Source: Phallusia mammillata
Lineage: Eukaryota
Assembly (NCBI GenBank): GCA_965637545.1
Contig: OZ281495.1
Span: forward strand, 2,728,001 to 2,792,000
DNA length: 64,000 nucleotides
Direction: 5' to 3'
Part shown: piece after piece, positions 1 through 64,000 of the stretch
Position numbering within the stretch: position 1 is the stretch's first letter
Layout of the letters: the number at the start of each line of letters is the position of its first letter
Notes under the pieces: model-generated
What the model was told of the DNA's origin: nothing
The model's input: the letters and a program-made list of their open reading frames with translations, nothing else
Databases searched by the model: none
Translations under genes and position numbers: made by a program

Positions 1-288
1 AGGAAATACAGGATTGGATACAAACTTTGGTCGGTGAAGACAAAGAAATCGCAGAGCAACTCCAACTACTGATGAAGCGATGCTGGGATCAAGATCCAAC
101 AAAACGTCCTACAATGACTGAAATAAAAGAAGAATTGAAAACGCGTTTGGATAAGCAACAAACTACCAAGCTACTTTCTCAAGTTTTGACAACTCTGACT
201 CAAATGGATTTAGACGAGCAACCGCAAGTCAGCGAAAGTCGACGCGTCCCTCTTCACCATTTTTCACCCCGGTCCGGAAGTTTTCACG
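1..288 (+). CDS. 3' end of RIPK-like kinase exon (left-arm copy of unit 1)
   Basis: LMKRCWDQDPTKRPTM (kinase subdomain XI); phase-1 donor CAC G|gtaaat at 289. Confidence 0.9.
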
Positions 289-518
289 GTAAATTAATCG
301 GTCAATACATATAAATTTATTATAATAAGAAGTAACCCCGAGTAGAAGCAGATTTCCTTGCCCGAGACGCTTTGGAACTGGTAGTCAAAACAATTAAGTT
401 GAGAGATAATGTGACAATGTGATCTGTTATATTTCTTGGCGGTTCAGAAGTTACACAGTAACATAAAAAAATCTAAAGGTATTAAGTCGTTTTGTCATAT
501 CACCCATCTATATTTCAG

Positions 519-3500
519 TGCCCTTCACATCGGGTGGAACCGAAGGACGGTTAAGCGAAACAGCGGAGGGCGTACAAGAGTTGCCTTCTTCTCAGCAAGG
601 TAAAAAATCCTCCCAGAGTAAAAAAAAAATAGTAGGATTTAACAATGTCAATTGTTTTTTCGTATAAAACCTTCAGCATCCCCGTACTAGAACTAGGGTG
701 AGATGCTCAGTTTATGAAGCCACCTGACTACTCGCGAGGCCGCACTAACAATTTTGTGTAATGTAATCCCAAGGTTTGGTTCTTACAACGGCAAAACTAT
801 ACAGAGCGCACTTTTAGAGCTAAATGTCCGCAGGTCTTCCATTTCCGATCTGATCAATCAAAACTATTTTTCATTGATTAAACTTTGTTTTATTTGTCGT
901 AACATTGCTGTTTGTTCGATCGTTTTTTAAAACTTTTGAGATTTAAAAAAGGTCAATATAAAGCCGTAACAGCCCTCTGCCAGTTTGTTGTAAAGTCAAT
1001 ATTCGTCTTTTGGCAACCGAACGTCAAACAATTTCACTCGGTGCACAGACGATGTTTCAAATAAATCTTGGTTTTATTTCTCTCGGAAAGCAAGGCAAAT
1101 GTCTTCACTAAATAAAGATATCTATAAGCAATCAACTTTCAGGCCCCTCTACAACAAGTGCGGCCATAAAAAAGACAATTAAACCGATATATGAAGCACA
1201 AGTGGTACGGTCACCATCTTCTTCTCAACAAGGGGAAACTCCTACATCCAGGAAACCGCAGCAACTAGGTATGGGGTGGACAAAACGATAATGGAAATTC
1301 CGATAATTTAGAAAATCATTATAAATTTACCAGTTTTTGTTTTACCTACTTTAAGTCGCGGAACACTTGGCGCATATTAAAATCAATGTCACACTCAACC
1401 AATTGATAACGGACCCACGCAATTATATTTTTAATATTTCACGACGAATCTGTTTGTTACACAAAAATAAATGATGTAAATCACGAAGAAACATTCAAAC
1501 TGGTGATAGCGGAGAATTACTTTTATGAAAGAAAAGCTATTTCTGCCATTTGTGTTAAACTTTGAAAATCACTGCCTTAAACGACAGCAAACATGCGTTG
1601 CCAGTATGGTGGAAAGTCAATATTGGTTTAGCGGCAACTCGTATAACTTTACGAGGAAATAGGTCCGAAAATAAGTTATATATTTATTAAAATATGTATA
1701 GGCGAAAACAAAAATCATTGTAGGTAACACAATAGCACCAATACTTAACCAACAATGATTTATTGTCATTAGCATCAGCCGGCACCTCACAGAAAAACAA
1801 ACAATTGCCTTCTTATGAACAAGAAGAAACTCCAACTAGCAGCAATGCACAGCAATCGGGTATGAGATACGTTGGCTCGTAGGAACTTCTAGTTATTGAT
1901 AAACGTATTGTTACCAAGAATACTTATAGGCAGTGAGAAAAAAAACACATTTCACCCATTTGTTTGTTCAGACGCCATTAGAAACGATGACGAAAAATTC
2001 AACCCGTCCGTACAAAAGTTGATCGCCCGTTTCAACAGCATATCACCACAGCAACCTGCAGGTAACCAATTATGGACACGTAGAATCAAATAATTGGGAC
2101 TTGTGTGCTTGTTTTGAAGCTTATGACCTGACTAACGCAAATGTGTGTGAACGACCGCGATTATGCCTGAGCCGGTTTAAAGTTATTTCTCGTAACATCA
2201 ATAAACTTAGCTTTAGTTAAGCAACAACCTGACAGCTAAGCAGTTAGGATGCACGTAATTTCGTAACTGGGATCAACCCTCAAGCGTTTATTCAGATCAG
2301 TGATAACGGCGTAGTTATAACTAAATCACTAGGATCAGTCTTTTAAACGCGGTATACCAAACCAGCCGATCATTCCAAATGGCAAGGGCTCTGATGGGAC
2401 TCGAACCCACGACAGAGTCTTTCTTGGACTTGCAGGCAACAGTGCTTGTTTCGATATTTGACGGGCTTACCGCTGAACTTGTGAAGTTCAGTTGGTTCAT
2501 ATTATTCCACAAAGAGTCCAGATATCCAAAAAATAATAAATGAAGTAAATCGCGAACATTCAAACAGGTGATAGTGATTACTTTTCTAAAAAAGTTTTTC
2601 TGGTCCATTGTGTTAGAAGTACCAGGATATGAGATGCACATGTTACCTGGACCAAAAACGCTTTAAAGAACCTGCTAATCTAATATATTCTATGCCCCCT
2701 TCCAATTCTGTAAACGAAGCCCTGCGATTCTTCCTAACTTTTCCATAGGCTAATAAACATTGTATCAAGTTAAATATACTCTATATATAAAAAATAACCA
2801 CGACGTAAAGTCAAATCGATATAGCAAATCGACCTTTTACTAAACGTCCCTCAAAACACTGCTGTCTGCCGACCGGAGGTTGACCAATCATAGGCCAAAA
2901 CAATTTATGAAGGTTACTGGGCACATCCGAGAGCGACAACTATTTATGCGAAAAATCCAGCGAGGTAATGCGAAACAAAGCACGCAACTAGAACGAACAG
3001 TGAAATAAATCAAATAAGACAATATTACGTGAAAATCTGCAATTGAGAGAAATAAATAAATATGTAGCGCTGAAAAGGTAACATAAGGAAAACACATTGG
3101 AAGGTTACCTACAGAAAACCGTCCTACTTCCAGCAGCTCATCACCACAGCAACCTACAGGTAAACCAATCACAGATAAAGTCGTGCCCTACGCGTTTGAC
3201 ATGAAAACATAAGTTATTTACCAGGCAATTAATGTTTCGTCCTCATTTTAGTTCTGTGGGGTTTGACAGTGCCTTAAACATTATTTGCAGCCCGACAATG
3301 CATTGCTGTTGCAGTCGGAAAAGCGATATTGTGTTAAAAATATAATGATTGACGCGATTTTAGTAGGTACTAAGCAGAAGAAAAGCGTTAACGCTTTACA
3401 TGTGTGTTTGTAAAAGACTCGGTTTCGGACGAATCGCAAAAAATTATTCGGCCGAAACCGAATCTTTGCAAAAGTAGCCGATTCGGTTGAATAAATTCGA

Positions 3501-6500
3501 CAAACCGAATATTCGGTACATCTCCAGTTAACACGTTACAGAGCGCTAAAAAGTGTCGGGTACAGTTAGTGGATAGTGGCATTATGCATTGTATCTACAC
3601 TGTATTATGAGGTGTTATGTGACAGGCTCACAGGAAAGTGAATGTGGCGCAGAGTGGGAATCTCACGACTGAAAGGGGTCAGGGGGCTCGATGGAGGAAC
3701 CAGTCGCGAGGCTCTACAATCTAACCACCTGTGATTTATTGTTTTTGATAAAACTCGACTTAACATCATGTCTTATTGCGTAGTAACAAACTTTAACGTT
3801 TTATCATGAGCTAATATTCAAAAAAAGACAAAAAAATTAAATTTTCTAAAAAAGGTTTTTACCTCCGAAGTCAGTTTGTTTTGCCATCGTTTTCCACAAT
3901 TGTTGGTGCCCCAACCCGTTTGGCCCATAGAAGCTTGTTCATGTCCACTAGATATTGGCTGCACATGGTTCCAAAATCAATATCCTCATTATGATTCAAA
4001 ACTCTACAAACAAAAATTATAATTTAAAAATTTGGTCTTGACATTTGCTATTGATCGAGATGTTAAAATGGAATTCGTGAAAAATCTGTCTTACTGTAAA
4101 TCCCAAAAAACATTTTTTGTTAAACTATTTTGTTTTACTTGGAACATATTTCAACAACGTACTTTTCGTTTATCGTTTAATGGCAAATCGACTTAAAAAT
4201 ATTCGTCTTTATTGTGGTCAGATGTGGAGGTGTTACGACGAATGGAAGTTACTTATTCCTACGAACCAGGAAACGCCGATGAACTGCAATTGAAAGTTGG
4301 TGACATAATCGACGTGTATAATGATGTGGGTACCTATGGTTTAGTATTTATTGGATCCCAATGCTACATTTTCACTACAAAAATAAACAACACATAAAAA
4401 ATGTGAAATACCATGTTATAATGTACAACGTTACACCTATTTTGTAATAAAGCGATTAATGAGTCCACAAGACCAGTTTCTACAAAAACGGTTACACTAT
4501 GGGGGAACAATTATTTCTGATTGATGTAACATTGTTTGTCTTTTTTTACCAGTCAAGTGATTGGTCAAGTATTCTAAACAATGTTAATTTAAAAAATGTT
4601 TACCAGTTTCATGAACATGGGTAAATTCTTGGGTAAATTGGTAGAAAATAAAACTTTAGATAGGTTATAAAGCTTTTGTGTCAAACTTTTTCTGCTTGCA
4701 ATTACACAGGAGGAGGAAGGTTGGGCCAGAGGTCGATGCAACGGAAAGGAAGGAGTTTTTCCAACAAACTACGCCACCACTCTTGAGGAACTTGACTCAC
4801 CAACAACATCAGCAGCATCTCAAAACACTGAAGAATCAGCTCAAGAAGAAGCAAAAAAGGCAAGTAATTTACTGAAGTTAAATCCTTATGTTGGATTGTA
4901 GATTGGAAACCTACAACGGGCTTTTTATCTTAAAACTGTAATCTTGTTTGGAAGTTTATTAACTGTGCCATTTACATTGGGTCCTATAGTTTCAAATTCT
5001 GTTTAAAAGCCTGATTGTTTCTGTAGGAAGAAAGCTTCACCGTGTCCTTATAAATATTGCTGTTTATTAAATATTTTCGTTCAATCCTATATAGCTGTGG
5101 ACTTTTTTAGAGGTTAAACCAGATAGCGCAGTGTGAAGTGTTTTAAGGTCAGTCGTGGACACCGGTTAGATTACATTTGTTCCATTGCATGTAATGCTTA
5201 CTTATAAAGTGAACTTAAAAACAGATGTGGGAAAACTTTCGTTGTAATATATATTTTTATACCCAGATATTGGAAATCAAGGAAGTGAAAAATACAGGTA
5301 AGTGTAAGAGATGTATGGATAGAAATGAACGAAAGCGTTCATGAGAAAACGAATAATTTCCAAACGAGTAGAATGTTGGTGTACAGTTTTCATATCGTCG
5401 CCTGATTGACATTTTGATATAACACAACTTGACAACTATTTGATTTTCTTACTTTCATAAACTACAAAGCCTTTCACCAGGATAAACGAGGCCCTTATCA
5501 ATTTTTAAGTGCGACGAACCTTCCTACAGCATTATTCCATTTCTGATGAAAATTTCAAACTTTAATGTTTTGCTGAAAGTAGATTAGACGAGAAAATAGC
5601 AACAACATAAACTAGTCGATTTATATCTATTGGTTTCATTCCAGGGCTTACCGAACTTTAACTCGCCTTTATAATTTGTAAACGTTTTTAAACATACAGT
5701 AACCCGTCAGCGTAGGTTGGCCTTTTCGCTGTTATGAAGCTTACGCAGCCAACTCTCAACTGCACTTGCAACTGTTTAATATGTGGAGTCTTACGCACTA
5801 TATTTTAGTGGAAAGTTAATATTTGACAACTCAAACAAAATCAATCCGGCACTTCTTTAGCAAATAACCTATGTTTATAAGTAATATTCTTCTGTTACAA
5901 AACGAAACAATACAGTATAAAAGTGTCTAGTAGTAAACCACCAATATTTTAGTGCCCTCCACATCAGGTGACACCGAGGAACGATCAACCGAACCAACAG
6001 ATGGCGCAAAAGAGCATGTACAGTCATTTCCTCAACAAGGGGAGACTTCCACCAGCAGCAGCCCGCAGCAACTGGGTATAACATGCATTGACTGGTTGTA
6101 ACTTCTATCAATCGTATACCAATGCTGAAAGTTACATTGTTGAAAGTTTTCACCCTTTTTTGAAGAACAATTACAAAATCAAAAATAAATTTGATTTTGT
6201 TCAGATCCCACCAGACGTGGTTCCAAAGGACTGTTTACGACGGTACGAAAGTTTATCTCACGTTTGAACAGAAAATCACCACAACCACCAACAGGTAAAC
6301 TAATCACATTATGCACAAAATGATTGCAAATCGTGTGTTGACATTTAGCGCTTGACTTCTCAAATCACGATTTTTCGTTTTCATACTTAAGCCTCAACCA
6401 GTTCTGCAATAAAAATCCCGGTTTTTGCATCTGACATAGTAATATAAAGTTGTTTTCGTATTCAGCCTATAGTTAAAAATCGTATTTCAACAGTTTGGCA

Positions 6501-6858
6501 AAATATTACGTCATATCACACATTGCTAAGCTGCAAATCATTTTGTGAAAACAAATTCAAGTCGTTAAAAAGTAGCCAATAAATTAAGCTCACAAATAGT
6601 TATGTGGCCATAATTACACTGGGTAACTGGACAGTTTGTAACAAAACGTTTCTGTGTCTTTGTCACGTTGATAAAATAACTAAACACGACTGTAGGATAA
6701 ATTAAAGTCTATTTGTGAAACCACTTATATTTTAGTGCCTTCCACTTTAAACAACACCGAGGAACGATCAACCGAACCAACAGAGGGCGCCAATGAAGCA
6801 GAACAAACTTCTATCCAACAAGGGGAAATCCCCACCTCCAGCAACCAGCAACAACCAG
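519..6858 (+). CDS. Left-arm copy of unit 1 linker and SH3 exons (519-599, 1143-1268, 1773-1859, 1972-2061, 3115-3159, 4222-4325, 4710-4859, 5267-5297, 5953-6075, 6205-6294, 6736-6858); no TPR exon on this strand
   Basis: Mirror of the unit 1 exons; AG/GT (one GC) boundaries and open frames read by hand. Confidence 0.7.
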
Positions 6859-7877
6859 GTATGAGATACATTGAACCGTTACATTGCGTAGTTATGCCGG
6901 TAACGTTTGTTATAAATTTTTGCATTGAACCTTTAACTTCTGTTAAATAATGCCAGGGTGCGGAACTTTTTTGTTCGCGAGCAATTTGTATTCCACAATA
7001 ACTCGTTTATCACAGAGGTCGAATAGAAATTGAGTTTTAATCATGTTACCCCTATTTAAGCCTTAAACCGTTATAATTGGGGACCCCACTTTTTCCCTCA
7101 AGAAGTCGATGATTCCACATGTCAAGACGAGCAAAAACGTTCTTTTTCTAAGGTTGGCAATGAAATGTAAGCCACAAGCGTCCGCTGCCAGTTTGCTGGA
7201 AAGGCAATATTTGTGTAGCGACAACCAACACCTCAAAATATTTCACATAGTAAAAGGGCAGTTTGTCACAAAATCGTTGGTGTTAGTTATTACTTTAGAA
7301 ATAATTTAATACTATCTGGACAAAGAATTTCAATCTTGTAAGTTAATTTGACTTATGGTACACAATTCAACCTAGGTGAAACCACAGACAGCGGATGTTT
7401 TGACACATTATGTTCAATTAAATTGTGGTTTTAGGTTTGTTTGTAGCTACTTAAAAATTCTCGAGATGTGATTACCATGGCAACATTAGAAAATTGGCCA
7501 TAAGGTTTAAAAACTTCCCACCACACAGAAAACTCGCCACGCTAGTATATGAACCATTTAACTGTTTCCGCTACCTATCGTCCCAACAAACCGCGGAAAT
7601 CAAAAGCATGTCTTATTACCCACCAGAATTTGACAGACATTTAAAGGCCACCCAAAGTTTACCTTCCCCTCTTTTTTTATTTATGGGCTTTTGCATCGAC
7701 CTCTAGTGGCTAAGAAAAAAACAGGTTTTAAAAATCTTCCACTCACATCATCGATAATCACCAGCACAGCATTTCACGACCCGTTTCTAGCCGGATGGTT
7801 TTTCCACGACCCGTTTCTAGCCGGATGGTTTTAAGCCAATTTGGTTTCAGTGGCTAAATCCAAGCCGACTATGTTTA

Positions 7878-8247
7878 TGTCACCTTCAAACAATCCCATA
7901 ACCATTCACCATGGCTGTCATGTTTTGATTTTTATGTTGAATCTGTCCACATGTTTGCATATCTTTAACTTAAACACTTCTTTTGGGACCAAACCCAAAC
8001 ATTACTCTTTATCTTTAGTTGGTACTTGGTTGTCTACTTGCAAAAATACACAACTGAAATGAAATCAGTTGTGATTCGTGCTTCAAGCTTTGAACCAAGG
8101 GTCAACCATATATAAAGTGTAATGGTTTGGGTTGTGCTAAAAAAGAAGTGATAAAGTTAAAGATATGCAAACATGTGGACAGATTCAACATAAAAATCAA
8201 AACATGACAGCCATGGTGAATGGTTATGGGATTTTGTAAAGGTGACA
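7878..8247. mobile_element. Fold-back/MITE-like element, ~135-bp imperfect inverted arms (mirror copy 14644-15013)
   Basis: 7878-8011 is the reverse complement of 8111-8247 (outer ~90 bp near-perfect); no TSD identified. Confidence 0.7.
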
Positions 8248-8774
8248 CACAAAGTTGAAATTACTAGTGACTTATATACAGGCTCTATGTAACATACAAG
8301 CAAACACTGACATAAGTAACAACATTGTTTTTGTTTTATTTAAAATAATGCTGGTAATCACAGATGTTAATGTAATTGTTAAAGTACATTAAAATTCATG
8401 ACAAACACTAAAAACTTGTGTAGTAATAAAAAGGTGAAATGAAAATGACATGTTGAAACAATGGTATACATAAAAACAACAACAACAAAATTTGGTTATA
8501 TGTGTAAGAATTGGTGGAGGATGTGCACACAAAAAATGGCATATCAGACGCTTATGACAAATTGAGTAAATCACCTGCATTTGTAGTTTACTAAACATTG
8601 TGTGATGTACTAAGCTGGGCAACATACAGGGATATGCATAAAAATGGGTATTCCAAATAAAACATGTGATATAAAGCAACTGTACAAAAGTTCTACAATC
8701 CATACAAAGGACTTTCCATGTCAAAACACTTTCTCTAAAGAAAATTTCTTTTGCTTCTCTTTTTTCCTGTGTTT

Positions 8775-8974
8775 NNNNNNNNNNNNNNNNNNNNNNNNNN
8801 NNNNNNNNNNNNNNNNNNNNNNNNNNNNNNNNNNNNNNNNNNNNNNNNNNNNNNNNNNNNNNNNNNNNNNNNNNNNNNNNNNNNNNNNNNNNNNNNNNNN
8901 NNNNNNNNNNNNNNNNNNNNNNNNNNNNNNNNNNNNNNNNNNNNNNNNNNNNNNNNNNNNNNNNNNNNNNNNNN
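8775..8974. other. Scaffold gap (200 N)
   Basis: Run of exactly 200 N. Confidence 1.
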
Positions 8975-9294
8975 TGTGGCCCGTGCGAATCATTTTTAAA
9001 CATATCCGGCTTGAGGGATTAATCCTAAATTTACTTTTTCAGGATCCATGATTGAGATTGATGACAAATGTGATTATATCTGAGCTTCTGGCAATCAAAA
9101 TAGAGTTGCAGTTTACTTGTGGAAACTCGCTGGTTTGTGAAAATGCACAGATGGTTGTGTTTGGTCCGATGCAACTTATAAAGGTGTGTTGTTTCTTGAT
9201 ATTAACTAAAAATTATGGTAATCCTGAACGGCAGTCCTAATGGCAAAGTTCAGAACCACATTGGATTTTATGGCACATTTCGCCGAGATCTCGG

Positions 9295-9580
9295 GTGTGC
9301 ACGAATTTTCAGGTGTGCAAGTGTGCATGACCAAATATTAAGGTGTGCAAGAACCAGTTAAGTGTGCACCTCATCAAGAAAAAGCTAACCGATTTACAAA
9401 TATTTAACAAAATCCCAAAATAGCCTTGCAATGCAATTGCGCCACTGGTTAACTAATATAAAACGAAAATTTCGAAGGCGGATTTTTTTTAAAGAGAACA
9501 AACACACAAGGTGTCACAAACCTAAATAAAGTCTCAAGTGTGCAATCAAACTTGAAAAAAATAGTCTCAGGTGTGCAGCT
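9295..9580. repeat. Cluster of GTGTGCA motifs, probably subterminal repeats of a DNA transposon remnant
   Basis: At least six GTGTGCA copies in under 300 bp. Confidence 0.4.
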
Positions 9581-9858
9581 GCCATACTATCCATACTGGG
9601 TTCAGAATACATCAGAAGTTTTGAAAACTAATATAAATACAATTGTAACCCAGTACATCTGGAGTTTTTTATTTTCACACCCAAGCCTCATCACTTCAAC
9701 AAATGCTTTTTGAGTTTTTTATTAATTAAAAAAAAATGTCAAACCTGCAACTTTCTTACCAAAAATTCTTTGTTTTTTTAGATTTGATCTGGGAAATGAT
9801 GCTCTGTGAAATATCTCTTGAAATTTTTGAATTCTCATCAAATTTTTGAAAAGTAAGT

Positions 9859-9864
9859 TTTATT
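9859..9864 (-). terminator. Candidate polyadenylation signal of unit 1
   Basis: AATAAA on the minus strand 154 nt after the TPR stop; the same context is conserved at 38460-38465 in unit 2. Confidence 0.55.
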
Positions 9865-10017
9865 TTTACATTTGTACCAAAAATCGTCACTAAAATACAG
9901 CAATTGTGCACATAGATGAGAAAATGAAATAGTAATTTTATTTACAGTAAAAAAGTGAACTTCTTCCACAATAATTCTGTCACTGACAAAACTTTCGTTG
10001 TTTTGTAACAAACTTAA

Positions 10018-10778
10018 TCACTTGGTCAACTTCGCTTTGCTGTTTTGCAATTTCCTTTCACTTATTGCAATCAATTTTTCTCGTTGTTCCTCAGTTATAT
10101 CCTCCGCTGTTTTGTAAACTTCGATCGCTTTTGTGTAACATTCGATTGCTTCTTTGATTCGTGAAGTTGTCTCACAAACAGCACCAAGATTGTTCAACAA
10201 GTGACCGTAGATGTAATACTTTGAACTTTCATTCCCGAACTTTGTTTCCATAAGTTCAAGTCCAAGTTTTATTGTTGTTTCACTCGATGCAAAATCACCG
10301 ATGTGATGTTGACTCACTTCAATGTGATGCAAACACCGAACCTCCTTTTTACATCGAATTTTTTCATTTATTTGAAGGTCACGGATTTGCTGAACCATGT
10401 CACGCATCAGTGGGATCACGTGATCGCGCACGATTTCTATGTTTCTCGACTCCGAAGATGAATCGGAATTTTTCATCAAATGTTCGATTGTTTTTCGAAT
10501 TTCCATCGCACAACCCACTACACTTTTCGCTACAGCGGAGTCGGGATTTTTGTTTGCATAGAAATCTGCGGCAACGCTAAACAACAAAATGGCTTCCAAA
10601 TATTCGCCGTCATCTCTAAATTTTGTGGCTTTTTCTTTCAGGTTTTCTGCAGTGACCCCTGGTTGACCAGTGATTGACCTTGAAAGTTGTTGTTTTGTCG
10701 TTTTTGCTTCGTCATATTTTTTTGTTTTTAATAAATCAACATAATTATCAATACGTTGATTGAATTCGTCAGTTTGAT
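10018..10778 (-). CDS. Unit 1 terminal exon, TPR-like helical domain
   Basis: Acceptor ttctctgcag|AT, phase 1; 59 open codons upstream of the ORF-track start; TPR motif YGHLLNNLGAVC...EAIECYTKAIEV. Confidence 0.88.
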
Positions 10779-13700
10779 CTGCAGAGAAACAAAAAAATAA
10801 TGTTTTTTTTTAGTTTCATGAAAAAAACAGTCTATTATACTTTGACATCGGTTCATGTAAATCAAAAGTGTTTTGAAAATAAATGTGTTTTTGAGTGTTA
10901 CGGTAAGGAACAATTATTTTAGTAATTAATTTATTTTAAAATCTAATCATTAAAAAACGATTGCGTGTTAAAATTTAAATCAAAACGTACGCTGTTAGTC
11001 TGTGTGACGTAATAACTAGGTTGTGACGACAAATGCTAAGTAACGATGCAGTTGTATGTTTGTTTTTATTTTGAATTGGGGATTTTTTTTCTCCAACCTG
11101 ATATCTGATTTCAAAGAAAATTGGATTTGCGTACAAAATAAACTTGTCATTTTTTTTTAATTTAAGCTGTTTAATTGGTTTTGGCATTGATTTTATCTTG
11201 GACCGCGGAAAATTACAAAACGTCTGTTGTGTAAATGAAACTGTTTGAAAACCACTGGCCTACAGGTATTTGAAAAAGTCAGTAGGCCCGACATAAGTGT
11301 CAATATAATGTTGGTTGGCCTTCACAAAATTAAACGTTCCCTATCCCTAAGCTAAACAAATAAAGTGTACAAAAAACTTAACAGATTTTGAACTTTACCT
11401 TTTGGTGGTCAGATTAAGTTCGCATTGTTTCATCACAATAATAATAATGTATCACACTTTGAGGGTGAATAAAACAAAAAACTTTATATTTTACAAGATA
11501 TTAATATTTTATCTGCTAATAACGCTGTGGGCCACGGAACATTGTGGACCGCGGGCAGCGTGTTAGAGACCTGTTGTCGAGGAGCGCGCAGAACAATTTG
11601 CATGTGAACCTGAAGCGCCAGACTGCTTCGTACCAAGCTGTGAGATAGAGGAGTCCTAGTAGGGCAACGACCTTTCTCTTGTTTCGGTGTTGATTTGCCG
11701 TGTCTGAATACAGTTAGCTGATACAAATTGGTTTGATGCCTTAATTTCCGTCGTTGCTATACAGGTTTCCCGGAGTGCAGTTTTGGCAAATATCTTTACG
11801 GATTTTTATTGCCCGATACTTTGTCGCGTTTTCATGGTAGAAAGTGTGAGTTGGACAACGGTCACGGCCTTTTTCGAATGAGAAGAGGTAAATTTGAAAG
11901 AAAACGCATCTGACTCATTATAGAGCAAAATGTCATATTATTTGGGACATCGTATCAGAGTTGCAAACGGGCCTGAAATTTCAGCCCGAAACCGGCCCGA
12001 ACCCGAATCGTTTTTTAGAAACCCGTTTAGGCCCGAAAGTTTAATTGACAGGCCTATACATTAACAAACAAACACAATCAACAATTGGTCTTGAACAAGG
12101 CGATTTAGGGTTGTTTGGCAATAGGCCAGGACCAGCAGCTGGCTACTCAGCTAGTCAAACTAAAAAAAATGGCACAGAGTGTAAAGTCAGGTCCGAATCA
12201 AGCCCGTTAATTTTAAGAAACCTAAAACCGAACACGTCCCGAACCCAGACCGAAACGCAAAAATTTACAGTCGTTATTGAAAAGAGTGGTCATACTCAGG
12301 CACAATAAAAGCTCCACCACTTTGCAGCCTTGCCTACACTAGAAAAAATGTTGGCTTATATTAGGCCAAAGCGGCTTGTCTTAAGCCAATTTGGCTTATA
12401 ATACGCCAAAAAGTACAATTGGCTAAATTTTAGCCTTGAAAATGGCTTATTTTAAGGTGGCCAGATCCAAGACACTTGATTGGCTCGAAACAAGCATTCT
12501 TGGCTTAAAGACGTGTTGCTTAAATCTGTTGGCTTGAAATAAGTCGCAAACCAAAACAAGCCGGCTAACTGTTAGCTAAAATTGGCTTGTTTTGCCCATG
12601 ACAGATTTAAGCCACTTGGTTGGCTAGAAATTAGTCAAACAATATTCTGCTTAAATTCGTTGGCTTGTAATGGGCCGTATTCCAAAAAGGCATCATTCAA
12701 GCTTAAAAAACCGCCCGAATTTAGTCCCGGATGTATAGCTAAAGCTAATGATGAACACAAATATGTGGCATCAAATATTCTGTCTGAGTTTTTAAGGAAT
12801 ACAGACCTTCGTTGATTTTTTTTCGCATGCAAATCATCGGCATTAACCCGATATATTTTTTGTGGGGATTTTATTTTATAGTATAATTGGTATAATAGTA
12901 TAATTTTTTTGAACCTAAGAAAAATACCACAGAAAAATGTTTTATTTTAGTTTGCATCAGAATCACCATTTTTAAAAATCTACTTTTAATCGTGTTGGTC
13001 CGGATTTACAATTATCGGGGTATTGCGCAACGTTGCGTCATCTGCCTCGTGCTGATGGCTGTTTTAAGTTCGCACTTTGTTCGTGTTTTTAAAGGAGTTA
13101 GGGTTTGTTAATATTTTGGAAAAAAGTCATAATAAGTATAAATAGATTTAATAAGTATAATAGATGTGTATGTTAAAAAATAAAAATGGAATTGGCCAGA
13201 AACGGAACGTGGTTGCGAAAGCTGGGAATACAGTGAAGACTGTTTGCGTCAACTAAAAGGTAAATTTTTGGGTGACACTAAAACGCTGAATGGGCGGGAT
13301 GGGCGGGACGTCGCGGAAACCGCTCAATATCGGGTAAATTGCTGACGGTTAGTGCTATTAGGGTTAGGTTGAGGTTTTATAATAGTATATGAATCAAAAA
13401 ATGTCCCTGCTTAAAACTTATTCAACTATTTCCTGACATTAGGCAAAAATGCTATGGCGGGACGTCGCGGGAGATGGCGGGACGTTTCGGGCGCGGAATG
13501 TAGTGTTCGGCGGAATTTTTTTTAATGATTTTCTATTATAAAACCTTATCCCAACCTTAATAGCTCCAACCGTCAGCAATTTAACCCGATATTTAGCGGT
13601 TTTCACGACGTCCCGCCCTCCATTCCGCCCGTCCCGCCCATTCAGCGTTTTAGTGTCACCCAAATTTTTCATTCAGGCTTTGAGAAGAATGAACATATTT

Positions 13701-16700
13701 TTAGCCAGTTGTTTTGTTATTTGTAGGATGTGGATTAACTGCAAAGGACCGACTTGTATGATGAATATAAAAGTGAGTTTGCAAAGGTGGCTTTCTGTTT
13801 GAGAAGAAAGTGTTTTGACACGTGCATTTTTCTGGTATGTATGTTCATTTAACCTAGTTGTTCTGTGATACATATCTAGGATAACGGTAATTGGTGATTC
13901 TGTTCATTTTTTAGATTTATTGGAGATTATTTCCAAATATTACAGTCTATACAGCTCCAAATTGAAACACAAATATTATCAATTAATTCTAGGATAATAA
14001 AGTACAAAATGCAAGCCAGTTCTAAAGAGTGTCCCTTGTCATTGTAAAAATATTCAGTCACAATCTTCCAACTTTACTTTTTAATAAAAAACTGAAACTG
14101 TAATTTGTTTTATTTTAAACACAGGAAAAAAGAGAAGCAAAAGAAATTTTCTTTAGAGAAAGTGTTTTGACATGGAAAGTCCTTTGTATGGATTGTAGAA
14201 CTTTTGTACAGTTGCTTTATATCACATGTTTTATTTGGAATACCCATTTTTATGCATATCCCTGTATGTTGCCCAGCTTAGTACATCACACAATGTTTAG
14301 TAAACTACAAATGCAGGTGATTTACTCAATTTGTCATAAGCGTCTGATATGCCATTTTTTGTGTGCACATCCTCCACCAATTCTTACACATATAACCAAA
14401 TTTTGTTGTTGTTGTTTTTATGTATACCATTGTTTCAACATGTCATTTTCATTTCACCTTTTTATTACTACACAAGTTTTTAGTGTTTGTCATGAATTTT
14501 AATGTACTTTAACAATTACATTAACATCTGTGATTACCAGCATTATTTTAAATAAAACAAAAACAATGTTGTTACTTATGTCAGTGTTTGCTTGTATGTT
14601 ACATAGAGCCTGTATATAAGTCACTAGTAATTTCAACTTTGTGTGTCACCTTTACAAAATCCCATAACCATTCACCATGGCTGTCATGTTTTGATTTTTA
14701 TGTTGAATCTGTCCACATGTTTGCATATCTTTAACTTTATCACTTCTTTTTTAGCACAACCCAAACCATTACACTTTATATATGGTTGACCCTTGGTTCA
14801 AAGCTTGAAGCACGAATCACAACTGATTTCATTTCAGTTGTGTATTTTTGCAAGTAGACAACCAAGTACCAACTAAAGATAAAGAGTAATGTTTGGGTTT
14901 GGTCCCAAAAGAAGTGTTTAAGTTAAAGATATGCAAACATGTGGACAGATTCAACATAAAAATCAAAACATGACAGCCATGGTGAATGGTTATGGGATTG
15001 TTTGAAGGTGACATAAACATAGTCGGCTTGGATTTAGCCACTGAAACCAAATTGGCTTAAAACCATCCGGCTAGAAACGGGTCGTGGAAAAACCATCCGG
15101 CTAGAAACGGGTCGTGAAATGCTGTGCTGGTGATTATCGATGATGTGAGTGGAAGATTTTTAAAACCTGTTTTTTTCTTAGCCACTAGAGGTCGATGCAA
15201 AAGCCCATAAATAAAAAAAGAGGGGAAGGTAAACTTTGGGTGGCCTTTAAATGTCTGTCAAATTCTGGTGGGTAATAAGACATGCTTTTGATTTCCGCGG
15301 TTTGTTGGGACGATAGGTAGCGGAAACAGTTAAATGGTTCATATACTAGCGTGGCGAGTTTTCTGTGTGGTGGGAAGTTTTTAAACCTTATGGCCAATTT
15401 TCTAATGTTGCCATGGTAATCACATCTCGAGAATTTTTAAGTAGCTACAAACAAACCTAAAACCACAATTTAATTGAACATAATGTGTCAAAACATCCGC
15501 TGTCTGTGGTTTCACCTAGGTTGAATTGTGTACCATAAGTCAAATTAACTTACAAGATTGAAATTCTTTGTCCAGATAGTATTAAATTATTTCTAAAGTA
15601 ATAACTAACACCAACGATTTTGTGACAAACTGCCCTTTTACTATGTGAAATATTTTGAGGTGTTGGTTGTCGCTACACAAATATTGCCTTTCCAGCAAAC
15701 TGGCAGCGGACGCTTGTGGCTTACATTTCATTGCCAACCTTAGAAAAAGAACGTTTTTGCTCGTCTTGACATGTGGAATCATCGACTTCTTGAGGGAAAA
15801 AGTGGGGTCCCCAATTATAACGGTTTAAGGCTTAAATAGGGGTAACATGATTAAAACTCAATTTCTATTCGACCTCTGTGATAAACGAGTTATTGTGGAA
15901 TACAAATTGCTCGCGAACAAAAAAGTTCCGCACCCTGGCATTATTTAACAGAAGTTAAAGGTTCAATGCAAAAATTTATAACAAACGTTACCGGCATAAC
16001 TACGCAATGTAACGGTTCAATGTATCTCATACCTGGTTGTTGCTGGTTGCTGGAGGTGGGGATTTCCCCTTGTTGGATAGAAGTTTGTTCTGCTTCATTG
16101 GCGCCCTCTGTTGGTTCGGTTGATCGTTCCTCGGTGTTGTTTAAAGTGGAAGGCACTAAAATATAAGTGGTTTCACAAATAGACTTTAATTTATCCTACA
16201 GTCGTGTTTAGTTATTTTATCAACGTGACAAAGACACAGAAACGTTTTGTTACAAACTGTCCAGTTACCCAGTGTAATTATGGCCACATAACTATTTGTG
16301 AGCTTAATTTATTGGCTACTTTTTAACGACTTGAATTTGTTTTCACAAAATGATTTGCAGCTTAGCAATGTGTGATATGACGTAATATTTTGCCAAACTG
16401 TTGAAATACGATTTTTAACTATAGGCTGAATACGAAAACAACTTTATATTACTATGTCAGATGCAAAAACCGGGATTTTTATTGCAGAACTGGTTGAGGC
16501 TTAAGTATGAAAACGAAAAATCGTGATTTGAGAAGTCAAGCGCTAAATGTCAACACACGATTTGCAATCATTTTGTGCATAATGTGATTAGTTTACCTGT
16601 TGGTGGTTGTGGTGATTTTCTGTTCAAACGTGAGATAAACTTTCGTACCGTCGTAAACAGTCCTTTGGAACCACGTCTGGTGGGATCTGAACAAAATCAA

Positions 16701-19700
16701 ATTTATTTTTGATTTTGTAATTGTTCTTCAAAAAAGGGTGAAAACTTTCAACAATGTAACTTTCAGCATTGGTATACGATTGATAGAAGTTACAACCAGT
16801 CAATGCATGTTATACCCAGTTGCTGCGGGCTGCTGCTGGTGGAAGTCTCCCCTTGTTGAGGAAATGACTGTACATGCTCTTTTGCGCCATCTGTTGGTTC
16901 GGTTGATCGTTCCTCGGTGTCACCTGATGTGGAGGGCACTAAAATATTGGTGGTTTACTACTAGACACTTTTATACTGTATTGTTTCGTTTTGTAACAGA
17001 AGAATATTACTTATAAACATAGGTTATTTGCTAAAGAAGTGCCGGATTGATTTTGTTTGAGTTGTCAAATATTAACTTTCCACTAAAATATAGTGCGTAA
17101 GACTCCACATATTAAACAGTTGCAAGTGCAGTTGAGAGTTGGCTGCGTAAGCTTCATAACAGCGAAAAGGCCAACCTACGCTGACGGGTTACTGTATGTT
17201 TAAAAACGTTTACAAATTATAAAGGCGAGTTAAAGTTCGGTAAGCCCTGGAATGAAACCAATAGATATAAATCGACTAGTTTATGTTGTTGCTATTTTCT
17301 CGTCTAATCTACTTTCAGCAAAACATTAAAGTTTGAAATTTTCATCAGAAATGGAATAATGCTGTAGGAAGGTTCGTCGCACTTAAAAATTGATAAGGGC
17401 CTCGTTTATCCTGGTGAAAGGCTTTGTAGTTTATGAAAGTAAGAAAATCAAATAGTTGTCAAGTTGTGTTATATCAAAATGTCAATCAGGCGACGATATG
17501 AAAACTGTACACCAACATTCTACTCGTTTGGAAATTATTCGTTTTCTCATGAACGCTTTCGTTCATTTCTATCCATACATCTCTTACACTTACCTGTATT
17601 TTTCACTTCCTTGATTTCCAATATCTGGGTATAAAAATATATATTACAACGAAAGTTTTCCCACATCTGTTTTTAAGTTCACTTTATAAGTAAGCATTAC
17701 ATGCAATGGAACAAATGTAATCTAACCGGTGTCCACGACTGACCTTAAAACACTTCACACTGCGCTATCTGGTTTAACCTCTAAAAAAGTCCACAGCTAT
17801 ATAGGATTGAACGAAAATATTTAATAAACAGCAATATTTATAAGGACACGGTGAAGCTTTCTTCCTACAGAAACAATCAGGCTTTTAAACAGAATTTGAA
17901 ACTATAGGACCCAATGTAAATGGCACAGTTAATAAACTTCCAAACAAGATTACAGTTTTAAGATAAAAAGCCCGTTGTAGGTTTCCAATCTACAATCCAA
18001 CATAAGGATTTAACTTCAGTAAATTACTTGCCTTTTTTGCTTCTTCTTGAGCTGATTCTTCAGTGTTTTGAGATGCTGCTGATGTTGTTGGTGAGTCAAG
18101 TTCCTCAAGAGTGGTGGCGTAGTTTGTTGGAAAAACTCCTTCCTTTCCGTTGCATCGACCTCTGGCCCAACCTTCCTCCTCCTGTGTAATTGCAAGCAGA
18201 AAAAGTTTGACACAAAAGCTTTATAACCTATCTAAAGTTTTATTTTCTACCAATTTACCCAAGAATTTACCCATGTTCATGAAACTGGTAAACATTTTTT
18301 AAATTAACATTGTTTAGAATACTTGACCAATCACTTGACTGGTAAAAAAAGACAAACAATGTTACATCAATCAGAAATAATTGTTCCCCCATAGTGTAAC
18401 CGTTTTTGTAGAAACTGGTCTTGTGGACTCATTAATCGCTTTATTACAAAATAGGTGTAACGTTGTACATTATAACATGGTATTTCACATTTTTTATGTG
18501 TTGTTTATTTTTGTAGTGAAAATGTAGCATTGGGATCCAATAAATACTAAACCATAGGTACCCACATCATTATACACGTCGATTATGTCACCAACTTTCA
18601 ATTGCAGTTCATCGGCGTTTCCTGGTTCGTAGGAATAAGTAACTTCCATTCGTCGTAACACCTCCACATCTGACCACAATAAAGACGAATATTTTTAAGT
18701 CGATTTGCCATTAAACGATAAACGAAAAGTACGTTGTTGAAATATGTTCCAAGTAAAACAAAATAGTTTAACAAAAAATGTTTTTTGGGATTTACAGTAA
18801 GACAGATTTTTCACGAATTCCATTTTAACATCTCGATCAATAGCAAATGTCAAGACCAAATTTTTAAATTATAATTTTTGTTTGTAGAGTTTTGAATCAT
18901 AATGAGGATATTGATTTTGGAACCATGTGCAGCCAATATCTAGTGGACATGAACAAGCTTCTATGGGCCAAACGGGTTGGGGCACCAACAATTGTGGAAA
19001 ACGATGGCAAAACAAACTGACTTCGGAGGTAAAAACCTTTTTTAGAAAATTTAATTTTTTTGTCTTTTTTTGAATATTAGCTCATGATAAAACGTTAAAG
19101 TTTGTTACTACGCAATAAGACATGATGTTAAGTCGAGTTTTATCAAAAACAATAAATCACAGGTGGTTAGATTGTAGAGCCTCGCGACTGGTTCCTCCAT
19201 CGAGCCCCCTGACCCCTTTCAGTCGTGAGATTCCCACTCTGCGCCACATTCACTTTCCTGTGAGCCTGTCACATAACACCTCATAATACAGTGTAGATAC
19301 AATGCATAATGCCACTATCCACTAACTGTACCCGACACTTTTTAGCGCTCTGTAACGTGTTAACTGGAGATGTACCGAATATTCGGTTTGTCGAATTTAT
19401 TCAACCGAATCGGCTACTTTTGCAAAGATTCGGTTTCGGCCGAATAATTTTTTGCGATTCGTCCGAAACCGAGTCTTTTACAAACACACATGTAAAGCGT
19501 TAACGCTTTTCTTCTGCTTAGTACCTACTAAAATCGCGTCAATCATTATATTTTTAACACAATATCGCTTTTCCGACTGCAACAGCAATGCATTGTCGGG
19601 CTGCAAATAATGTTTAAGGCACTGTCAAACCCCACAGAACTAAAATGAGGACGAAACATTAATTGCCTGGTAAATAACTTATGTTTTCATGTCAAACGCG

Positions 19701-22700
19701 TAGGGCACGACTTTATCTGTGATTGGTTTACCTGTAGGTTGCTGTGGTGATGAGCTGCTGGAAGTAGGACGGTTTTCTGTAGGTAACCTTCCAATGTGTT
19801 TTCCTTATGTTACCTTTTCAGCGCTACATATTTATTTATTTCTCTCAATTGCAGATTTTCACGTAATATTGTCTTATTTGATTTATTTCACTGTTCGTTC
19901 TAGTTGCGTGCTTTGTTTCGCATTACCTCGCTGGATTTTTCGCATAAATAGTTGTCGCTCTCGGATGTGCCCAGTAACCTTCATAAATTGTTTTGGCCTA
20001 TGATTGGTCAACCTCCGGTCGGCAGACAGCAGTGTTTTGAGGGACGTTTAGTAAAAGGTCGATTTGCTATATCGATTTGACTTTACGTCGTGGTTATTTT
20101 TTATATATAGAGTATATTTAACTTGATACAATGTTTATTAGCCTATGGAAAAGTTAGGAAGAATCGCAGGGCTTCGTTTACAGAATTGGAAGGGGGCATA
20201 GAATATATTAGATTAGCAGGTTCTTTAAAGCGTTTTTGGTCCAGGTAACATGTGCATCTCATATCCTGGTACTTCTAACACAATGGACCAGAAAAACTTT
20301 TTTAGAAAAGTAATCACTATCACCTGTTTGAATGTTCGCGATTTACTTCATTTATTATTTTTTGGATATCTGGACTCTTTGTGGAATAATATGAACCAAC
20401 TGAACTTCACAAGTTCAGCGGTAAGCCCGTCAAATATCGAAACAAGCACTGTTGCCTGCAAGTCCAAGAAAGACTCTGTCGTGGGTTCGAGTCCCATCAG
20501 AGCCCTTGCCATTTGGAATGATCGGCTGGTTTGGTATACCGCGTTTAAAAGACTGATCCTAGTGATTTAGTTATAACTACGCCGTTATCACTGATCTGAA
20601 TAAACGCTTGAGGGTTGATCCCAGTTACGAAATTACGTGCATCCTAACTGCTTAGCTGTCAGGTTGTTGCTTAACTAAAGCTAAGTTTATTGATGTTACG
20701 AGAAATAACTTTAAACCGGCTCAGGCATAATCGCGGTCGTTCACACACATTTGCGTTAGTCAGGTCATAAGCTTCAAAACAAGCACACAAGTCCCAATTA
20801 TTTGATTCTACGTGTCCATAATTGGTTACCTGCAGGTTGCTGTGGTGATATGCTGTTGAAACGGGCGATCAACTTTTGTACGGACGGGTTGAATTTTTCG
20901 TCATCGTTTCTAATGGCGTCTGAACAAACAAATGGGTGAAATGTGTTTTTTTTCTCACTGCCTATAAGTATTCTTGGTAACAATACGTTTATCAATAACT
21001 AGAAGTTCCTACGAGCCAACGTATCTCATACCCGATTGCTGTGCATTGCTGCTAGTTGGAGTTTCTTCTTGTTCATAAGAAGGCAATTGTTTGTTTTTCT
21101 GTGAGGTGCCGGCTGATGCTAATGACAATAAATCATTGTTGGTTAAGTATTGGTGCTATTGTGTTACCTACAATGATTTTTGTTTTCGCCTATACATATT
21201 TTAATAAATATATAACTTATTTTCGGACCTATTTCCTCGTAAAGTTATACGAGTTGCCGCTAAACCAATATTGACTTTCCACCATACTGGCAACGCATGT
21301 TTGCTGTCGTTTAAGGCAGTGATTTTCAAAGTTTAACACAAATGGCAGAAATAGCTTTTCTTTCATAAAAGTAATTCTCCGCTATCACCACTTTGAATGT
21401 TTCTTCGTGATTTACATCATTTATTTTTGTGTAACAAACAGATTCGTCGTGAAATATTAAAAATATAATTGCGTGGGTCCGTTATCAATTGGTTGAGTGT
21501 GACATTGATTTTAATATGCGCCAAGTGTTCCGCGACTTAAAGTAGGTAAAACAAAAACTGGTAAATTTATAATGATTTTCTAAATTATCGGAATTTCCAT
21601 TATCGTTTTGTCCACCCCATACCTAGTTGCTGCGGTTTCCTGGATGTAGGAGTTTCCCCTTGTTGAGAAGAAGATGGTGACCGTACCACTTGTGCTTCAT
21701 ATATCGGTTTAATTGTCTTTTTTATGGCCGCACTTGTTGTAGAGGGGCCTGAAAGTTGATTGCTTATAGATATCTTTATTTAGTGAAGACATTTGCCTTG
21801 CTTTCCGAGAGAAATAAAACCAAGATTTATTTGAAACATCGTCTGTGCACCGAGTGAAATTGTTTGACGTTCGGTTGCCAAAAGACGAATATTGACTTTA
21901 CAACAAACTGGCAGAGGGCTGTTACGGCTTTATATTGACCTTTTTTAAATCTCAAAAGTTTTAAAAAACGATCGAACAAACAGCAATGTTACGACAAATA
22001 AAACAAAGTTTAATCAATGAAAAATAGTTTTGATTGATCAGATCGGAAATGGAAGACCTGCGGACATTTAGCTCTAAAAGTGCGCTCTGTATAGTTTTGC
22101 CGTTGTAAGAACCAAACCTTGGGATTACATTACACAAAATTGTTAGTGCGGCCTCGCGAGTAGTCAGGTGGCTTCATAAACTGAGCATCTCACCCTAGTT
22201 CTAGTACGGGGATGCTGAAGGTTTTATACGAAAAAACAATTGACATTGTTAAATCCTACTATTTTTTTTTTACTCTGGGAGGATTTTTTACCTTGCTGAG
22301 AAGAAGGCAACTCTTGTACGCCCTCCGCTGTTTCGCTTAACCGTCCTTCGGTTCCACCCGATGTGAAGGGCACTGAAATATAGATGGGTGATATGACAAA
22401 ACGACTTAATACCTTTAGATTTTTTTATGTTACTGTGTAACTTCTGAACCGCCAAGAAATATAACAGATCACATTGTCACATTATCTCTCAACTTAATTG
22501 TTTTGACTACCAGTTCCAAAGCGTCTCGGGCAAGGAAATCTGCTTCTACTCGGGGTTACTTCTTATTATAATAAATTTATATGTATTGACCGATTAATTT
22601 ACCGTGAAAACTTCCGGACCGGGGTGAAAAATGGTGAAGAGGGACGCGTCGACTTTCGCTGACTTGCGGTTGCTCGTCTAAATCCATTTGAGTCAGAGTT

Positions 22701-25138
22701 GTCAAAACTTGAGAAAGTAGCTTGGTAGTTTGTTGCTTATCCAAACGCGTTTTCAATTCTTCTTTTATTTCAGTCATTGTAGGACGTTTTGTTGGATCTT
22801 GATCCCAGCATCGCTTCATCAGTAGTTGGAGTTGCTCTGCGATTTCTTTGTCTTCACCGACCAAAGTTTGTATCCAATCCTGTATTTCCTGGCAGTCTGG
22901 TCTTTTTCCTTTCTTGATTTCCTCTAATAACTCTCTTCGCTCTTCCTGAGTCAGACGTGGATACGGAGCTTTACGATTTAGTGCCCAGTGGATGATCATT
23001 GAAAATGCGTAAACATCATGTTGCTTCCTAGGCTTCATGCTGAGGTCCTTCAGTTTTTCAGGAGCTGTGTAATAGGGAGTGAATTGAGGCCTTTCTTTCT
23101 TGGTTCGTGCCAAAGGATTCACATTTGCCGAAATACTGTAAGTTGCCAGTTCGGCCCCGCCAAAATCGATTATTTTGCAATGGAGCTCTTTAGAAAACAT
23201 AACATTTTCGGGTTTTAAGTCCTGATGAATTAAACGTTTATCAGGTAAATTGTGACAGAAAGCCATTGCTGATGCTACTTCGTATAAAATACGAACACGC
23301 AAAGCAAGGCCCAGTTCTTTTGATGTATCCTGTAGTAGCTCTTTGAGATTCCCGCCTTTGTAATATGCCATCACAATTCCTATTGCGAAAGTCCATTTGA
23401 CATAGCCAAAAACCCGAACGACATTTTCATGATCTGCTTTCTGCAAGTGTTCCATTTCTTCTTTGATTCTAAAAAGAGAGTTTTTTTTTCAGCTGCATGT
23501 TACGTTTTGTGCATGTAATAACGCAAAGCAAAGATCTCGGTAGGACAGGTGAGGTGGTATGTCCCCTCAACAAAATGATTGAAAACAATTTATCAAACGT
23601 CACACAACCCGCATTCCTCGCTTTTTAATCTTCGGTTTTTAGCAATGATTAAAAATGTCGCATCTCGCACCACACATCAGGAAATCAAGCAGGCCAACCA
23701 AGATTAGTAGTCACGATGGCTGGCGCGCTTTGCTGGTTAATTCATCTAAGATTGCGCAGTAGTTTGTCATTATCGTGTAGTCCATGGAATTAATGCCGCT
23801 GGACGAAGCTTTTGAGGTATAACTAGTTTTGTAAGTCCACACATATACCAGATACACCAGCACAATATATAAAATTAGCAAATGTTTTCAAAATTGCCAT
23901 TTTTTAAAATTTAATTTCGATTTGTTACCTCATTATCATATTTTACAAATTGTTGTGAAGTCATCAACACAAAATTAATCTTAAATAGTACGTTTCTTCC
24001 ATATTTGCGATAGATTTGCACCGCTCTATATAACAAATCGTATAACTTACGTTTTTTCAAGCCGCGCCTTTTCTTGGGTTCCACCAGATACTTCAAACAC
24101 TTTGATGGCAACTTCTTGCTTTAACCCATTGTGGTATCCGAATATAACATCCCCGAAGCCTCCTGAACCGGCCACGAATTTGTCAAGGTTACATGTGATG
24201 TCACCACAATCCAATTCCCGTAACTGTGACACAGAAAGATTATGTTTTTACCCCTGATGTCCAACGTATATTTCATTGAGGTCCAACCAAGCCATACAAC
24301 TAACTTAACCAATGTTATTCAAAACTTTGTTCAACCGGTTTGCAAACGAAAAGTTTTTGATTCAAATCCCGTTGGGCTTTAGTAATTGCTGAGTAATTTA
24401 AAACCCAGTTTTTTACATTGCAAGATTTGTTTTTGAAACAAATTCTCTGCTACAAATTTAGGTTTATCAGACAAGTCAGAGCGAGTTGAGTAAAACATAG
24501 TTATCGACTAGTTTCAGAGTGTTAAAATGGTTTATATAGAAAAAGAAAGCGGATTATGTCAGTAAGTCCTCCTAAACTTAACTCTTAGCTAAACATTATC
24601 AGTCACTAGAAAGCACAAAAGGGCCTTAGAGCTACTAACACAGGACCTTACATCACAGGCCTACTAATTTCCAGTAAAGTGCGCACTCAAAAATAATTCC
24701 GGCAGAGAGCGCACTCAAAAATCTTAAATGCACTTTGTAAAAAAAATGCTGACGGTTAGGGCTATGGGGGTTGGTCTGAGGTTTCACAATAACACTGAAA
24801 TCAGCCCAAAAACCCAGTTTATGTTAAATTCATTCATTTAACCCTACCCCAGACGCAATTGTAATTTGAATAACTGCGCTCTTTTCACCATCGATCGGTA
24901 TTTAAGAAACTTTTTGTGGTGTGAGTTTCTGTGTTAGTAGATCCTCCCAAAATAGGAAGGAACGAAAATACTTTAGGATTAAAAGAAAAATTTAAAACAA
25001 ATTTATTTGAATCCCGGTAGTCTAATTTGAAACTATACTTTTTCATACGGTGGACAAATAAAACCTGTTTAGTGTAATGAACAAACAAACAAAAGAAAAA
25101 AATTTGTAGAAGTTGCTTACCTCTTTCGGCGAAGTCAT
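10018..25138 (-). CDS. Unit 1 gene model: RIPK-like kinase - linker repeats - SH3 - linker repeats - TPR-like domain (~955 aa, 15 exons)
   Basis: Exons 25121-25138, 24051-24223, 22603-23468, 22292-22372, 21623-21748, 21032-21118, 20830-20919, 19732-19776, 18566-18669, 18032-18181, 17594-17624, 16816-16938, 16597-16686, 16033-16155, 10018-10778 sum to 2868 nt = 956 codons in one open frame with compatible phases. Confidence 0.72.
11958..12260. repeat. CCCGAA/GGCCCG-rich interspersed repeat (MITE-like)
   Basis: Clustered cccgaa/ggcccg motifs at 11970-12040 and 12190-12255. Confidence 0.35.
12337..15120. mobile_element. Decayed DNA-transposon-like material in the last intron of unit 1
   Basis: Starts near CACTAGAAAAAA; AGCC/GGCT-rich repeats at 12350-12720 and 15030-15120 (30-bp tandem pair); exon-like fragment NFCTVALYHMFYLEYP at 14199-14246. 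Far end not found. Confidence 0.3.
13270..13661. mobile_element. MULE-like MITE with ~120-bp TIRs and 8-bp TSD
   Basis: TIRs GGGTGACACTAAAACGCTGAATGGGCGGGA...; aaattttt duplicated at 13262-13269 and 13662-13669. Confidence 0.8.
16033..16155 (-). CDS. Unit 1 type-A linker exon (VPSTLNNTEERSTEP...QQP)
   Basis: tttag|TG ... G|gtatga, 123 nt, phase 1-1. Confidence 0.8.
16597..16686 (-). CDS. Unit 1 type-B linker exon (DPTRRGSKGLFTTVRKFISRLNRKSPQPPT)
   Basis: ttcag|AT ... G|gtaaac, 90 nt, phase 1-1. Confidence 0.8.
16816..16938 (-). CDS. Unit 1 type-A linker exon (VPSTSGDTEERSTEP...PQQL)
   Basis: tttag|TG ... G|gtataa, 123 nt, phase 1-1. Confidence 0.8.
17594..17624 (-). CDS. Unit 1 31-nt micro-exon (ILEIKEVKNT), phase 0 to 1
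   Basis: acccag|ATA ... ACA G|gtaagt; restores phase after the SH3 exon. Confidence 0.55.
18032..18181 (-). CDS. SH3 domain, second exon (EEEGWARGRCNGKEGVFPTNY...)
   Basis: acacag|GAG; SH3 core GW..G...G.FP.NY; ends AAG|gcaagt (GC donor) or 4 nt later at a GT. Confidence 0.85.
18566..18669 (-). CDS. SH3 domain, first exon (DVEVLRRMEVTYSYEPGNADELQLKVGDIIDVYND)
   Basis: gtcag|AT ... GAT|gtgggt; SH3 RT-loop motif Y.Y.P.N.DEL.L..GD.I. Confidence 0.88.
19368..19710. mobile_element. Truncated copy of a CCGAATATTCGG-type MITE (fuller copy at 57547-58006; mirror 3181-3523)
   Basis: Aligns by eye to 57547-57690 and 57880-57925. Confidence 0.65.
19732..19776 (-). CDS. Unit 1 short linker exon (ENRPTSSSSSPQQPT)
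   Basis: cctacag|AA ... G|gtaaac, 45 nt, phase 1-1; 3' half matches type-B exons. Confidence 0.6.
20830..20919 (-). CDS. Unit 1 type-B linker exon (DAIRNDDEKFNPSVQKLIARFNSISPQQPA)
   Basis: gttcag|AC ... G|gtaacc, 90 nt, phase 1-1. Confidence 0.82.
21032..21118 (-). CDS. Unit 1 A-related linker exon (ASAGTSQKNKQLPSYEQEETPTSSNAQQS)
   Basis: cattag|CA ... G|gtatga, 87 nt, phase 1-1. Confidence 0.65.
21623..21748 (-). CDS. Unit 1 A-related linker exon (GPSTTSAAIKK...SRKPQQL)
   Basis: tttcag|GC ... G|gtatgg, 126 nt, phase 1-1. Confidence 0.7.
22292..22372 (-). CDS. Unit 1 shortened type-A linker exon (VPFTSGGTEGRLSE...SQQ)
   Basis: tttcag|TG ... G|gtaaaa, 81 nt; the paralogous downstream donor is lost (gattta). 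Confidence 0.65.
22603..23468 (-). CDS. Unit 1 main kinase exon, RIPK-like TKL kinase
   Basis: EEMEHL (alphaC), IHQDLKPEN, IIDFG, YTAPE, DVYAFS, LMKRCW..DP.KRP; ttttag|A phase 2, G|gtaaat phase 1. Confidence 0.93.
24051..24223 (-). CDS. Unit 1 kinase N-lobe exon
   Basis: cacag|TTA; GSGGFG and VAIK; AC|gtaagt; 173 nt, as in units 2 and 4. Confidence 0.92.
25121..25138 (-). CDS. Unit 1 start exon (MTSPKE)
   Basis: ATG ACT TCG CCG AAA GAG|gtaagc, phase 0 fits the next exon; paralog MTSANE at 46657-46674. Confidence 0.7.
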
Positions 25139-25759
25139 GTTTCAGGCAGTTTTAAAAAATATTTTAGCAAAGAATGAATCTAACTGCAGAAGCTCTTGCT
25201 GCATAAAAACAAATTGATGTTTTTTATGTGTTTGTTGATAACCTCGCCCTACAAGTTAGGTCTGCAGTCGCAACACCAGTGCCAATAAATATCATACTTA
25301 AAGATTCTTTAGCAAATAAGCATCAATATTCTATTGTTGCTATGAAATATTACCCTTGTCGAATATACGTGTAAGATCTCCAACTTTCGATACATTTTTT
25401 TGGCTACATATAGGTTCCAACGGGGACCAAACAATGTATCGCACCAGCAAATTTGTTTTATTACTTTTTGACTCTTGACCCCTGCTGACAGCCACACATT
25501 TATCTTGTCACTGACTGAAACAAGTTTCTGCATCTCCGACTCCAATCCTTCGCAATACACGTTTCTCAAGTGACAATTTTTTTGAATAGCAAGCAAACTC
25601 TGATGACCAAAACGCTTTCTTTTCTATTTCACGGCTTTCATTTAATCAAACTAGATCGCAACTACATGTGACTGTTTAAACCAATACAACTCATATAAAT
25701 CATGTGATTTATTGACTGCACTCGGAAAAGATAAAAGGTGCTTTACACTTACGTACCGA

Positions 25760-28250
25760 GACCGCCGGTTATTAGTTGTCACCAGACCATTAAGGGTAGG
25801 GCCTGAGGTTTAAAGCAAAAAAGCGCCTCTTTGAAAACATCGATTGTGTTTGCGTATAAACGGTTTTGTTTCTTGTTTTATTGTTTTTTTTTATTTCTGT
25901 GGAAATACCATTGTTTCGACAGCTTCTACTCAAATGTGGGACAACAGGCAATACATATACATTTTATTGAGGTCCTCCCGCACCAACAAACAGAGTAACT
26001 CGTTTTTATCAATCTTAGTTGTTTAAAAATCGAATAAATTTCAAAATTGTTGTTTGAGTTCGTGTTTTAAATGTTGCCAAACATATAGGATGTGCGGCGT
26101 TTTCCATATTGTAATTCAACGTATAAGTCAAAAACTATTAACGGCAAATTTAATTGGTACTGAACCAAGGTTAAAAATAGATGTGGAGGCAAACAGAGCT
26201 TTAGTCGAGTCTCGCCAACAATAAGGCTGGTGGGTTGGGGTAGAACGCCACTAAGGCGTAACGGGTAACCAACTTTGGGTCTCAGGTATCGTCTCACAAC
26301 GATTGAAACTCGATTATTCACATGGCGCTGTTTGTATCAATCTATGTGATTCTGTTGGTTGGCCCAGACAAAAGACTTAAAACCTCAAACTAGTGAGAGG
26401 ACTATAGCTTTTTTAAAAGTATTGCCGCTCGTCACTGACTCCTTTCGTAATATACGTTTTGTACATAACAAAATCTAATGCGCAAAACACTACAAATTCA
26501 GACCTGCTCTATTTCTACTTCGTAAGAGCAGTCGCCTAAATAAAGGTTGGACCGACAACACGACTCGTATGAATGAATGCGACTTATTTACAGCAGCTGA
26601 ATAGAGGAACGGTGTTTTTTCACGTACTCGCCGTGACTGCCACGTTCTTAGTTGTCACCAGACCGTACAAGGGTAGGGGCTGATGGTAAAAAGTTTTTGC
26701 CGGTGAAAAAAACGACAAATACAAGAACAATTGTTGTTGCGTTGAAACTTGGCCTTGAGTCAAACCGAACAACTTAAACCTAGAAAGTGTGGTTAGTTAA
26801 ACTTCATGGCTGTGTTGGGCTAAGGAAGTTACTCAATAATAAGTATAAGCGTTGCAATATCCAACATACATTGGTTATAAAAGATACCAATATTATTTAT
26901 AGACGTCACCACACCAATAAACAGGAGAACACGTTTAATTAATCTTGGATGCGTTAATAATACACTAAAGCATGGGTCGGCAACCTCTGGCACGAGGTGG
27001 TTTTTCATGGCACGCCAACCGATTTGCGTGTTTATATTGAAGGAACAATTTAACCTGTTACACTGCTTGTTTATAGTTTTTATTCAGATTTACATGCACA
27101 AAACACTGCTTTTTTCTTATTATTGATATCTGCTGGCACGATCAACTATTATTTAGAGAAACGCTGGCACGCGGGGTCATTAACACACAGAAGCAACAAG
27201 TAATTGGCACGCGTCGCCTAAAAGGTTGCCTACCCCTGCACTAAAGTCCAAACTGGTCAGCTGGGTTTGTGTGGTAACTATTGGCAAACACATAACGAAA
27301 TAGTTTAAATACCAAACGCCTTAAGAATGATATTTATATCTGCTAAGCATAATCCATAGTGAGAACAGCAGCATTACTTAACTTTGCCACATTCGTTTAT
27401 CAAGCTTTGCCACGTAAGGTATCTCAAGCATACAAAGCCACGTTTCTAAAATTTTTGGGCAACGTGTAAGTCGAAAACAAAAGTCTACCGGCAGATTTAA
27501 ATGATATTGAACTAAAGGCTAAAGTTAGGCGCGGAGGCATAAATCAGCTTATAGTCAAGTCTCGTCACGTGCCTTTGCTACAATAAAGCTGATGGGTTGG
27601 GGTAGAACGTCACTGAGGGGTGACGGGTAACCAATGTAGGGTCGTCTCACAACGATCGAAACTCGACGTGACCGCCGCGTTATTAGTTGTCACCAGACCG
27701 CACAAGGGAAGGGCTGAAGACGATTGTGGTTGCGTTGAAACTTGGCCTTGTGTCTTAAACTAAACGACTTAAATTTCGAATATGTTATGGGTGAGTTGTA
27801 AAACACCATTATGACAACACTATGCTGTGCTGCTGTGAAAATACAACGTTCATTAGTAAAAAAATCATGAGTTGTTTCAAAATTTTAAAAACGCTTTTAA
27901 ACAAACATCTTATGTATTTCTTTTTTGAGCGTGTTACCAACCTTGCCACGTTCGTTTATCAGACTCTTTTTCGTAACGTATCCCAAGCATGCAAAGCAAC
28001 GTTTCTCATATTTGCAGTGTTAGCAACGTGTAAATCGTAAACAAAAGCTATCGGCATTTTTGTTCAAAACTAAAGGTTAAAAATAGATGTGGAGGCATAA
28101 AAAAGCTTTCAGTCGAGTCTTGCCACGCCACTTTGTAACAATAAAGCTGGTGGGTTGGGGTAGAACGTCACTGAGGCGTGACAGGTAACCAACATTCGGG
28201 CTAAACTATCATCACAACGATCGAAACGCAATTATTCACATGGCGCATTT
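25760..28250. repeat. Internally triplicated non-coding module upstream of unit 1
   Basis: ~170-bp block at 26167-26328, 27511-27666 and 28071-28246; ttattagttgtcaccagacc-like block near 25770, 26645 and 27680; partly homologous to 47550-48000. Confidence 0.8.
26971..27238. mobile_element. hAT-type MITE
   Basis: TIRs CATGGGTCGGCAACCT / AGGTTGCCTACCCCTG; 8-bp TSD cactaaag on both sides. Confidence 0.88.
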
Positions 28251-29246
28251 GTTTGTATGAATCTAAGTGATTCTGTGGTGCTGACTGCTGCAAACACAAC
28301 TCAACAATTGTAGATCGGTGATTTTTATACCCAAACCTTAATTAATCGTTCTGCGGAAACGCGTTCTACAGGTTATTACTTTTTTGCATATTGCTAATCT
28401 TTGTGATTGTAATTTGTAAGCTACAACTACATTTTGTTGCCAAGCAACATACCAATGAGTAAAAAAACTAAACGTTGTCGATATTTTGTGGGTTGTATTG
28501 TATTTTGTTTGCACGTACGTCAGCAAGGAAAACAAAGTATAAGATATCATAGGTAATTTGGCTCGAAAAACACTTCACACAGCTGCAAAAATCAACCAAT
28601 TGTGGAAGGAAACAAAGGTGTTTTTTGCAATTTTTTGTGTGTTTTGTGCGAATTGGGATGATAGCTTTTCCGATACGCTGGACTGGTGCTTGTGCAATTT
28701 GGGGCGTATACTCGGTATATTTCGTACAAGCGGTATCTGATGTGAGCAAAGGTCATGAGATTAGATTCACTGGGTTCACTACAAATACTTCGAACTTTTT
28801 CTGGGATATCCAACTTCTGGCTTTTCTCGTCCCAGTAAAAATACCAACCCTTCTGCTTGGTTGATGTTAATTTTTGGAAAGGGAAGTCTATTGTGTATGT
28901 AAAACTAATAAACAAATCAAACGAAAGCACCAAGCAATGCAAAAAATACAAAATCCGACACTACAATCTTTAGTCCAACTTTGTGACTTTACCCGTTCCC
29001 TCATGGGATGTTTTCACGATGCACTGAAAAGTTGCAAAATAGTAAAATAAATAAAACTATTTTTGCAGAACTACAAAATAATTAAAACGCAATCAGAAAT
29101 GCTCGGGGTATAACTTGTGATACTCGTAATTGAAACTTAAAGCTCGAATCACCCAGTCCGTTGCTTGGTGGGTGAAGACTAAAAATCCTTATAGCAATAG
29201 ATGTAAGTTCCGACAAATCACTTAGTCGTTCACCCTTTGGTTTTAA

Positions 29247-29285
29247 AGATATATATATTTCGCTATTACAGCATCGTCAGTATCT
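29247..29285 (-). ncRNA. Minimal type-I hammerhead ribozyme
   Basis: agata CTGACGA t gct gtaat agc GAAA tat ATA tatct: core, stem II, palindromic stem III (ATATAT), AUA cleavage triplet, stem I agata/tatct. Confidence 0.75.
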
Positions 29286-29800
29286 ACGAACAAGCAGAAA
29301 GATTCATAAAAAATTAATGAAAACAGTATGCATAAAAGGCCTACTAATAAAAGTGTAAAAAACGTTAAAAAACGTTACTCAAGCTGCAGCGGCAACCAAC
29401 GCACCGAGTGAACCACTACCGCATCAAACAAGCGAACAGACAAGAAAAAGAAAAAATACATTACAGGTGCGCGGCCGGAGGGAGGAAACAAGGCAACTTG
29501 TATATTATCGTCCGATAAAAATCCACAGGCAGAGAAAACACGCTGGTTGACGAGATAAGGCGATATAAACACAAACAAACTGGAGGGGAAGGCGAAGGAC
29601 GTTATTTTACTCTAGGAAGAACCATTTTTTGGATGTTTATGCTTGCACCACTTTTGTTTAGCCATTTGTCCTCGTAAATGTCCAATAAATGAACCGGTGG
29701 TTTTTGTACGAACTGCACAAAAAAACATTGAGCGATGTCTAAATGTTCTTCAAATATGTCGCTGTGTGCGATAGCGTAGTGGTGTCTAGTGGTGTCTATT
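29247..29800 (-). mobile_element. 3' remnant of a Penelope-like element
   Basis: Minus-strand peptide FVQKPPVHLLDIYEDKWL / ASINIQKMVLPRVK* (one frameshift, stop 29602-29604) matches the C-terminus of the PLE at 49.7 kb; followed by a hammerhead. Confidence 0.8.
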
Positions 29801-32800
29801 CAAGATACAAATAAATTGGGATCTATTTTTTCTAAATTCCTGTTTTAAGAAGAGACTTTTGGCTGAGGTTTGTTCTTCAACAGTTATATTATGCTGATAA
29901 TAGATATTATTTTGTATCTTGTGCTAAACATATCCTTTCTAAATGACACTTTTTCATTTGTTTAACTTTTTTGGGGCTTTCTGCATTTAATTTTGGAACA
30001 TTGCAGCTTGAATATAAGTATGTCTACTCTATATAATATTTCTTCTCTTATATAGGACCAACTACATTACCACTCAGTGATGTAACAGTACAGATCATTG
30101 ATTATATGACAATGACCCATTCACTAAAGAGCAGAAAATGCATGGATTGGTGAAATGAATTATTATTGGAAGAGAACAAGATTCCAAATGACCATTTTGG
30201 ATACAAATTTATGGATGAAATCTTTACTGTTGACAGAAGTAGGTTAATGTTTTTGTTGTTTTGCATTGATACTTTTGTTAATTTGTAAAATTATTTAAAA
30301 CTTTTGAATTTCAGTGTCAGACTAGAGAGCTGGACTGCTAACTTCTCAAAAAGGTTTGACTGCTGATGACCAGAGTGGACATGCTGTTGCGATAATAATC
30401 ACTGATTTGCAAGATTGATTCGGACACTAAAAGTCATCATGGCAGGTTTGCATTTAATTTTTTTACTTCGACTTGTGCAAAAGTATAAATTACAAGCAAT
30501 ATTTACATAACATTTCCAATGCCAAATCTGCATATACTGTCTTATTTTTTTTATAGATGTAGTATTGTGTATTTTTTTATTTAGCAATTACCTATTTTGT
30601 ACACCTCTTGTTTATTTAATACATTTAATTCATATTAGTCTGTGAAGGGATTCGCTCTAAGTTTAATTGAATTGTTTTTGTCTATTTTAACTTAAGGCTG
30701 TGCAATTTCAATTCTTAATGTGTGACCGTTTACTTAGTGGAATGTTTACTTAACAACTTATATTGTGATTTCATTTCCCCTACAGCCCTACCTTCCTATA
30801 CAACTACCAACTATGAGAAATCACTTAAGTGGGACGGCACTTAATAAATGGGCCCAGGACAAATTTATTTCGCGAACAACCAACGGGAAATTCCCTACTG
30901 AGACTAAATCTTAAATCAATAGCGCCCACTGGCGGATTTGTTAACGCGCCCCGACGTGCCACTGAATTCACCACTCATGAAGGTACGTCACATTGGTAGA
31001 TTCGTGTGGTAATTGTCGGACGTAAGGGTGTGTATTTTACAATAACAAAAATACTTGTCGGTTTTACGCCACTATTCAAACCTGATCACCTAGGGGTATC
31101 GAACTCGTACAAACTGCTGTGCCAATTTCTATGTTCCATTCTGTACAAACGTTCATTGTATTTAGTGGTCCCTTTCGAGCATTTCCGATTAAATGTATCT
31201 AATAAAGATTGACATAAATATTAAAACTTAATTTCCTCCATGCAAAGGTATTGCCGCAACCACATGTAGGGTTGCATTCAACTAGTTTCGCAGAATTACC
31301 ACCATTTGTTACAACGCAAAGAAAAATAACGAATCATAGTTGTCCGGAAACATTTGTAATTTGTTACCTGTAACTGAATAAAGAAGCATTACTCGGTAGA
31401 AGTGACTCGTATATATTCCACACAATTTTGCAATTTACTAGTCGCGCCAACCGACTTCTAATAAGACGGCAGAATATCTACAAACTTTTGCGGTCTGTAA
31501 GATTTGTAAAACTATTTGTCCCTCGCGCACCACTACCAGATTTATACGGCCCGCTCTCAAAACGTTTAATGACCCCTTGACACTAATGCTTCACAAAACA
31601 AAATTTGGGTCAGAATTCATTGTCGATTGTCGCAATTGTGACGATTATTAGACCTAACGTTGACTTGCGTGGCATTTTCAAATACGTCGCATGCCACCTG
31701 TTGGACACCCCTGTGATAATATATTGTCTCGTACGACCAACCTGAACCGTCGTAAGATCTCACGTCACAAACAAATAATCTTCATTGTAAAAGTTTCTCG
31801 GAATGACGTCACTAAATAAAAAACTCCTTTATTTAGGCAACTTACTGCGCATTACTCCACCAAGCGGCAAGTTGTTCCCGGTTAGAACACGCGACGATTT
31901 GAAAATTGGCTATCGCATCATGGTACATCGATATGACGTCACGAAACACATTTTTCTCTTTAGAATCTTTAGAATAAAGCGGCACAAAATGTCCCGTCTT
32001 GGACGAGTGACGCCTTGCAACGACAACCGGGGCCAGTGTTTATTCCAGTGCAAATCTGACTCCTGGACCACAAGGAATTTTCGTCAACACGACAATCAAC
32101 TGAGTGTCGCTGACATTCTGTCTCACGCTGTGAGTGATTTTGGCACGACTGCTTCATCCAGCGTGTCCATCTTCACAGAGACGGCATCGCCTTCCATCAG
32201 ATGTTTGTTATTTTTTAGATCCGCCAGTAAACAATGACTTGTTTGCCTCGACCATAAAGTAAACATGCACATCATGTATAAATTCAATTAAGCGTTTCCA
32301 CAGGGTCTTTGAACTATGGGGTTTTTATTACCTGGCCATTTTTACGGGCAGAAACTCGTGTCCAAAATCGATGAATATGTGACATGGGAAAAAATTTAAA
32401 CTGGCAGAAGATGCGAACTCGAAGTGTCCAAAGAACATGTTTGAAGTGTTGAGATTTTGTTCTGGATATACAGAAGTTACTTTTCTACTGGGTTGTATAT
32501 CGCGGGATAACCACCCTTGTATTAAAGCACCGTTCTTATATTTACCAATTTACGTCACCTCTTAGTCCTGCGTTGTTGATTTTTAAAATATTCATACCCT
32601 TACATTTTTTCCGCTAGGTGGTGCACCAAGGTTATAATGTGTGATGTTGTGCTTGCAATCACCGAAAGAAAACATTTAACAAACTTCAATTCTTACTGTT
32701 TTGTTTTTTTAGGAATGTGAATGCTTGTATATCCGCACTACATCCCCCCCCCCTCCGCACAAAAAAAAATTAAATATGCTTGTAAGCATGTCATGTTTCT

Positions 32801-33780
32801 GCTTCATTCTTCTGTGCTAAAATTACCACACGTGTTAAATTAAACTCCTTTAAACCTTATTATGGCTTTAGTGTCAATCAGCAACCAATGCAACATATTG
32901 CCTTAGTTGGTCGGGGATGTCATTCCAAGCTTTTGGACCAATATGTTACTAAGGAAAGCAAACTCTATCACAAACGTCGCTGCGTTTTGTTTGCACAAGT
33001 TTTGAGCACCTATTATCCAATTAAGTTTTTTACTTGCATTCTGTTTTGCACGCTCACATACACAAATGATATTATTTTCATCACGAAACAAATAATACAG
33101 CGTTTATATTGTACTATTGCCGCATTAGTTCACGTTATATTGTTTAACTTTAGCACCGTTTGCTGACTCGGGTGTGACACTGCGCTGTAACACAAGTCTT
33201 TATGTTTTACGATTGTCACTTTTTGTACAGTTTTGTTTAAGATAAACAACTCTCACCAACAAGCTTGCAGTGTTCTTATTTATTCCCTCATAGTTGTTTA
33301 ATTTAATTGGTGTTGTTTTTTATTTTTCAAATGAACACAGCATTTTGTGTTTATGGTGGTGTAGTCTTGTACATTGTTTCATTTTTGTTATTTATTGTTC
33401 ATGACCTTATGAACGCCCTGAGCACCTTTATTGGTGTTTGTTTTAGTTTAGTGCAATTATTGTGTTGCTATGTTTGTTTTTTTCTTTCACCAAGCGAAAT
33501 TTACTCAACTCCCGAATCAAGTGAAAAAGGTAAAAATATAATAAACAGGATTATTGTTTCGAACTTTCGAGTGCAACGAGACACATGTGTTGATACTAAG
33601 CCCAACGTTTATGGCAGTCGTCAATCGTAGATTTACGCTACAGTAGGTTAAGTATTTTCTGTCTTTATGTATGTTCTGTCGTACAACGTCGCGAAGTCTA
33701 CAAATAAATTTTGGGGTAACTCAACGCGCCATCACGTGGTTGAACATGACAAAAGTTTGTAAAAAGTTGTAGCCCTTATA

Positions 33781-36700
33781 GGGCTCTTCTCTTCTCTCCC
33801 CCAATATCTCGGAGTCATCTTTAAACTCTTACTATGGGTCTTAAACACTTCTTTGACGAGTTTAGGTCGCTCCATATCCAGATAACGACGAAGCAGAACT
33901 GCCGTTTTGAAGAATTTATGGCGATGTTTTATCTAGAGGGACTACCTTTGTATGCATACAAGAAGATGTTGGTCGCTTGCCGGTGTGCAAACCGACGCCA
34001 GTCAATCTTTAAGATTACTTTCGCTGAGGAATGCACACATGAGCTCTCACAGATTCACAGGAAATTCAAAAACGGTTTCCGCTATCATGATGATACACAT
34101 ACCCATTACACTCTAATCTTGAAGAGCTTTTACCCTCCTAAGCCATTGACACGCCTCACTCTGTTCCCTGTACCGGCAGAGTTCGGCACAAAGCAATTTG
34201 CGCAGCTGAGAAGTTAGACTGGGGAATCTACTCTAAGCATACTTTTCTTACATATAAAAAAATACCGAATCAAAGATTTCTGTAATGAAGAGAAACCTGA
34301 TAAGTCTTTCTTTAACACAGAACAAATAAAACAGGAAAACTCGAGTATCAGATCCCTAAAAATAGACGACCAAATAACTACCGATGAAGATAAACTCACA
34401 CAGTAAGTCCAACACTACTATAAAAGCCTTTGGCAAACGGAAAACACGAGAAATGTATCGGCGCAAATTATTTTCTTTCCCAAATTACTACGTTTCCAGA
34501 AGAACCAATAGACTCACCAATAACAATTGAAGTTGCAAGAAAAATGCAAGCGTTAAACTCATTCCTAAAAAGCAAGATAAAACTCTAATAAAAAACTAGC
34601 GACCAATTTCCTTACTTAATGTAGATTATAAAATAATTAGTAAAACAGTAGCGAAAAGACGTTAAAATGAACTTAATAACAAAATTAGCATCGAGCAAAA
34701 ATGTGGACTAAACAAAAGCTACATCCAGGACATTCATTATAATATCCAAACCGCAATCGAATATAGTTATCAAAAACAAACCCCTTTGGCCTTAATTCAA
34801 ATTGACATAGAAAAAGCATTCGACACCGTGGATCATGATTTTGTGAACAAAATTCTGGAAGTTTTAAACGTTAACATATACACCGGAAATTGGATCAAAA
34901 TTTTACACAAAGATATCACGAGAACAGTCAATGTAAACGGAAGAAAAACAAATAAAATATCTATAAAACGAGGAGTCCGCCAAGGGTGTGGCTTATCGAT
35001 GATTCTTTACGTGACTGTATGCCAAGTGCTAATACAAGCAGTAAACAATAACCAACAAATAAACGGAATAAAAATTGGTAAAATAGAAGCGAAAATCGAA
35101 CAATATGCGGATGACTCGACATTTCTCGTTTCCAATAAACAATCCCTATTAGAAATTTTTATCATTATGAATTTGTATCATCAAGCATCTGGACAAAGAT
35201 TAATCAAAATAAAACAGAAATACTCCCAATATCCCAATTTTTACATGACGAATTAGGTATACTATACCCTGACTTCATAAAACTTACTACTTGGACTAAA
35301 ATGCAAAAGACACGCGAGAAAATTGTGTTCCCATTATACGGCATGCAAAGCATATATATATAACAACAACCTTCGCACGACGCAAACTATCCTTTATCGG
35401 TAAAATCGCGATAATCAATACACTTATTCTCCCCAAGATACTTTTTGTGGCTACAGTTGTAAACCCAACCCAAACCCATATCAAAGAAATTAACTATGAA
35501 TTTTTTTTGGTTTCCAGGAAAAATTGAGCAAATGGCCCGAAAGAAACTAATATCGCAAAAAAATAAAGGCGGGTTAAAACTCCCAGATTTGGAAACAAAA
35601 ATAAATGCGTTAAAGCTTGAAAAACTACAAGAATTTATTAATTCCTAAAATATTTGTGAAATCTGGCAGCGCTGGGCAATATATAATCTCGGCACGAAAT
35701 TAAAACAGATAAAACCCTCGCTTTTCGATAATACCACACCCAAAGCCTGGAAACCAAATAGAAGCTGGACCCAAATTTATGAAACCTATTTACTTTTAAT
35801 TGATGAAAATGAAGAATTCAATTGGAAAAAAGCCAAATTACGCCATTTTTATTATGAGCTAATAAAGAAAAAAAGAAGTCGATTGTACACCAACAACCAT
35901 CGATGATTACAGTTGGAAACGGGCAGTATTTCTCCAACAGGGAATAAGGTCCTTTTTTCAGCAACATGGAGCGACAAATAACGTTTCTAACCATACACAA
36001 AGCGTTTAAATGGGGTGATTTTGATCGCTCCAAAAATCGATTTATAATGAGGGATGGTTCAATCAAAATTAATCGATGCAAATTCTGTAAGGATAGAAAC
36101 GATAACATAGAACACCTTCTAACGAAGTGTCCTATTAGTAACTTAATCTCAAATAGCAAACTTTGCTAAAATGATTACAATTTGGAAACACCCCTCTGGC
36201 AAATTAAAATAATTGCAATTAGGCGATCTAAAATCATCAAAAAATGGCAAAAACTAGATTTGCTTAAGCATCTGCATAATACAAACTCTTTTGCAAACAA
36301 AATGGCCGCCAAAATTTTCACTACCTTCAAAACAGGAATACAAACCTTTGTTAAAAAATACGGCGACAATTATATTGAAGTGAAATTCGGTTTAGGCACG
36401 GACTACTTTTACGCAGCCACGTAAAGAACAGAACTACCGCTCCTTATTTATTACGCTTTCGCTATACATACTATTGTGTATATTGTAATACAAATCTTAT
36501 GTGTAATTGTACCATGTGTTGTCACTCTACGTTTATGAAATAATAACTTATGTCAACTGTACCTAAAACCTGTGTTTAGTAATATTTGCTGAATTATCGT
36601 GTCTATGTTTGAACACCCCCTCTCATTTACTTCCGCTTTGAAATGAAGGATAAAATGTACTGTATCGCCCTGCCTTGCACTAAGTTTTTTTTTCGTACCG

Positions 36701-36820
36701 TTTTAGTTATTTTGGAGGGATAAACATGCCCTTTTTTATGGAGGCGACAAGGTAATTTTATTATCGGCCGGTCGTCACATGTTGAGGCGCGGAGGGGCCT
36801 CTACAATAATAATAATAAAA
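33781..36820 (+). mobile_element. Decayed non-LTR retrotransposon, L1/Tx1 type
   Basis: RT motifs IDIEKAFDTVDH, RGVRQGCGLS, QYADDSTF (34786-35256); CCHC finger CKFC...EHLLTKC; frameshifts and stops; (AAT)n tail at 36805-36820; endonuclease region not recognisable. Confidence 0.9.
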
Positions 36821-37071
36821 TCTTGACAAGAATGTGCAGATTATATTTAATCAGTTTAAACAAATTATGTCTTTATAATTTTTAATAATACGCTTTTCGA
36901 GATTTTTTGCCAACCATGTAGTAAGCCTGCGTGCCACATGAAAACCCTTTGTGTACCACAATTAGGGAACCACTGGTCAAGTGGCTAAACACAGCGACAG
37001 GTTGTAGGTGTAAGATGGTTTTGCTCGCTCACAGCGAATTCTGCGCAACAAAAACACAATGACGTCACAAT

Positions 37072-37200
37072 TGATGTTGCCTTGACTCATTTCATAGTAA
37101 TGCAAACACCAAACCTCCCATTTACATCGCATTTCTTCTTTTATTTGTAAGTTGCGAATTTATTGGACCATGTTACGCATCAGTGCGATCACGTGATCAC
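37072..37200 (-). pseudogene. Orphan fragment of a fifth TPR exon
   Basis: DHVIALMRNMVQ*IRNLQIKEEMRCKWEVWCLHYYEMSQ aligns to residues ~59-97 of the TPR ORFs; in-frame stop. Confidence 0.85.
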
Positions 37201-38610
37201 CTACTCGGAAAAGATAAGAAACTGTCGTGGAACTGATTAAGTAATTGTTTTGTGATGTCACAAGTATGTACTCTTTCATTGTGATGTCATACTTTAATTG
37301 CATGCAAACATTAAAAGTTAAAAAAAAAACATTAAAAAAAGTTATTGATTTTTCCTCAATGTTTTACTTTGCTTCATACAGTGGTATGATGAGGCTCTTG
37401 ATCAGCAGCGATAAAAACAAATTGAAACACTTGGGATCATCTAAAGCAAAAATAAAATTAACAGAAAGAGTCAAAGCAAGAACTCAAATCCAGGTTGGGT
37501 TTGATTACAACTGCTGTGAAGTAAGAAAGACTTGTTTTGTGCTTTTCGATTCATCATTATACGTGATCTGTGTGACGAAAAACAGACAGACGAATTGTGT
37601 TTTTAGATGTTTCTGAGAATTGTTACACCTGTTTCCTCACACATGTACGCCTCCAAGCACTATACAAAACCCTTTCCTTTTAAATCAAAGATAGTGAAAG
37701 TATAAACAAATGTCTCTTCTAGTTTCAAGGGTTATGGTGACCCTTGGTTGGCTCAATTACTTGTGTTTGTATGAAAAAAAAATACACAAAACTAAAAACT
37801 CACTCGTGACCATGTTTATAGAATTTAGTTTCAAATTTTTAGAGCAAACAACATTTGTCCCTTTACTCTCTTGTTTACCTAGTGATTTTATTATAAGTTT
37901 AACTTTTGCAGGAAACGTGGTGAAAACTGGTGACAAAAATGCTTATATAGGAGCTTCTGACAACCAAATAACAGTTGAAATTTTCTTGTGGAAACTTGTT
38001 GGTGTTAAAAAGGCGCAGATGGTTGTATTTGGTCCGATACAACTTATAAAGGTTTGTTGTTTCTCGATACTAACCAAAACTGTGGTTGGTCAGATGCAAA
38101 AACTGCCAAATCATTTTACTTTTAAACCAAAGTTTGTTGTTCTCTTTATATTAACTAAAAACTATCGTGATTTTTAATGGCGTTTCTAATGGCGAAGTTA
38201 AAAATACATGACAATTTTTTTAAAAAAAACTAATACAAATACAATTGAATTTCACTACGTCTGGAAAAACATTTTATATTTACACCAAAGCCTTATCACT
38301 AAAACAAATGCGCTATGTTTAAAGAAACCTGCAATTATATACAACTAGTTAACTCTGCATTTACGTCAAATTCTTTTTTTTTAATTTTACCTGGAAATGA
38401 TGTTCTATGAAAAGTCTCTTCAAAACATTGAATTTTTATCAAATTTATGAAGAGTAAGTTTTATTTTTACATTTGTACAAAAAATCGTCACTAAATGCAG
38501 CAATTTTGCACAAAAGCAAAAAATTAAACATAAAATATATTTACAATGTGAATTTCTTTCACAATAATTGTGTCACAGACAAAACTTTAGTTGTTTTGCA
38601 GCAAACTTAA

Positions 38611-39365
38611 TTACTTGTTCAACTTTGCCTTGCATATTTGCAAACCCCTCTTAATTTTTGCAATCTCTTCTCCTCGTTGTTCCTCAGTTAAATCCTCCGC
38701 TGTTTTGTAGGCTTCGATTGCTTTTGTGAAATATTCGATTGCTTCTTTGAATTGTGAAGTGTTACCGCAAACAACACCAAGATTGCTCAACAAGTAACCG
38801 TAGATTGAATACTTTAAACTTTCATTCCCAAACTTTGTTTCCATAAGTTCAAGTCCTAGTTTTATTGTTGTTTCCCTCGATGCCAAATCCCCGATGTAAT
38901 ATTGACTCAGTTCAATGGAATGCAAACACCAAACCTCCATTTCACTTCGAATTTTTCCGTTTATTTGAAGGCAACGGATTTGCTGAGTCATGTCACGCAT
39001 TAGTGAGATCACGTGATCGCGCACGATGTCTTTGTTTCTCGTCTTTAAAGATGAATCAGAATTTTTCATCAAAAGTTTGATTGTGTCGCGAATTCCCTCT
39101 GCACATATCGCTACACTTTTCGCTACTGCAAAGCCGGGATTTTTCTTAACATGGAAATCTGCGGCAATGCTGAAAAATAGAATTGCTTGCAAATATTTGC
39201 TGTCATTTTTAAATTTTGTGGCTTTTTTTTCCAGGTTTTCTGCAGTGACCCCTGGTTGACCTGTGATTGACCTTGAAAGTCGTTGTTTTGTTGTTTTTGC
39301 TTTGTCATACTTTTCTGTTTTTAATAAATCAATATAGTTTTGAATGCGTTGGTTGAATTCGCCGT
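38611..39365 (-). CDS. Unit 2 terminal TPR-like exon
   Basis: ttttgcag|AC, phase 1; 57 open codons upstream of the ORF-track start. Confidence 0.88.
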
Positions 39366-42300
39366 CTGCAAAAAAGTAAATATTTTTTCCTTTAGTTCCA
39401 AAAAATAAGAAATAAATAATAAATTTGTAGACGTTTTTCGCCTACTAAACTTGAGCTGCGACCACACGTTCCACTGCTTTATGTTTTTGTGATGCAAATA
39501 AATAAAAAAGGAAACTTAGAGGTTTTATCTTATGCAATATATGACAAAGACAAGATAAATTCCACGCAGTGTACATCACGCACCAGGGGCATTAATGGCG
39601 TCAATTCATATTTTAGGATTTCCACGAAGTTTGTTACCGCGATTCGCTTTAATTAATGATTTGATTGACAGTGGAAAAGATGTTGCCATCGGCTTTATTT
39701 CGAAGGGCAATGTTTTAGTAAAATTTATTGTGCTTATTTATAGAAATGCCCTTGTTTTTGATCTGATTCCTTATTTTGTACCGAAATAACAATCAGATTC
39801 CTGCTTAAAGTAAAAGTAAACCTAGACCGGAGCTGTCGTAACTCGTAAGATACTCGTATTTTCTACGAACAAAGAGTTGCTTAAATGGATTATTTCTGGT
39901 AACATATATGGCATGTAATATGTCATGGCTCATAGCAGTGTAAAGATTGTTTAAAACGTTGGCTTCATTTTGTCTAAAATTTAATTTTTCGGGTGTCCTT
40001 ATTTTGGGATCCATGTCAATGGCAACCCTGGTTAAGGTAAAAACATCGTTAAATTAGTGTTTGCAAGATCGAGCGTTTGGGTCGTGACTGATACGATCTG
40101 AGGAAATAGTAAATTGACAATTGACCGTTTATAATGCCGAAAACGTTTTTTTTACTCGTTAGTCGGTGGTTATAACATAACTGTTAACAGGATGAGTTCG
40201 AACAAGTCATTGCAGTCATACCAGATAGCTGCTTCTGGGAATTACCATTTGTTAAAATTAAGTTTGTACTGCCTCATGTGCGCCCTTTGTTGGATTGTTG
40301 GATTGTTTTTTCACGGAATAAACTGGCAAAGACACAAAAATCTCAAAAAAGATTTTTTTACAACAATTTAATTGGTAGTTAAGAGTAGATATTAGTATCG
40401 ACGTCAACAAACATGTGGAATTACATTAAGATCCCCACAGCAAATTAGTTACAATTATTAAATTAATTGACAGTTGGCAATGTGTTGCAATATGTGATTG
40501 ACAACAAACTAATCAACTATTTCGTTGCTTGAACCATAATAATTGCAAAACTGGTTGGCTGTTAAGCACGGACAAAAAATACGGACAACAAAAAACGTTA
40601 TGTTTGCAGCTTTTGGATGCCAGCACACAAGATCAAACATTTTTACCTACAGGTTGCTTTGGTGATGTTTTGCCAAAACGGGGGAATATTTTTTTCAAGA
40701 ATGTTGTCGAGCGTTTCTTGGAATTTTGGCTGATAGGATATACAAAAAAAAAATTTAAACGATAAATATTTCTTTGACGACATATAGACAGTATTTCTGT
40801 TGCTGATTGTACTTTTTTCTTTTGTTTTGAAAAGGTGCATTTGCCACTCTTAGCAACTGCTTGTTGGTTTACCTGCAGGTTGCTGTGGTGATGTGCTGCT
40901 GGAATGAGCGATTTCCTCTTGTGGTACAGTGGGGCGTTTCTCATCACCGTGTCCAACTGGATCTGAAGAACATCAATTAAGAATAAAATAATAGTTTAAA
41001 ATAATCACTTATCCAATGCAAACAAATCGTTTGTCACCGAATATTCAGCTATTGTCAATTAAATAAGATTACTAAAAGTTAATAAGATTACTAGTGCTGG
41101 ATTGTTGCGTATAAATTTTTATGTTTTCTTATTATTTTTCACGCTATGTCATTATGAACTTAGCTTGTGTAACGTCAAGTGCACAATTACACGATACACC
41201 CCAAAGTGTTTAACTTTCGTACTGACGTCGAGGAGCGTCTTGCAGCAACGTGACTGGTGGAATCTAATCAATTAAAATTTGCACAAAACGTTTGTTTGAA
41301 AATGTTCAGCAACACAAACAGATAGAAGTGTCACACATGTAACTGTTGGCAATATCTGTTGAACGAAATTCAATTCAATATATCTCATACCCTCCCTCTT
41401 TTGTCTGCTGGATGGAGACACCTTGTCTTGATAGGAAGGAGATTGTACTTGCTCTCGTGTGCCTTTTGTCGGTCTAGATGATTGTCCATCGGTGTCACCT
41501 GATGTGGAGGGAACTAAAAAATATTAAAGACTTTTCTACCACAGAACATAATAAAAAATCCCCACACAACAATTGGCAACATCTTATTCATCAACTTTAT
41601 TAGGATAAAATAAGTTTCCGCGAGACAAACTATCTCCAACTTGGGTAAAGTATTCTGTTTCTCGCGGAAGTTACCGCTATTGTGTGTTTAATATTTTACC
41701 ATGAAAACTTCTGGACTTGGTTGAAAAATAATGAAGAAAAACGCGTCGACCTTCGATAACTTGCGGTTGCTCGTCCAAATCCATTTGAGTCAAAGTTGTC
41801 AAAACTTGAGAAAGTAGCTTGGTTTTCTGTTTGTCTAAATACTTTTTTAATTCTTTTTTTATTTTATTCATTGTGGGACGTTTTGTGGGATCTTGATCCC
41901 AGCATCGCTTCATCAGTAGTTGGAGTTGCTCTGCGATTTCTCTGTCTTCACCGACCAAAGTTTGCATCCAATCCTGTATTTCTCGACAGTCTGGTCTTTT
42001 TTCTCTCTTAATTAATTCCAATAACCCCCTTCGCTCTTCTTCTGCCAGACGTGGATAAGGTGCTTTACGAGCCAAGACCCAATACAATAACATACTGAAT
42101 GCATACACGTCATGCTGCTTCCTTGGTTTCATGGTGGGATCCTTCAATTTTTCCGGAGCGGTGTAGTAGGGAGTATATTGTGGTCTTTCTTTCTTGGTTC
42201 GTGCCAAAGGATTCACAGTTGCCGAAATACTATATGTTGCCAGTTCGGCGGAACCAAAATCAGCCAATCTACAGCTTAGTTCTTTGGTAAGCAAAACGTT

Positions 42301-45300
42301 TCCAGGTTTTAGGTCCTGGTGAATTAAACGTTTGTCTGACAAGTTGTGACAGAAAGTCAATGCTGATGCTATTTCGTATAAAATGCGAAGGCGCACAGCA
42401 AGGTCCAGTTCTATGGATGTATCCATTAGTAGTGTTTCTAAATCTCCACCTTTGCAGTATTCCATCACAATTCCCATTGAGAAAGACCATTGAACGTAGC
42501 CGAAAATCTTAACGACATTTTCATGATCTGCTTTCAGCAAGTGTTCCATTTCTTCCTCTATCCTAAAGAATATTTCAATCAATTTTGCTAAGGTGGTTTT
42601 GTATGTGACAAATCTTACATTTTCACAGCGAGTGATTTTTTCTTTTTTCCACCAGCTACCTCAAATACTTTGATGGCAACTTCCTTCTTTAACCCATTGT
42701 GGTATCCAAATAGAACATCCCCGAAACCTCCTGAACCGGCCACAAAGTCATCAAGGTTGCACGTGATGTCACTACAGTCCAATTCCCGTAACTGTACAGA
42801 AGAGATGAGAATATACAAATGGTAGCACTCACATGAGACAAAGTTTGGTAAAAAAATAGGTATAAAACGCAAAGAGCACTAATACCTCTTTCAAAAGAAA
42901 TTTCTGTGAAACGGTTTAGGCCAGTGGTTCTTAACCGGGATTCGGCGTTGCCGAACCCCTGGGGTTCGATCGAACGTATTTTTGAAGTGCAATACAAATA
43001 CTCGTTTTTGACTTTAGTGTATCAAAACCCTGGAAGGTTAAACTTAGGCAGGGCTGTTTTAAACATCTCGAAACAGTTTTTGTGGCACTAAAAAGAGTAT
43101 TACCAGCCTAATAACTATATGTATCAGACGTTTTGTACGCCTATTGTGTGCCAACAATGCGAACAAAACAGGTACCACAAGCATCACAATATAGATTATG
43201 ACATAATAAACACTTAAGTGATCTCCTCGCTGTGCAGCCAATCTGTGTACCGAGCTAGAAATTAATTTGGGCTTTTTGGGCGCTATTAGATGGTAAATAC
43301 ATAATATCAACAAAACAAAAATAAGCAGGCGGTCGTTGGTGAAATAAGAATCTGCGATGCAGGTGCACCCCTGCACTAAGGTTTTAATTTCTTTTTTGAC
43401 GTAACAAAGAGCATTGTTCGCGTTGTTCCTAAGCAGAAACACAACGAAATTTTGTTGACAGCAAAAACTTATTTCTTCATCTTTTTCATGTTTGTGTACA
43501 GATGCTAAAGATACAATGCTTTATTTTGGTAAAGCAAAAAATTGCCGGTATTAAAGCACTTATGAAACAAGTGGCTTGTATTACTGTATTATGTCAGAAT
43601 TGAACAAAATGACAAACAGTAACTGTTGCCATTACGATTGAACAAAAACTAATTATGACCCACCAAAGAAAATGGGGCAAAAACCTGGGATGTAACTTTG
43701 GGGTTCGACCAAAGGCTGAAGAATATCGTAAGGGTTCGGCCGTTATAAAAAGGTTAAGAACCACTGGTTTAGGCTATTTGGCAAAGGCGACTCGTGCTTA
43801 AAATTGTTGGGGGTGCTGCTCCCAGTTTTAAAAAAAAAAATAATACACGCTTGAACTTGCAGCTACTTTGTGACGTGTTTTCGTCACGCCTTAATGCACA
43901 TGAGTGTAAACAACAGACCGTATCATTTGTGTATTTTGTTTACTTGCACGGCGACAAACCAAACACAATAATTTGGGCATTAACAATTTTCTTCTTGATT
44001 TCAAAATTATAATTAAAACAATATTTTCTGATGCAAACAGTGCCAGTGCATCATTTTTCAAAGTTTACAGGTAATTTTGTGCCTTTGAAGTAAGTAGGGA
44101 AATGCATAAGAAATTTTATGTATGATTGTTATCTCGATATAGCAGGGCTTCTCAAATGGCGGACCCCGGTCCATATCCGGACCTTTGAGGCGTTTGACGG
44201 TCATTTGGTTACGGCAACATATAGACAATTATTTGTGTGTTAATTACTTGATCATTGCTATTTAGCGATAGTTTTTAAACTGAGGTTCGCATAGCATTTG
44301 ATCGAGGGACTTTGAGGAGTCTAATACTATGTTTCCATGTCGCGTTTTGGCTTAGCCCAAACTGTTATGTCCATGTTTTGAATTTAGCGCCAAAAACGAG
44401 TCGTGTTTCCATGTCGCTAACGCAGTCAAGCGTAACGTGGTACAGCGATCTGTTGCCTGCCTCGCGGGATTCGAAACTAAAACGAAATATGGTAAACAGG
44501 CTTTGGAATGTAATAAAAACAACAAACTGTGCTGCCTACAAATTAACTTCTTCATCGTAAGCTGACTTGAGTGAATTAGGATTTGAAAAAACTACGAAAA
44601 TTAGCTTCTACAGATAGAGAGTTGATACTGCTGTTATCTAAAATGAGCAGGTCTATTACTAAGAAACTAGTTTGATGTATTAGAGTTTTTGGAGATAAAC
44701 AAAGTAATAGGAAGTTTTAAAGTAAGAACAACCTTTATCAAAGAAGGACCAGATGCACTGTGCTTGGTAAGACTTGCTTATTTTGTGTTAGTAATCATTT
44801 TTTAATGACTTATTTCAACCTTGCACAGTTATGTGTTATTGGTGTTTAAACATTTATGTGTGCTTCTACACATTCTTTTCTTGTTTAATAAAGGCAACAA
44901 TCTAACTGTTGTTTCTTTACACTTAACAGAAAACAGTTATTTACTAAATTAATTTTTGCTTTTAGGCTTGACAACCAAGAACTACTCAATCACTTGCAAG
45001 AACTCAAGCTGTTTTTCCAGCAAACCAGTTAATGATTCTCTCTATGTATGCGAATGAAGTGATTGTGTTAATACTGTGACTCTATTTTGTCTGTTTTCAA
45101 TTTGCAATACAAAAATTTGAACAATTTTTAAACTACCATTGGTGATTTTATTACACAGTCAATGCACAGAAATGATAGAATATAATTAAAACGCTAAAAA
45201 CAGTTTTCAATAAAGTAGTCACCAATAATTGATGCACCAGAACAAGAAAAATAGACAGAAGATGTACATATCACAATTTACAAAATTCATATCACCACAA

Positions 45301-46674
45301 CCTTTCGGAAGTATTTTCAATGATAGTTTTAAGTACTACCCTGTTGCTACTAAGTATGATCTTGTAAAGTAAGTATTGAGTGGACTGGGTCAGCATCACC
45401 CAAATCATTGAAGAAATGGCTGTTCCTTCAGTAAACACATGACCATATACAAAATAATCAACAATTAGGTATTGCAACAAAGCCAATTGACTGATTTAGA
45501 TTAAGTTGCTTCATGTTGCCTGCCAGGGCATTTTATGCAAACTATGTTGAAATAGCAAAAGTGATGGAACTTGTTTCACATAATAACTAAGATTTAAATG
45601 TAGTTCATAAAATGTTTTGAGGATTTTAACTCACCTGTATCTTATAAAATTAAGTATCATCAGCTTTTCCTGACATTGCCAACAAAAACGAAACGTGATT
45701 TTGTAGTGCTGAATCTTGTCCTGAAATAATTCATGGCGTACAGGTTGCACAACTTATTATTCAATTCTGTTCATATTTACATGCATACATCTACTGTAAT
45801 GCCTTTCAAATCACTATACTGAATGCTAGCAATATACATCCGTTGGCAAAAGTACTTCTCAATTCCAAATTAAGCTCTGATATAATGTTTTAACTCAACT
45901 TTCGAATATAACTGCGCTGTTCGGCACTTTCAAGCTTGCAATACATGTAAACGGTTCACAACAAAAACATGGCCCAAAACATACATGGCCTAAACTGAGT
46001 TTAAACCACTTGAATTAGATGGCCTAAAAAAATTCGGTTTGGGCCAAGTAATTTTGCTGCGTCATGTTTTTCACTTCCAAATATGGTCACATGGCCCAAA
46101 TACTTGGCCCAAACTCGCGACATGGAAACGTAGTATAAGTCTTTCCAAAATCTGATTTGCCCAACTGTGACAAAAATGGTCGACATTTCCACTATACAAT
46201 TAACAAAGCGGGGGAAGGGAGAAAGTAAATTCATGTTTAGTGCCCAGTTGCATTTCTGACAAAAGTGACCGGACCTTTGGTAATCTTTACTCTTTCTATA
46301 TGAACTATTTAAGTAGTACTGCTGTATATTGTAGTAGAAATATCAGGTAAAAATATCTAGGGGTGATGCAGCTTCGCAGGTGATGTTTCGTATCAACAAC
46401 ATACAAAGGAACAGAAAAAAGCAATTTTAGCTCAAATCCCCAATCTCTACCGATCACAGTTCTTTTTTGACGGGTTTCGAACCCAGGACACTCCCAGGTA
46501 CGAATCGCGATCAGGGTTATTTATGTCTGAAAATGGGTAAGGCGCGCCGGGCCATTTGGCCAAAATCTTGCTCCCCAAAAAACAAAAAAAAATAACCTCA
46601 ACATATGTTAACCTCAAACATAACATAATAACCTCAACACATAAGCAAATATTTACCTCGTTCGCTGACGTCAT
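38611..46674 (-). CDS. Unit 2 gene model: RIPK-like kinase - A - B' - TPR-like domain (~673 aa)
   Basis: Exons 46657-46674, 42619-42791, 41700-42562, 41391-41513, 40873-40962, 38611-39365 sum to 2022 nt = 674 codons. Confidence 0.78.
40647..40739 (-). pseudogene. Linker exon with destroyed acceptor (AG>AT)
   Basis: Near-identical to exon 60687-60779, but ttgtat|AT replaces ctgtag|AT. Confidence 0.75.
40873..40962 (-). CDS. Unit 2 type-B' linker exon (DPVGHGDEKRPTVPQEEIAHSSSTSPQQPA)
   Basis: ttcag|AT ... G|gtaaac, 90 nt, phase 1-1. Confidence 0.8.
41391..41513 (-). CDS. Unit 2 type-A linker exon
   Basis: tttag|TT ... G|gtatga, 123 nt, phase 1-1. Confidence 0.8.
41700..42562 (-). CDS. Unit 2 main kinase exon
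   Basis: IHQDLKPGN, LADFG, YTAPE; tttag|G, G|gtaaaa. Confidence 0.93.
42619..42791 (-). CDS. Unit 2 kinase N-lobe exon
   Basis: gtacag|TTA; GSGGFG, VAIK; AT|gtaaga; 56-nt intron follows. Confidence 0.92.
42922..43766. mobile_element. hAT-type non-autonomous element in intron 1 of unit 2
   Basis: TIRs CAGTGGTTCTTAACC / GGTTAAGAACCACTG; 8-bp TSD gtttaggc. Confidence 0.92.
44325..46135. mobile_element. PIF/Harbinger-like non-autonomous DNA transposon
   Basis: 20-bp TIRs TACTAYGTTTCCATGTCGCG (19/20 match); 3-bp TSD TAA; weak decayed transposase-like peptide (MNYFR...) on the minus strand. Confidence 0.72.
46657..46674 (-). CDS. Unit 2 start exon (MTSANE)
   Basis: ATG ACG TCA GCG AAC GAG|gtaaat, phase 0; paralog of MTSPKE. 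Confidence 0.68.
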
Positions 46675-49384
46675 TTTTGTTTTGTTCAGATAGGCAAGTC
46701 CTGACTGTTTTCACTACACAAATAAACACATGTACATTGTTGAGATTAGCCCTTGAAGCATTCATTCAGATCAGATATTATAACACATTCAGAGGTGTAA
46801 GCAACTGTTAGCTGATTACTTCATCGAGTTTGCGCGCGAGTGAATGTTTTACTGCTCTAAAAATCCTTCCTACCTCTCATCCATGTCCTACCTCTCATCT
46901 ACGCTGTTGGCTTAAACCTGACGTTTAAAATGCAACACGACAGTGGTTTTAAAATGTGATGCACGAGACCCATCAAGGGCTTAATTAAGCAATGCAGTTT
47001 AAGGCAAAAGCTTTTCATAGCACTTTAACGACAAGATGTATAGAACGAAAACACGGTACTGCCACAAATTCATTATGGCTCAGCATTTAGTAAAGTACAC
47101 AAAGAAAGAAAAAACATTATATGGTGGTTGAGCGCTTAGGCTATTCCGCTAGGCGATGCACCAGAGTTATAATTTGTCACGTTGTGCTTGGTATATTCAG
47201 CGAGAAAAATGTCTGTGTTGTCAACTTGATTACAACAGCGTGGAATGGTAAACTGAACAATTATTCGGACAATTCTAACGCGGTTTCTTTTCTTTGGCTT
47301 TTCTGCCGAAAATTTGCTGTCGTTGAGATGCTGTATTTAAACCCATTAGACTCGCCGGGCTTGTCAAGCACACAACCTTATGTAGCACTATGCTCAAGTA
47401 ACTGTTCTGTGTCAGATATAAATATTTCACTGTCATCGTCACTTTCATCGCCTCCACCCATTCATTGAACTTTTTATACATTCGTTTGTTTGGTCGCTAC
47501 CACTGACCCACACGAAAGACTAAAAACGTCAAGCCAGTGAGAAAACAAGCTATTTTAAAAGTGTTATCGCTCGTCACCAATTCCTTTCGTAATGTACGTT
47601 TCGGGAATAATACCATTTATTTCGCAAAACACAATTTTAGGCCTACTCTGTGTGTACTGCGCAAGTGCAGTCGCCTAAATAAAGGTTGGTCCGTCAACAC
47701 GACTGCGATTTATTTACAGCAGCTGAAAAGAGGAACCGTGTTTTTCACAAGCTCGCCGAGACCACCGCCATCAGACCGTAAGAAAGAAGGGGATGAAGGT
47801 AAAACGTTTTTGCCGGTGAAAAAAAACTACAAACTTGCTCGAAAACAAGAATTGTTGTTGCGTTAAAACTTGGTCTTGTGTCAAACTTAACAACTTGAGC
47901 AAGGAGAGTGTGGTTTGTAAAACTTCAAGGCTGTATGTTGGTCTAGTATAGATCTTCAATAAAAAGAATAAGCGTTGCAATATCCAACATTGGTTATATA
48001 AAAGACAAATGTTTTTTGTATAAACGGCAGCCTAACAATAAACACTACAACATGTTAAATCAACTTTGGGTGCGTTATTTACAGAATAAAGTCTAAACTT
48101 GTCATTTGCGTGTTTGTGGAAAATATTGCCAAACACACAATTGCATCCTAATATCACACACAAAATACGAATAGGTTCGAGTTGCGAAACGCGTTGAAAC
48201 ATGCAAAATATATTTCCAATCTTAAGTTTGTTTATTTCAGGTTTACTGTCTGGTTTCGCGCTTGACTGATTTTGGGAGCTCAAACTGGTATAACTGAGCG
48301 AGTGTTTCTGCGTATTAACGTCAAGCATCTTCAACCTGCGCAAACGGTTTGTGTTGTCGCTATGTGTGGGTTTCTGATTCAAAAATATTTAGTTATTATC
48401 CAAAAATAAATGATGGTACTCTATTTGCCTCAAACTGATTTACATATCACATTGTTATGATTGCATGTTGTGCTTTTCGTGTTTGAATATTACAAGTAGT
48501 TAAGTGCATTTAAAATGTAGCTACCCAGAACAAGGACTACATGCTGTAAAACACGAAAGTAAGAAAAAAATGCCACCAATCTATACACCATCAACATCCT
48601 AAACAACCCCTGTATGATTACCAAGATGCAAAATGATTACTAACAAAATGTCATTAGATCCCTACAAACCTTATTCGAATCTAAAACAGGTAACAATATA
48701 TTAATGGTCATCGACAGTTGTTATTATAGCTATAAATGACGTCGAGCATGTTATTTAATAAACTTAGGTATGCACCGAAAATCGCAGTGTAAACGGAAGG
48801 GGTTACAAGCTAAGGTTGGGTTCGACGTCACTAAGCATAGTGTAAACGGGCTTTAGGTCGGATTTACCACGATTTGTACTCTTTGTGTTGAGCGCAAAGC
48901 TGTTCCAACGCGCTTGACTGGTGCTTGTGTAAATAATGTGGCGTACATTTGGTATATTTCGCACAAGCGGTATCCGATGTAAGCAAAAATCATGATATTA
49001 CATTTACTGGGTTGGCTACAAATATTTTACCGAGCCCTTTATAGAATCAGGCCAACGTTCTAGGTTTTCTGGTACTAGTAAAAATATTAGCCCTACTACT
49101 TTATTTATGTTATTTTGTGGAAAGGGAAGGCTATTGTGTATTTAAACCATAACGGAAACAATGCAAAAAATACAAAAATCCGTCCCTGGCCTTCAGTGAA
49201 ACTACGTGACTTACCCGTTCCCTCATGGGATGTTTGCACTGAAAATTTTAAAAAAAAACGAAAGAAATATATTTACTTTTGCAGAACCACAAAATCAAAA
49301 AATCAATCAAAAAACATGTACAAAATGTACTCAAAAAGAGCAGCAGACGATCAGCGTCAGTGTAACGTTTTATTTTTGAAAAAC

Positions 49385-49424
49385 AGAAATATTAATTTCG
49401 CCTATTTTGGCATCGTCAGTTTCC
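49385..49424 (-). ncRNA. Minimal type-I hammerhead ribozyme at the PLE 3' end
   Basis: ggaaa CTGACGA t gcc aaaata ggc GAAA tta ATA tttct: palindromic stem III (ATTAAT), AUA triplet, stem I gaaa/tttc. Confidence 0.78.
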
Positions 49425-50770
49425 GTCTAAAAAGAAAAGAACGATAAAAACACATAAAAGCTAAAACGGTAAAATACTAAGCAAGTAACAGCCGCAAATT
49501 CAGACCAAAGCGATGAAAAACAATGGAGAAGGTCTGCAAATAACACCAAAGCTGACTGACTGCTAAAATGGGGGGTGGCAATAAAGGGGCCGGTAGCAAA
49601 CGAAAAAACTAACACATGTAAGAAGGTGATGACGTCATTAAGTGATAAGGGGTCGTGCGTACAAGGTGTCAGAAAGCTGATTATTTTACCTGTGGCAAAA
49701 TCATTGGTTGTATGTTTATGGTCGCCTTTAGGTCGTTCAACCATTTGTCCTCACAAATATCTAACCGGCTCATAGGCGGCTCTTCAACAAATATTACCGA
49801 AAACCAACTTGATATGTCCGGTTTGTTTGCTCTTGCTGTCTGTTACGTCCCCTGTTCGCCACGTTGATCTGTGTGCGTTCCATCTTGTGCTCAAACGGTT
49901 TTTCGTTTGCCCCACGTATTGTTCTTTGCATGTGGTGCAGGTGGCCACGTATATGCCATAATTTTTGCATGTCAGTTGTTGCCTTAGAGGAATAGAGTGG
50001 TTGGAAGGGGTGGTGACATAGGAAACGGAAGGAACCATAGCTTTGAACCCCTTTCTACAACCACACAATGCGCATTTGCCGCATGGTCGTGAATATCCAC
50101 CAGCCTGTTGACTCGACATATCCAGTACGTGCTTTTTTGATAGTATTGCGCCCAGTGTTTTGGGACGTTTGAACGTAATGCAAGCCCCGGGTTTCAGCGC
50201 TTTTTCTTTGCCTGTCAGGTGAAGGATGCGTGGAAAATTTGTAGCCCAGACAACTCTTTTGTGTGGCTCCTGCGGCATAGTATTAGGTCCAAACCGTTGT
50301 TTCCAGGTGGAAGCTAGTGTGATTATGTCCGAAGTCATTTTCTTAGGAAAGCAAGAAAGTATACATTTTGGCTGCAACCTCTTAAGGCTGTGGATGAAGT
50401 CGGCATCATTTTCATTCAGGCGGCGCATGCGTACTGCTTCCGAAAAAACAATTGATTTGAATAGGCAAGGAGGATGGTGCGAAAATCCATTTAAAAAACG
50501 ACGGGATACAGCCGTAGGTTTAACGTAATCTTTAGTTGTAAAACCTGTTGCGGTGGTGTCGGACGTAACATGGAGAACGTCGAGGAACTCCAATTCTTTT
50601 CCAGGTGCAGCTGTGCATATCTTTCGAAAGGTTAGGGACAGGCCAAAACTGGCAAAAGTTTTGCTATGTAATGGTTTTACAATTCTCATGCTTGTGGTTC
50701 TCAACCAGGCGAGGGGATTCCCCACTAGAGAGGAATTTTGTAATTTGTAGAGGGGGAATTTGTGTTACAA
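49385..50770 (-). mobile_element. Internally deleted Penelope-like retroelement (RT thumb + GIY-YIG endonuclease)
   Basis: LEFLDV, YVKPT, SHHP, CGKCALC linker, GIYVATC...QYVGQT; C-terminus VIFVEEPP...EDKWL...INIQPMILPQVK* (stop 49681-49683) in a shifted frame; RT catalytic core absent. Confidence 0.9.
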
Positions 50771-51319
50771 TATCAATCTCTTACTGGTAGTTCGTGCTAT
50801 GTGTTATTGCTGCAATTATCATGCATGAGCTAAAAATAATAATTCACACTGAATATGTAGTACAAAGAGGTACACACAGGAATATTAAAGGCTATAGACT
50901 AGTATAGAAGTTATAATCGAGAGAATTTCTGTTCTAAGAATTACATTGAAATGTTAATGTAAACGATATTTTAGCAAGCTGAATTTGAAGGGGGGAACTA
51001 TAGATTTGAATAACGACCAAACTAAAATTGGGATAAAATTTTCCACAAATATGAGGATAAAGTAGGATAAAATTTTCCACAAAAATCACTTAGAACCATT
51101 TGTATAGCATTAAATCTACATTTTTGCATGCATGGGACAGTTGTTCTATAAATCTCTTGTTCCCCTATTGGTGTAAATATTAAATGCAGGATCCATGATG
51201 GAAATTCTTGACAAATGTGAAAATATACGAGCTTCTAATGTGAAAAAATCAAACATGAAATTATTTACACACATAAATGTGAATTTGTTTCACAAAAGCT
51301 TTGTTACGAACCAAAACTT

Positions 51320-52104
51320 TCACTGTTTTTGCAGCAAATTTGTAATTTTGTCCAACTTTGCTTTGTTGGATTTTAAATACCTTTCACCTTTTTCAATTCT
51401 TTCTTCTTTATCTTCCTCGGTTAAATCTCTCACTGATCTATAAACTTCGATTGCTTTTGTGTAATTTGCGTCTGCTTCTTCGAGTCGTGAAGTTTCCTCG
51501 CAAACAAAACCAAGATAGTTCAACAAGGTACCATAGATTCGATACTTCGAACATTCATTGCCAAATTTTGTTTCCATAAGTTCAAGTCCACGTTTTATTG
51601 TTGTTTCGCTCGATGTCCAATCCCTGATGTAATATTGACTCCAGGCAATACAACCCAAACAGCGAACCTCCCATTCGCATCGAATTTTTTGGTTAATTAG
51701 AAGATCGCTTATTTGCCGAGTCATGTCGTGCATCAGTGGAATCACGTGATTGCGCACAATTTTTTTGTTTTTTGACTTAAAAGTTGAATCAGATTTTTCC
51801 ATCAGAAGTTCTATTGTATCTCGAATTTCAAATGCACGGACAGTTACACTTCTCGCTACAGTAAGGTGAGGATTTTTCTTCGCATAGAAATCTGCGGCAA
51901 TGCGAAAAAACAAAATGGCTTTCAAATATTTGCCGTCATATCGAAGTTTTTTAGCTTTTCTGATTAAGTTATCCGCGGTGAGCCCTGGTAGTCCTTCGAT
52001 TGATTTTAAAAGTTGTTTTTTAATCTTTTCTGCTTTTCCAGCGTTTCCAGATATTAATAACTCAAAATAACTGTGTATGCGTTGGTTGAAGTCGACATTT
52101 CCAT
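51320..52104 (-). CDS. Unit 3 terminal TPR-like exon (most divergent copy)
   Basis: tttctcag|AT, phase 1; open for 261 codons to the stop. Confidence 0.85.
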
Positions 52105-52249
52105 CTGAGAAAAATGAGAGTGCTGTTTTAACTGCATTGCAGGTGTCAAGAAAATACTAATACAAATATTCTGTTTACAAGGTCAAGCACTTAAAAGTCA
52201 GTAGACGAGGTAATACTTTTTATACCGCGTCGCTTTGTGATTAGTTTAC

Positions 52250-52339
52250 CTGTGGGTTGCTGTGGAGATGTGCTACTGAAACTGGCAATTAGTTTTAATG
52301 ATGCGATGGAGCGTACCTCGTCATCGTGTTCGATTGGAT
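52250..52339 (-). CDS. Unit 3 type-B linker exon
   Basis: tttag|AT ... G|gtaaac, 90 nt. Confidence 0.75.
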
Positions 52340-52467
52340 CTAAACAAATATTAATTTTGATCAAATGTTTCGTTCAAAAATGTTGTTTAAAAACACTGAT
52401 TTTTTAGCGTTGCCAGTTATATATTTTAAACGATAACTACTTTCCAACGTTTCAATACATCTTATAC

Positions 52468-52578
52468 CAGGTTGCTGTTGTTGTGTTTTGAAGGTGGGAA
52501 ATTCCTCTCGTGTCTTTACGAGCTTACGTGCGCCTTTTGTTGGCTTAGTGGATTGTTTCTCACCTGATGTGGAGGGCA
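52468..52578 (-). CDS. Unit 3 type-A linker exon
   Basis: tttag|TG ... G|gtataa, 111 nt. Confidence 0.75.
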
Positions 52579-53073
52579 CTAAAAAAATTGTTGGTTCACA
52601 AGACAATAAGTTTGATAAAAGTCAATGCACTGTTAATTTTTCTTGTATAATGACAAAATGCATTCAGCTAAACTGTCCCGTTACCGAGTGAAATGGTTTT
52701 AGGTTTCGTTGGAAAAATGTTGACTTTCCACCAGCAGTGTACGATTTGCAGTTAAGCAACGCGTGGTGTTAAATGTTATTTCGCCAAACCAAGTACTTAG
52801 AATTTTCAGCTTAAGAGTAAAATTAGTTTCCTGATACTATTAAGTCTATTAGGCAAATCCGCTGCAAGTATTGAATTGATTGACAGAGACAAGGCGTTGT
52901 TATGCCTACTTACAACATACTTATGCTTTATTAATTTTGAACAATTTAAGAACCGTTGGACTTCCATTAAAGTATAGTTGATAACCGAAGCTTTGGGTTT
53001 GCAAGGTCAAACGCTTTAAAGTTAACAGACGAATTATTACTTTTCGCAACGTGCTGCTTTGTAATTGGTTTAT

Positions 53074-53160
53074 CTGCAGGTTGCTGTGGTGATGTACTGT
53101 CGAAACGAGCGATAAACTGTTGTAGTGATGTGATGGAACGCTTCTTGGTGACGATTGGAT
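53074..53160 (-). pseudogene. Type-B exon with destroyed donor (GT>AT)
   Basis: DPIVTKKRSITSLQQFIARFDSTSPQQPA G|ataaac instead of gtaaac. Confidence 0.7.
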
Positions 53161-53449
53161 CTAAACATAAATGACACTAAATTAATTACTTTACCCAAAA
53201 ATCTGAAAATCTTAATGTAGCTTTAAGCTTTCCCGATAACTACGAATTCAAAGTTACAAATTTATCTTATAACAGGTTGCGGTCCAATAACAAACTTTCC
53301 GTGACACGATTATAACAATGATTTTAAATTTGCTTTAAAAAAATGCTTTGTAGCTCCAAAGCCTGTGATAGAACATAATATCGTAATTTATTTTCAACTT
53401 CTAATAAATAACATAAATTTGTGATTTAATTGGCAAAAAATAAACTTAC

Positions 53450-53533
53450 CAGCAGGTTGCAGTGGTGATGTACTCCTGGAATGGTCAATTTCCTCTCGTG
53501 GGGGGCGTTTTTCGCCACCTTTACTGGTTGAAT
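53450..53533 (-). CDS. Unit 3 type-B' linker exon
   Basis: tttag|AT ... G|gtaagt, 84 nt. Confidence 0.75.
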
Positions 53534-53962
53534 CTAAATAAAGATAATTTCGAAATTACTTTACTTTTAAAACACATGTACAAAACAACTACAAATTTTA
53601 ACCTACTAATGTATTTCATATCCGAGTACCGTGTTTTACTGGTGGTGGGAGTTATCACTCTTATGTGGCATCTAATGGTTTACTTGATTGATTTATGGTG
53701 CCACCAATTGTGGAGGGCTTTCAAATACACATGCTATTTGGATGCACAAACAAAGCCTGCTTGGCTGGAATTTTTATCGGCATCCGAGCTTATTTACATG
53801 CTTTGGAAATGACAAATCAGTTTAAGTAACTGTGAGTTAAATCTGTGTAATTAAGTATAATGTTGCCTAGCATAAACATCTGAGTGCGGCGTTAATATAT
53901 CGTTCTTAAAAGAATTTGTCTGTATAGACAACGTTACATTAAGTTACACAGAAACAAAATAC

Positions 53963-54226
53963 CTTTAGGCAATGAAGTGACACTTTCACCTTGCTTACTG
54001 CTCACAGGGAAACTAGAGGTTGCTTGTAACAACTCTATTCGCAAATTGATCAAATGAAAAATCTGCTTTCCATTATTGGTGTAAACTTGGCGTTTAGTCG
54101 GGGCCGAGGAACTAATGGGGCTCAGGCTCTGGTTTAAAAGTGAGGGTTTCGGGGGCAAGGAAGGTTTGGTTTTTGTTTTTGGTTGGCTTTGATTATTAGA
54201 TGTTTGATTGGATCTATGAAGATCTC
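53963..54226 (-). CDS. Unit 3 proline-rich linker exon (..KTKPSLPPKPSLL..)
   Basis: tttttcag|GA ... G|gtattt, 264 nt, open, phase 1-1. Confidence 0.6.
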
Positions 54227-54912
54227 CTGAAAAACATGAAAAACTCAGTCATCCGTGCAAGCAGCAACACAACTCATGCAGATGTGCCAGGTACCGTTCT
54301 GCACATAGGGTCAGTCGATGGTTTCGTTTTATCCCTAGCTGACTCTGAGGGTTTTAACGCGGGTTTTGTTGCCCGTCGCGTAGGCTGATTGCACTAGAAT
54401 TATTTTCAGTTATCATAACCTAATTCTTAAAAATCTATTTTTAATTGCCACTACCCAAATGTTTCATCGTTACGAATTAAAATTGTTGAGGTGTTAGTTG
54501 CTGGCGTTGCCGCTAATACTGAACAAACCGCTAATACTGAACAAAAAAATTCCACTATTTAACATACTTGTAATTATACTGGTGTAGTGCAAGACAAAAA
54601 TACTGGTTGTTTTTGAAAACTTGGTGCAGCTAACATTGACTTCTTATCAAACTTGCAGAGCACGGTTGCTGTTTTAACCTTATTTTCTAATTTACAACAA
54701 CGATTTTAATTTTGTTTTACAATATACTTTACAGATCCGCAACGTGTGATGAGAGGTAATAATTCAGTCACAATTTCCAATATAAAGCGGACTAACTTAT
54801 ATTTGTCATTTAATTGTTTGAATGTTTGTTTTATTTCTTCCTCAGCGGGCGAGCAACGTCTGAATGCGTTATGATCTAAAAAAAGTCCGCTGTTGCTGTG
54901 TGGCTAGTTTAC

Positions 54913-55005
54913 CTGTGGTTTGCTGTGGTGATTTGCTGTTGAAACGGGCGGTTAATTGTTGCAGTGATGCGGTAAAGCGTTTCTCCGCATCATGTGTAAT
55001 GGGAT
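54913..55005 (-). CDS. Unit 3 type-B linker exon (…SLQQLTARFNSKSPQQTT)
   Basis: tttag|AT ... G|gtaaac, 93 nt. Confidence 0.75.
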
Positions 55006-55351
55006 CTAAACAAATTTTAATTTTGGCATAATAATTACAAAAACAGTCCGTCTTCTGCCTCAGTTTTCCTAAAACCATTTTAAGTTAGTTTAAGTTCGTA
55101 ATGTTGTTGCAGTTTCTTAGGAAAAATAGTAAGTTTATTTTTGTGCTGTTTTAGCGGCAGAGTGGCGAAAGACCCTAAGGTCACCTTATCAGCCACCCTC
55201 GATTTCAATACAGATACGTTTAATAAATTTAACCTTTATTAGGACAACTGTATGTTCTTACAGTTCAATTGATCCTGTATACAAGTGCTGTAATCTATTT
55301 CTACTTAAAGTTAATCTATTTACAAGAAAACATTTTTTTTTGTTATTTTAC

Positions 55352-55575
55352 CTTGAAATCTCTTGGTTCTGGGTGGCGATCTGTTCATAGTAACCGGTTA
55401 ATTTTCGCTTACTTGCGGTTAATCAAATCTATTTGAGTTAAATTCGTCAAAGATTGAAATTAGCTTAGTGGTCCTGCTTAAACTCGATCTGGTATTTTTA
55501 CTTGTTCTGGTCTTCAATTAAACATCCACGAAACCTCCTAAACCGGCCACGAATTTGAGGTTACAATGATGTCAA
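55352..55575 (-). pseudogene. Unit 3 kinase remnant: G-loop fused to C-terminal tail
   Basis: DI.CNLKFVAGLGGFVDV* followed within ~50 nt by TTKLIS...F D*PQVSEN*...RFQ G|gtaaaa; catalytic lobes deleted; terminal donor retained. Confidence 0.85.
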
Positions 55576-57546
55576 GTTAATCAAATAACTTTGCAACTAA
55601 AACGACTAAACTCGTAAGGTTTCTCTTTTACTTGTTTCGTTGTAGCCATCGTAACATCATTAAAGTTTTACACAAAATTCAGCCTGACAACCTGTTGCTG
55701 TGAAAACAGCTGATATCAGCGGGAATTAAACAAATATTAGCGCTCCTTCAAATTAACAACAGAAGCCTAATTTTCATTGAGCTGCTACAACTTTACGCTA
55801 CACTGATCACACAAATCGGCTGGCGAGTCGAGTTCTTGTTGGGGTTACCTGATACGGTCACGTGAGAAGTGACGTCATCAGTTGATATTCAACGGCTGAG
55901 CAGCGAAAGTCACGCTCTTAGCACAGAGGGTTAGCTTAAACTTCAAGGTACGGTAAACACAATGACTAACTTGAAAGGCCCATTTTCTATATATTGCTAA
56001 CTTGTATATTCTACTTCTTATTTAATCAGTATACCTCATACACCATTTGCTATACTCATATCCGATATAACTCATCTGTTACTTAAATTCATTAAGACTC
56101 TTATCTTTATTCGGCACTGACAATTTATAAAACCAGGTTCTAAGGAAACTAAAACGATCAAAACAAAACTATTCAATACCGAGAATGACTATAACTTATT
56201 TAGTTTATTTTTTCGTGAGAAATTATCATTACCACACAGAGGGTATTTGCTAACCTTGTGTCCCGTTGCCTATTGGTTTTGTTTGAAGTGTCAGTTGGCG
56301 CTTAACAAATATTGACTTTCCATCAAACTAATGTGCGTAAGATTCCAGATAATAACCGGTGCAAGTACAGTTAAGCGAAATCCTAGGCAACATGCAAAAA
56401 CGCCTAATCTTTTACACAAGAAATGCCATCGCTAAGCCAAATGCACTTTTCCTGTTATAGGTAGCCTATTTAAAGAACAAAAGGAGGAATAAACAAAACA
56501 AATCACCAAATTTACAACAAAAAACGCATGTTATACTGGGTTTTGTATTGCAATATTACATCAGTAACTTACACATTTAGCTTTAACAAAATCAGGTTCA
56601 ATATTTCATCTACAGCTTGGGGATATTGTACGACAACAAAACGTGAGGAAATGAGTGAACTCGGTAAACATTTTGTTTCTCTCGCTACGATTATCGTGTC
56701 TCGCATCCTACAGCGAACCGGACAGATTGCTTTCTTTCTTTTACTCTCGTCTTATGCTACGTATTCGTACGTTGTGTTCATCTATTTTCATGTATCTCGA
56801 ACAAACACCTCGCTACAATGTTGTTAGCCCTATTACCGTCAGCACTTTCGTACGCTTTATTAGTTCGCATCGATTGCCTGTTATAAAGTAGGCTGTAAAA
56901 ATGCTTGTTCTGTGCACTGTAAAATAGACATAAATTAAGCTAACCTAATGTTCAAACAATTAGCCTTTTTAGGATTTGTTAACAAACAAAAATTTACTCA
57001 TACAACTGGCAACTGGGAAATCAATGGTTGTTGTTAGCAACACTTCCGGGGACGTGGGAACATTTGGTCAGAGAGTTTTTTCTGCTTGGGTGCCTAAATA
57101 TTTACTTGGATATTTTTTAATAGAGTCGAAAGTTTTCTGTTTCGTGCCATGAATCGCTTTATCAATATTTAAAAGTATATTACTTGGTTTATTTAATGTA
57201 AAATGGCATTTAGTGTTTATTACAGAATCTTTCCCGTAAATAGTAGGCATCTTCTGTCGACGATCACGGATTAAATAGTGAATCATCTGTAAGAATAATT
57301 GATGAAGCAACAGCGCTTTCTAATCAAAATTAGTCAACAAATGTTATTTAACGATATATATTTCACCCGTAAGGGCATCGCAACCCCATATGGCGACTTG
57401 CTTTGCAATCAGACATTTAGCTGTTGTCCGCCAGATGTCAGCCCGGGAACACTTTAGTGGTTAATGTATTGTTTGCTGGAATGTTCCAATGTTGTTTGTC
57501 ATGTGTTTCATTTCGCATGACACAGTGATCAGTACCTTTTGATTTG

Positions 57547-58006
57547 AGATGTACCGAACATTCGGTTTGCCGGATGTATTCTGCCGAATCGGCCATTTTT
57601 GCAAAGATTCAGTTTCGGCCGAATAATTCGTTGCGATTGGGCCGAAACCGAATCGCGAACTTACATTTAAATCGCTGAACGTGTCTTTTCTGCTCAGTAA
57701 GGTACCACGCAATCTTTCAAACTACACCATAACGAAAACTTTTCTAGTTTTTAACACATTTTCGTTTTTCCTAGTGTAGACAAAAAATCAGTAATTCTTT
57801 GCCAGGTTAGTAATCATGCTTGAGGCAATTTTACACCCAACAGAAGTAAAATGATGAAAAAATGCAACCATTTTGCACTAATTGCCTGGTAGATGAACTT
57901 ATGTTTTCATGACAAACGCGTACTGACGACTGCGCGTGACGTCATAAATGATTAGCCGAATATTCGGTTTCGGACGAATCGAAATTTTAGCCGATTCGGT
58001 ATATCA
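57547..58006. mobile_element. CCGAATATTCGG-type MITE
   Basis: Imperfect inverted ends AGATGTACCGAA / TTCGGTATATC with internal ccgaat/attcgg palindromes; second copy at 19368. Confidence 0.65.
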
Positions 58007-58430
58007 CCACTTTTGGTCCACAGCGATAAAAACAAATTGAAACACTTGGAATCATTTAAGCCGAAATTGAGCGACAGATAGAAAGGGTTATGCAAAAACT
58101 TCAGGTTGGGTTTAATCATACCTGCTGTGATGTAAAAACATGTTTTGCGCTTCCTCATTATATGTGATCTGTGTGCCGTAAACATACTTACAAAACTTAT
58201 ATTCTCAAGCTGCTATATTCTATAAAGTAAAATATCTCCCCAAAACATTTTTCATCAATTTTTTGAAAAGTAAGTATAATTTTTACATTAGTACAAAAAA
58301 TCGTCACTAATATAAAGCAATTTTGCACAAAAAAGCATAATATTAAACATAAAATTAATTTACGGTATCAATTTGTTTCGCAATAATTTTATCACAGACA
58401 AACACTTTAGTTGTTTTGTAGCAACGTTAA

Positions 58431-59191
58431 TCACTTGTTCAACTTTGCTTTGGTTTCTTGCAAACCAACCTCACTTGTCGCAATATATTCTCCTCGCTGT
58501 TCCTCAGTTAAATCCTCCGCTGTTTTGTAAACTTCGATTGCTTTTGTGTAATATTCGATTGCTTCGTTTAATCGTAAAGTTTTCTCAAAAGCATCACCAA
58601 GATTGTTCAACAAAGAGCCGTAGATAGAATACTTTGAACTTTCATCCCCGAACTTTGTTTCCATAAATTCAAGTCCAAGTTTTATAGTTGTTTCCCTCGA
58701 TGATAAATCCCCGATGTAATATTGACTCAGTTCAATGTTATGCAAACACCGAACCTCACAATAACATCGAATTTTTTCGTTTATTTGAAGGTCGCGGATT
58801 TGCTGAGTCATTTTACGCATCAGTGGGATCACGTGAACACGCACAATTTCTGTGTTTCTCGGCTTCGAAGATGAATCAGAAGTTTTCATCAAAAGTTTGA
58901 TTGTTTCTCGAATTTCCAGCGCACACACAACTACACTTTTCGCTACAGTAAAGTCGGAAAATTTCTTCACATAGAAATCTGCGGCAATACTAAAAACCAA
59001 AATGGTTTCCAAATATTGGCCTTTATTTCTAAATTTCGTGGCTTTTTCTTCCAGATTTTCTGCAGTGGCTCCCGGTTGACCTGTGATTGACCATAAAAGT
59101 TGTTGTTTTGTCGTTTTTGCATCGTCGAGTTTTTTTGTTTTTAATAAATCAACATAATTTTGAATGCGTTGATTGAATTCGTCGGTTTGGT
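58431..59191 (-). CDS. Unit 4 terminal TPR-like exon
   Basis: tccctgcag|AC, phase 1; 59 open codons upstream of the ORF-track start. Confidence 0.88.
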
Positions 59192-62100
59192 CTGCAGGGA
59201 AATAAAAAAAGATGTTTTTATTTTAGTTTCAAGAAATAAAAAACAAAAAAAAAAAACTGATCGTAATTTGACACCGGTTCATGTAAAGCCATTTTATAGT
59301 AATAAATGTGTTTTAGTGTTAAATACCAAAAAATTTTAAATTTAACTTTTAAATAACCCTGACATAATAACAAGGTTTTGACGACATAATGCTAAATATT
59401 TGGTTTTTTGCAGTGTGACATTTTGTCTCCAATTTAGTAAAAAAGTTAAAACAAAATTATTTTTTGTACGAAATCAGCTTGTCAGTTTTGTCTCCCACTA
59501 GAGCCAGAGCTATTGACATGTTTGTCACATTCTAAGATACAAACAGGAATTTTGTTGTTTTAAAAGCAGGCCTAGTATCAGGAATAATACGAATATATTA
59601 TTTCCCAATGATAAAATTCTAACGTGGTGTAAGTTTAAAACAATTTATGGATCAAAATACCCTATAGTTACTTTGGAAAATAGTTGCATTTAGGCAAAAT
59701 TAGTGGTTTAATTTTTGGATAATTTAAGATAAGATATAAACAGACGTAGGCTAAATCACACTTTTGGGCGTAACATCTCTTCTCCAATATGTTAACAATT
59801 TTGCTTTAACCCACTCATTGATATCACGTAGGCCCGTCTTTAATCAATAATTTTTAAGAACGCTCTGACAAAATTTCGAATTTCGTTGGAAACATTTTTG
59901 CTGTTTCACGCCCGCTGCACCTAAAAGTTCCACTGCTTCATGTTTTGTGACGAAAATAAATAAAAACAAATTTATGACGTCAAACTCATATTATAGGATT
60001 CACGAAGTTTATTACGACAATTTCGATTTAATTTTTGATTGACAGCAAAAAAGGTGCTGCAATCGGCATCATTAACAACGGTAAGGTTTAAACAAAGTTA
60101 AATTAGTGTTTGCAAGATCTAAAGTTTCTGTCGTGACTGATACGATCTAAAAAAATGGTAAATTGACAATTGACCGTTTACAAATTCGGAAACGCTTTTT
60201 TACTCGTTAAAACATAACCGTTAACAGGATAAGCTCCCATACCAGATAGCTGCTTCTGAGAATTACCATTCGTTGAAATTAGGTTTCTACTGCCTTATGT
60301 CTCTCTGTAGGTTTGTTTGATTGTTTAGTTAGTTTTCCCGGGATAAATTGGCAAAGACACAAAAATGACTTTTTTTACAACGACAATTTAATTGGTAGTT
60401 AAGTGTCAAAAGAGTAGATATTAGTATCGACGTCAACAAACATGTGGAATTACATTAAGATCCTCACAGCAAATTAGTTACAATTAATCAATTAAGCTTA
60501 ATTGACAGTTGGCAATGTGTTGCAATACGTGATTGACAACAAACTAATTTACTATTTCGTTGCTAGAACCATAATAATTTCAAAACTGGTTGGCTGTTAA
60601 GTTCGGAAAAAAATACGGACAACAAAAAACGTTATATTTGCAGCTTTTGGATGCCAGTAGGCTACACAAGATCAAATCCACTTTACCTACAGGTTGCTTT
60701 GGTGATGTTTTGCCAAAACGGGGGAATATCTTTTGTAAGAATGTTGTCGAGCGTTTCTTGGAATTTTGTCTGATAGGATCTACAGAAAAATAGAATTTTA
60801 AACGATAAATATTTCTTTGACGACATATAGACAATATTTCTGTTGGTGATTGTACTTTTTTCTTTTGTTTTGAAAAGGTGCATTTGCAACTCTTAGCAAC
60901 TGTTTGTTGGTTTACCTGCAGGTTGCTGTGGTGACGTGCTGCTGGAATGAGCGAATTCCTCACGTGGTGGCATTAGTCTTTTCTCGTCACCGTCTCTAAA
61001 CGGATCTAAAAAACATAGATTAAGAATAAAATAGTATTTTAGAAAAATCATTCATCCAATGCAAACAAATCGTTAAAATTATGATGACCCTTGTGCGCCC
61101 CTTGTTGGTGCATCAGAACGTTCCTTATTGTCATCTGAAGTGGATGGAACTAAAAATCTCACATTCACCATTATGGTACGCAATAAAAAATGTGTACTTA
61201 TGAAACCAGATTGAAGAAAAACATATTTTGCACGCCGTGGGGTAGACCTGGCACACACAAACTCTACAGTTGATTTTCCTTATTTGAGTCCATTGACTCG
61301 GTGTTTAGAACTAGATAAATATTAATTTTCCATTAAACTGGTTGTGGCTTGTTGCAAATAAATTTTCATTGACGGCTTTACAAACATCCATGTTCGGGCT
61401 ATTGTAGAAACTATGACTTTGTTGTTGGTTTACCTGCAGGTTCCTGTGGTGATGTGCTGCTGGAATGAGCGATTTCCTCTCGTGGTGCAATGGGCATTTT
61501 CTCATCATCGTGTATGATAGGATCTAAAGATTATAAATTCGAACAAGATGATTTTCAAAAAAAATGTTTGCAAATACGTTTGTCACAGAGTAATCAAATG
61601 TAATAAATTCAATCAACATGTTTAATTATCTCTAAGTTCCCGAGTTAATGCATCTCATACCAGGTTCCTGTGGTTTGCTGGTGGTGGGAATTTCTTCTTG
61701 TTGAGAAAAACGGGATTGTGATTGCTTTGGTGCGCCCCCCGCTGGTTTGATAGAACGTTTCTTTGCGTCATCGGAAGTGGATGGCTCTAAAAACATGTTT
61801 TACAAATATACACTATTTAATTTATGTTGCAAGATTAGTTTGTGTTTTCCTTTCTGATTATGTTTTGTTTTTCCTAAATAATTCCCAACAACTGTCAAGT
61901 TATCATTTAAAAACTTTCCGTTAAAAGTTAAAACGTTCAGGTGAAACTGTGTCAGTTGCCAGTGATTCTTAACCTTTTCTGTTCTCGAAATGGTTGTGCT
62001 TTATACCAACCATTAACTAGCGCAATAAAACGTGTCATTATCAAAACAGATTAAAGGTTCTGGACCCACGAAAACATATTTTCTTTCTTTTGAGTCCATT

Positions 62101-63936
62101 GCCCCGTGGTTTAGAACTAGTAAAATTTATTTTTTATCAAACTGGTGCTGGATTGTTGCTTGTAAATGGTTATTTCTTCCTATTCTTTTTCACGTCTTAT
62201 CATATACTTAGCTTTTGTAACGTCAAGTGCACGAAAATCAAAACACGGACCAATTTGTGCAAAGTGTGAATTTGTGATGGTTATACCTCCAGATTGCTGT
62301 GCTGATATGCTGTTGAAACGAGCAATTAACTTTTGTACTGGTGTAGTGGAGCTTTCCGCGGTACCGTGACTAGTGGGATCTAAATCAATTAAAAATTTAC
62401 ACAAAACGTTTGTTTGATATTGCTCTACACTCAAAACAGCTAAAAAGTGTCATAAATGTAACTGTTGACATTATCAGTTGAGCGAAATTCCATTCAATAG
62501 ATCTTGTACCCTTCTGCTGTTTTCTGCTGGATGTAGAAGCTTTGCCTTGTTGGGAAGAAGATTGCACTTGCTCTAGTGCCCCCTCTGTCGGTCCCGATGG
62601 TTGTCTATCGGTGTCAACTGATGTGGAAGGAACTAAAAATAAGAAAGATTTTACTACCACAGTTAAAATTGCCACACAAGAAATGGCAACATCTTAACCA
62701 ACAACATTATTAGGATAAAATAAGTTTCTACGAGACAAATTATCTCCAACCTGGGTAATGTATTCTGTTATGGGTGGGAGTTATCGTTTGTTAAAATAAT
62801 TTTCTATTGTTCTATTACTATTTTACCATGAAAACTTCCGGACCAGGTTGAAAAATAGTGAAGAGGAACGCGTCGACCTTCGATGACTTGCGGTTGCTCG
62901 TCCAAATTCATTTGAGTCAAAGTCGTCAAAACTTGAGAAAGTAGCTTGGTGGTTTGTTGCTTATCCAAACGCGTTTTCAATTCTTTTTTTATTTCAGTCA
63001 TTGTGGGACGTTTTGTGGGATCTTGATCCCAGCATCGCTTCATCAGTAGTTGGAGTTGCTCTGCGATTTCTTTGTCTTCACCGACCAAAGTTTGCATCCA
63101 ATCCCGTATTTGTTGGCAGTTTGGTCTTTTTCCTCTCTTAATTTCCTCTAACAACTCTCTTCGCTCTTCTTCTGCCAGACGTGGATACGGGGCTTTACAA
63201 GCAAGAACCCAGTATAATATCATAGCAAATGCGTAAACGTCATGTTCCTTGTTAGGTTTTGTGAGAAGATCCTTTAGTTTTTCAGGAGCGGTGTAGTAGG
63301 GAGTGTATTGAGGCTTTTCTTTCTTGGTTCGTGCCAAAGGATTCCTAGTTGCCGAAATACTATAAGTTGCCAGTTCGGCGCTTCCAAAATCAGCCAATTT
63401 ACAGCTTAGTGCTTTAGTGAGCAAAATATTTCCAGGTTTTAAGTCCTGATGAATTAAACGTTTATCGGGCAAATTATGACAGAAAGCCATTGCTGATGCT
63501 ATTTCGTATAAAATACGAACGCGTACGGCAATGCCCAGTTCTTTGGATGTATCGATTAGTAGTGTTTCTAAATTTCCCCCCTTGCAGTATTCCATCACAA
63601 TTCCCATTGCAAAAGACCATTGGACGTAGCCAAAAATTCGAACGACATTTTCATGATCTGCTTTCAGCAAGTGTTCCATTTCTTCTTTAATTCTGAAGAA
63701 CATATTTTGAATAAAGTGCCTGTGGCGATTTTATTGTGTTGTGTAGGAATTCTTATAACTTACGTTTTTGTGGCTTGTGTCTTTTCCTGGGCTCCACCAG
63801 CCAACTTAAATACTTTGATGGCAACTTGTTGCTTTAACCCATTGTGGTATCCAAATATAACATCCCCGAAACCTCCTGAACCGGCCATGAAATCGTCAAG
63901 GTTACAAGTGATGTCACCACAGTCCAATTCCCTTAA
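58431..63936 (-). CDS. Unit 4 gene model: RIPK-like kinase - A-B-A-B'-B'-C - TPR-like domain (start exon outside window)
   Basis: Exons 63764-63936, 62827-63692, 62510-62632, 62287-62379, 61661-61786, 61434-61523, 60916-61005, 60687-60779, 58431-59191 sum to 2415 nt = 805 codons. Confidence 0.78.
61079..61149 (-). other. Half type-A exon ending in a stop codon
   Basis: tttag|TT CCA TCC ACT...GGG TCA TCA TAA; acceptor intact, donor half deleted. Confidence 0.65.
62827..63692 (-). CDS. Unit 4 main kinase exon
   Basis: IHQDLKPGN, LADFG, YTAPE; ttcag|A, G|gtaaaa. Confidence 0.93.
63764..63936 (-). CDS. Unit 4 kinase N-lobe exon
   Basis: gcgcag|TTA; GSGGFG, VAIK; AC|gtaagt; 71-nt intron follows. 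Confidence 0.92.
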
Positions 63937-64000
63937 CTGCGCACAAGAGATTTACATGATAACAGGAAAATTTACAAACATTATCACTCACAGCAGACAA

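What the first reader, a model, noticed from the sequence alone, without database searches (positions are those of the whole stretch)
10018..63936. Tandem family of RIPK-like kinase - shuffled linker - TPR fusion genes: candidate diversified immune sensor-kinase system
Seen: four minus-strand units in the same order (kinase, short linker exons, TPR-like exon). Hand-assembled exon chains close in one frame (2868, 2022 and 2415 nt). Established: vertebrate RIPKs end in death, CARD, RHIM or ankyrin domains, not TPRs, and TPRs act as sensor domains in fungal and bacterial NLR-like proteins. Inference: a lineage-specific, birth-and-death family of one-chain sensor-kinases, conceptually like plant kinase-fusion resistance proteins. 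I do not know this architecture from the literature but cannot search for it.
Basis: partly seen in the sequence, partly recalled or inferred. Interest (0 to 1): 0.92.

Follow-up and report, generated by a model that had tools for sequence, protein, structure and literature searches.

The report
Sea-squirt RIPK-like kinases with TPR tails
This stretch of a sea-squirt genome holds a tandem cluster of genes that each join an immune-type (RIPK1-like) protein kinase, through a flexible linker made of repeated mini-exons, to a helical TPR docking domain known only from sea squirts; the gene structure is real, and I found no paper describing it, but an immune-sensor role is untested.

Summary
The observation largely holds. 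On the minus strand there are three complete units: a RIPK1-like kinase in two exons, then 123-nt and 90-nt phase-1 linker exons, then a 755-761-nt terminal exon. A fourth unit lacks the main kinase exon and keeps only a relic.

The terminal exon folds as an 11-helix TPR solenoid (pLDDT 97). Three lines support one chain:
- two Phallusia mammillata transcript-derived proteins run from kinase end through linker into TPR;
- an unrelated metagenome contig has the same kinase-to-TPR order, with the same splice position and phase;
- the TPR exon has a conserved acceptor and no start codon of its own.

All named relatives of the TPR domain are ascidian. It also ends membrane-receptor-like, stand-alone and long disordered proteins, so a shared docking module is at least as likely as a ligand sensor. 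It evolves faster (dN/dS 0.5-0.6) than the kinase (0.2-0.27).

Immune function is inference only. No paper describing the family was found. This scan reached a similar reading earlier on other DNA of the same genome (s1-364006). Window 1-8774 is a near-perfect inverted copy of part of unit 4, next to an assembly gap.

The parts
63764..63936 (-). Unit 1, kinase N-lobe exon (173 nt; GSGGFG glycine loop, VAIK lysine)
   Evidence: tblastn. Acceptor GCGCAG| and donor |GTAAGT. A contig of run X3 (guessed RNA, a paralog) leaves the genome within two codons of this acceptor; allowing for a TTA CGA / TTA AGG paralog difference I place the junction at the acceptor, and the contig continues upstream into ATG GCA TCA ACA AAT GAA (MASTNE).
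62827..63692 (-). Unit 1, main kinase exon (866 nt; HQDLKPGN, DFG, APE; ends ...SFH+G|GTAAAA, phase 1)
   Evidence: Pfam Pkinase 6.4e-38; RIPK1 is the best PDB hit, 1.5e-30; motifs; splice sites.
62510..62632 (-). Unit 1, linker exon type A (123 nt, phase 1-1, 'VPSTS...')
   Evidence: matches P0156 residues 70-123.
61661..61786 (-). Unit 1, linker exon type A (126 nt)
61434..61523 (-). Unit 1, linker exon type B (90 nt, '...AHSSSTSPQEPA')
   Evidence: a contig of run X4 (guessed RNA) lies on 61434-61494.
60916..61005 (-). Unit 1, linker exon type B (90 nt). It belongs to a roughly 520-nt tandem duplication of an A+B exon pair.
58431..59191 (-). Unit 1, terminal exon: 253-aa TPR solenoid plus stop codon
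   Evidence: Conserved acceptor; AlphaFold2 pLDDT 97.3, 11 helices; Foldseek hits to LGN/Pins, KLC and NASP TPR domains; contigs of runs guessed to be RNA lie on the exon.
55632..55649 (-). Unit 3, candidate 5' exon (ATG + 5 codons, MATTKQ|GTAAAA). Inferred.
55505..55574 (-). Unit 3, relic of the kinase N-lobe exon (81% identical, 70 against 75 nt). The main kinase exon is missing.
52441..53533 (-). Unit 3, linker exons (type A from 52578 to a donor at about 52441; type B 53450-53533; B-like 53041-53160)
51320..52104 (-). Unit 3, terminal TPR exon. Intact, most divergent (59-60% aa identity to the others), with a C-terminus 8 aa longer.
46657..46674 (-). Unit 2, candidate 5' exon (MTSANE|GTAAAT). 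Inferred; with it the chain is exactly 2022 nt.
42619..42791 (-). Unit 2, kinase N-lobe exon
41700..42562 (-). Unit 2, main kinase exon (863 nt)
   Evidence: Pfam Pkinase 1.2e-36.
41391..41513 (-). Unit 2, linker exon type A (123 nt)
40873..40962 (-). Unit 2, linker exon type B (90 nt)
38611..39365 (-). Unit 2, terminal TPR exon
37082..37204 (-). Relic of a further TPR exon (41 aa, about 61-63% identical to the middle of the domain)
25121..25138 (-). Unit 4, candidate 5' exon (MTSPKE|GTAAGC). Inferred.
24051..24223 (-). Unit 4, kinase N-lobe exon
22603..23468 (-). Unit 4, main kinase exon (866 nt; HQDLKPEN)
   Evidence: Pfam Pkinase 6.7e-35.
16816..22372 (-). Unit 4, linker region. It holds an A-like exon 22292-22372, B exon 20830-20919, A exon 16816-16938, and an A-like module near 16034-16156 (found by tblastn, boundaries not resolved). 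It also holds an SH3 domain split over two exons (18562-18669 and about 18086-18202).
   Evidence: Pfam SH3_1 matches profile positions 3-27 and 25-48 on the two halves.
10018..10778 (-). Unit 4, terminal TPR exon
   Evidence: 69.6% identical to P0156 residues 257-513.
1..8774 (+). Inverted copy (99.989%) of 14117-22890, covering unit 4's linker and the 3' end of its kinase exon. It abuts the N gap at 8775-8974. Probably an assembly artefact or a very recent palindrome.

Best explanation
The cluster is a tandem, birth-and-death family of ascidian genes. Each gene encodes one cytosolic chain.

- N-terminus. A very short N-terminus is followed by a RIPK1-like, non-RD (HQD) kinase that is predicted to be active.
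- Linker. A disordered linker rich in Ser, Pro and Gln follows. Its length varies because it is built from tandemly duplicated phase-1 exons of 123 nt and 90 nt.
- C-terminus. The chain ends in a 253-aa TPR solenoid of five and a half repeats.

Shown: the exon anatomy, the kinase class, the TPR fold, the restriction of all named relatives to ascidians, and the reuse of the same TPR exon in other proteins.

Inferred: the TPR takes the place that the death domain and RHIM hold in vertebrate RIPK1. It would act as a protein-docking module that binds a partner protein or peptide in its groove. That binding would recruit the kinase to partner complexes, or release it from self-inhibition. Candidate partners include the membrane proteins that end in the same domain. 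Paralogs would differ mainly in docking specificity and linker length. Whether the pathway serves immunity, cell death or development is not known.
For: One chain:
- Phallusia mammillata transcript-derived proteins P0156 and P0006 begin inside the kinase C-lobe and run through linker modules into the TPR domain. P0156 maps colinearly on the window's exons. Their origin as a de novo embryonic transcriptome, named by best Ciona hit, is inferred from PMC7237864.
- Metagenome contig L008 has N-lobe exon, main kinase exon and TPR exon on one strand. Its donor lies after ...SFRL+G and its acceptor is CAG|AT, the same position and phase 1 as here. That holds at only 36% kinase identity and about 32% TPR identity.
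- All four TPR exons share the acceptor. None has an in-frame ATG before about residue 100.
- Unit 2 closes as 2022 nt / 673 aa with canonical splice sites.

Kinase: RIPK1 is the best PDB hit for both the window kinase and the L008 kinase. GxGxFG, VAIK, HQDLKPxN, DFG and APE are all present. dN/dS is 0.20-0.27.

TPR: pLDDT 97.3 and 11 helices. The nearest folds are the peptide-binding TPRs of LGN/Pins, KLC1/2 and NASP.

Shared module: the same domain sits at the C-terminus of Phallusia proteins with a cysteine-rich ectodomain and a hydrophobic membrane span. It also ends Ciona stand-alone proteins and Styela long disordered proteins. The receptor-type copy nests inside the kinase-type clade (clade support 100/99; inner fork 93/90).
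Against: - No read or contig from this genome spans a kinase-to-TPR junction. The runs guessed to be RNA gave only short exon contigs, many from paralogs.
- P0156 and P0006 come from a short-read assembly consolidated in peptide space, which could make chimeras within a multi-copy family.
- The docking role rests only on fold resemblance and domain reuse.
- The TPR has dN/dS 0.52-0.63, and its odd-numbered helices vary more than the even ones (0.86 against 0.54 bits, six sequences). Both fit a diversifying sensor equally well.
- No kinase-fused member was found in Ciona or Styela, so the fusion may be restricted or repeatedly lost.
- The 5' exons in the window are candidates only.
Confidence: 0.6

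Rival explanations
1. The TPR would be a hypervariable sensor that binds non-self or danger ligands directly and switches on the attached kinase. That would make a one-chain immune receptor-kinase, comparable to plant kinase-fusion resistance proteins.
For: - The TPR exon evolves two to three times faster than the kinase (dN/dS 0.52-0.63 against 0.20-0.27).
- Among close paralogs the odd-numbered helices are more variable. In TPRs generally those helices line the groove; I did not check this on the model.
- The family shows tandem birth and death.
- The kinase is RIPK1-like and non-RD.
- Exon bins draw 20-80 times the summed contig depth of intron bins in two runs that behave as DNA. That hints at many copies, though it is not a copy number.
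Against: - No expression or challenge data exist. The only transcripts come from embryos.
- dN/dS stays below 1 throughout, and no site test was possible with four sequences.
- The same domain also ends membrane proteins that already have an ectodomain, and it occurs as stand-alone proteins. That suits an adaptor better.
- The nearest folds bind endogenous peptides.
Confidence: 0.2
2. The TPR would be an intramolecular regulator. It would bind the protein's own linker motifs (the repeated PSTS and SSTSPQQPA modules) or the kinase domain, and so hold the kinase off until it is released. This resembles self-inhibited TPR proteins and plant BSK kinases.
For: - The linker consists of repeated, conserved short motifs.
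- The nearest folds, LGN and KLC, are known from general knowledge to be self-inhibited by their own peptide motifs.
- The kinase plus C-terminal TPR layout is that of BSKs.
Against: - L008's gene seems to have no linker exons at all.
- The receptor-type proteins lack these modules yet keep the TPR.
- No structural or binding test was possible with these tools.
Confidence: 0.2
3. Kinase and TPR would be separate neighbouring genes, or the array would be decaying pseudogenes or an assembly artefact. The Phallusia fusion proteins would then be chimeric assemblies.
For: - No junction-spanning read from this genome was seen.
- Stand-alone TPR proteins exist in Ciona and in transcript-like contigs.
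- Unit 3 lacks a kinase.
- There is an inverted duplication at an assembly gap.
Against: - The TPR exons have a conserved acceptor and no start codon of their own.
- The phase-1 donor of the kinase exon matches the phase-1 acceptor of the TPR exon, both here and in L008.
- Two independent Phallusia models show the join.
- All reading frames are intact with dN/dS well below 1.
Confidence: 0.07

Closest known systems
Vertebrate RIPK1 (and RIPK2-4)
   Same: The kinase domain is most similar to RIPK1 (E 1.5e-30, about 25 bits above RIPK4). The catalytic loop is non-RD, the kinase sits at the N-terminus after about 20 residues, and a long disordered middle region follows.
   Different: No RHIM-like tetrad was found, and the Pfam scan of the kinase and TPR exons listed no death, CARD or ankyrin domain. 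The C-terminus is a TPR solenoid. A published survey found no RIPK1 homolog (kinase + RHIM + death domain) in tunicates (PMC12119088). Orthology was not tested by phylogeny.
Amphioxus RIPK-like expansion with shuffled domains (PMC9573974)
   Same: It is a lineage-specific tandem expansion of RIPK1-5-like kinases in an invertebrate chordate, with swapped accessory domains. These include SH3, which unit 4 also carries.
   Different: The amphioxus combinations listed are LRR, DEATH, ZU5, Zalpha and SH3. No TPR is reported, and tunicates were not analysed.
Plant BSK kinases (receptor-like cytoplasmic kinases, subgroup XII)
   Same: An N-terminal kinase with C-terminal TPR motifs that mediate protein-protein interaction; some members act in immunity (PMC6336344; PMC5478731).
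   Different: There is no sign of common descent of the fusion. The kinase here is RIPK1-like. The TPR is a domain family in which all named members are ascidian, and a modular exon-built linker lies between kinase and TPR.
Peptide-binding TPR domains of LGN/Pins, kinesin light chain and NASP
   Same: They are the best structural matches (Foldseek E about 1e-4, TM 0.5-0.6). All are helical solenoids that hold a partner peptide in the concave groove.
   Different: Sequence identity is only 13-18%. Only one repeat (residues 134-167 of the ORF) is recognisable by Pfam, and it scores just under the cut-off.
Plant tandem-kinase and kinase-fusion resistance proteins; bacterial Ser/Thr kinase-TPR proteins
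   Same: A kinase is fused to a recognition or interaction domain. Bacterial kinase-TPR and kinase-NTPase-TPR proteins appeared among the distant TPR hits.
   Different: These are analogies only. The bacterial hits match through generic TPR repeats, not through the ascidian domain. No effector recognition is shown here.

Membership tests
RIP kinase family (RIPK1-like) | Kinase domain closest to RIPK kinases | tested here: met
   phmmer against PDB gave RIPK1 1.5e-30, RIPK4 6e-23, RIPK2 2e-20 and RIPK3 1.6e-17, with the nearest non-RIPK kinase at about 1e-17. The L008 relative also hits RIPK1 best.
RIP kinase family (RIPK1-like) | C-terminal RHIM and death domain (RIPK1), CARD (RIPK2) or ankyrin repeats (RIPK4/5) | tested here: not met
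   No [IV]Q[IVLC]G tetrad occurs in the rebuilt chains. Pfam finds only TPR on the terminal exon and SH3 in unit 4. The other linker exons were not scanned against Pfam.
RIP kinase family (RIPK1-like) | Orthology to a vertebrate RIPK shown by phylogeny | not tested
   No reference kinase set was available as stored sequences. Only the ranking of PDB hits is available.
Active protein kinase | Glycine loop, VAIK lysine, catalytic HxD...N, DFG and APE motifs | tested here: met
   GSGGFG, VAIK, HQDLKP[GE]N, DFG and APE are present in all three kinases. The loop is non-RD (HQD).
TPR (tetratricopeptide-like helical solenoid) | Stacked helix-turn-helix repeats | tested here: met
   AlphaFold2 gives pLDDT 97.3, pTM 0.93 and 11 helices. 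The top Foldseek matches are TPR domains. Pfam TPR_1 scores 27.3 bits against a cut-off of 27.8, for one repeat only.
NLR/STAND-type receptor | Central NACHT or NB-ARC NTPase domain | tested here: not met
   The Pfam scan of the kinase and TPR exons listed no NTPase domain. The rebuilt chains consist only of kinase, linker and TPR exons.
Plant BSK (RLCK-XII) | N-terminal kinase plus C-terminal TPR in one chain | tested here: met
   The architecture matches (PMC6336344). This is a resemblance of layout, not of descent.
Plant BSK (RLCK-XII) | Kinase and TPR homologous to those of BSKs | tested here: not met
   No BSK is among the 60 best PDB hits of the kinase. Full-length relatives of the TPR domain that carry a name are all ascidian.

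The most novel reading that the evidence does not exclude
The ascidian-specific TPR exon would be a new signalling adaptor that took over the job of the death domain. It would sit on the cytoplasmic tails of cysteine-rich membrane receptors and on RIPK1-like kinases, and couple the two by TPR-mediated assembly. Its groove would diversify among dozens of paralogs. That would amount to an uncharacterised recognition pathway (immune or allorecognition) in the sister group of vertebrates.
Probability: 0.17. Interest if true: 0.85.

Novelty: new variant of a known kind. Interest (0 to 1): 0.62.

Why it matters
Tunicates are the closest living relatives of vertebrates. A published survey found no RIPK1 homolog (kinase + RHIM + death domain) in them (PMC12119088). 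This family shows that RIPK1-like kinases do exist there, in many copies, wired to a different interaction domain. If the TPR proves to link membrane receptors to these kinases, it would show how a core cell-death and inflammation kinase can be re-plugged into a new receptor system by exon shuffling. The symmetric phase-1 exons make such shuffling easy. It would also give a tractable model, in Ciona or Phallusia embryos and haemocytes, for testing what the kinase does without a death domain. The family additionally defines a TPR domain type that no Pfam model captures beyond a single repeat scoring just under its cut-off.

Tried and rejected
- All three word-index protein searches added almost nothing. 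The TPR region of P0151, the whole of P0006 and the kinase exon returned only P0002, P0156, P0006, P0167 and one lizard RIPK3. The index does not reach relatives at 30-40% identity, and full-length fusions fall outside the length window for exon-sized queries.
- Read laying gave only contigs. Runs X1 and X2 cover introns as well as exons and so behave as DNA. Runs X3 and X4 are only guessed to be RNA, and their contigs were too short to span kinase to TPR. The one informative piece was a 5' continuation, from a paralog, that I place at the N-lobe acceptor.
- The exact 5' exon sequence from that contig is not in the window at up to 3 mismatches. A looser scan found one candidate per unit. About 1-3 such hits are expected by chance, so they are marked as inferred.
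- The regions upstream of units 2 and 4 share only a repeat with stop codons, not coding exons.
- The Ciona locus of P0008 shows two tandem TPR exons and no kinase. The loci of P0023 also lack a kinase within about 10 kb.
- The ESM Atlas feature search returned only generic TPR clusters.
- The Ciona LOC identifiers occur in no searchable paper.
- I considered an NLR-like reading and rejected it because no NTPase domain is present.
- I considered that the 193-aa 'ORFs' are stand-alone genes and rejected it. Their listed start is a TTG inside a longer open frame that begins at a conserved splice acceptor.
- The N run at 8775-8974 was left as it is.

Full report
**What is in the window**

The sequence is eukaryotic, with 33-39% G+C. 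The closest proteins anywhere are from the ascidian Phallusia mammillata (66-72% identity), followed by Ciona intestinalis and Styela clava. The window therefore comes from an ascidian in or near Phallusia.

tblastn with the window's own exons finds the following, all on the minus strand:
- three main kinase exons (62827-63692, 41700-42562, 22603-23468);
- three N-lobe exons (63764-63936, 42619-42791, 24051-24223);
- four TPR-like terminal exons (58431-59191, 51320-52104, 38611-39365, 10018-10778);
- a 41-aa TPR relic (37082-37204).

The unit ending at 51320 has no main kinase exon. It keeps only a 70-nt relic of the N-lobe exon at 55505-55574. So there are three complete units and one kinase-less unit, not four alike.

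**Gene anatomy**

- The N-lobe exon (173 nt) starts in phase 0 behind a clean acceptor and ends AC|GTAAGT in phase 2.
- The main exon (863-866 nt) ends ...SFH+G|GTAAA in phase 1.
- All four terminal exons begin behind a conserved polypyrimidine-CAG acceptor, also in phase 1. Conservation rises sharply at that point.
- Between them lie canonical AG...GT exons in phase 1-1. Type A is 123/126 nt ('VPSTS...') and type B is 90 nt ('...AHSSSTSPQQPA'). They alternate as tandem duplicates of an A+B pair.
- Unit 4 alone also carries an SH3 domain split over two exons.

One contig of run X3, which is only guessed to be RNA and comes from a paralog, leaves the genome within two codons of the N-lobe acceptor. 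The two codons upstream read TTA CGA in the contig against TTA AGG in the genome, both Leu-Arg. I therefore take them as paralog variation and place the junction at the acceptor. Upstream of that the contig continues into ATG GCA TCA ACA AAT GAA. If so, the start codon sits in a tiny 5' exon and the kinase begins about 20 residues from the N-terminus.

A loose scan finds one such candidate exon upstream of each of units 2, 3 and 4: MTSANE, MATTKQ and MTSPKE, each followed by GTAA. About 1-3 such hits are expected by chance, so they are marked as inferred.

With that exon, unit 2 assembles into 2022 nt = 673 aa, with canonical sites throughout and no internal stop. Unit 1 gives 742 aa without its 5' exon, which lies beyond the window. 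Unit 4 closes too. Because all linker exons are symmetric, frame closure cannot tell which of them are used.

**Is it one chain?**

Three independent lines say yes.

1. *Transcript-derived proteins.* Two Phallusia mammillata proteins, P0156 (515 aa) and P0006 (359 aa), start inside the kinase C-lobe ('MKRCWDQDPTKRP...'). They run through PSTS and SSTSPQQ modules into the TPR domain.
   - P0156 maps colinearly on the window: residues 1-71 on the kinase exon end (66%), 72-111 on a type A exon, and 257-513 on the terminal exon (69.6%).
   - The records are named after the best Ciona hit. That is how the de novo embryonic transcriptome of PMC7237864 was annotated, so I take that study as their source. 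This link is my inference.
2. *A distant genomic relative.* Contig L008, from a metagenome assembly of unknown organism, carries three exons on one strand: an N-lobe exon with its own ATG, a main kinase exon, and a TPR exon.
   - The kinase exon is 36% identical to ours and again hits RIPK1 best.
   - The donor is ...SFRL+G|GTATAA and the acceptor TTTCAG|AT. Position and phase are the same as here, and there seem to be no linker exons.
3. *No independent start.* The TPR exons have no in-frame ATG before about residue 100. The '193-aa ORFs' start at a TTG inside a longer open frame.

Against this, no read from this genome spans the junction. The Phallusia models also come from a short-read assembly of a multi-copy family.

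**The parts**

*Kinase.* Pfam Pkinase scores 1e-35 to 6e-38. The best solved relatives are RIPK1 (1.5e-30), then RIPK4, RIPK2 and RIPK3. All catalytic motifs are present, with HQD in place of HRD. Paralogs show dN/dS 0.20-0.27. No RHIM-like tetrad was found.

*TPR exon.* Pfam sees one TPR just under its cut-off. AlphaFold2, run with a 48-sequence alignment, gives an 11-helix solenoid at pLDDT 97.3. The nearest folds are LGN/Pins, kinesin light chain, NASP and 14-3-3, all of which bind partner peptides. dN/dS is 0.52-0.63, and the kinase-less unit behaves like the rest. Among six close paralogs the odd-numbered helices vary more than the even ones (0.86 against 0.54 bits). That is a weak hint of groove diversification; I could not check the geometry.

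**Relatives of the TPR domain**

A full HMMER scan of 1.84 billion representative proteins finds the whole domain, always at the C-terminus, in 68 of the proteins listed. Every one that carries a name is ascidian. Four architectures occur:
- kinase-linked (Phallusia, L008);
- membrane-receptor-like, with a cysteine-rich ectodomain, a hydrophobic span and a short tail (P0002, P0151);
- stand-alone proteins of 300-420 aa, in Ciona and in transcript-like contigs;
- long disordered proteins of Styela.

In a maximum-likelihood tree the window's four copies, kinase-type P0156 and receptor-type P0151 form one clade (100/99). The receptor-type copy lies inside it, at a fork with 93/90 support. The exon has therefore moved between gene types recently.

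**Interpretation**

The functional claim does not follow yet. A domain that caps both receptors and kinases behaves like an adaptor, following the logic of the death domain or the TIR domain. Its nearest folds dock endogenous peptides. I therefore rank 'docking module that recruits or regulates a RIPK1-like kinase' first, 'direct hypervariable sensor' second, and 'self-inhibitory TPR' as a compatible variant. No evidence bears on immunity itself. The only expression data are embryonic.

**Literature**

- PMC12119088 reports that no RIPK1 homolog (kinase + RHIM + death domain) was found in tunicates.
- PMC9573974 describes amphioxus RIPK-like expansions with shuffled domains, SH3 among them, but no TPR, and it did not analyse tunicates.
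- Plant BSKs are the known kinase plus C-terminal TPR layout.
- No paper holds the Ciona locus names, and four further searches found no description of this family.
- The scan's own earlier follow-up (s1-364006) reached a similar reading on other DNA of this genome.

**Caveats**

Window 1-8774 is a 99.989% inverted copy of 14117-22890 ending at the N gap. Unit 4's structure needs long-read confirmation. Summed contig depth over the exons is 20-80 times that of introns in two runs that behave as DNA. This suggests many paralogs but is not a copy number.

Noticed in passing
window 1-8774 (+) against 14117-22890, with the N gap at 8775-8974: An 8.8-kb inverted duplication at 99.989% identity ends exactly at the assembly gap. 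It is probably a misassembly or a very recent palindrome. It duplicates unit 4's linker, its SH3 exons and the 3' end of its kinase exon.
   Followed up: partly
window 49784-50725 (-), 34786-35256 (+), and 47500-49800 against 26400-29740: Retroelement debris lies between the units. There is a 313-aa ORF with a GIY-YIG match (6e-05, possibly Penelope-like), a reverse-transcriptase fragment (RVT_1, 9e-16), and a roughly 2.3-kb repeat shared by the regions upstream of units 2 and 4. Such repeats could drive the unequal crossing-over that builds the array.
   Followed up: partly
window 18562-18669 and about 18086-18202 (-): An SH3 domain is split over two exons inside the linker of unit 4 only. 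Amphioxus RIPK-like kinases are also reported with SH3 (PMC9573974).
   Followed up: partly
window 51320-55649 (-): The kinase-less unit 3 keeps an intact TPR exon under the same constraint as the others. It also keeps linker exons, a candidate 5' exon and an N-lobe relic. The phases would not let its own 5' exon reach the linker, so it may serve as an alternative 3' cassette of unit 1 or be freshly disabled.
   Followed up: partly
L008:3564-7224 (+): A metagenome contig of unknown origin (42.7% G+C) holds a compact gene of RIPK1-like kinase plus TPR, without linker exons and with the start codon in the N-lobe exon. It may show the ancestral, linker-free form.
   Followed up: partly
L001:12400-12951 and 21013-21567 (+): In Ciona intestinalis two TPR-domain exons lie in tandem with no kinase nearby. 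A 1277-aa Ciona model (P0001) strings four such domains together, which may be a merged gene model.
   Followed up: no
window 58394-59169 against 62856-64000, runs X3 and X4: In the two runs guessed to be RNA, summed contig depth on the TPR exon is far higher than on the kinase exons. X4 covers the TPR exon only. TPR-bearing transcripts of the family, possibly the receptor-type or stand-alone forms, may therefore be more abundant than kinase-bearing ones.
   Followed up: no

What the first reader, a model, noticed from the sequence alone, without database searches (positions are those of the whole stretch)
10018..10599. Hypervariable, helix-periodic residues in the TPR domains suggest a diversifying ligand groove
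Seen (gap-free alignment of the four ORFs): positions 32 (M/E/F/L), 85 (K/M/W/C), 92 (H/S/C/N), 133 (H/Y/T/S), 140 (A/V/F/D), 144 (T/N/E/K), 176 (L/E/R/Y) and 186 (N/I/S/E) differ in all four copies. Spacing is i+7, i+4 and i+10, next to invariant stretches such as ETTIK.GLE.METKFG. By hand count, units 2 vs 4 are ~73% identical in the TPR ORF and ~85% in the kinase exon. Established: TPR A-helices line the concave binding groove. Inference: positive selection on specificity.
Basis: partly seen in the sequence, partly recalled or inferred. Interest (0 to 1): 0.8.

Follow-up and report, generated by a model that had tools for sequence, protein, structure and literature searches.

The report
Hypervariable groove codons in kinase-TPR paralogs
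Four tandem sea-squirt genes that join an RIPK-like kinase to a TPR-like helical domain differ most at about ten single codons on one face of alternate helices, as expected if each copy is selected to bind a different partner, though four copies cannot prove positive selection.

Summary
The 193-aa "ORF" is part of a 761-nt phase-1 terminal exon (10018-10778) of an RIPK-like kinase gene in an ascidian tandem array.

**Against the raw count:** nine four-state columns is what a nearly neutral model gives (8.6 ± 3.1).

**For selection**
- Site models favour a class with ω about 19 at 4.6% of codons (2ΔlnL 33.5; the highest of 100 null simulations was 7.2).
- The signal survives a multi-nucleotide-mutation term.
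- It names positions 32, 85, 92, 129, 133, 176 and 186, but not 140, 144 or 187.
- It vanishes if a class of sites about 11 times faster overall is allowed, so four sequences do not settle it.

**Independent support**
- A pLDDT 97.5 model has 11 helices with a KLC/LGN-type TPR fold.
- All nine columns lie on alternate A-type helices (P = 3e-5).
- Positions 133, 140 and 144 are TPR positions 2, 9 and 13, which face the concave side.
- The same columns are hypervariable in other Phallusia proteins and in six Ciona copies.

**Verdict:** diversification of a binding surface is likely, the ligand is unknown, and the family is uncharacterised. The scan holds other first-reader notes on this same array.

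The parts
10018..10778 (-). Unit 1 terminal exon (phase-1 acceptor, includes the stop codon). It encodes the 252-aa TPR-like domain.
   Evidence: The frame is open upstream of the TTG. Polypyrimidine tract and CAG acceptor at 10779-10781. AF2 model with pLDDT 97.5 and 11 helices.
10471..10539 (-). Helix H5 (model residues 80-102, reader positions 21-43), A-type. It carries hypervariable codon 32 (10504-10506) and codon 29.
10303..10365 (-). Helix H7 (reader positions 79-99), A-type. It carries hypervariable codons 85 (10345-10347) and 92 (10324-10326).
10168..10215 (-). Helix H9 (reader positions 129-144), helix A of the one Pfam-recognisable TPR. Codons 129 (10213-10215), 133 (10201-10203, TPR position 2), 140 (10180-10182, position 9) and 144 (10168-10170, position 13).
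   Evidence: Pfam TPR_1/TPR_2 register, PMC1261162.
10024..10092 (-). Helix H11 (reader positions 170-192), C-terminal capping helix in an A-type position. Codons 176 (10072-10074), 183, 186 (10042-10044) and 187 (10039-10041).
38611..39365 (-). Unit 2 terminal TPR-like exon.
51320..52104 (-). Unit 3 terminal TPR-like exon, the most divergent copy, with an 8-codon longer tail. No kinase exon lies between it and unit 4.
58431..59191 (-). Unit 4 terminal TPR-like exon.
22603..23468 (-). Unit 1 kinase exon (C-lobe and tail: HQDLKPEN, DFG, APE). Its phase-1 GTAA donor matches the phase-1 acceptor of the TPR exon.
   Evidence: Pfam Pkinase 6.7e-35. Splice sites.
41700..42562 (-). Unit 2 kinase exon. 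Its closest solved relative is RIPK1.
62827..63692 (-). Unit 4 kinase exon.
42619..42791 (-). Unit 2 kinase N-lobe exon (GSGGFGDV glycine loop, VAIK). The 5' boundary is approximate.
   Evidence: ORF translation. Repeat family D10, conserved in units 1, 2 and 4. Donor site.

Best explanation
The stretch is most of the last exon of one of four tandem paralogs in an ascidian genome.

Gene structure. Each gene encodes a RIPK1-like, non-RD (HQD) protein kinase followed, after a variable linker, by a roughly 250-residue TPR-like solenoid of 11 helices. This structure is shown in part by sequence and by a related Phallusia transcript.

What evolves fast. About a third of the TPR-like domain's codons are under strong constraint. 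These include the helix-packing core and the ETTIK.GLE.METKFG / LLNNLG motifs. About ten single codons on the exposed face of the four alternate A-type helices (H5, H7, H9, H11) have been replaced on nearly every branch. Their rate is several times that of the flanking codons, the rest of the exon and the neighbouring introns.

Inferred mechanism. [quoted passage not shown] Conserved groove residues, such as the asparagines of LLNNLG, would hold a ligand backbone. The hypervariable neighbours (TPR positions 2, 5/6, 9, 12/13) would read its side chains. Duplication followed by diversifying selection would then give each paralog its own binding specificity, which steers or gates the attached kinase.

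The ligand is unknown. It could be a foreign molecule or a diversified endogenous partner.
For: Gene model:
- The acceptors and donors are canonical and phase-compatible.
- Phallusia protein P0158 carries the kinase C-terminal end, a linker and the TPR domain in one transcript-derived ORF.
- The kinase is closest to RIPK1, E = 1.7e-28.

Fold:
- The AF2 model has pLDDT 97.5 and pTM 0.93, with 11 helices.
- Foldseek matches the KLC1/2, LGN/Pins and sNASP TPR domains at probability 1.0 and TM 0.5-0.6.

Rates:
- ω is 0.52-0.68 in the TPR exon against 0.20-0.26 in the kinase exon.
- M1a vs M2a gives 2ΔlnL 33.5, p = 5e-8. The null bootstrap maximum was 7.2.
- The signal persists with a multi-nucleotide term (18.0, p = 1e-4), with F61 frequencies (30.7) and with only the three closest copies (12.7, p = 0.002).
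- The selected codons differ at 0.65 per nucleotide. Flanking codons differ at 0.08-0.27, the exon mean is 0.20, and unit 2 vs unit 4 introns differ at 0.16-0.20.

Placement:
- All 9 four-state columns lie on H5, H7, H9 or H11, P = 3e-5.
- Positions 133, 140 and 144 are TPR positions 2, 9 and 13, which are concave and ligand-contacting according to PMC1261162.

Recurrence in independent paralogs:
- Four other Phallusia proteins show 2.9 states at these columns against 1.2-1.7 elsewhere.
- Six Ciona domain copies show 3.4 states against 1.6-2.3, Mann-Whitney p = 3e-4. Nine of the 12 selected columns have 3 or more states against 51 of 236 overall, p = 7e-5.
- The Ciona hot columns include 133, 140, 143 and 144 on H9, and 88, 91 and 95 on H7.
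Against: - Only four DNA sequences were available.
- A null model with two overall-rate classes (7.7% of sites about 11 times faster, ω no more than 1) fits as well as M2a. Adding ω > 1 to it gives 2ΔlnL of only 1.0.
- The kinase exon also gives a weak signal (2ΔlnL 9.6, p = 0.008). Part of it comes from TCN/AGY serine codon switches, so the test is somewhat liberal on this data.
- The number of four-state columns is no more than a nearly neutral model predicts.
- Sites 140, 144 and 187 are not individually supported.
The hydrophobic-moment test was ambiguous for H7 and H11. The TPR register of H5, H7 and H11 is inferred.
- No RNA evidence exists for these particular copies and no allele data could be extracted.
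- Informative sites hint at a mosaic history among units 1, 2 and 4.
Confidence: 0.6

Rival explanations
1. No adaptive diversification. These are simply the least constrained surface positions of a relaxed domain. Their apparent excess rate comes from saturation, multi-nucleotide mutations, codon-specific rate variation, or patchy gene conversion from unsampled paralogs in a large family.
For: M1a already places about 60% of codons at ω = 1 and predicts 8.6 ± 3.1 four-state columns. A fast-rate class removes the need for ω > 1. The kinase control is weakly positive. The family is large: exon bins reach about 40 times the intron baseline depth at 90% likeness or more, so donors for conversion exist.
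Against: Neutral sites cannot change faster than nearby introns and synonymous sites, yet the selected codons differ at 0.65 per nucleotide against 0.16-0.24. The excess is exactly one in-frame codon wide and is stronger at codon positions 1-2 than at position 3. It recurs at the same columns in Ciona. It is confined to alternate helices. The signal persists with an explicit multi-nucleotide term. Conversion can only shuffle diversity that must first have arisen and been kept at these codons.
Confidence: 0.22
2. The variable face is not an external ligand groove. It is an intramolecular or paralog-specific interface that co-evolves with each gene's own variable part, for example docking of the gene's own S/T/P-rich linker or kinase for autoinhibition.
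For: The linkers differ greatly between units (2.1 to 11.8 kb between the kinase and TPR exons, little shared sequence). P0158 has a 190-aa low-complexity linker. TPR domains that bind their own protein's segments are known in KLC and PP5 (my own knowledge, not tested here).
Against: The same TPR-like module occurs without a kinase: behind a Sushi-like ectodomain and a transmembrane segment in P0152, and alone or in tandem in Ciona. It is hypervariable at the same columns there.
Confidence: 0.12
3. Some or all copies are decaying pseudogene exons, and the variation is simply degeneration.
For: The array contains relics: a 45-aa TPR fragment at 37070-37204 and an inverted kinase fragment at 3-302. 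It also contains transposon insertions. Unit 3 has no kinase exon nearby.
Against: All four exons have intact frames of about 250 codons, with conserved splice sites and stops. Between 28% and 40% of codons have ω near 0. 119 of 249 columns are invariant. The predicted fold is very confident.
Confidence: 0.05

Closest known systems
KLC (kinesin light chain) and LGN/Pins TPR domains (TPR_12-type, about 42-residue repeats)
   Same: They are the best structural matches (Foldseek probability 1.0, TM 0.5-0.6). The sequence motif resembles the TPR_12 consensus (KFGNESSKY..LLNNLG...EAIE.YTKAIE), and Ciona homolog P0004 passes the Pfam TPR_12 threshold. In those proteins peptides bind the concave face made by the A helices (my own knowledge).
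   Different: Sequence identity is only 13-18%. The window copies fall just below Pfam's TPR thresholds (27.3 vs 27.8 bits). The helices are longer and the N-terminal four helices are not recognisable as TPRs. The domain is attached to a kinase and is hypervariable between paralogs, whereas KLC and LGN are conserved single-copy genes.
RIPK1 and the RIP kinase family
   Same: The kinase exon is closest to RIPK1, then RIPK4, RIPK2 and RIPK3 (E = 1.7e-28 to 1e-18). Its catalytic loop reads HQDLKPEN with no arginine before the aspartate (a non-RD kinase). From my own memory, not tested here, RIPK1 reads HKDLKPEN. G-loop, VAIK, DFG and APE are all present.
   Different: There is no death domain, CARD, RHIM or ankyrin module. 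The C-terminus is a TPR-like solenoid. The genes sit in a lineage-specific tandem array, and orthology to any vertebrate RIPK was not tested.
Hypervariable repeat domains of candidate immune receptors: LRR and TPR exons of brown-alga ROCO / NB-ARC-TPR genes, plant NLR LRRs, lamprey VLRs
   Same: These are clustered, birth-and-death gene families in which site models place positively selected residues on the concave face of a repeat solenoid next to conserved structural residues (PMC3341825).
   Different: Here the signalling module is a RIPK-like kinase (or a Sushi-TM receptor), not NB-ARC or ROCO. The whole TPR-like domain is one exon rather than one repeat per exon. No link to immunity has been shown.
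Kinase plus C-terminal TPR architectures (plant BSK kinases, mycobacterial PknG)
   Same: The domain order is the same: a Ser/Thr kinase followed by a TPR domain that mediates partner binding or regulation (my own knowledge, not tested here).
   Different: The kinase lineages are unrelated, no paralog hypervariability is reported for them, and no sequence relationship was seen in any search here.

Membership tests
Tetratricopeptide repeat (TPR) domains | 34-residue helix-turn-helix motif with the consensus small and large residues (positions 4, 7, 8, 11, 20, 24, 27), recognised by Pfam TPR models | tested here: inconclusive
   One repeat (reader positions 132-165) matches TPR_1, TPR_2 and TPR_8 at E = 3e-6 to 1e-3, but at 27.3 bits it is just under the 27.8-bit cut-off. 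Ciona homolog P0004 passes TPR_12 (57 bits vs 30.1) over the homologous H7-H10 region.
Tetratricopeptide repeat (TPR) domains | Tandem antiparallel helix pairs that form an alpha-solenoid resembling solved TPR structures | tested here: met
   The AF2 model has 11 helices and pLDDT 97.5. 45 PDB matches have E of 1e-3 or better; the best are TPR domains (KLC1/2, LGN/Pins, sNASP, OGT, consensus TPR designs), with 14-3-3 proteins also among them.
Tetratricopeptide repeat (TPR) domains | Variable sites lie on the concave face formed by the A helices | tested here: inconclusive
   All 9 four-state columns are on alternate helices H5, H7, H9 and H11. Positions 133, 140 and 144 are TPR positions 2, 9 and 13. 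Coordinates could not be inspected, and the hydrophobic-moment check was ambiguous for H7 and H11.
RIP kinases (RIPK1-4) | Kinase domain most similar to RIPK kinase domains | tested here: met
   The top PDB sequence hits are RIPK1 (1.7e-28), then RIPK4, RIPK2 and RIPK3.
RIP kinases (RIPK1-4) | C-terminal death domain, RHIM, CARD or ankyrin module | tested here: not met
   The exon after the kinase is the TPR-like domain. Pfam shows no death-fold or ankyrin hit in the kinase or TPR exons. The linker exons were not searched.
Sites under positive (diversifying) selection by the codon site-model criterion | A model with a class of ω > 1 fits significantly better than the nearly neutral or beta null | tested here: met
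   M1a/M2a 33.5, M7/M8 33.9 and M8a/M8 33.5. The bootstrap null maximum was 7.2. The result is robust to a multi-nucleotide term, to F61 frequencies and to a 3-taxon subset. The implementation is my own and was checked only by simulation.
Sites under positive (diversifying) selection by the codon site-model criterion | The signal is robust to site-to-site variation of the synonymous or overall rate | tested here: not met
   With two overall-rate classes in both models, 2ΔlnL = 1.0, p = 0.6. Four sequences cannot separate the two explanations.
Diversified innate immune or allorecognition receptor families | Tandem clusters, birth-and-death turnover, and a hypervariable recognition surface next to a signalling domain | tested here: met
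   The window holds four units plus relics and transposon insertions. Exon depth is about 40 times the intron baseline at 90% likeness or more. See above for the hypervariable A-helix sites.
Diversified innate immune or allorecognition receptor families | A demonstrated role in recognising non-self (induction, binding, or genetic association) | not testable with these tools
   No expression or functional data were found. Every named homolog that was looked up is annotated 'uncharacterized protein'.

The most novel reading that the evidence does not exclude
Ascidians have a lineage-restricted, germline-diversified intracellular recognition system. A single-exon TPR-like sensor module with hypervariable concave-face residues has been shuffled onto RIPK-like kinases, Sushi-type transmembrane receptors and stand-alone or tandem proteins. 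Dozens of paralogs each recognise a different foreign or polymorphic self ligand and signal through a RIPK-type kinase. This would be a chordate counterpart of plant and fungal repeat-domain immune or allorecognition receptors.
Probability: 0.2. Interest if true: 0.8.

Novelty: new variant of a known kind. Interest (0 to 1): 0.55.

Why it matters
Tunicates are the closest living relatives of vertebrates. They lack adaptive immunity but show allorecognition and large innate repertoires. An expanded, uncharacterised family that joins a RIPK1-like kinase to a binding domain with recurrently diversified groove residues would be a concrete candidate for a recognition system that signals through a cell-death or inflammation-type kinase. 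It also offers a compact case for asking how TPR specificity is encoded: one exon, about ten specificity positions, and natural variants in tandem. Testable predictions follow directly, such as residue swaps, peptide arrays, and expression after challenge or fusion.

Tried and rejected
- **Allele polymorphism and splice evidence from public runs.** The runs found were DNA-like contigs, and the RNA-labelled run held only pieces about 90% similar from paralogs. At 90% likeness the lay-out is a mixture of many paralogs, so I could draw no allele frequencies or kinase-to-TPR junctions.
- **More paralog DNA.** The word search found only Phallusia proteins without DNA. The one Ciona locus fetched (L001) has two copies, too distant (about 35% aa identity) for a joint codon analysis, so I used it at the protein level only.
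- **Hydrophobic-moment test of exposure.** It is clear for H5 and H9 (sites 114-174° from the hydrophobic face). It is uninformative for H7 (moment 0.15) and lopsided for H11. Overall permutation p = 0.08, so I do not use it as evidence.
- **My first guess of the TPR register in H7** (85 = position 2, 92 = position 9). The Pfam TPR_12 alignment of Ciona P0004 does not bear it out and suggests 88 = 2, 92 = 6, 95 = 9. Both registers keep the sites on the same helical face.
- **The kinase exon as a clean negative control.** It failed as one, giving a weak signal caused partly by serine TCN/AGY codon switches.
- **Literature.** Searches found no paper on an ascidian kinase-TPR family.
- **First bootstrap run.** It timed out and was repeated with single-threaded workers.

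Full report
**1. What the stretch is**

The window is AT-rich eukaryotic DNA with sparse ORFs.
- It holds four homologous minus-strand ORFs of 193-201 codons, at 10018-10599, 38611-39192, 51320-51925 and 58431-59012.
- It holds three kinase ORFs, at 22577-23455, 41677-42582 and 62804-63703.
- It also holds a 45-aa relic of the first kind at 37070-37204 and an inverted kinase fragment at 3-302.

The listed TTG "starts" are artefacts of ORF listing. In every unit the frame stays open for about 59 more codons, up to a polypyrimidine tract and AG. The coding units are therefore phase-1 terminal exons:
- unit 1 (U1) 10018-10778
- unit 2 (U2) 38611-39365
- unit 3 (U3) 51320-52104
- unit 4 (U4) 58431-59191

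Each kinase exon ends ...CAT G|GTAA, a phase-1 donor. It can therefore be joined in frame to the terminal exon, directly or through phase-1/phase-1 linker exons.

A small exon just upstream of the kinase exon carries the glycine loop (GSGGFGDV) and VAIK. The large exon carries HQDLKPEN, DFG and APE. The kinase is closest to RIPK1 among solved structures (E = 1.7e-28), followed by RIPK4, RIPK2 and RIPK3.

**2. Relatives**

The closest proteins are "uncharacterized" Phallusia mammillata entries, 64-75% identical. Ciona intestinalis homologs are about 35% identical and Styela clava homologs about 27%.
- Every named hit that I looked up is from an ascidian. The unnamed ones come from metagenome or Logan assemblies.
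- P0158 contains the kinase C-terminal end (MKRCWDQDPTKRPTMTEIKEELK...RVPLHYFSPR), a 190-residue S/T/P/Q-rich linker and the TPR-like domain in one ORF. This supports the kinase-linker-TPR gene model.
- P0152, the closest homolog of the domain, instead has a Sushi-like ectodomain, a transmembrane segment and then the domain.
- In Ciona the domain occurs alone or four times in tandem (P0004), and the Styela homologs show no Pfam kinase.

The domain is therefore a cytoplasmic module that has been combined with different partners.

Summed contig depth at 90% likeness or more is about 40 times the intron baseline over the TPR and kinase exons in three DNA runs. This points to a large family, although the tool warns that this depth is not a copy number.

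**3. Checking the observation**

The identities quoted for units 2 and 4 are correct: 73.1% in the ORF and 84.3% in the kinase exon.

The count of four-state columns is not remarkable in itself. Under the fitted nearly neutral model, 100 simulated alignments gave 8.6 ± 3.1 such columns.

The depth of change is remarkable. These codons differ by 2-3 nucleotides between most pairs, for example TTG/GAG/AGA/TAT at position 176. The mean pairwise difference per nucleotide compares as follows:

| Sequence class | Difference per nucleotide |
|---|---|
| Selected codons | 0.65 |
| Adjacent codons | 0.08-0.27 |
| Exon mean | 0.20 |
| Alignable unit 2 vs unit 4 introns | 0.16-0.20 |

The excess is one in-frame codon wide. 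It is larger at codon positions 1-2 (0.69-0.72) than at position 3 (0.53).

**4. Codon models**

Pairwise Nei-Gojobori ω is 0.52-0.68 for the TPR exon and 0.20-0.26 for the kinase exon.

I wrote a GY94/F3x4 maximum-likelihood implementation, since PAML is not installed. The results:

| Test | Result |
|---|---|
| M0 | ω = 0.68 |
| M1a vs M2a | 2ΔlnL 33.5, p = 5e-8 |
| M7 vs M8 | 2ΔlnL 33.9 |
| M8a vs M8 | 2ΔlnL 33.5 |
| Selected class | ω about 19-20, 4.6% of codons |
| Parametric bootstrap under M1a (n = 100) | 95th percentile 4.0, maximum 7.2 |
| With double- and triple-nucleotide rates added | 2ΔlnL 18.0, p = 1e-4 |
| With F61 frequencies | 2ΔlnL 30.7 |
| On units 1, 2 and 4 only | 2ΔlnL 12.7, p = 0.002 |

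Sites with posterior 0.9 or more are 32, 85, 92, 129, 133, 176 and 186. Sites 140, 144 and 187 reach only 0.08-0.17.

Two cautions apply.
- If both models are given a second overall-rate class, the null fits as well as M2a (7.7% of sites at about 11 times the rate) and ω > 1 adds nothing (2ΔlnL 1.0). With saturated four-state codons in four sequences, "very high dN" and "very high overall rate" cannot be told apart statistically. I judge an 11-fold, codon-wide, in-frame mutational hotspot implausible, but that is a judgement and not a test.
- The kinase exon gives 2ΔlnL 9.6. Part of this comes from TCN/AGY serine switches, so the test is somewhat liberal here.

Units 1, 2 and 4 form a near-star tree with slight mosaic hints.

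**5. Structure**

I predicted the structure from a 68-sequence alignment of family members (A3). AlphaFold2 gave pLDDT 97.5 and pTM 0.93, with 11 helices. Model residue number equals reader position plus 59.

Foldseek finds KLC1/2, LGN/Pins, sNASP and other TPR-like solenoids at probability 1.0 and TM 0.5-0.6.

Placement of the variable sites:
- All nine four-state columns lie on H5, H7, H9 and H11, the alternate helices in register with helix A of the one Pfam-recognisable TPR. P = 3e-5 against all residues.
- Twelve of 13 candidate sites are on odd-numbered helices, p = 0.002-0.004.
- Pfam's register (residue minus 131) makes 133, 140 and 144 TPR positions 2, 9 and 13.
- Magliery and Regan report positions 2, 5, 9, 12, 13, 33 and 34 as the most variable in TPRs and as exposed on the concave face, with 2, 5, 6, 9, 12 and 13 contacting ligand in HOP (PMC1261162).
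- The TPR_12 alignment of Ciona P0004 suggests that on H7, 88 is position 2, 92 is position 6 and 95 is position 9, which puts 85 at position 33 of the previous repeat. All of these are on the same face.
- Same-face spacings are enriched, p = 0.013-0.035.

I could not read coordinates, so the concave assignment is an inference from TPR geometry.

**6. Independent recurrence**

In four additional Phallusia proteins, every one of the eight covered four-state columns varies again. They average 2.9 states against 1.2-1.7 elsewhere.

In six Ciona domain copies (four in P0004, two in locus L001; 63-77% identical to each other) the window's four-state columns average 3.4 states against 1.6-2.3 (Mann-Whitney p = 3e-4).
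- Nine of the 12 candidate columns have 3 or more states, against 51 of 236 overall. This gives p = 7e-5, or p = 0.001 against columns variable in the window.
- The Ciona hot columns include 133, 140, 143 and 144 (with 136 all-different among three of the P0004 copies) and 88, 91 and 95. These are TPR positions 2, 5, 9, 12 and 13 of two successive A helices.

This is the strongest argument that the pattern is a property of the fold's surface rather than an accident of four sequences.

**7. Interpretation**

The most likely explanation is a diversifying binding surface on the A-helix face of a TPR-like module that targets or regulates a RIPK-like kinase (confidence about 0.6).
- Shown: the exon structure, the fold class, site-specific hypervariability, its recurrence, and its confinement to alternate helices.
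- Inferred: ω > 1 in the strict sense, the concave location for H5, H7 and H11, peptide binding, and any immune or allorecognition role.

Rivals are neutral fast sites or artefacts (about 0.2), an intramolecular co-evolving interface (about 0.1) and pseudogene decay (about 0.05).

**8. Novelty**

Diversifying selection on the concave faces of repeat domains in clustered receptor-like families is well known; brown-alga LRR and TPR exons are one example (PMC3341825). New here, as far as the searched library shows, are three things: the ascidian-restricted single-exon TPR-like module, its fusion to a RIPK1-like non-RD kinase, and the recurrent hypervariable positions.

Other first-reader notes of this scan describe the same array: the phase-1 terminal exons, the birth-and-death duplication, and a kinase-less paralog upstream. 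I verified the first of these myself.

Noticed in passing
window 51320-58430: Unit 3's TPR exon has no kinase exon between it and unit 4's TPR exon (58431-59191). It is either a kinase-less paralog, an alternative terminal exon of the unit 4 gene, or is spliced to something unrecognised. It also has an 8-codon longer C-terminal tail and is the most divergent copy (dS about 0.5).
   Followed up: partly
window 37070-37204 (-) and 3-302 (+): The array holds two relics: a 45-aa fragment of the TPR-like exon (64% identical to unit 1) just downstream of unit 2, and an inverted fragment of the kinase exon C-terminal part (81% identical to K2) at the window start.
   Followed up: partly
window 34786-35256 (+) and 49784-50725 (-): Transposon remnants lie between units: a reverse-transcriptase fragment (RVT_1, E = 9e-16) and an ORF with a GIY-YIG endonuclease motif (23.7 bits, just above the cut-off), which may be Penelope-like.
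   Followed up: partly
P0152 / P0005 (Phallusia mammillata proteins): The closest homolog of the TPR-like domain (64-68% identical) is attached not to a kinase but to a cysteine-rich Sushi-like ectodomain and a transmembrane segment. The module therefore seems to be cytoplasmic and exon-shuffled between receptor-like and kinase genes.
   Followed up: partly
P0004 (Ciona intestinalis XP_026692798.1): This 1277-aa model has four tandem copies of the whole 230-aa domain (67-77% identical to each other). It is either a real multi-domain protein or a gene model that fuses tandem paralog exons.
   Followed up: no
window kinase exons K1/K2/K4, codons 106 and 158 counted from FRIKEE: Serine codon-family switches (TCC/AGC, TCA/AGT) and a few other multi-hit codons give the kinase exon a weak site-model signal (2ΔlnL 9.6). 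This is a reminder that multi-nucleotide changes are frequent in this family.
   Followed up: partly
window kinase exon tails, e.g. 22603-22700: A conserved post-kinase motif, (R)RVPLH(Y/H)FS...SGSFHG, sits immediately before the donor site. It is also kept in Phallusia P0158 and P0006 and could be a docking or regulatory motif.
   Followed up: no
window 42900-43800: This stretch has extremely high summed contig depth (up to about 300 times the intron baseline), many joints and many loose ends in all DNA runs. It is a high-copy repeat or transposon upstream of the unit 2 kinase exons.
   Followed up: no

Follow-up and report, generated by a model that had tools for sequence, protein, structure and literature searches.

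Four TTG-initiated open reading frames as the very probable 3'-terminal phase-1 exons of tandem kinase-linker-tail genes in an ascidian

The closest described counterparts of the kinases discussed here are the RIPKs. In these proteins the N-terminal kinase precedes a disordered region, and the C terminus bears a module for protein interaction, which is a death domain, a CARD, ankyrin repeats or a RHIM. The same order of parts recurs in the DNA analyzed here, a 64,000-nt stretch (the window) with 30-40% G+C and retroelement remnants, where coding blocks for kinases and for helical tails are arrayed in tandem on the minus strand; its closest database proteins are those of the ascidian Phallusia mammillata. 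In a phmmer search of PDB, the kinase exon matches RIPK1 (E=1.6e-28), RIPK4 (3.8e-22), RIPK2 (8.9e-21) and then RIPK3; this likeness is one of kinase-domain sequence alone, and the kinases are treated as RIPK-like and not as orthologues. In place of the RIPK modules, the C-terminal module here is a TPR-like helical domain of ~250 residues. It shares with the TPR domains of kinesin light chain, LGN/Pins and NASP a solenoid of helical repeats, but the identity to these is just 13-18% and profiles recognize one repeat only. A literature search returned no paper on an ascidian kinase family of this RIPK-like kind, with phase-1 linker modules and a TPR-like tail.

Here we examine four minus-strand ORFs of the window (10018-10599, 38611-39192, 51320-51925 and 58431-59012; 193-201 codons each, with TTG as the first codon), which the initial annotation took to be terminal exons and not stand-alone genes. 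In our judgment they are very probably the 3'-terminal phase-1 coding exons of tandem kinase-linker-tail genes. For three of them (genes A, B and D) this is borne out by coding evolution, fold, the lack of a start codon, RNA contigs (gene B) and the database proteins P0154 and P0006, while the fourth (unit C), which lacks a kinase, conforms only in part. Each minus-strand tandem gene would begin with a RIPK-like kinase encoded by a small N-lobe exon and one large exon, continue with a disordered linker assembled from mini-exons of 84-123 nt with phase 1 at both ends, and end in a TPR-like helical tail of ~250 residues, all of it encoded by one last exon. The listed ORFs would then be the 3' three quarters of this last exon, with the TTG as an internal leucine codon, and the true exon start would lie 57-59 codons higher, at a phase-1 acceptor where AT or AC completes an Asp codon. 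We infer the junction partners in A, C and D (named earlier as 16033-10778, 52250-52104 and 60687-59191), and the transcription of the kinase-less unit C. The putative tail exons are as follows, with tblastn matches referring to the Phallusia protein P0154, described below.

10018..10778, minus strand: gene A 3'-terminal tail exon, 253 codons plus stop; acceptor ctctgcag-AT; P0154 tblastn match starts at 10779
38611..39365, minus strand: gene B 3'-terminal tail exon; acceptor ttttgcag-AC; RNA-like contig depth over 38554-39365
51320..52104, minus strand: unit C 3'-terminal tail exon, 261 codons plus stop; acceptor tttctcag-AT
58431..59191, minus strand: gene D 3'-terminal tail exon; acceptor ccctgcag-AC; P0154 match starts at 59192

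The TTG "starts" are an artefact of an ORF caller that works with the bacterial code and its set of start codons. Above the TTG the reading frame had been described as open for 57-59 codons; that is the extent of the conserved stretch, and the frame is actually free of stops for longer (70, 83, 77 and 70 codons in the four ORFs, in order). Likeness among the paralogues starts at an AG lying 59, 57, 59 and 59 codons plus 2 bases above the TTG, and the open stretch beyond this AG is simply translated pyrimidine tract. As previously noted, all four copies have a pyrimidine-rich AG acceptor at this point, in the contexts ttatttttttgtttctctgcag-AT (10778), atatttacttttttgcag-AC (39365), ctctcatttttctcag-AT (52104) and tctttttttatttccctgcag-AC (59191). 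The chance of 59 stop-free codons is ~0.014 (arithmetic at 36% G+C), a value that may not be raised to the fourth power, since the tail exons are paralogues and hence not four independent trials. A canonical acceptor coincides with the onset of coding-type conservation in four of four copies.

The tail exons have lengths of 761, 755, 785 and 761 nt, each 2 modulo 3, and the acceptors are therefore phase 1. The kinase donors (22603, 41700, 62827) and linker donors (including 16033, 40873, 52250 and 60687) that were checked are all G-gt and phase 1, which upholds the earlier statement that acceptors and donors match. An Asp codon spans the junction, its G being the last base of the preceding exon and its AT or AC the first two bases of the tail exon, and the translations from the AG onward are alike (D-QTDEFNQRIDNYVDLL, D-GEFNQRIQNYIDLL, D-GNVDFNQRIHSYFELL and D-QTDEFNQRIQNYVDLL). 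The most divergent copy is that of unit C, 59-61% identical to the other three. An AATAAA or ATTAAA follows the stop codon after 76 nt in A (AATAAA at 9942), 146 nt in B and 315 nt in D.

The extension above the TTG (57-59 codons) has a pairwise dN/dS (Nei-Gojobori) of 0.37-0.54, compared with 0.52-0.77 for the rest of the exon; being no higher, it indicates that the extension evolves as coding sequence. Twenty homologues, found in Phallusia, Ciona and Styela, can be aligned across the extension. The AlphaFold2 model derived from the homologue alignment (pLDDT 96.6, pTM 0.92) shows a single domain of 11 helices, of which helices 1-3 (residues 2-17, 21-35 and 43-55) fall within the extension. 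The TTG encodes the Leu of a Y-L-E/Q/K-A/T-I-L motif, residue 60, near the start of helix 4 (residues 59-74), and the corresponding column is hydrophobic (L/M/F/V/I) in 24 aligned homologues, so that its initial description as a leucine inside a conserved helix is correct. As modelled, the complete domain fold would need the sequence upstream of the TTG. The best Foldseek matches of the tail are the TPR domains of KLC1, LGN and sNASP (probability 1.0, TM 0.45-0.6); the TM of ~0.5-0.6 denotes a common solenoid architecture and not a specific family. Pfam TPR_1 is recognized in gene A only (29.4 bits against a cut-off of 27.8, residues 194-221, the last repeat), while TPR_12 falls marginally below its cut-off. 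The tail fold is thus predicted to be a generic TPR-like solenoid.

The earliest in-frame ATG lies 90-100 codons into the tail exon, and consequently no start codon could yield the whole domain. Ascidians add a spliced leader by trans-splicing, which is established knowledge and lends some plausibility to a different reading, in which the tail exons are at least partly separate units, their AGs act as trans-splice acceptors, and a tail-only mRNA gives a product of ~150-160 residues from the internal ATG. We regard this as very improbable. In such a product the compact domain would be without its first four helices and most of the fifth, and the constraint upstream of the internal ATG is equal to or stronger than that on the rest. 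A literature search for spliced-leader data in Phallusia returned no relevant paper.

The exons preceding the tails in the kinase-linker-tail reading were located by tblastn with the exon peptides of one unit, and their borders were read from the sequence. The predicted exons of genes A, B and D are as follows.

24051..24223, minus strand: gene A N-lobe exon (GSGGFGDV, VAIK); tblastn and sequence borders
22603..23468, minus strand: gene A main kinase exon, 866 nt; Pfam Pkinase E=6.7e-35; phase-2 acceptor, phase-1 donor CACG-gtaaat
16033..16155, minus strand: gene A last linker exon, 123 nt, phase 1-1; donor CCAG-gtatga; predicted partner of acceptor 10778
42619..42791, minus strand: gene B N-lobe exon (GSGGFGDV and VAIK); RNA-like contigs
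41700..42562, minus strand: gene B main kinase exon, 863 nt; donor CATG-gtaaaa; Pfam Pkinase E=1.2e-36
41391..41513, minus strand: gene B linker exon, 123 nt, phase 1-1; acceptor tttttag-TTCCC at 41513
40873..40962, minus strand: gene B linker exon, 90 nt, phase 1-1; donor GCAG-gtaaac at 40873
63764..63936, minus strand: gene D N-lobe exon (GSGGFGDV, VAIK); sequence borders
62827..63692, minus strand: gene D main kinase exon; Pfam Pkinase; boundaries ag/gt
62510-62632, 62287-62379, 61434-61523 and 60916-61005, minus strand: gene D linker exons; boundaries ag/gt
60687..60779, minus strand: gene D last candidate linker exon, 93 nt, phase 1-1; donor GTAG-gtaaag; use uncertain

The intron between the N-lobe and main kinase exons is 56 nt in B and longer in A (24050-23469) and D (63763-63693), and the main kinase exons of all three genes end CAY G-gtaaa. 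The linker exons (84-123 nt, all multiples of three, phase 1 at both ends) start with ag-AT or ag-TK (TT in B and D, TG in A) and end with G-gt. Because all donors are G-GT and phase 1, any kinase or linker donor could join the tail in frame. Conceptual splices using only ag/gt borders give single open frames of 2226 nt in A, 2004 nt in B (42791..38611) and 2289 nt in D, and in gene D the kinase spliced straight to the tail is likewise open. No start-codon exon was found among the exons traced in A, B and D. For the first linker exon of gene B, an acceptor at 41499 had been considered and was replaced by 41513 given the RNA joint at 41511; both are phase 1.

Modules resembling the first linker exon (..SQQGE(I/T)PT(S/T)..Q(Q/E)P) also occur at 21627-21746 and 61662-61781 on the minus strand and match residues 73-111 of P0154. 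Judging from sequence, A and D probably have further linker mini-exons beyond those modelled. The gene B counterpart of the last candidate linker exon of gene D (60687-60779) lies at 40651-40737, where the acceptor AG is now AT (gtatat-CC) and RNA depth is absent; it is a recently silenced mini-exon. The use of the gene D exon is uncertain for the same reason, since its counterpart lacks both the AG and RNA depth.

RNA evidence was obtained for gene B (38400-43000) from contigs of four runs guessed to be RNA, at a likeness of at least 85%. Contig depth lies on the predicted exons (38554-39365, 40864-41017 and 41480-42865); it is zero at 39478-39631, 40402-40863 and 41018-41325, and essentially zero from 40094. 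Because the depth is limited to exons, the runs are read as RNA and not DNA. The degenerate mini-exon at 40651-40737 has no depth, in agreement with 40873 as the last donor. The 56-nt intron 42563-42618 (GT..AG, minus strand) is removed in four of four runs, with a shorter side of 123-168 letters. A joint 41511>41719 with 21 replaced letters (X3, X6) is collinear with the kinase-to-linker-1 splice 41700/41513 in a paralogue, and a joint 40905>41700 (X8) links the linker exon 40873-40962 to the exact predicted kinase donor.

Joints between the tail and linker exons are found at 39361>40871 (predicted 39365/40873), 39361>41479 and 39211>41490, each in a single contig and in X3 only; their shorter sides are 25-37 letters, they are 2-4 bases off the prediction, and the intervening sequence is undefined. 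Given the 85% likeness threshold, these joints may come from paralogues. They suggest that tail-exon sequence may be contiguous with linker-exon sequence in RNA of the family, at a resolution that is not base-exact for the gene B copy. Junction reads between 40873 and 39365 had been named as the check on gene B, and this part of the earlier proposal finds partial support: the joint 39361>40871 is near, but it comes from one contig, is 2-4 bases off and possibly derives from a paralogue. Joining of tail with linker exons in RNA contigs also speaks against tail exons as separate trans-spliced units, as does the lack of a leader-like end at 39365 among the loose ends listed; depth on the tail exon is much greater than on the kinase exon, as separate units would have it, though contig depth cannot rank the parts of a gene.

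RNA-like contigs from four of four runs also cover 39786-40093, within the last intron of gene B, with joints that skip ~145-151 nt (39824-39836 > 39976-39984). Rfam gave no match in the whole window, including 39786-40093, and this segment is probably a dispersed repeat expressed elsewhere.

Among database proteins, the layout of genes A, B and D is matched by P0154 (Phallusia mammillata, 515 aa, UniRef A0A6F9DJG.., "uncharacterized protein LOC108950821"), which was obtained only through a region search seeded with P0152. In one frame, P0154 contains a kinase end (MKRCWDQDPTKRPTMTEIKEELK..), linker modules (VPST.. and ..SPQQPA) and a tail (DDFNQLVQKYVDLLKTKKYDEAKTTKQQLS..) that runs to the stop. 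Its kinase end shares an identical run of 22-23 residues with the kinase exon ends of A and D, and one of 15 with that of B. Placed on the window by tblastn, its residues 1-70 end immediately before the kinase donors, residues 72-111 match the gene A linker at 16156-16034, ending at the donor 16034/16033, and residues 257-513 start at 10779, 59192 and 52105, which are the tail acceptors. The identity is 65-70% to the tails of A, B and D, 55% to the tail of C and 56-66% to the kinase ends; at 65-70% and 55% on the tails, P0154 is a paralogue and not a product of these genes. A more distant paralogue, P0006 (Phallusia, 359 aa), starts in kinase subdomain XI and continues with a linker and then the tail. 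The succession of kinase end, linker and tail is thus common to these two proteins and the window genes; the proteins differ in being products of paralogues, or of another individual or species, and in being N-terminally incomplete, with starts at an internal kinase Met. This truncation at internal Mets suggests that P0154 and P0006 derive from mRNA.

An exhaustive search with the tail peptide gave 763 hits. Among the best 150 representative hits to the tail, none has a kinase save P0006, and a Pfam scan of ten long tail hits detected no kinase. Kinase-bearing hits being so few, the database gives little full-length support for the fusion of kinase and tail. A word search with the tail peptide, whose length window is blind to full-length kin, returned two 153-aa Phallusia fragments (P0001 and P0002) and one metagenome protein, and a word search with P0006 returned only P0006 itself. 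Many homologues in Ciona and Styela consist of the tail alone (230-430 aa) or differ in their N-terminal parts.

Tail-only proteins of this kind could be taken as evidence for separate tail units, since P0001 and P0002 start at exactly the internal Met from which a trans-spliced tail mRNA would be translated, and Ciona has the tail-only homologues P0010 and P0012. However, P0001 and P0002 resemble ORF calls on 5'-incomplete transcripts, and most likely reflect frame calling on such incomplete transcripts, while the Ciona tail-only homologues carry their own Met-started N-terminal extension, which is absent here. The 153-aa fragments lend indirect support to the expectation that automated annotation would split kinase-linker-tail genes, as does P0004 (Ciona intestinalis XP_026692798.1, 1277 aa), with its four tail-matching stretches. 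P0004 is a RefSeq model, and its four stretches matching the tail domain make it look like an automated merge of tandem paralogues.

The fourth tail belongs to unit C, for which the following further exons are predicted.

52250..52339, minus strand: unit C last linker exon; donor ACAG-gtaaac; 145-nt intron to 52104
53450-53533 and 54913-55005, minus strand: further unit C linker exons; intact, phase 1-1

The conceptual splice of the unit C linkers and tail is open and in phase. A kinase exon above the tail is absent by tblastn and by inspection of the sequence, and a 15-codon N-lobe remnant at 55521-55565 is followed by a stop. On sequence grounds, the unit C tail appears to fit the description "terminal exon", but not "of a kinase gene". 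Nothing in the window matches the front of the receptor-like protein P0152, so unit C does not belong to that receptor type of gene.

This raises the question whether some of the four tails, with unit C as the main candidate, are dead pseudogene exons of a decaying tandem array that lie outside functional transcripts, which we consider unlikely, though less so than the other alternatives discussed here. The missing kinase exon and stopped N-lobe remnant of unit C are what decay would leave, as is a 120-nt tail fragment with an in-frame stop at 37082-37204; unit C has no AATAAA or ATTAAA within 400 nt after its stop codon, and dN/dS values of 0.5-0.8 amount to just mild constraint. On the other hand, dN/dS is below 1 for every pair, and all four exons retain 250-261 open codons and intact splice sites at an inter-copy dS of 0.2-0.9. 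The linker exons of unit C are also intact and in phase, which speaks against a dead relic.

The tail-exon relic itself (37082-37204, minus strand, 120 nt) lies 1.4 kb downstream of gene B. It corresponds to domain residues ~114-154 and is 61% identical to P0154.

The same tail module is found at the end of two further Phallusia mammillata proteins, P0005 and P0152, with 64-68% identity to the tails of A, B and D and 55-57% to that of C. Homology to the tail begins at exon residue 2-4. In contrast to the window genes, these proteins have at the front an extracellular part rich in Cys, a transmembrane helix and a short piece in the cytoplasm, and no kinase, showing that the tail exon has been combined with unrelated front ends and so behaves as a shuffled cassette. 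The phase-1 exon logic explains how the same tail comes to stand on different front ends. An extension of this logic is that the phase-1 tail exon is a freely shuffled cassette, ending RIPK-like kinases, the kinase-less unit C and the membrane receptor-like P0005 and P0152, and that neighboring units are cross-spliced or exon-skipped into a combinatorial kinase-tail repertoire. Because all linker exons are phase 1-1, cross-splicing or exon skipping is possible in principle. We hold this scheme to be improbable, somewhat more so than decay of unit C; if true, the combinatorial kinase-tail repertoire would be a diversified innate-immune sensor system, a candidate behavior only.

Recognizing an ORF as part of a terminal exon is routine annotation. 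For annotation of the array, the loci should be modelled as kinase-linker-tail genes of ~670-760 or more codons, and not as kinase genes with separate 190-residue genes beside them. At least three helices of the tail domain are lost from any model that begins at the TTG or the internal Met. The analysis also fixes the exon logic of a large, undescribed ascidian RIPK-like family, consisting of a phase-1 tail cassette and phase 1-1 linkers.

In the surroundings of gene A, positions 1-8774 repeat 14117-22890 in inverted orientation at 99.989% identity and adjoin a 200-N gap (8775-8974). The segment 14117-22890 holds part of the gene A kinase exon, all gene A linker exons and SH3 exons, and the 8.8-kb inverted copy may be a true palindrome or may have arisen by fold-back during assembly. 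The tail exon of gene A sits in the 5.1-kb loop, where it is connected without a gap to the right arm alone. Between the genes, remnants of retroelements are found at 34786-35256 (plus strand) and 49784-50725 (minus strand); they comprise a piece of reverse transcriptase (RVT_1, E=9e-16) and an ORF carrying a GIY-YIG motif (E=6e-5), and are possibly Penelope-like.

Follow-up and report, generated by a model that had tools for sequence, protein, structure and literature searches.

In the genome of the sea squirt Phallusia mammillata, the region between the kinase and the C-terminal tail of one gene family is cut into a row of very small exons that resemble each other and all keep the reading frame. 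The window considered here is a stretch of 64,000 nucleotides (contig OZ281495.1, positions 2,728,001 to 2,792,000) with four units of this family. The linker of mini-exons probably arose by tandem duplication of two ancestral phase-1 exons, accompanied by truncation and decay, and encodes a flexible tether in a kinase-TPR family. The unit 1 linker would encode the middle ("intermediate") part of a protein from a very large sea-squirt gene family, whose members would join a RIPK1-like protein kinase to a helical TPR-like domain at the C-terminus. The small linker exons would go back to two ancestral exons (classes A and B) that were repeatedly duplicated in tandem, with some copies later truncated or decayed. 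A gained or lost copy would leave the frame of the kinase and tail intact, and the encoded peptide would be a tether carrying the repeated short motifs PSTS...QQGE and SPQQP.

Unit 1 is located on the minus strand, and its linker (16033–22372) is flanked by a RIPK1-like kinase exon and a 761-nt terminal TPR-like exon (Table 1). All searches were run exon by exon. The kinase exon matches Pfam Pkinase (6.7e-35) and ends in ...SGSFH plus a single G, with the phase-1 donor G/GTAAAT at 22603 (CAC G/GTAAAT; the slash marks the exon border). Among solved structures, RIPK1 is its best relative (E 2.6e-30) and RIPK4, RIPK2, and RIPK3 come next, which places the kinase domain closest to RIPK1–4. Neither a RHIM nor a death or CARD domain was found 3' of the kinase, where Pfam gives SH3 and a weak TPR match only. 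In the 193-aa tail ORF, a TPR_1 motif at residues 134–163 scores 27.3 bits, just below the Pfam cut-off of 27.8; PDB matches are restricted to this motif, and there is no series of canonical 34-residue TPR motifs that passes the Pfam thresholds. As the tail has a single sub-threshold motif, TPR-like is the safe wording. Units 1, 2, and 4 each have their own kinase with a phase-1 donor, unit 3 has no kinase, and all four terminal exons have a phase-1 acceptor. The frames of kinase, linker, and TPR are intact in all units.

The linkers of units 1, 2, 3, and 4 contain 8, 2, 4, and 6 exons, respectively (20 in total), belonging to two homologous classes: class A reads (V)PSTS..QQGE..PTSS..QQ and class B reads (D)P..SPQQP. 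All 20 exons have a length that is a multiple of three (45–126 nt) and are in phase 1-1, i.e., each exon opens with the last two bases of one codon and closes with the first base of another. The preliminary description had proposed this build from duplicated symmetric phase-1 modules of two classes, with a copy number that differs per unit; both statements were reproduced, and the copy number varies across the family too. Its count of about 20 exons is also correct, with the reservation that one class B exon of unit 3 (53074–53160) has lost its canonical donor (GT to AT) and the next GT would give an exon of 120 nt (to 53041); the other linker exons are bordered by AG and GT. In addition to the 20 exons, four decayed module copies were found.

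Table 1. Exons, decayed module copies, and duplicated sequence of the window (positions in the window; nt, nucleotides)
Feature	Position	Strand	Details
Main kinase exon, unit 1, RIPK1-like	22603..23470	-	upstream border approximate
Linker exon 1, unit 1, class A, truncated at QQG	22292..22372	-	81 nt, phase 1-1; alternative donor 22274 gives 99 nt
Linker exon 2, unit 1, class A	21623..21748	-	126 nt, phase 1-1
Linker exon 3, unit 1, class A, short, divergent 5' part	21032..21118	-	87 nt, phase 1-1; weaker acceptor cattag/CA
Linker exon 4, unit 1, class B	20830..20919	-	90 nt, phase 1-1
Linker exon 5, unit 1, class B 3' part only	19732..19776	-	45 nt, phase 1-1; least certain exon
SH3 exon 1, unit 1	18566..18669	-	104 nt, phase 1 in / 0 out; Pfam SH3_1 positions 3-27, E 1.9e-5
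SH3 exon 2 + acidic tail, unit 1	18028..18181	-	154 nt, phase 0 in / 1 out; Pfam SH3_1/SH3_2 C-terminal part
Linker exon 6, unit 1, class A	16816..16938	-	123 nt, phase 1-1
Linker exon 7, unit 1, class B	16597..16686	-	90 nt, phase 1-1
Linker exon 8, unit 1, class A	16033..16155	-	123 nt, phase 1-1
Terminal exon, unit 1, helical TPR-like tail	10018..10778	-	phase-1 acceptor ttgtttctctgcag/AT; AATAAA 75 nt past stop
Unit 2 linker	40873..41513	-	A 41391-41513 (123 nt), B 40873-40962 (90 nt)
Unit 3 linker (kinase-less unit)	52250..55005	-	exons 1-2: B 54913-55005 (93 nt), B 53041/53074-53160; exons 3-4: A 52468-52578 (111 nt), B 52250-52339 (90 nt)
Unit 4 linker	60687..62632	-	exons 1-3: A 62510-62632 (123 nt), B 62287-62379 (93 nt), A 61661-61786 (126 nt); exons 4-6: B 61434-61523 (90 nt), B 60916-61005 (90 nt), B-like 60687-60779 (93 nt)
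Decayed A copy, unit 2	40228-40330	-	no AG, stops present
Decayed B-like copy, unit 2	40647-40739	-	acceptor TAG to TAT
Decayed truncated A copy, unit 4	61089-61149	-	3' half lost, 61 nt, would shift frame
Inverted second copy of 14117-22890, 99.989% identical	1..8774	+	ends at 200-N gap 8775-8974; may be an assembly artefact or a real palindrome

Since all copies are in phase 1-1 and multiples of three, gain or loss of a module leaves both the kinase and the tail undisturbed. In unit 1, every forward donor-to-acceptor pair (55/55) gives a sense junction codon. The linker donor exons all end in G and the SH3 exon ends in A, so that no junction can create a stop. The nine different exon lengths, starting from two ancestral exons, require at least seven independent length changes, and all of them are multiples of three, for which the chance would be about (1/3)^7 = 5e-4. 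The earlier statement that any subset of exons keeps the frame holds for the 20 A/B exons, but not for the SH3 exon pair inside the unit 1 linker (phases 1-0 and 0-1), which keeps the frame only as a pair, nor for the 61-nt relic of unit 4. The kinase donors, as had also been stated, are frame-compatible on sequence grounds with any later module or TPR acceptor, because all of them are phase 1.

The common descent of the copies is evident from alignments with flanks of 11 class A and 12 class B copies and from their identity profile, in which the copies are homologous to each other with the splice-site flanks included. The acceptors TTTTTAG/TGCC (A) and TTTAG/ATCC (B) and the donors CAG/GTATGAGATACATTGA (A) and CAG/GTAAACCAA (B) are conserved, and both the frame and the splice sites have been under selection. 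The likeness is confined to the exon and ~20 nt per flank: mean pairwise identity is 0.61–0.83 at the exon ends, 0.51–0.69 in the first 20 intron bases, and 0.25–0.39 beyond. This restriction to the exons, next to randomised introns, indicates that the copies are old and were retained as working exons. Class B is most conserved at its 3' end ..S-SPQQP, where S24 never varies and P25 and Q26 hardly do, and the ~17 nt past the class A donor are conserved as well as the exon itself. When units 2 and 4 are compared, the linker exons (identity 0.80–0.81) show no more conservation than the introns next to them (0.80–0.85), and the dN/dS of the linker exons is 0.4–0.7 over few sites; constraint on the peptide sequence is thus weak. 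An ungapped dN/dS for the kinase pair was discarded as invalid owing to an indel. The linker is composed of S (15.5%), P (11.6%), Q (11.1%), and T (10.3%) among others, with 85% disorder-promoting residues, and a Pfam search of the A and B modules gave no family match. To judge from composition only, the linker peptide is probably a disordered, flexible spacer rich in S, P, Q, and T.

The use of A and B modules in a mature, transcript-derived protein is seen in a paralog, P0153, a 515-aa Phallusia mammillata protein (UniRef/nr). Its order is kinase tail, A, x, B, A', B, and TPR tail, and the residues at the junctions are V and D, matching the split-codon prediction. The first 74 residues are 99% identical to a genomic segment (G000:C2:723751-723975). 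The modules at its best locus each appear once and in the same order in P0153, with none skipped, and the middle part of the protein matches this locus only at 66–90%; this part may come from another allele or a paralog, or the transcript model may be chimeric. Protein database searches returned no full kinase-linker-TPR model, with P0153 as the sole informative match, and the public databases contain only four fragmentary proteins of the family. Exact look-ups of P0001 and P0004 returned no contigs, and literature searches on the kinase-linker-TPR family found nothing. The present exons supply a correct gene model for this almost unannotated sea-squirt kinase family.

The family-wide survey was built from match coordinates alone, and its figures are lower bounds. 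The counts are at least 134 for kinase exons and at least 147 for tail exons. Ordering of the match coordinates gave 50 kinase-to-TPR units with 0–10 recognisable modules each, and the first module after the kinase is of class A in every one of these units in which any module was detected. Nearly all listed class A and B matches sit in the same gene clusters as kinase and TPR exons. Of the 150 listed class A matches, 149 are free of stop codons, as are all 93 of class B. For 27 distinct TPR exons, the preceding 1.5 kb rarely extended as far as a module. The linker region gains and loses exons freely between paralogs. Linker length appears to vary mainly in evolution, between genes, and the modules within one gene are presumably for the most part spliced constitutively, with some cassette skipping as a possibility.

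If skipping were regulated, subsets of the A and B exons of each gene would be used to generate isoforms that differ in tether length or motif number (the "tunable spacer" of the preliminary description). Such a role is conceivable but doubtful. It agrees with the fact that every module is a multiple of three in phase 1-1 without any stop-creating junction, and symmetric exons of this kind are over-represented among cassette exons in general; the conserved ~17 nt after the class A donor could also be a splicing control element. In contrast, the locus showed no RNA junction whatsoever: the RNA-like runs X3, X6, and X7, searched against 16800–22799, gave no contig on any linker exon. Moreover, P0153, the only transcript-derived member, contains all modules of its locus in order, and single handling of an SH3 exon or of the 61-nt relic would break the frame. 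RNA depth at the kinase end of unit 1 is 1.67, which a 94%-identical paralog could explain. In a run search with words of the locus, only two DNA-like runs match, and the RNA-like runs of the same species contain next to none of these words.

Another reading takes the modules as an array of motifs instead of a spacer, in which SPQQP (with a PxxP core) and PSTS..QQGE are docking or phosphorylation sites and valency depends on the number of copies; the SH3 domain captured by unit 1 might bind PxxP motifs of its own gene. The position of the SH3 domain within the unit 1 linker and the peak of class B conservation at ..S-SPQQP (identity 0.83 over the last 20 nt) are consistent with this. However, the conserved 3' end of class B coincides with the donor splice site and may be conserved for splicing for that reason, and the dN/dS of 0.4–0.7 speaks for weak constraint. 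The motif array is unlikely.

It is improbable that the units of the window are silent, recently dead copies whose "exons" are inherited open frames. The lack of RNA found in X3, X6, and X7, the four decayed modules, the one lost donor, and the near-neutral evolution between units 2 and 4 would fit such relics. On the other hand, the frames of kinase, linker, and TPR are intact throughout, all length changes are multiples of three, conserved splice-site flanks stand next to randomised introns, and the class A matches listed across the genome are stop-free with a single exception.

Cross-unit splicing, by which minus-strand read-through would join a kinase donor to the linker and TPR of a downstream unit (e.g., the unit 4 kinase at 62804–63703 to unit 3) and yield alternative tails, is very improbable. 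In its favour, all donors and acceptors share phase 1, the kinase-less unit 3 lies 3.4 kb downstream of the unit 4 stop codon, and the only such signal past the stop of unit 4 is a weak ATTAAA at 314 nt. Against it, X3, X6, and X7 offer no supporting RNA, AATAAA follows the stops of units 1 and 2 by 75–145 nt, units 1, 2, and 4 each own a kinase and a tail, and a number of further units without a detected kinase occur in the coordinate survey among the matches listed. The earlier suggestion of such splicing thus found no support. The combined proposal of combinatorial A/B exon use and read-through of a kinase onto the next unit's linker and TPR tail is equally hard to credit. If true, a tandem array of more than 100 genes would give a much larger repertoire of kinase-tether-sensor proteins, with a logic comparable to that of clustered protocadherins or Dscam, and isoform diversity or tail swapping would be an unusual route to diversify an immune-type kinase repertoire.

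As a case of tandem duplication with birth and death of modules, the linker resembles known systems. Metazoan genes are established to use phase 1-1 exons in excess, as PMC6547436 summarises; the tests of that work did not extend to whether the exon rule is obeyed by conserved disordered regions. The present exons are similar to other tandem duplications of symmetric exons, being small, homologous, in phase 1-1, and multiples of three, with gain or loss free of frameshift. In classic exon shuffling, the modules are folded and extracellular, whereas here they are short low-complexity peptides in a cytoplasmic-type kinase. Titin PEVK exons are likewise many, short, and duplicated, and encode a proline-rich flexible segment whose length varies between copies or isoforms. 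The sequences are unrelated, and differential splicing of the repeat exons is documented for titin, in contrast to the present linker. The vertebrate RIPK1 and RIPK3 also have a disordered intermediate domain between a RIPK-type kinase and a C-terminal interaction domain. In contrast, repeated exons are absent there and a RHIM with the core (I/V)Q(I/V/L/C)G is present; compared by eye, the modules read IQQG, PQQG, or SQQG, in which the third residue is not hydrophobic, and do not match this core. In place of a death domain, the present proteins have a TPR-like C-terminal domain. Protocadherin and UGT1A clusters provide every variable exon with a promoter of its own and join it to a single constant set. 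The cross-unit idea would similarly share one part and let neighbouring cassettes supply the rest, whereas units 1, 2, and 4 of the window are each a complete gene with a kinase and a tail, and unit 3 alone is without a kinase. The linker is a sound but ordinary exon duplication and, as it stands, a tidy example of this process in a disordered region.

Several candidates at the locus were set aside. RNA contigs at 19200–19800 belong to a high-copy repeat and were rejected as linker transcripts. "Joints" in the DNA run X2 were not accepted as haplotype differences, as their sides are 20–35 nt and they join similar exon ends or repeats, and a suspected tRNA-derived SINE near 20400–20500 was not confirmed. 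RNA contigs at 18121–18181 were rejected as unit 1 expression, because they are 90% identical and run into unlike sequence, and are thus transcripts of another SH3 gene. The contigs of this paralogous gene start exactly at the 18181 border and extend upstream of it with homology to the end of SH3 exon 1. Finally, the inverted copy at the start of the window duplicates 14117–22890, and the whole unit 1 linker is therefore present twice in the window.

The linker between the RIPK1-like kinase exon and the TPR-like tail exon is best supported as the product of ordinary tandem exon duplication, forming a flexible tether. Class A ((V)PSTS..QQGE..PTSS..QQ) and class B ((D)P..SPQQP) peptides from the window were used as tblastn queries, which recovered all relatives, and each match was checked for AG...GT borders and an open frame. 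All 20 linker exons are phase 1-1 and divisible by three, with lengths of 45, 81, 87, 90 (six exons), 93 (three), 111, 120, 123 (four), and 126 (two) nt. The two classes, the 45–126 nt range and the symmetry given in the preliminary description are thus confirmed, as are the exact unit 1 span (eight exons, 22372 to 16033) and the counts of two, four, and six exons in units 2, 3, and 4. Nine distinct lengths derived from two ancestral exons imply at least seven independent frame-preserving length changes, which by our own reckoning is unlikely by chance (~5e-4). The kinase donors and tail acceptors are also phase 1, and since all donor exons end in G, except for an SH3 exon ending in A, none of the 55 forward donor–acceptor pairs in unit 1 creates a stop codon, so the claimed compatibility of kinase donors with tail acceptors holds on sequence grounds. 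The claim that any subset stays in frame is valid for the 20 class A and B exons, but not for the SH3 cassette, which is frame-neutral as a pair only, or for a 61-nt class A copy. As all pieces are symmetric, the tether has been able to change length repeatedly during evolution without harm. Regulated skipping of linker exons is possible, while the proposed cross-unit splicing would, on the sequence, only be permitted by phase.

The two-exon SH3 cassette lies between linker exons 5 and 6, and in unit 1 only. RNA contigs from an SH3 gene with 90% identity start exactly at 18181, and the sequence by which these contigs extend upstream shows homology to the end of SH3 exon 1, supporting the phase-0 junction. 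Contigs from three RNA runs match 18121-18181 at 90% and are unlike it thereafter, so a related SH3 gene is expressed elsewhere. The intron between linker exon 5 and the cassette contains a high-copy repeat (19200-19800), on which numerous short RNA-like contigs fall and where DNA-run word depth is 50–100x that of the adjacent bins.

Coordinates of gene units, SH3 cassette, altered modules (window positions) and kinase-plus-module open frames (assembly positions)
Feature	Coordinates	Strand	Remark
Unit 1 kinase exon end	22603	-	
Unit 1 tail exon	10018-10778	-	
Unit 2 kinase	41677-42582	-	
Unit 2 tail	38611-39365	-	
Unit 3 tail	51320-52104	-	without kinase
Unit 4 kinase	62804-63703	-	
Unit 4 tail	58431-59191	-	
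SH3 exon 1	18566-18669	-	phase 1 to 0
SH3 exon 2	18028-18181	-	phase 0 to 1
Decayed A copy	40228-40330		AG lost, stops present
Decayed B-like copy	40647-40739		acceptor TAT, not TAG
Decayed A copy	61089-61149		3' half gone; 61 nt, frame-breaking
Unit 3 linker exon (among the 20)	53074-53160		donor AT
Kinase + module open frames	G000:C2:694614, 723115, 1183167, 1409637, 1463531, 1541735, 1556779		

When aligned with their flanks, class A copies have the common acceptor TTTTTAG|TGCC and donor CAG|GTATGAGATACATTGA, and class B copies TTTAG|ATCC and CAG|GTAAACCAA. Mean pairwise identity is 0.61–0.83 at exon ends, 0.51–0.69 over the first 20 intron bases, and 0.25–0.39 beyond. Identity confined to the exon and its splice signals marks the copies as old duplicates in which nothing else was kept, and this retention argues that the modules function as exons. 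About 17 intron bases past the class A donor (GTATGAGATRCATTGAA; for example 16016-16032, 41374-41390, and 61644-61660) are conserved like the exon itself (identity 0.69), and could represent either an element controlling splicing or what is left of once-coding sequence. Comparison of units 2 and 4 gives 80–81% identity for linker exons and 80–85% for neighbouring introns, with a linker dN/dS of 0.4–0.7 at few sites, so constraint on the peptide is weak. The peptide is rich in S/P/Q/T, with 85% disorder-promoting residues, and matched no family in a Pfam search. Other modules are decayed, and the unit 3 exon with an AT donor is usable only via a GT 33 nt further on (120 nt). The segments 40247-40872 and 60287-60915 of units 2 and 4 are 93–96% identical, versus just 80–85% elsewhere, resembling a recent gene-conversion tract; one of their few differences destroys the acceptor of the unit 2 B-like module.

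Public databases hold only four family proteins, all from P. mammillata. The transcript-derived P0153 (515 aa) carries the kinase tail ...RTGRFE, followed by class A V-PSTTS...QQGEIPTSSRSQQP (56% identical to exon 16033-16155), D-S..., class B D-...SSKSPQQH, a partial A, class B ...SSTSPQQPA, and the tail. Codons split as G|TG and G|AT predict exactly its V and D junction residues, so at least one family member splices modules of both classes in series. Residues 1–74 are 99% identical to C2:723751-723975, and the modules detected at that locus each occur once and in the same order in P0153, with none skipped. Its middle and tail match at 66–94% only; P0153 could stem from a different allele or paralog, or else represent a chimeric model. 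P0001, P0002, and P0153 have an identical 43-residue stretch (MKNSSDLFSKLKNREIVRNHVIPLMRDM...) and diverge afterwards, which points to chimeric transcript models or gene conversion among paralogs. Among RNA-like contigs from three runs, none falls on linker exons of this locus; in one run, the kinase end has a depth of 1.67, for which a paralog with 94% identity could account. The P. mammillata protein P0004 (506 aa) has a C-terminal TPR-like tail 67% identical to the family tail and, instead of a kinase, an N-terminal part rich in cysteine together with a hydrophobic segment resembling a membrane span; the tail is thus a module common to different gene architectures.

Across the assembly there are at least 147 tail-exon matches, at least 134 scored kinase matches from 335 candidates, and 93 class B matches; class A matches number at least 150, and of the 150 listed, 149 are stop-free. 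Nearly all of these matches cluster on contig C2 at 0.7–1.6 and 2.6–4.1 Mb. Ordered match coordinates give 50 kinase-to-tail units with 0–10 recognisable modules, most often 2–3; these are lower bounds, as the method overlooks modules that are short or truncated (it scores six in unit 1, against eight exons). Copy-number variation therefore belongs to the whole family, and the first module after the kinase is class A wherever any is detected. In the 0.7–1.6 Mb subfamily, the kinase match lies inside open frames of 388–626 codons that include the first linker modules, suggesting very short stop-free introns or kinase–linker intron loss.

The window (G000:C2:2728001-2792000) is clearly eukaryotic DNA (G+C ~37%), and its four tandem minus-strand units belong to one gene family; units 1, 2, and 4 are complete genes. 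The kinase exon contains a Pkinase domain (Pfam E 6.7e-35), with RIPK1 the nearest solved structure, followed by RIPK4, RIPK2, and RIPK3. The tail is a single open terminal exon of 761 nt with one near-threshold TPR motif, and AATAAA soon follows the stop codon in units 1 and 2; this signal, like the completeness of units 1, 2, and 4, speaks against cross-unit splicing. The DNA belongs to P. mammillata or a very near relative: of that species' proteins, P0001 matches the assembly at 97% and P0153 at 99%. Positions 1-8774 are the reverse complement of 14117-22890 with one mismatch (99.989% identity), ending exactly at the 200-N gap 8775-8974. Across the genome, matches show mirror symmetry around C2:2739444 (window ~11445), extending some 90 kb in either direction. 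A 336-nt indel distinguishes the two arms (60245-60580, missing from the left-arm copy L022), and additional copies of unit 1 at 100% identity occur at C2:3.18 Mb as well as on contig C28. The inverted repeat reflects either an artefact of scaffolding or duplication or a palindrome of very recent origin. Between units 2 and 3, a 313-aa ORF (49784-50725, minus strand) has a GIY-YIG motif (Pfam E 6.1e-5) and probably derives from a Penelope-like element, and between units 1 and 2 the ORF 34786-35256 (plus strand) resembles, by eye alone, a reverse-transcriptase fragment.

Follow-up and report, generated by a model that had tools for sequence, protein, structure and literature searches.

The window (the whole 64,000-nucleotide stretch of Phallusia mammillata DNA analyzed here) carries on its minus strand a gene, unit 1, of the RIPK-like kinase-linker-TPR family, in which a kinase of two exons is followed on the same strand by phase-1 linker mini-exons and, last, by a TPR exon that also begins in phase 1 (Table 1). 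Within its linker region lie two exons that together encode an SH3 domain, here called the cassette. Pkinase, SH3, and TPR were the only domains found in unit 1, which encoded neither NB-ARC/NACHT nor LRR domains. The exit of kinase exon 2, the entry of the TPR exon, and both ends of the linker exons (n = 7) were all in phase 1, and, with the donor proposed for SH3 exon 2 in Table 1, the resulting gene model stayed open from the kinase through to the TPR stop codon whether the cassette was included or skipped. The junction between kinase exons 1 and 2 was present in contigs (presumed RNA) of a relative that was ~93% identical. When four small contig sets labeled as this species and presumed to be RNA were compared with positions 17700-23600, coverage was confined to a repeat at ~19360-19700 and to the kinase exon, the latter by sequence of the ~93% identical relative; the SH3 and linker exons of unit 1 were uncovered in these sets, which is not evidence of silence.

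Table 1. Unit 1 in order of transcription, followed by the duplicated copy of the cassette and its surroundings (window positions; a slash marks a splice junction).
Feature	Position	Strand	Details
Kinase exon 1, unit 1	24051..24223	-	Glycine loop and VAIK lysine; donor AC/gtaagt, phase 2
Kinase exon 2, unit 1	22603..23468	-	Ends with phase-1 donor CACG/gtaaat
Linker exon	22274..22372	-	99 nt, phase 1-1
Linker exon	21623..21748	-	126 nt, phase 1-1
Linker exon	21032..21118	-	87 nt, phase 1-1
Linker exon	20830..20919	-	90 nt, phase 1-1; ends ...SPQQPA
Candidate linker micro-exon	19732..19776	-	45 nt, phase 1-1; nearest exon upstream of SH3
SH3 exon 1	18566..18669	-	104 nt; phase-1 acceptor cag/AT; phase-0 donor GAT/gtgggt; N-terminal SH3 half including RT loop
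Intron within SH3	18182..18565	-	384 nt, phase 0; same codon as in donor gene SH3-B
SH3 exon 2	18028..18181	-	154 nt; acceptor cacag/GAG; C-terminal SH3 half and acidic Ser/Thr tail
Proposed donor of SH3 exon 2	18028/18027	-	A/gtaatt, phase 1; ancestral donor position 18032/18031 now GC
Linker exon	16816..16938	-	123 nt, phase 1-1; first conserved exon downstream of SH3
Linker exon	16033..16155	-	123 nt, phase 1-1
Terminal TPR exon, unit 1	10018..10778	-	Phase-1 acceptor ctgcag/AT; ends with stop codon
Mirror cassette copy	4222..4863	+	Exons 4222-4325 and 4710-4863; within inverted duplicate
Inverted duplication, left arm	1..8774		99.989% identical to 14117-22890; runs off window start, ends at N gap
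N run (assembly gap)	8775..8974		200 N; inner edge of left arm
Right arm part matching window 1-8774	14117..22890		Holds SH3 cassette, linker exons, and end of kinase exon

The SH3 exon pair of unit 1

A preliminary description of this DNA had proposed a two-exon SH3 domain between the linker modules of unit 1. The minus-strand exons were found where it had placed them, and the peptides it quoted were exact. When spliced, the exons (86 aa) encoded a complete SH3 domain that matched PF00018 (SH3_1) at 52.5 bits (E 3.6e-14; cut-off, 22.9) across profile positions 3-48 of 48, with lower scores for two other Pfam SH3 profiles, SH3_9 (45.5 bits) and SH3_2 (43.5 bits); scored singly, the exon halves reached just 19-24 bits each. 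Among solved structures, the top single-domain matches were the SH3-B of SH3KBP1/CIN85 (61 bits) and then the SH3-B of CD2AP (57 bits), so the resemblance to the second SH3 of CIN85/SH3KBP1 that had been proposed holds. Aligned by eye, the window SH3 kept the ligand-contact residues YSYEP, GW, and FPTNY, and the second Trp of the domain was Ala (WA pair).

The cassette is flanked by phase-1 linker exons, and its described position among these modules permits an in-frame reading. Of the span originally given (18032-18669), the start stood, but the other end corresponds to an old donor that now reads GC; the exon end that preserves the frame is at 18028. With the donor proposed there, the two exons sum to 258 nt (104 + 154) and have phase 1 at both ends. 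With the GC donor at 18032 instead, the frame breaks, a stop codon follows ~45 codons on, and the cassette is not a symmetric 1-1 unit.

A donor gene for the cassette

The donor was traced within the same genome: a CD2AP/CIN85-type gene at about C6:25.47 Mb encodes three SH3 domains in the order A, B, and C, with B split by an intron, and the best matches of these domains were to CIN85/CD2AP A, B, and C, respectively. Its SH3-B was ~81% identical to the window cassette, and the two had in common a phase-1 acceptor, the WA pair, and a phase-0 intron after ...VYND; in both, exon 2 ended after ...KK. The idea of exon capture, which had been coupled to a comparison with the host's own CD2AP/CIN85 gene, was thereby borne out, intron position and phase being equal in the two genes. 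The WA pair was likewise present as described, but it had been read as a change from WW, and such a change after capture was rejected because the donor gene already had WA. Local blastn aligned 20-30 bases of the two introns at their acceptors; these flanks were used in place of global-alignment identities, which are inflated between a cassette intron of 384 nt and a donor intron of 1000 nt and were disregarded.

By the sequence comparisons above, the cassette is a CIN85/CD2AP-type SH3-B by descent, acquired as DNA from the corresponding gene of the host. Retroposition as the route of capture was rejected because the SH3 intron was kept in the cassette. No trace of SH3-A (at E ≤ 10) or SH3-C was found within the window, and the candidate of a lost SH3-A exon that had left a trace there was likewise rejected.

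Donor sites differed among the copies. The parental cassette (278 nt) and the cassette of the 3.714-Mb type (269 nt) each exceed a multiple of 3 by 2 nt, and both end AAG/GTGA. The window type ends AAG GCAA/GTAATT: the parental donor GT has become GC, and a new GT stands 4 nt downstream. The SH3-B of the 3.714/3.750-Mb type retains the out-of-phase parental donor, and a parallel donor shift in the 3.714-Mb lineage made a 186-nt phase 1-1 SH3-A exon.

Copies, divergence, and selective maintenance

The cassette had been described as absent from the related units 2 to 4, and tblastn at E ≤ 10 indeed found no SH3 there. It had also been described as captured into only one paralog, a view that was rejected: the window holds a mirror copy (4222-4863, plus strand), further SH3-bearing kinase loci were found on C2 (seven) and on contig C28, in four sequence types, and the SH3 characterizes a subfamily in which at least four lineages are distinct in sequence. 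Three weaker SH3 hits also fell on C2. The window, C28, and the loci at C2:3.186, 3.111, 3.235, 3.459, and 3.750 Mb agreed in having kinase, SH3, and TPR in this order on a single strand. At C2:3.714 Mb, the kinase was followed by the SH3, and the lone (partial) TPR match within the stretch examined lay on the upstream side of the kinase; at C2:2.992 Mb, the kinase and SH3 were seen, and the TPR lies beyond the stretch examined. Contig C300 contained the cassette alone, without kinase or TPR, and its downstream GT was lost; the 3.750-Mb copy had a TAA stop in the tail.

A tree of kinase exon 2 separated SH3-bearing (8 rows) from SH3-less (3 rows) genes with support of 100/99, a topology that fits one old capture and the use of the SH3 as a subfamily marker. 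Genes with the SH3 are a minority of the family, given at least 133 TPR-exon matches in the genome. Many of the SH3 copies were young whole-locus duplicates, 96-100% identical including introns, and several of those counted may be assembly duplicates, since they are 99.99% identical and lie beside N gaps. This applies to the inverted duplication, whose arms would measure at least 88 kb, and to the identical copies at C2:3.186 Mb and on C28.

These observations suggest the following course. An ancestral RIPK-like kinase-linker-TPR gene would have received, within its linker region, a genomic piece of the CD2AP/SH3KBP1-type gene, intron included; in one lineage the insert also has SH3-A-type exons. 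The recipient gene would then have multiplied on C2, with unit 1 as one member and units 2 to 4 in the SH3-less sister group, so that a subfamily can today be recognized by its SH3. In the window lineage, the donor after exon 2 would have been lost (GT to GC) and replaced by the GT 4 nt downstream, a shift that would have turned a phase 1-0 cassette into the symmetric 1-1 unit of 258 nt, suitable for in-frame inclusion or skipping. The predicted product would read kinase, disordered linker, SH3, disordered linker, and TPR.

The cassette has been selectively maintained. In all lineages, the SH3 frames were open and the AG/GT splice sites were kept; in a neutral simulation at the divergence of the cassette intron (27%), frame and splice sites survived in about 0.3% of trials, and with indels added they survived in 0 of 20,000. 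All captured copies kept both Tyr of the ALYDY type, the first Trp, and the Pro and Tyr/Phe of FPxNY/F. The dN/dS ratio was 0.10 when the cassette was compared with the donor gene; for most comparisons among captured copies it lay at 0.26-0.7, with a maximum of 1.06 (3.459-Mb versus 3.714-Mb types). Such high values between captured copies point either to weak constraint or to diversification of the domain. The window and 2.992-Mb types were 92% identical in exons and 93% in the intron; comparison of the window intron with those of the 3.459-Mb and 3.714-Mb types gave just 72-75% identity.

The RT loop, which sets specificity, varied among the SH3 copies. Between the window and 2.992-Mb types, it differed by 9 substitutions within 32 nt and the flanks were little changed, a cluster that a short gene-conversion tract would fit equally well. 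The parental TNE of this loop was replaced by GNA (the window type), EDF, ENF, EIF, or KDF in captured copies. The TPR of the kinase-TPR family also evolves fast (dN/dS 0.5-1.0).

We consider it probable, if with some reserve, that the cassette is a domesticated SH3-B of the organism's own CD2AP/SH3KBP1-type gene that is spliced into the kinase-linker-TPR product for docking. That it should instead be a relic, a fragment of the adaptor gene that lies in a long intron, enters mRNA rarely if at all, and has spread passively with recent segmental duplications, seems unlikely. A relic would account for the number of young whole-locus duplicates, for exons that are no better kept than the intron between the window and 2.992-Mb types, for a dN/dS near 1 in one pair, and for the stop codon in the 3.750-Mb tail and the lost GT on C300, and RNA or protein support for splicing of the SH3 was not found in the material searched. 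It accords poorly, however, with exons that are open and splice sites that are intact across the old splits (those with 72-75% intron identity), for which the neutral expectation is about 0.003, and with the retention in every copy of the ligand-contact residues that define an SH3; moreover, the donor shift that restored phase 1 is exactly what in-frame use needs.

Improbable, too, is a separate transcript nested in the kinase gene, or a protein made with the GC donor that would consist of kinase, linker, and SH3 and end early without a TPR. The sequence at 18032, AAG/GCAAGT, has the usual pattern of GC-AG introns and is a good GC-type donor, and its use would give precisely such an early end; the left-arm copy, if real, also has a kinase and an SH3 but no same-strand TPR exon before the gap. 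Against an independent transcript, SH3 exon 1 must follow an upstream exon, since its entry phase is 1 and it lacks any start codon that would leave the domain whole; its same-strand neighbors are kinase and linker exons only. The order and strand of kinase, SH3, and TPR were, furthermore, constant at most of the loci for which the stretch examined could show all three.

Architecture, comparisons, and possible function

As a domesticated docking module, the SH3 would most likely bring the kinase to proline-rich proteins similar to those that CD2AP/CIN85 SH3 domains bind. SH3 domains of this type bind an atypical PxxxPR motif. The motif was absent from the modeled unit 1 protein, and an intramolecular PxxxPR ligand was accordingly rejected. 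Beyond sequence (~81% identity), the window SH3 is like the SH3-B of the organism's own CD2AP/SH3KBP1 (CIN85)-type gene in intron position, intron phase, and WA pair, and it is unlike it in its RT loop (GNA for TNE in the window type) and in the altered exit phase of the cassette. The context is also different: CD2AP and CIN85 are adaptors with three SH3 domains, a proline-rich region, a coiled coil, and no catalytic domain, whereas unit 1 combines a single SH3 with kinase, linker, and TPR.

The union of a protein kinase with an SH3 docking module or with a C-terminal TPR has partial parallels. In the mixed-lineage kinases (MLK/MAP3K9-11) and the Src family, the SH3 lies ahead of the kinase and controls it within the same molecule, and in plant BSK kinases the kinase is followed by a C-terminal TPR; in unit 1, unlike MLK and Src, the SH3 comes after the kinase and before the TPR. 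To our knowledge, no kinase has been described with the order RIPK-like kinase, SH3, and TPR, and no counterpart of this architecture was found in our protein and literature searches. Among the 150 best representatives of public proteins matching the TPR exon, none contained an SH3 and one contained a piece of kinase; the 86-aa SH3 query retrieved, among public proteins, only CD2AP-like fragments of other species (47-54% identity); and the kinase exon query gave nothing at E ≤ 1e-40 among public proteins within the set length range. Neither this kinase-TPR family nor exon shuffling of CD2AP/CIN85 was the subject of any paper retrieved in the literature search.

As in classical animal exon shuffling with its symmetric 1-1 modules, a domain-sized cassette, bounded by phase 1 on both sides if the donor at 18028 is used, came to lie in a phase-1 intron context, where it could be read in frame or skipped. 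The case differs in two respects: (i) the donor cassette was asymmetric (1-0), and its symmetry apparently arose after capture by the 4-nt donor shift, and (ii) the SH3 is cytoplasmic, whereas classical shuffling has involved mostly extracellular modules.

A role as an integrated decoy had been raised by analogy with plant NLR-IDs. The kinase-TPR proteins would then be intracellular immune sensors whose SH3 baits effectors that target CD2AP/CIN85, whereupon the kinase would be activated; we regard this as quite improbable. As in plant NLR-IDs, a host-derived domain foreign to the family occurs in a subset of a large, tandemly arrayed family with a fast-evolving recognition-type domain, here the TPR. 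The SH3 was copied from a host adaptor gene, its differences between the window and 2.992-Mb types cluster in the RT loop, and viral proteins reportedly bind or target CD2AP and SH3KBP1 in vertebrates (PMC5977219, PMC11560026). The reading presupposes, however, an immune role, an effector, and a pathogen; gene conversion explains the RT-loop cluster equally well; and the captured RT loops have diverged from the parental TNE and are therefore poorer mimics of the parent. Nor is the receptor an NLR: it has no NB-ARC or LRR, known effector, or known paired helper gene, and the likeness is one of analogy only. A full animal counterpart of the plant system, in which a large, fast-evolving family of cytoplasmic RIPK-like sensor kinases would carry the CD2AP/CIN85 SH3 to bait pathogen or non-self proteins that otherwise hijack this adaptor, with an RT loop diversifying among copies, is very unlikely.

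Under our preferred reading, a domesticated SH3-B used for docking, the capture of this domain can be followed unusually well for an animal: one genome contains the donor gene, the intron that was kept, and the family that received it. That genome also holds both older copies in the parental phase and copies adjusted to the phase of the recipient, so that one can see directly, step by step, how two borrowed exons became readable inside a new gene. The analysis further defines a kinase-SH3-TPR architecture, and the large sea-squirt kinase family to which it belongs resembles an innate-immune or self/non-self system. Provided that the SH3 is spliced in, its ligands would give an experimental handle on what these kinases are recruited to or guard.

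The SH3 exon pair and its setting in the gene array

The window (G+C of about 36%) is animal DNA. On its minus strand, paralogous genes follow one another in tandem, and each is built from a protein kinase in two exons (Pkinase, E 4e-38), a set of short linker exons enriched in Ser, Thr, Pro, and Gln, and a last exon of roughly 253 codons in which TPR matches fall. In unit 1, the gene bearing the SH3 exons, the kinase-to-TPR interval spans 11.8 kb, compared with 2 to 4 kb in units 2 and 4. The SH3 exon pair noted in the preliminary description is real: the halves are weak as SH3 singly (19 to 24 bits each), yet once joined they encode a complete domain (PF00018, 52.5 bits, E 3.6e-14, profile positions 3 to 48 of 48). 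In a comparison with solved structures, the top matches to a single domain were the second SH3 of SH3KBP1/CIN85 (61 bits), a likeness already named in the preliminary description, and the second SH3 of CD2AP (57 bits); GRB2 ranked above these only through the sum of two domains. No SH3 was detected by tblastn (E ≤ 10) in units 2 to 4, as had been claimed.

Features of the window and cassette-bearing loci of the assembly (a slash marks a splice boundary; identities are to the window cassette)
Feature	Location	Strand	Description
Unit 1	24223-10018	minus	contains the SH3 exons
SH3 exon 1	18669-18566	minus	open; acceptor cag/AT, donor GAT/gtgggt
SH3 exon 2	18181-18028	minus	open; acceptor cacag/GAG
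Repeat	19351-19776		just upstream of the cassette
Open frame	49787-50764	minus	326 aa, between units 2 and 3
Second cassette copy	4222-4863	plus	within the window
Inverted repeat	1-8774 and 14117-22890		99.989% identical; left arm ends at a run of 200 N
Cassette	C2:3.186 Mb; contig C28		100%
Cassette	C2:3.111 Mb		exon 1 100%, exon 2 98%
Cassette	C2:2.992 and 3.235 Mb		exon 1 85%, exon 2 90%
Cassette	contig C300		exon 1 85%, exon 2 88%
Cassette	C2:3.459 Mb		exon 1 73%, exon 2 75%
Cassette	C2:3.714 and 3.750 Mb		exon 1 68%, exon 2 58-62%
Donor SH3	C6:25.47 Mb		exon 1 82%, exon 2 81%

Three side observations were made. The repeat beside the cassette reaches a contig depth of up to about 360 in runs guessed to be RNA, in which its neighboring exons have zero coverage, and in C300 a 99.5% copy (L049:3575-4000) flanks the cassette on the opposite side. 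A mobile element, or another element that is abundantly transcribed, is the probable identity of this repeat. The 326-aa frame bears no resemblance to the kinase-TPR genes and, by eye, looks like part of a retroelement protein. A public protein of 506 aa (P0002) has an N-terminal region rich in Cys and a hydrophobic stretch resembling a membrane span, and its C-terminal domain shares 67% identity with the TPR exon of the window, indicating that the TPR module also terminates receptor-like proteins.

Origin of the cassette

The locus at C6:25.47 Mb encodes, in order on one strand, a single-exon SH3, an SH3 split exactly like the cassette, a third split SH3, and a proline-rich exon, with no kinase or TPR within 20 kb. 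Its first SH3 best matches SH3-A of CIN85 and CD2AP, and its third best matches SH3D21 and SH3-C of CIN85 and CD2AP; on these matches, the locus is the CD2AP/SH3KBP1-type gene of the genome. The cassette and the second SH3 (SH3-B) of this gene have in common a phase-1 acceptor, a phase-0 intron after ...VYND, the end of exon 2 after ...KK, and a Trp-Ala pair, and the 3' ends of both upstream introns are still recognizable (local blastn reaches 19 to 28 nt inside). The proposed exon capture from the host's own CD2AP/CIN85-type gene is well supported by agreement in intron position, phase, acceptor flanks, and exon 2 end. Retention of the intron excludes retroposition as the route, so that the capture took place at the DNA level. 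The supposed change of WW to WA within the cassette did not hold, since WA is already present in the donor SH3-B and is ancestral in Phallusia mammillata.

In the genes at 3.714 and 3.750 Mb, SH3-B is flanked by two exons of SH3-A type with 85% and 79% identity to the donor SH3-A, so that the stretch first inserted probably extended beyond SH3-B into other parts of the adaptor gene. No trace of SH3-A was found in the window (E ≤ 10). The row of SH3-A-type, SH3-B-type, and second SH3-A-type exons lies within C2:3704600-3724599 and C2:3740200-3760199 (L045-L048).

Distribution of the cassette among paralogs

The preliminary description had placed the SH3 in only one paralog. A search of the entire assembly in all six frames instead recovered the cassette at seven loci of C2, the contig containing the window, and on C28 and C300, so that it marks a subfamily; with at least 133 TPR-exon matches in the genome, the SH3 bearers are a small minority. 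We mapped the window's kinase, SH3, and TPR exons onto 20 kb around each cassette (16 kb for C28 and all 4 kb of the fragment C300). The one-strand order kinase exon 1, kinase exon 2, SH3 exon 1, SH3 exon 2, TPR was found on C28 and at C2:3.186, 3.111, 3.235, 3.459, and 3.750 Mb. At 3.714 Mb, the kinase and SH3 exons follow in order, and just one TPR match was in reach, a partial one located upstream of the kinase; at 2.992 Mb, both kinase and SH3 were found, the TPR exon falling outside the 20-kb stretch.

Over 14.7 kb, unit 1 shares 99.99% identity with the copies on C28 and at 3.186 Mb, and it is 96 to 97% identical, introns included, to those at 2.992, 3.235, and 3.111 Mb; these are either young duplicates or in part assembly redundancy. 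By kinase dS against the window type (0.31 for the 3.459-Mb type, 0.57 for the 3.714/3.750-Mb type), the remaining C2 types are old lineages. In a maximum-likelihood tree of kinase exon 2, 8 SH3-bearing rows stood apart from 3 SH3-less rows (units 2 and 4 and a neighbor of the 3.186-Mb copy) with support of 100/99, which is consistent with a single capture in the ancestor of the subfamily, within the limits of a small SH3-less sample and a midpoint root.

Genome-wide, TPR exons form mirrored pairs about one center, C2:2739444 (window ~11444), reaching at least 88 kb to either side (C2:2.649-2.833 Mb), and the left-arm kinase-SH3 copy lacks a TPR exon on its own strand before the 200-N gap. This inverted duplication may be genuine, in which case it is a giant palindrome of very recent origin, or it may be a duplicate introduced in scaffolding. 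A paralog at C2:3225100-3245099 (L039+L040) is a mosaic relative to window 9700-24400: at its TPR end (corresponding to window 14922-9700) it shares 99.8% identity with unit 1, its kinase/SH3 part is about 96.8% identical to the window, and its kinase exon 2 and SH3 peptide are identical to those of the 2.992-Mb copy, a pattern that reflects recent gene conversion or unequal crossing-over, or else a chimeric assembly. Weak SH3 matches (38% identity, each a 59-aa open frame) at C2:2611485, 2858947, and 2956991, within the C2 kinase-TPR cluster, may represent another kind of captured SH3.

Reading frame, constraint, and possible use

Kinase exon 2 ends in phase 1 (CACG/gtaaat), the TPR exon begins in phase 1 (ctgcag/AT), the seven linker exons between them (99, 126, 87, 90, 45, 123, and 123 nt) are all phase 1-1, and the cassette is likewise entered in phase 1. 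Exon 2 of the donor gene and of the 3.714-Mb type ends AAG/GTGA in phase 0, and both cassette lengths (278 and 269 nt, respectively) exceed a multiple of 3 by 2. At the homologous place, the window and 3.459-Mb types read AAG GCAA GTAATT, the old GT having become GC and a GT standing 4 nt downstream; a donor at 18028/18027 gives a phase 1-1 cassette of 104 + 154 = 258 nt. With this donor, the modelled unit 1 mRNA stays open from the kinase exons, across the SH3, as far as the stop codon of the TPR exon, and likewise with the SH3 skipped. The second SH3-A exon of the 3.714-Mb gene has also lost its parental donor and reaches a new GT, giving 186 nt and phase 1-1; in the 3.714/3.750-Mb genes only this exon is phase 1-1, SH3-B keeping its parental phase-0 donor. 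These two independent donor shifts toward the recipient phase are the strongest sequence-level sign of probable use in the kinase-TPR frame.

That the cassette is a relic is unlikely. The 3.750-Mb copy does carry an in-frame TAA in its SH3-B tail, and dN/dS over the SH3 core (58 codons), 0.10 between the window type and the donor gene and 0.26 to 0.30 against the 2.992-Mb and C300 types, rises to 0.6 to 0.7 against the 3.459- and 3.714-Mb types and to 1.06 between those two. Across the same SH3-bearing loci, kinase exon 2 gave 0.09 to 0.20 and the TPR exon 0.5 to 1.0, so the SH3 evolves like the fast TPR part, unlike the kinase. However, in simulations of neutral substitution set to the level at which the cassette's intron has diverged from either old lineage (about 27%), the frame of 86 codons and all four splice dinucleotides stayed intact in about 0.3% of trials, and in 0 of 20,000 once indels were added at the intron's rate. 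From this rarity we infer selective maintenance of the cassette as a spliced coding unit, the constraint being relaxed or diversifying. Where the window and 2.992-Mb types differ, the changes concentrate in the RT loop, with nine substitutions falling in 32 nt; the loop reads GNA in the window, EIF in the 2.992-Mb type, ENF, EDF, or KDF in other copies, and TNE in the donor. Selection for ligand specificity, or alternatively a short tract of gene conversion, could account for the cluster.

Membership of the SH3 exons in a separate or truncating transcript is distinctly unlikely. AAG/GCAAGT at 18032 is a plausible GC-type donor, use of which would shift the frame and bring a stop about 45 codons on, and the C300 copy has lost the downstream GT. 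The contigs guessed to be RNA, which cover no SH3 or linker exons of unit 1, and the public protein matches searched gave no support for an SH3-kinase splice. A decoy role is quite improbable. Two papers (PMC5977219, PMC11560026) report viral proteins binding or targeting CD2AP/SH3KBP1 in vertebrates, which leaves room for the idea without supporting it for Phallusia mammillata.

We favor, with moderate confidence, a docking module used in frame as the most likely function of the SH3; a PxxxPR motif that might serve as an internal ligand is absent from the modelled unit 1 protein. Our literature search found no paper on this kinase-TPR family or on such an SH3 capture. The event belongs to a known kind, exon shuffling with domain capture, and the cassette defines a subfamily of kinase-TPR genes to which it would have brought a kinase-SH3-TPR architecture with no described counterpart that we could find.

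Follow-up and report, generated by a model that had tools for sequence, protein, structure and literature searches.

A kinase-less member of a RIPK-like kinase-linker-TPR array in Phallusia mammillata: a decayed kinase and a TPR-like tail apparently kept under selection

The CARD-only and pyrin-only proteins COP/CARD16, INCA/CARD17 and ICEBERG/CARD18 beside caspase-1, and POP1 beside ASC, are non-enzymatic decoys that regulate the pathway of their parent (PMC3775265). They are tandem duplicates that lie beside the parent and keep the interaction domain only. The unit described here (unit 3) arose in the same way and is laid out alike: it derives from the duplication of an enzyme-bearing parent, adjoins it, still holds remnants of its own kinase and has an interaction domain under selection after enzyme loss. 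The likeness is one of mode and not of family. COPs carry CARD/PYD death folds and are expressed and inhibitory, whereas unit 3 would encode a TPR-like solenoid. Among ascidians, kinase-less carriers of the domain are ordinary, and three of them are annotated in the RefSeq set of Ciona intestinalis (XP_078491044.1, 307 amino acids; XP_002125319, 354 amino acids; XP_078483285.1, 420 amino acids). As in unit 3, a short non-catalytic N-terminus precedes one helical domain of ~240 amino acids, and they are 30–33% identical to the TPR-like domain of unit 3 (TPR3) over nearly the whole length, but in the domain tree their clade is a distant one. The one Ciona locus that was inspected has neither a kinase neighbour nor a kinase remnant; unlike these genes, unit 3 is a secondary, deletion-derived version within a kinase cluster. 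In ascidians, the domain is joined to varied 5' parts, i.e., a kinase, a Sushi-TM receptor or none.

The parental family comprises ascidian RIPK-like kinase-linker-TPR genes, represented by units 1, 2 and 4 of the array and by P. mammillata proteins known from transcripts, e.g., A0A6F9DJG.. (P0153). The kinase exons of the paralogs match Pkinase (E = 6e-38), and the RIPK1 kinase is their best match among solved structures (E = 1.5e-30), followed by RIPK4 and RIPK2. The family kinase resembles that of human RIPK1, RIPK2 and RIPK4, and a TPR-like tail replaces their death domain, CARD or RHIM. A literature search found nothing on a family with a RIPK-like kinase and a TPR-like tail, and the family itself appears to be unstudied; an immune role of unit 3 or of the family is suggested by analogy only.

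In the window, i.e., the whole 64-kb stretch of P. mammillata DNA that was analyzed, the four TPR exons, like the three kinase exons, group into clear repeat families, beyond what chance would give. Unit 3 is one of four units in a same-strand tandem array and lies 2.8 kb downstream of the stop of unit 4. It has the exon plan of the kinase-bearing paralogs, with a linker of phase-1 mini-exons and a single terminal TPR exon, and its linker modules share their DP...ARF.S.SPQQP motif. Unit 3 differs from these paralogs in that it has no kinase, a roughly two-fold protein rate, a C-terminus that is eight codons longer and no RNA seen. The cluster also contains remnants of retroelements and a TPR relic that is truly dead (39 codons, after unit 2). 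Conserved blocks are present upstream of units 1 and 2 (47504-48091 with 26360-26970; 48898-49313 with 28663-29099) and may hold a promoter or first exon; a search upstream of unit 3 for their counterpart, down to 7-nt words, returned none. The features of unit 3 all lie on the minus strand and are given here in positions of the window.

55352..55588, minus strand: kinase remnant, 237 nt, ~92 nt of exon A (G-loop) fused to ~141 nt of the exon B post-kinase tail
55352..55388, minus strand: candidate new start, ATG plus 12 codons (MNRSPPRTKRFQ), phase 1 at the retained donor
54913..55005, minus strand: linker exon E1, 93 nt, phase 1-1, DP...ARF.S.SPQQ module, AG/GT intact
53963..54226, minus strand: E2, a possible but unsupported extra exon, 264 nt, phase-1 open between AG and GT
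53450..53533, minus strand: linker exon E3, 84 nt, phase 1-1, AG/GT intact
53074..53160, minus strand: linker exon E4, 87 nt, phase 1-1, donor AT (53073-53072) instead of GT
52468..52578, minus strand: linker exon E5, 111 nt, phase 1-1, S/P/Q-rich type, AG/GT intact
52250..52339, minus strand: linker exon E6, 90 nt, phase 1-1, DP...SPQQP module, AG/GT intact
51319..52104, minus strand: terminal TPR-like exon, 783 nt (52104-51322) plus stop (51321-51319), helical domain of ~260 amino acids
51235..51318, minus strand: proximal 3' untranslated stretch, alignable with that of the paralogs, with a common TGTAAATA...ATGTTT block

The RIPK-like kinase domain is absent from unit 3, and what is left of it is a G-loop stump, a stop and a scrambled tail. 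An earlier note on this DNA had described the kinase as a ~220-nt wreck with a frameshift and stops, which is borne out by the 237-nt remnant with its seven indels relative to the paralogs (-6, -1, -3, -1, -6, -2 and -4, four of them frameshifting) and four stops in the 77 codons of the ancestral frame. Homology to the start of paralog exon A (its first ~100 nt) extends from 55588 to ~55497, with a G-loop that now reads GLGGFVDV and then runs into a stop. From ~55492 to 55352, the homology is to the end of paralog exon B (its last ~155 nt), i.e., the post-kinase tail, whose conserved RVPLHYFS motif has been destroyed. The junction of both parts lies near 55500-55493. The deleted part of ~845 nt, corresponding to ~63831-62985 of unit 4, runs from the 3' part of exon A through the 71-nt intron and ~705 nt into exon B; with it went the VAIK lysine, catalytic loop, DFG and APE. 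The exon borders of the remnant are kept (acceptor AG at 55590-55589, donor GT at 55351-55350); units 2 and 4 have exactly the same donor here (GTAAAATA), although the 50 nt that precede it are 48–50% diverged. The ATG at 55388 is indeed absent in the paralogs, which carry CTT (Leu) at this site, and reads MNRSPPRTKRFQ plus one base in frame up to the donor. Upstream of it, the remnant exon has a single other ATG (55525), whose ORF is three codons long. We infer that ATG 55388 would serve as the translation start.

Downstream of the remnant, the five linker exons of the family type (84–111 nt) are all phase 1-1, have a length that is a multiple of three and carry family motifs. E1 resembles linker exons of units 1, 2 and 4, and E3 is 79–86% identical to linker exons of units 2 and 4. 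The claim that the five linker exons and the TPR exon are stop-free holds for all of them, the TPR exon measuring 783 nt instead of the 785 nt given earlier. Thirteen of the 14 splice dinucleotides of unit 3 are intact. The broken donor of E4, the only one to be broken among the nine of family D9 in the window, has an in-frame cryptic GT donor 33 nt beyond (after 53041), and the donor was lost in a symmetric exon that can be skipped. The longer C-terminus is due to the ancestral stop codon of the TPR exon being gone. The spliced frame encodes 428 amino acids (399 with E4 skipped, 516 with E2 added) and replaces the product of ~487 amino acids that had been proposed. E2 ranks as no more than a possible exon, as no homologue was found in the window, the family proteins or Pfam, and open runs of 70–86 codons occur elsewhere in the same introns. 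A BLAST match upstream of the remnant (56282-56375) was dismissed as an extra linker exon; its minus strand is non-coding and it matches a short repeat in the unit-1 introns. An Rfam search of 49–59 kb gave no match, and a feature search of the Atlas returned generic TPR clusters only.

TPR3 shares 58–60% identity with the domains of units 1, 2 and 4, with no indels, and unit 3 falls inside the clade (P0004,(u3,(u1,u4,(u2,P0001)))) of the domain tree. The core motifs of the family are retained: out of 76 distant-family consensus columns, TPR3 matches 50 and P0004, an expressed receptor-type member, 51. The AlphaFold2 model of TPR3 (pLDDT 94.6) has 11 helices, and its best fold matches are the TPR domains of KLC and LGN (Foldseek E = 7e-5 to 1e-3, TM 0.5–0.6). 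The best Pfam match on the TPR exon is TPR_12 with 24.2 bits, under the gathering cut-off of 30.1, and a single repeat is recognized (residues 194-226). Because KLC and LGN match at the level of the fold and the Pfam score is below the cut-off, the modeled domain is TPR-like in fold only. It is predicted to form a right-handed solenoid similar to the TPR domains of KLC1/2 and LGN/Pins, which are peptide-binding grooves, but differs from them in sequence, with an identity of only 12–18%.

Comparing a decayed remnant with the exons retained on the same branch cleanly separates an old domain loss in which function was kept from a recent pseudogene. Here, remnant and TPR exon were contrasted internally, on the same unit-3 branch of the same gene copy. 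Synonymous divergence is equal in both (pS 0.289 in the remnant, 0.290 in the TPR exon), whereas non-synonymous divergence falls from 0.307 in the remnant to 0.176 in the TPR exon (p = 0.0003 in a Fisher test; P = 0.0004 by bootstrap, rising to 0.017 when the last 16 codons are omitted). The pN/pS of the remnant is 1.06 on the unit-3 branch compared to 0.26 for the same segments of intact paralogs (p = 0.0018); that of the TPR exon is 0.61 (95% interval 0.44–0.86). The dN/dS of the TPR3 branch, which had been put forward as a check, is 0.55 in a codon analysis, with rooting at the protein level only; it lies below 1 (p = 0.006), i.e., is not neutral, and does not differ from that of the intact paralogs (Fisher p = 0.90), while under a strict synonymous clock the lineage-specific value could, by our estimate, reach ~0.75. 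Neutral evolution is thus seen in the remnant only, and not in the TPR exon. Disabling lesions are equally confined to the remnant: seven indels in 264 remnant columns versus none in 744 TPR positions (248 aligned codons), and four stops in 77 remnant codons versus none in 261 TPR codons, the linker exons likewise being free of stops and frameshifts. The protein rate of TPR3 is 2–2.5 times that of its sisters (Tajima tests, p = 0.0002–0.007), and several family-consensus residues are lost, including H152G, E155A and N198Y, which could be a partial relaxation of constraint.

As neutral decay of the remnant and constraint on the TPR exon occur on one branch, the kinase loss appears to be old and the linker and TPR exons appear to have been kept under selection. 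Our leading explanation, to which we give somewhat less than even credence, is that unit 3 is a tandem duplicate that lost its kinase early by the ~845-nt deletion, after which purifying selection acted on the linker and TPR exons as a kinase-less unit. Unit 3 would be transcribed on its own, with the decayed kinase remnant as a 5' leader exon, and translation from the new ATG would yield a protein of ~400–430 amino acids. The partners bound by this kinase-free protein would be those of the TPR tails in the neighbouring kinase-bearing units, or a shifted set of them; having no catalytic part, it would compete with these neighbours as a decoy or serve them as an adaptor. Instead of fresh junk, unit 3 is probably such a non-enzymatic decoy or partner. 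If so, it is a natural experiment within the family: the TPR-like tail and linker have a function of their own for which a kinase in cis is not needed, the ligands or partners of the family are best sought with the tail as bait, and kinase-linker-TPR clusters can breed non-catalytic regulators as the primate caspase-1 locus bred CARD-only proteins. The earlier note had offered a decoy, a sensor-only gene or an alternative 3' cassette; the evidence favours a selected kinase-less unit, be it a gene of its own or a cassette, and the searches for unit-3 RNA and for a matching protein lent it no support.

Against this explanation stand the missing transcript, the missing database protein, the missing upstream conserved blocks, the broken linker donor and the faster evolution of TPR3. 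The same observations count in favour of unit 3 being dead today, either because the rest of the unit was useful for long and died very recently or because constraint is mimicked (e.g., by gene conversion from a family member that is functional), with no useful transcript left. In four RNA-like runs from four studies, in which paralog transcripts are present, no unit-3 transcript was detected: only patches of 33–65 nt with 90–97% identity fall on its most conserved bits, and no patch is 99% alike or contains a joint at a unit-3 intron. Since these runs are small contig sets of unrecorded kind and tissue, their silence is weak evidence. No matching protein closer than 62% was found in public sets by word searches (one limited to 144–458 amino acids, one seeded with P0004) or by a full representative search. 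The lost ancestral stop codon, the GT to AT change at one donor, the lost consensus residues, and the retroelement remnants and dead TPR relic of the cluster also fit a dead gene. The open frame, however, limits how long unit 3 can have drifted. In a neutral-drift simulation started from the present open 428-codon frame, a drift of 0.05 leaves this frame intact with P = 0.06 when stops alone are considered and P = 0.004 when indels at the rate of the remnant are added. The neutral divergence that an indel-free frame tolerates is hence capped at ~0.03–0.05 substitutions per site, versus roughly 0.3–0.4 seen in the remnant, i.e., at most ~1/10 to 1/6 of it. Recent pseudogenisation, raised earlier as a possibility, consequently fails as the whole story, as the remnant, whose pN of 0.31 matches the pS of the TPR exon, has been neutral for about the whole branch and the TPR exon, devoid of indels and stops, evolves at the dN/dS of intact paralogs. 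Equal pS in remnant and TPR exon and the even divergence along the exon make a separate origin or a conversion tract unneeded. The TPR exon bears no trace of a recent conversion tract, and gene conversion from units 1, 2 or 4 was rejected given this even divergence and a longest identical run of 23–25 nt; a family member elsewhere in the genome could still mimic constraint in this way. On balance, we regard a gene that is dead today as unlikely, though deserving serious weight.

A selected kinase-less unit need not be a gene of its own. Unit-4 transcripts might read through TPR4 and be spliced from a phase-1 donor of a unit-4 kinase or linker exon to a phase-1 acceptor in the unit-3 linker, so that selection would act on a kinase-4/TPR-3 isoform with unit 3 as alternative 3' cassette, a scenario that we consider improbable. 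Since every linker exon in both units is symmetric (phase 1-1) and phase 1 is also where the kinase exon ends, any kinase/linker join keeps the frame. The short distance to the unit-4 stop on the same strand and the absence of a recognizable first exon in unit 3 are in line with a cassette, and the constraint data fit it as well as they fit an own gene. The varied 5' parts to which the TPR domain is attached in ascidians would, moreover, make such a cassette evolutionarily mobile. Nonetheless, no joint or loose end toward unit 4 was seen in the RNA-like runs, and transcription would have to run through the terminal exon of unit 4 and the 3' end signals of that exon. The retained donor after the remnant and the new in-frame ATG would have no role in a cassette. 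Units 1 and 2 have no such appended cassette, apart from the dead relic after unit 2. More doubtful still is that the tandem units are not independent genes at all and that, given the phase-1 symmetry of every linker exon, transcripts of one unit can splice into the linker-TPR cassette of the one that follows. Unit 3 would then be kept solely for such cross-unit joins, which would give an intracellular kinase family combinatorial kinase/TPR isoforms loosely like those of the protocadherin or Dscam variable-exon clusters.

Finally, the unit-3 stretch was recovered near-verbatim in two DNA-like runs of one study (shares 0.97 and 0.96), which may be the source of the assembly itself.

The window consists of AT-rich eukaryotic DNA (37% G+C) and comprises four minus-strand units of one gene type. 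In the unit plan, the kinase G-loop lies in a small exon A and the remainder of the kinase in an exon B of ~870 nt; a run of mini-exons follows, and one terminal exon encodes a helical domain of ~260 aa. By repeat finding, the terminal exon is present in four copies, the kinase exon in only three:

About 10.0, 38.6, 51.3 and 58.4 kb, minus strand, terminal exon copies (n = 4)
22.6, 41.7 and 62.8 kb, minus strand, kinase exon copies (n = 3)

The kinase exons match the Pkinase profile of Pfam (E = 1e-36 to 6e-38) and, among solved structures, RIPK1 (E = 1.5e-30), followed by RIPK4 and RIPK2. Transcript-derived Phallusia mammillata proteins are the closest public relatives of the unit tails (62-74% identity). 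A literature search on this kinase-linker-TPR family returned no paper, and the family is uncharacterised. The idea that it may have an immune role is based on the RIPK-like kinase and the tandem expansion.

Unit 3, the copy that lacks a kinase exon, was aligned against units 1, 2 and 4. The alignment bears out the earlier description of its kinase as a wreck with frameshift and stops. From 55588 to about 55497 (minus strand), the remnant is the counterpart of the first ~100 nt of exon A, with the G-loop GSGGFGDV changed to GLGGFVDV and followed by a stop; from about 55492 to 55352, it matches the final ~155 nt of exon B, past the kinase domain proper. The sequence absent from unit 3 is equivalent to about 63831-62985 of unit 4 (~845 nt) and runs from the end of exon A through the 71-nt intron into exon B, of which it takes ~705 nt. 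The deletion junction lies in an A-rich patch that is similar to both flanks. Compared to the paralogs, the remnant carries seven indels (-6, -1, -3, -1, -6, -2 and -4), four of which shift the frame, and four stops when read in the ancestral frame. Its exon borders are kept, with an AG acceptor before and a GT donor after. An ATG at 55388 is specific to unit 3, as the earlier note had it: the paralogs have CTT at this position, and the ATG reads MNRSPPRTKRFQ plus one base, reaching the donor in phase 1 and in frame with the array. The last 50 nt of the remnant (55352-55401, minus strand), which carry this ATG and a basic peptide, differ by 48-50% from all three paralogs, compared to ~30% elsewhere in the remnant. 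This excess may come from small indels that offset each other or from change that the new use has driven.

The remaining exons of unit 3 are the following:

55005-54913, minus strand, linker exon E1, multiple of three, phase 1-1, open
53533-53450, minus strand, linker exon E3, multiple of three, phase 1-1, open
53160-53074, minus strand, linker exon E4, multiple of three, phase 1-1, open, donor AT
52578-52468, minus strand, linker exon E5, multiple of three, phase 1-1, open
52339-52250, minus strand, linker exon E6, multiple of three, phase 1-1, open
52104-51322 (stop 51321-51319), minus strand, terminal TPR-like exon, last exon of the unit

The five linker exons and the TPR exon are thus all stop-free, as had been noticed. 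The AT donor of E4, in place of GT, is the only broken one among nine such donors in the window, and a cryptic in-frame donor lies 33 nt beyond the exon end. The terminal exon has lost its ancestral stop and gained eight codons. Once spliced, the frame amounts to 428 aa rather than the ~487 aa proposed earlier (399 aa if E4 is skipped; 516 aa with an extra open stretch, E2, which is unsupported). With these corrections, the observation on unit 3 is confirmed.

To date the loss of the kinase relative to the evolution of the other exons, the ancestor of units 1, 2 and 4 was reconstructed by majority rule, and synonymous and non-synonymous differences to unit 3 were counted in the ancestral frame, separately for the remnant and the terminal exon, on a branch that is unrooted at the DNA level.

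Synonymous (pS) and non-synonymous (pN) differences by segment
Terminal (TPR) exon: 247 codons, pS 0.290, pN 0.176, pN/pS 0.61 (bootstrap 95% interval 0.44-0.86)
Kinase remnant: 77 codons, pS 0.289, pN 0.307, pN/pS 1.06
Remnant-equivalent segments of the intact paralogs: pN/pS 0.26

The identical pS of both parts argues for one shared history. In the remnant, pN equals the synonymous level and greatly exceeds the pN of the terminal exon (Fisher p = 0.0003; bootstrap P = 0.0004), a contrast that holds without the very diverged last 16 codons (bootstrap P = 0.017). The pN/pS ratio is 1.10 in its exon A part and 0.97 in its tail without these 16 codons, and the remnant differs from the equivalent paralog segments (Fisher p = 0.0018). 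Indels follow the same division, with seven in 264 remnant columns versus none in 744 aligned terminal-exon positions; by our arithmetic, the probability that all seven fall in the remnant under a uniform rate is about 8e-5. The dN/dS of the terminal exon on the unit-3 branch, a check put forward in the earlier note, is 0.55, indistinguishable from the three intact paralog branches (Fisher p = 0.90) and below 1 (p = 0.006). Under a strict synonymous clock, the lineage-specific value could be near 0.75 instead, by our estimate. Neutral drift was also simulated, starting from the present open 428-codon frame. Counting stops alone, the probability that this frame stays open is P = 0.06 at 0.05 substitutions per site and P = 0.003 at 0.12; once frameshifting indels are added at the remnant rate, P is 0.03 already at 0.03 substitutions per site. 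As the remnant has built up a divergence of about 0.3-0.4, the kinase part has been unconstrained for roughly the whole branch; for the linker and TPR frame, any such period can have lasted at most about a tenth to a sixth as long. Judged from these sequence comparisons, the kinase loss is old, and the linker and TPR part appears to have stayed under selection during most or all of the period that followed. The interpretation of unit 3 is in this respect partly supported. Recent pseudogenisation of an intact gene, raised as an alternative, does not agree with a neutral remnant next to a constrained terminal exon and a drift limit of 0.03-0.05.

The present state of unit 3 can be read in three ways. 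That unit 3 is a gene of its own is plausible, at somewhat less than even confidence. The remnant donor GTAAAATA is identical in units 2 and 4 next to 50 nt that have diverged by 48-50% (a chance of ~0.06 at neutral divergence, by our arithmetic), an A occupies position -3 relative to the new in-frame ATG, and the only upstream ORF in the remnant exon counts 3 codons. In Ciona, about half of the genes acquire a spliced leader through trans-splicing; the kept acceptor could therefore suffice to make the 5' end. A palindromic TGACGTCA and a CACGTG, spaced by 6 nt and with CAG|GTAACC behind them, are present at 55877-55847 (minus strand), some 260-290 nt upstream from the remnant exon, and may be promoter elements or a non-coding first exon of unit 3. 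A second TGACGTCAC occurs near 57940.

A gene that is dead today is a less likely reading. The cluster does contain a truly dead copy, downstream of unit 2:

37082-37198, minus strand, TPR-tail exon fragment of 39 codons (83% identity to unit 1), interrupted by an in-frame stop and without flanking exons

Sequencing runs bear on this reading. The stretch is almost wholly present in two runs of one study (shares of 0.97 and 0.96), which are probably DNA and may be the source of the assembly itself, and twelve runs guessed as RNA hold next to none of its words. Four of these RNA-like runs, from four studies, were compared with 51000-56600 at 90% likeness. No evidence of unit-3 transcription was found in them, i.e., no record 99% alike and no joint fitting a unit-3 intron; this silence counts weakly, as these are small contig sets of unrecorded kind and tissue. 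Matches to unit 3 are pieces of 33-65 nt with 1-7 mismatches, confined to the most conserved terminal-exon and linker patches. Two contigs of 907 and 1147 nt (runs X3 and X6) match linker modules in 52560-53124 at 90-95%, diverge beyond the patch and come from paralogs. Together with short contigs of word depth 100-400 on the conserved tail patch 51549-51615, they indicate that other family members are well represented in those runs.

Use of unit 3 as a cassette by unit 4 is the least probable of the three. In its favour, only 2.8 kb separate the unit-4 stop from unit 3, exon phases are all compatible between both units, and the conserved blocks upstream of units 1 and 2 are missing upstream of unit 3. 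These non-coding blocks (47504-48091 and 48898-49313 for unit 2; 26360-26970 and 28663-29099 for unit 1) are 74% identical by BLAST and 85% over aligned columns, lack a long ORF, and may be a repeat that both share or regions holding a promoter or first exon.

The rate of evolution limits the selection reading. In a protein tree of the units (u1-u4) and a related database protein (P0001), with the receptor-type P. mammillata protein P0004 as outgroup, the topology is (P0004,(u3,(u1,u4,(u2,P0001)))). Tajima's tests count 48-49 changes unique to TPR3, the terminal domain of unit 3, versus 18-25 in its sisters (p = 0.0002-0.007), with balanced controls among the sisters; TPR3 thus evolved about twice as fast. 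Relative to its paralogs, it has diverged by about 25%. Changes at residues conserved in distant relatives include R127H, H152G, E155A, G162R, N198Y and A226V, and TPR3 matches 50 of the 76 family-consensus columns, compared to 56 for the sisters and 51 for the expressed P0004. This rate fits either a functional shift after kinase loss or a partial relaxation of constraint. Gene conversion may have reached unit 3 from an unseen family member elsewhere; no tract from units 1, 2 or 4 was seen, divergence being even along the terminal exon.

AlphaFold2 (alignment of 28 relatives) models TPR3 with a pLDDT of 94.6, a pTM of 0.90 and eleven helices. Foldseek ranks the peptide-binding TPR solenoids of kinesin light chains and LGN/Pins first (E = 7e-5 to 1e-3; TM 0.5-0.6), followed by sNASP and 14-3-3; at the sequence level, only one repeat is recognisable, under the Pfam cut-offs. 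An exhaustive representative search yielded 323 relatives (56 with E <= 1e-10). The domain occurs behind a kinase (P0005 and P0153, fragments beginning in the kinase C-lobe), behind a Sushi-like ectodomain and one membrane helix (P0004 and P0152 of P. mammillata), four times in a single Ciona intestinalis protein of 1277 aa (P0003), and by itself, preceded by a short N-terminal stretch, in RefSeq models from Ciona (307, 354 and 420 aa). No kinase gene was found near the locus of the 307-aa model, and no Pfam kinase was seen in Styela clava relatives of 721-811 aa. The tail domain is thus a shuffled module in ascidians, for which the Ciona architectures make a kinase-less product ordinary. Particular to unit 3 is that this state is secondary, by deletion inside a kinase cluster.

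The best-supported reading is that unit 3 would encode a non-catalytic linker-plus-TPR protein. Its binding specificity may equal that of the neighbours with a kinase or have shifted away from it, and the protein could work as a competitor or an adaptor. The nearest known mode is seen in the CARD-only proteins next to caspase-1 and in POP1 next to ASC, which are tandem duplicates that keep only the interaction domain and function as non-enzymatic decoys (PMC3775265). The likeness is one of origin and layout only; the domains are unrelated. Unit 3 would represent a known pattern, in which an enzyme gene gives rise to a domain-only derivative, within a family that is uncharacterised.

Elsewhere in the window, 1-8774 repeats 14117-22890 as its reverse complement (position x corresponds to 22891-x), identical at 100% bar one base near 1201-1600. 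This copy, which stops right at the 200-N gap 8775-8974, contains the unit-1 linker and part of the unit-1 kinase exon in inverted orientation and looks like an assembly fold-back rather than biology. Three further features were annotated:

49784-50725, minus strand, ORF of 313 aa, GIY-YIG nuclease motif at the C-terminus (Pfam E = 6e-5) with a CxxC...CxxC cluster before it
34786-35256, plus strand, reverse-transcriptase fragment of a LINE-type element (RVT_1, E = 9e-16), between units 1 and 2
57540-58010, minus strand, inverted CCGAAT/ATTCGG-rich stretch, between units 4 and 3

The first lies some 600 nt downstream from the stop of unit 3 and resembles a remnant of a Penelope-like retroelement; a similar CGHCALCG stretch ends P0002, a metagenome-derived relative, after its TPR domain. 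The third looks like a small foldback or MITE-type element.
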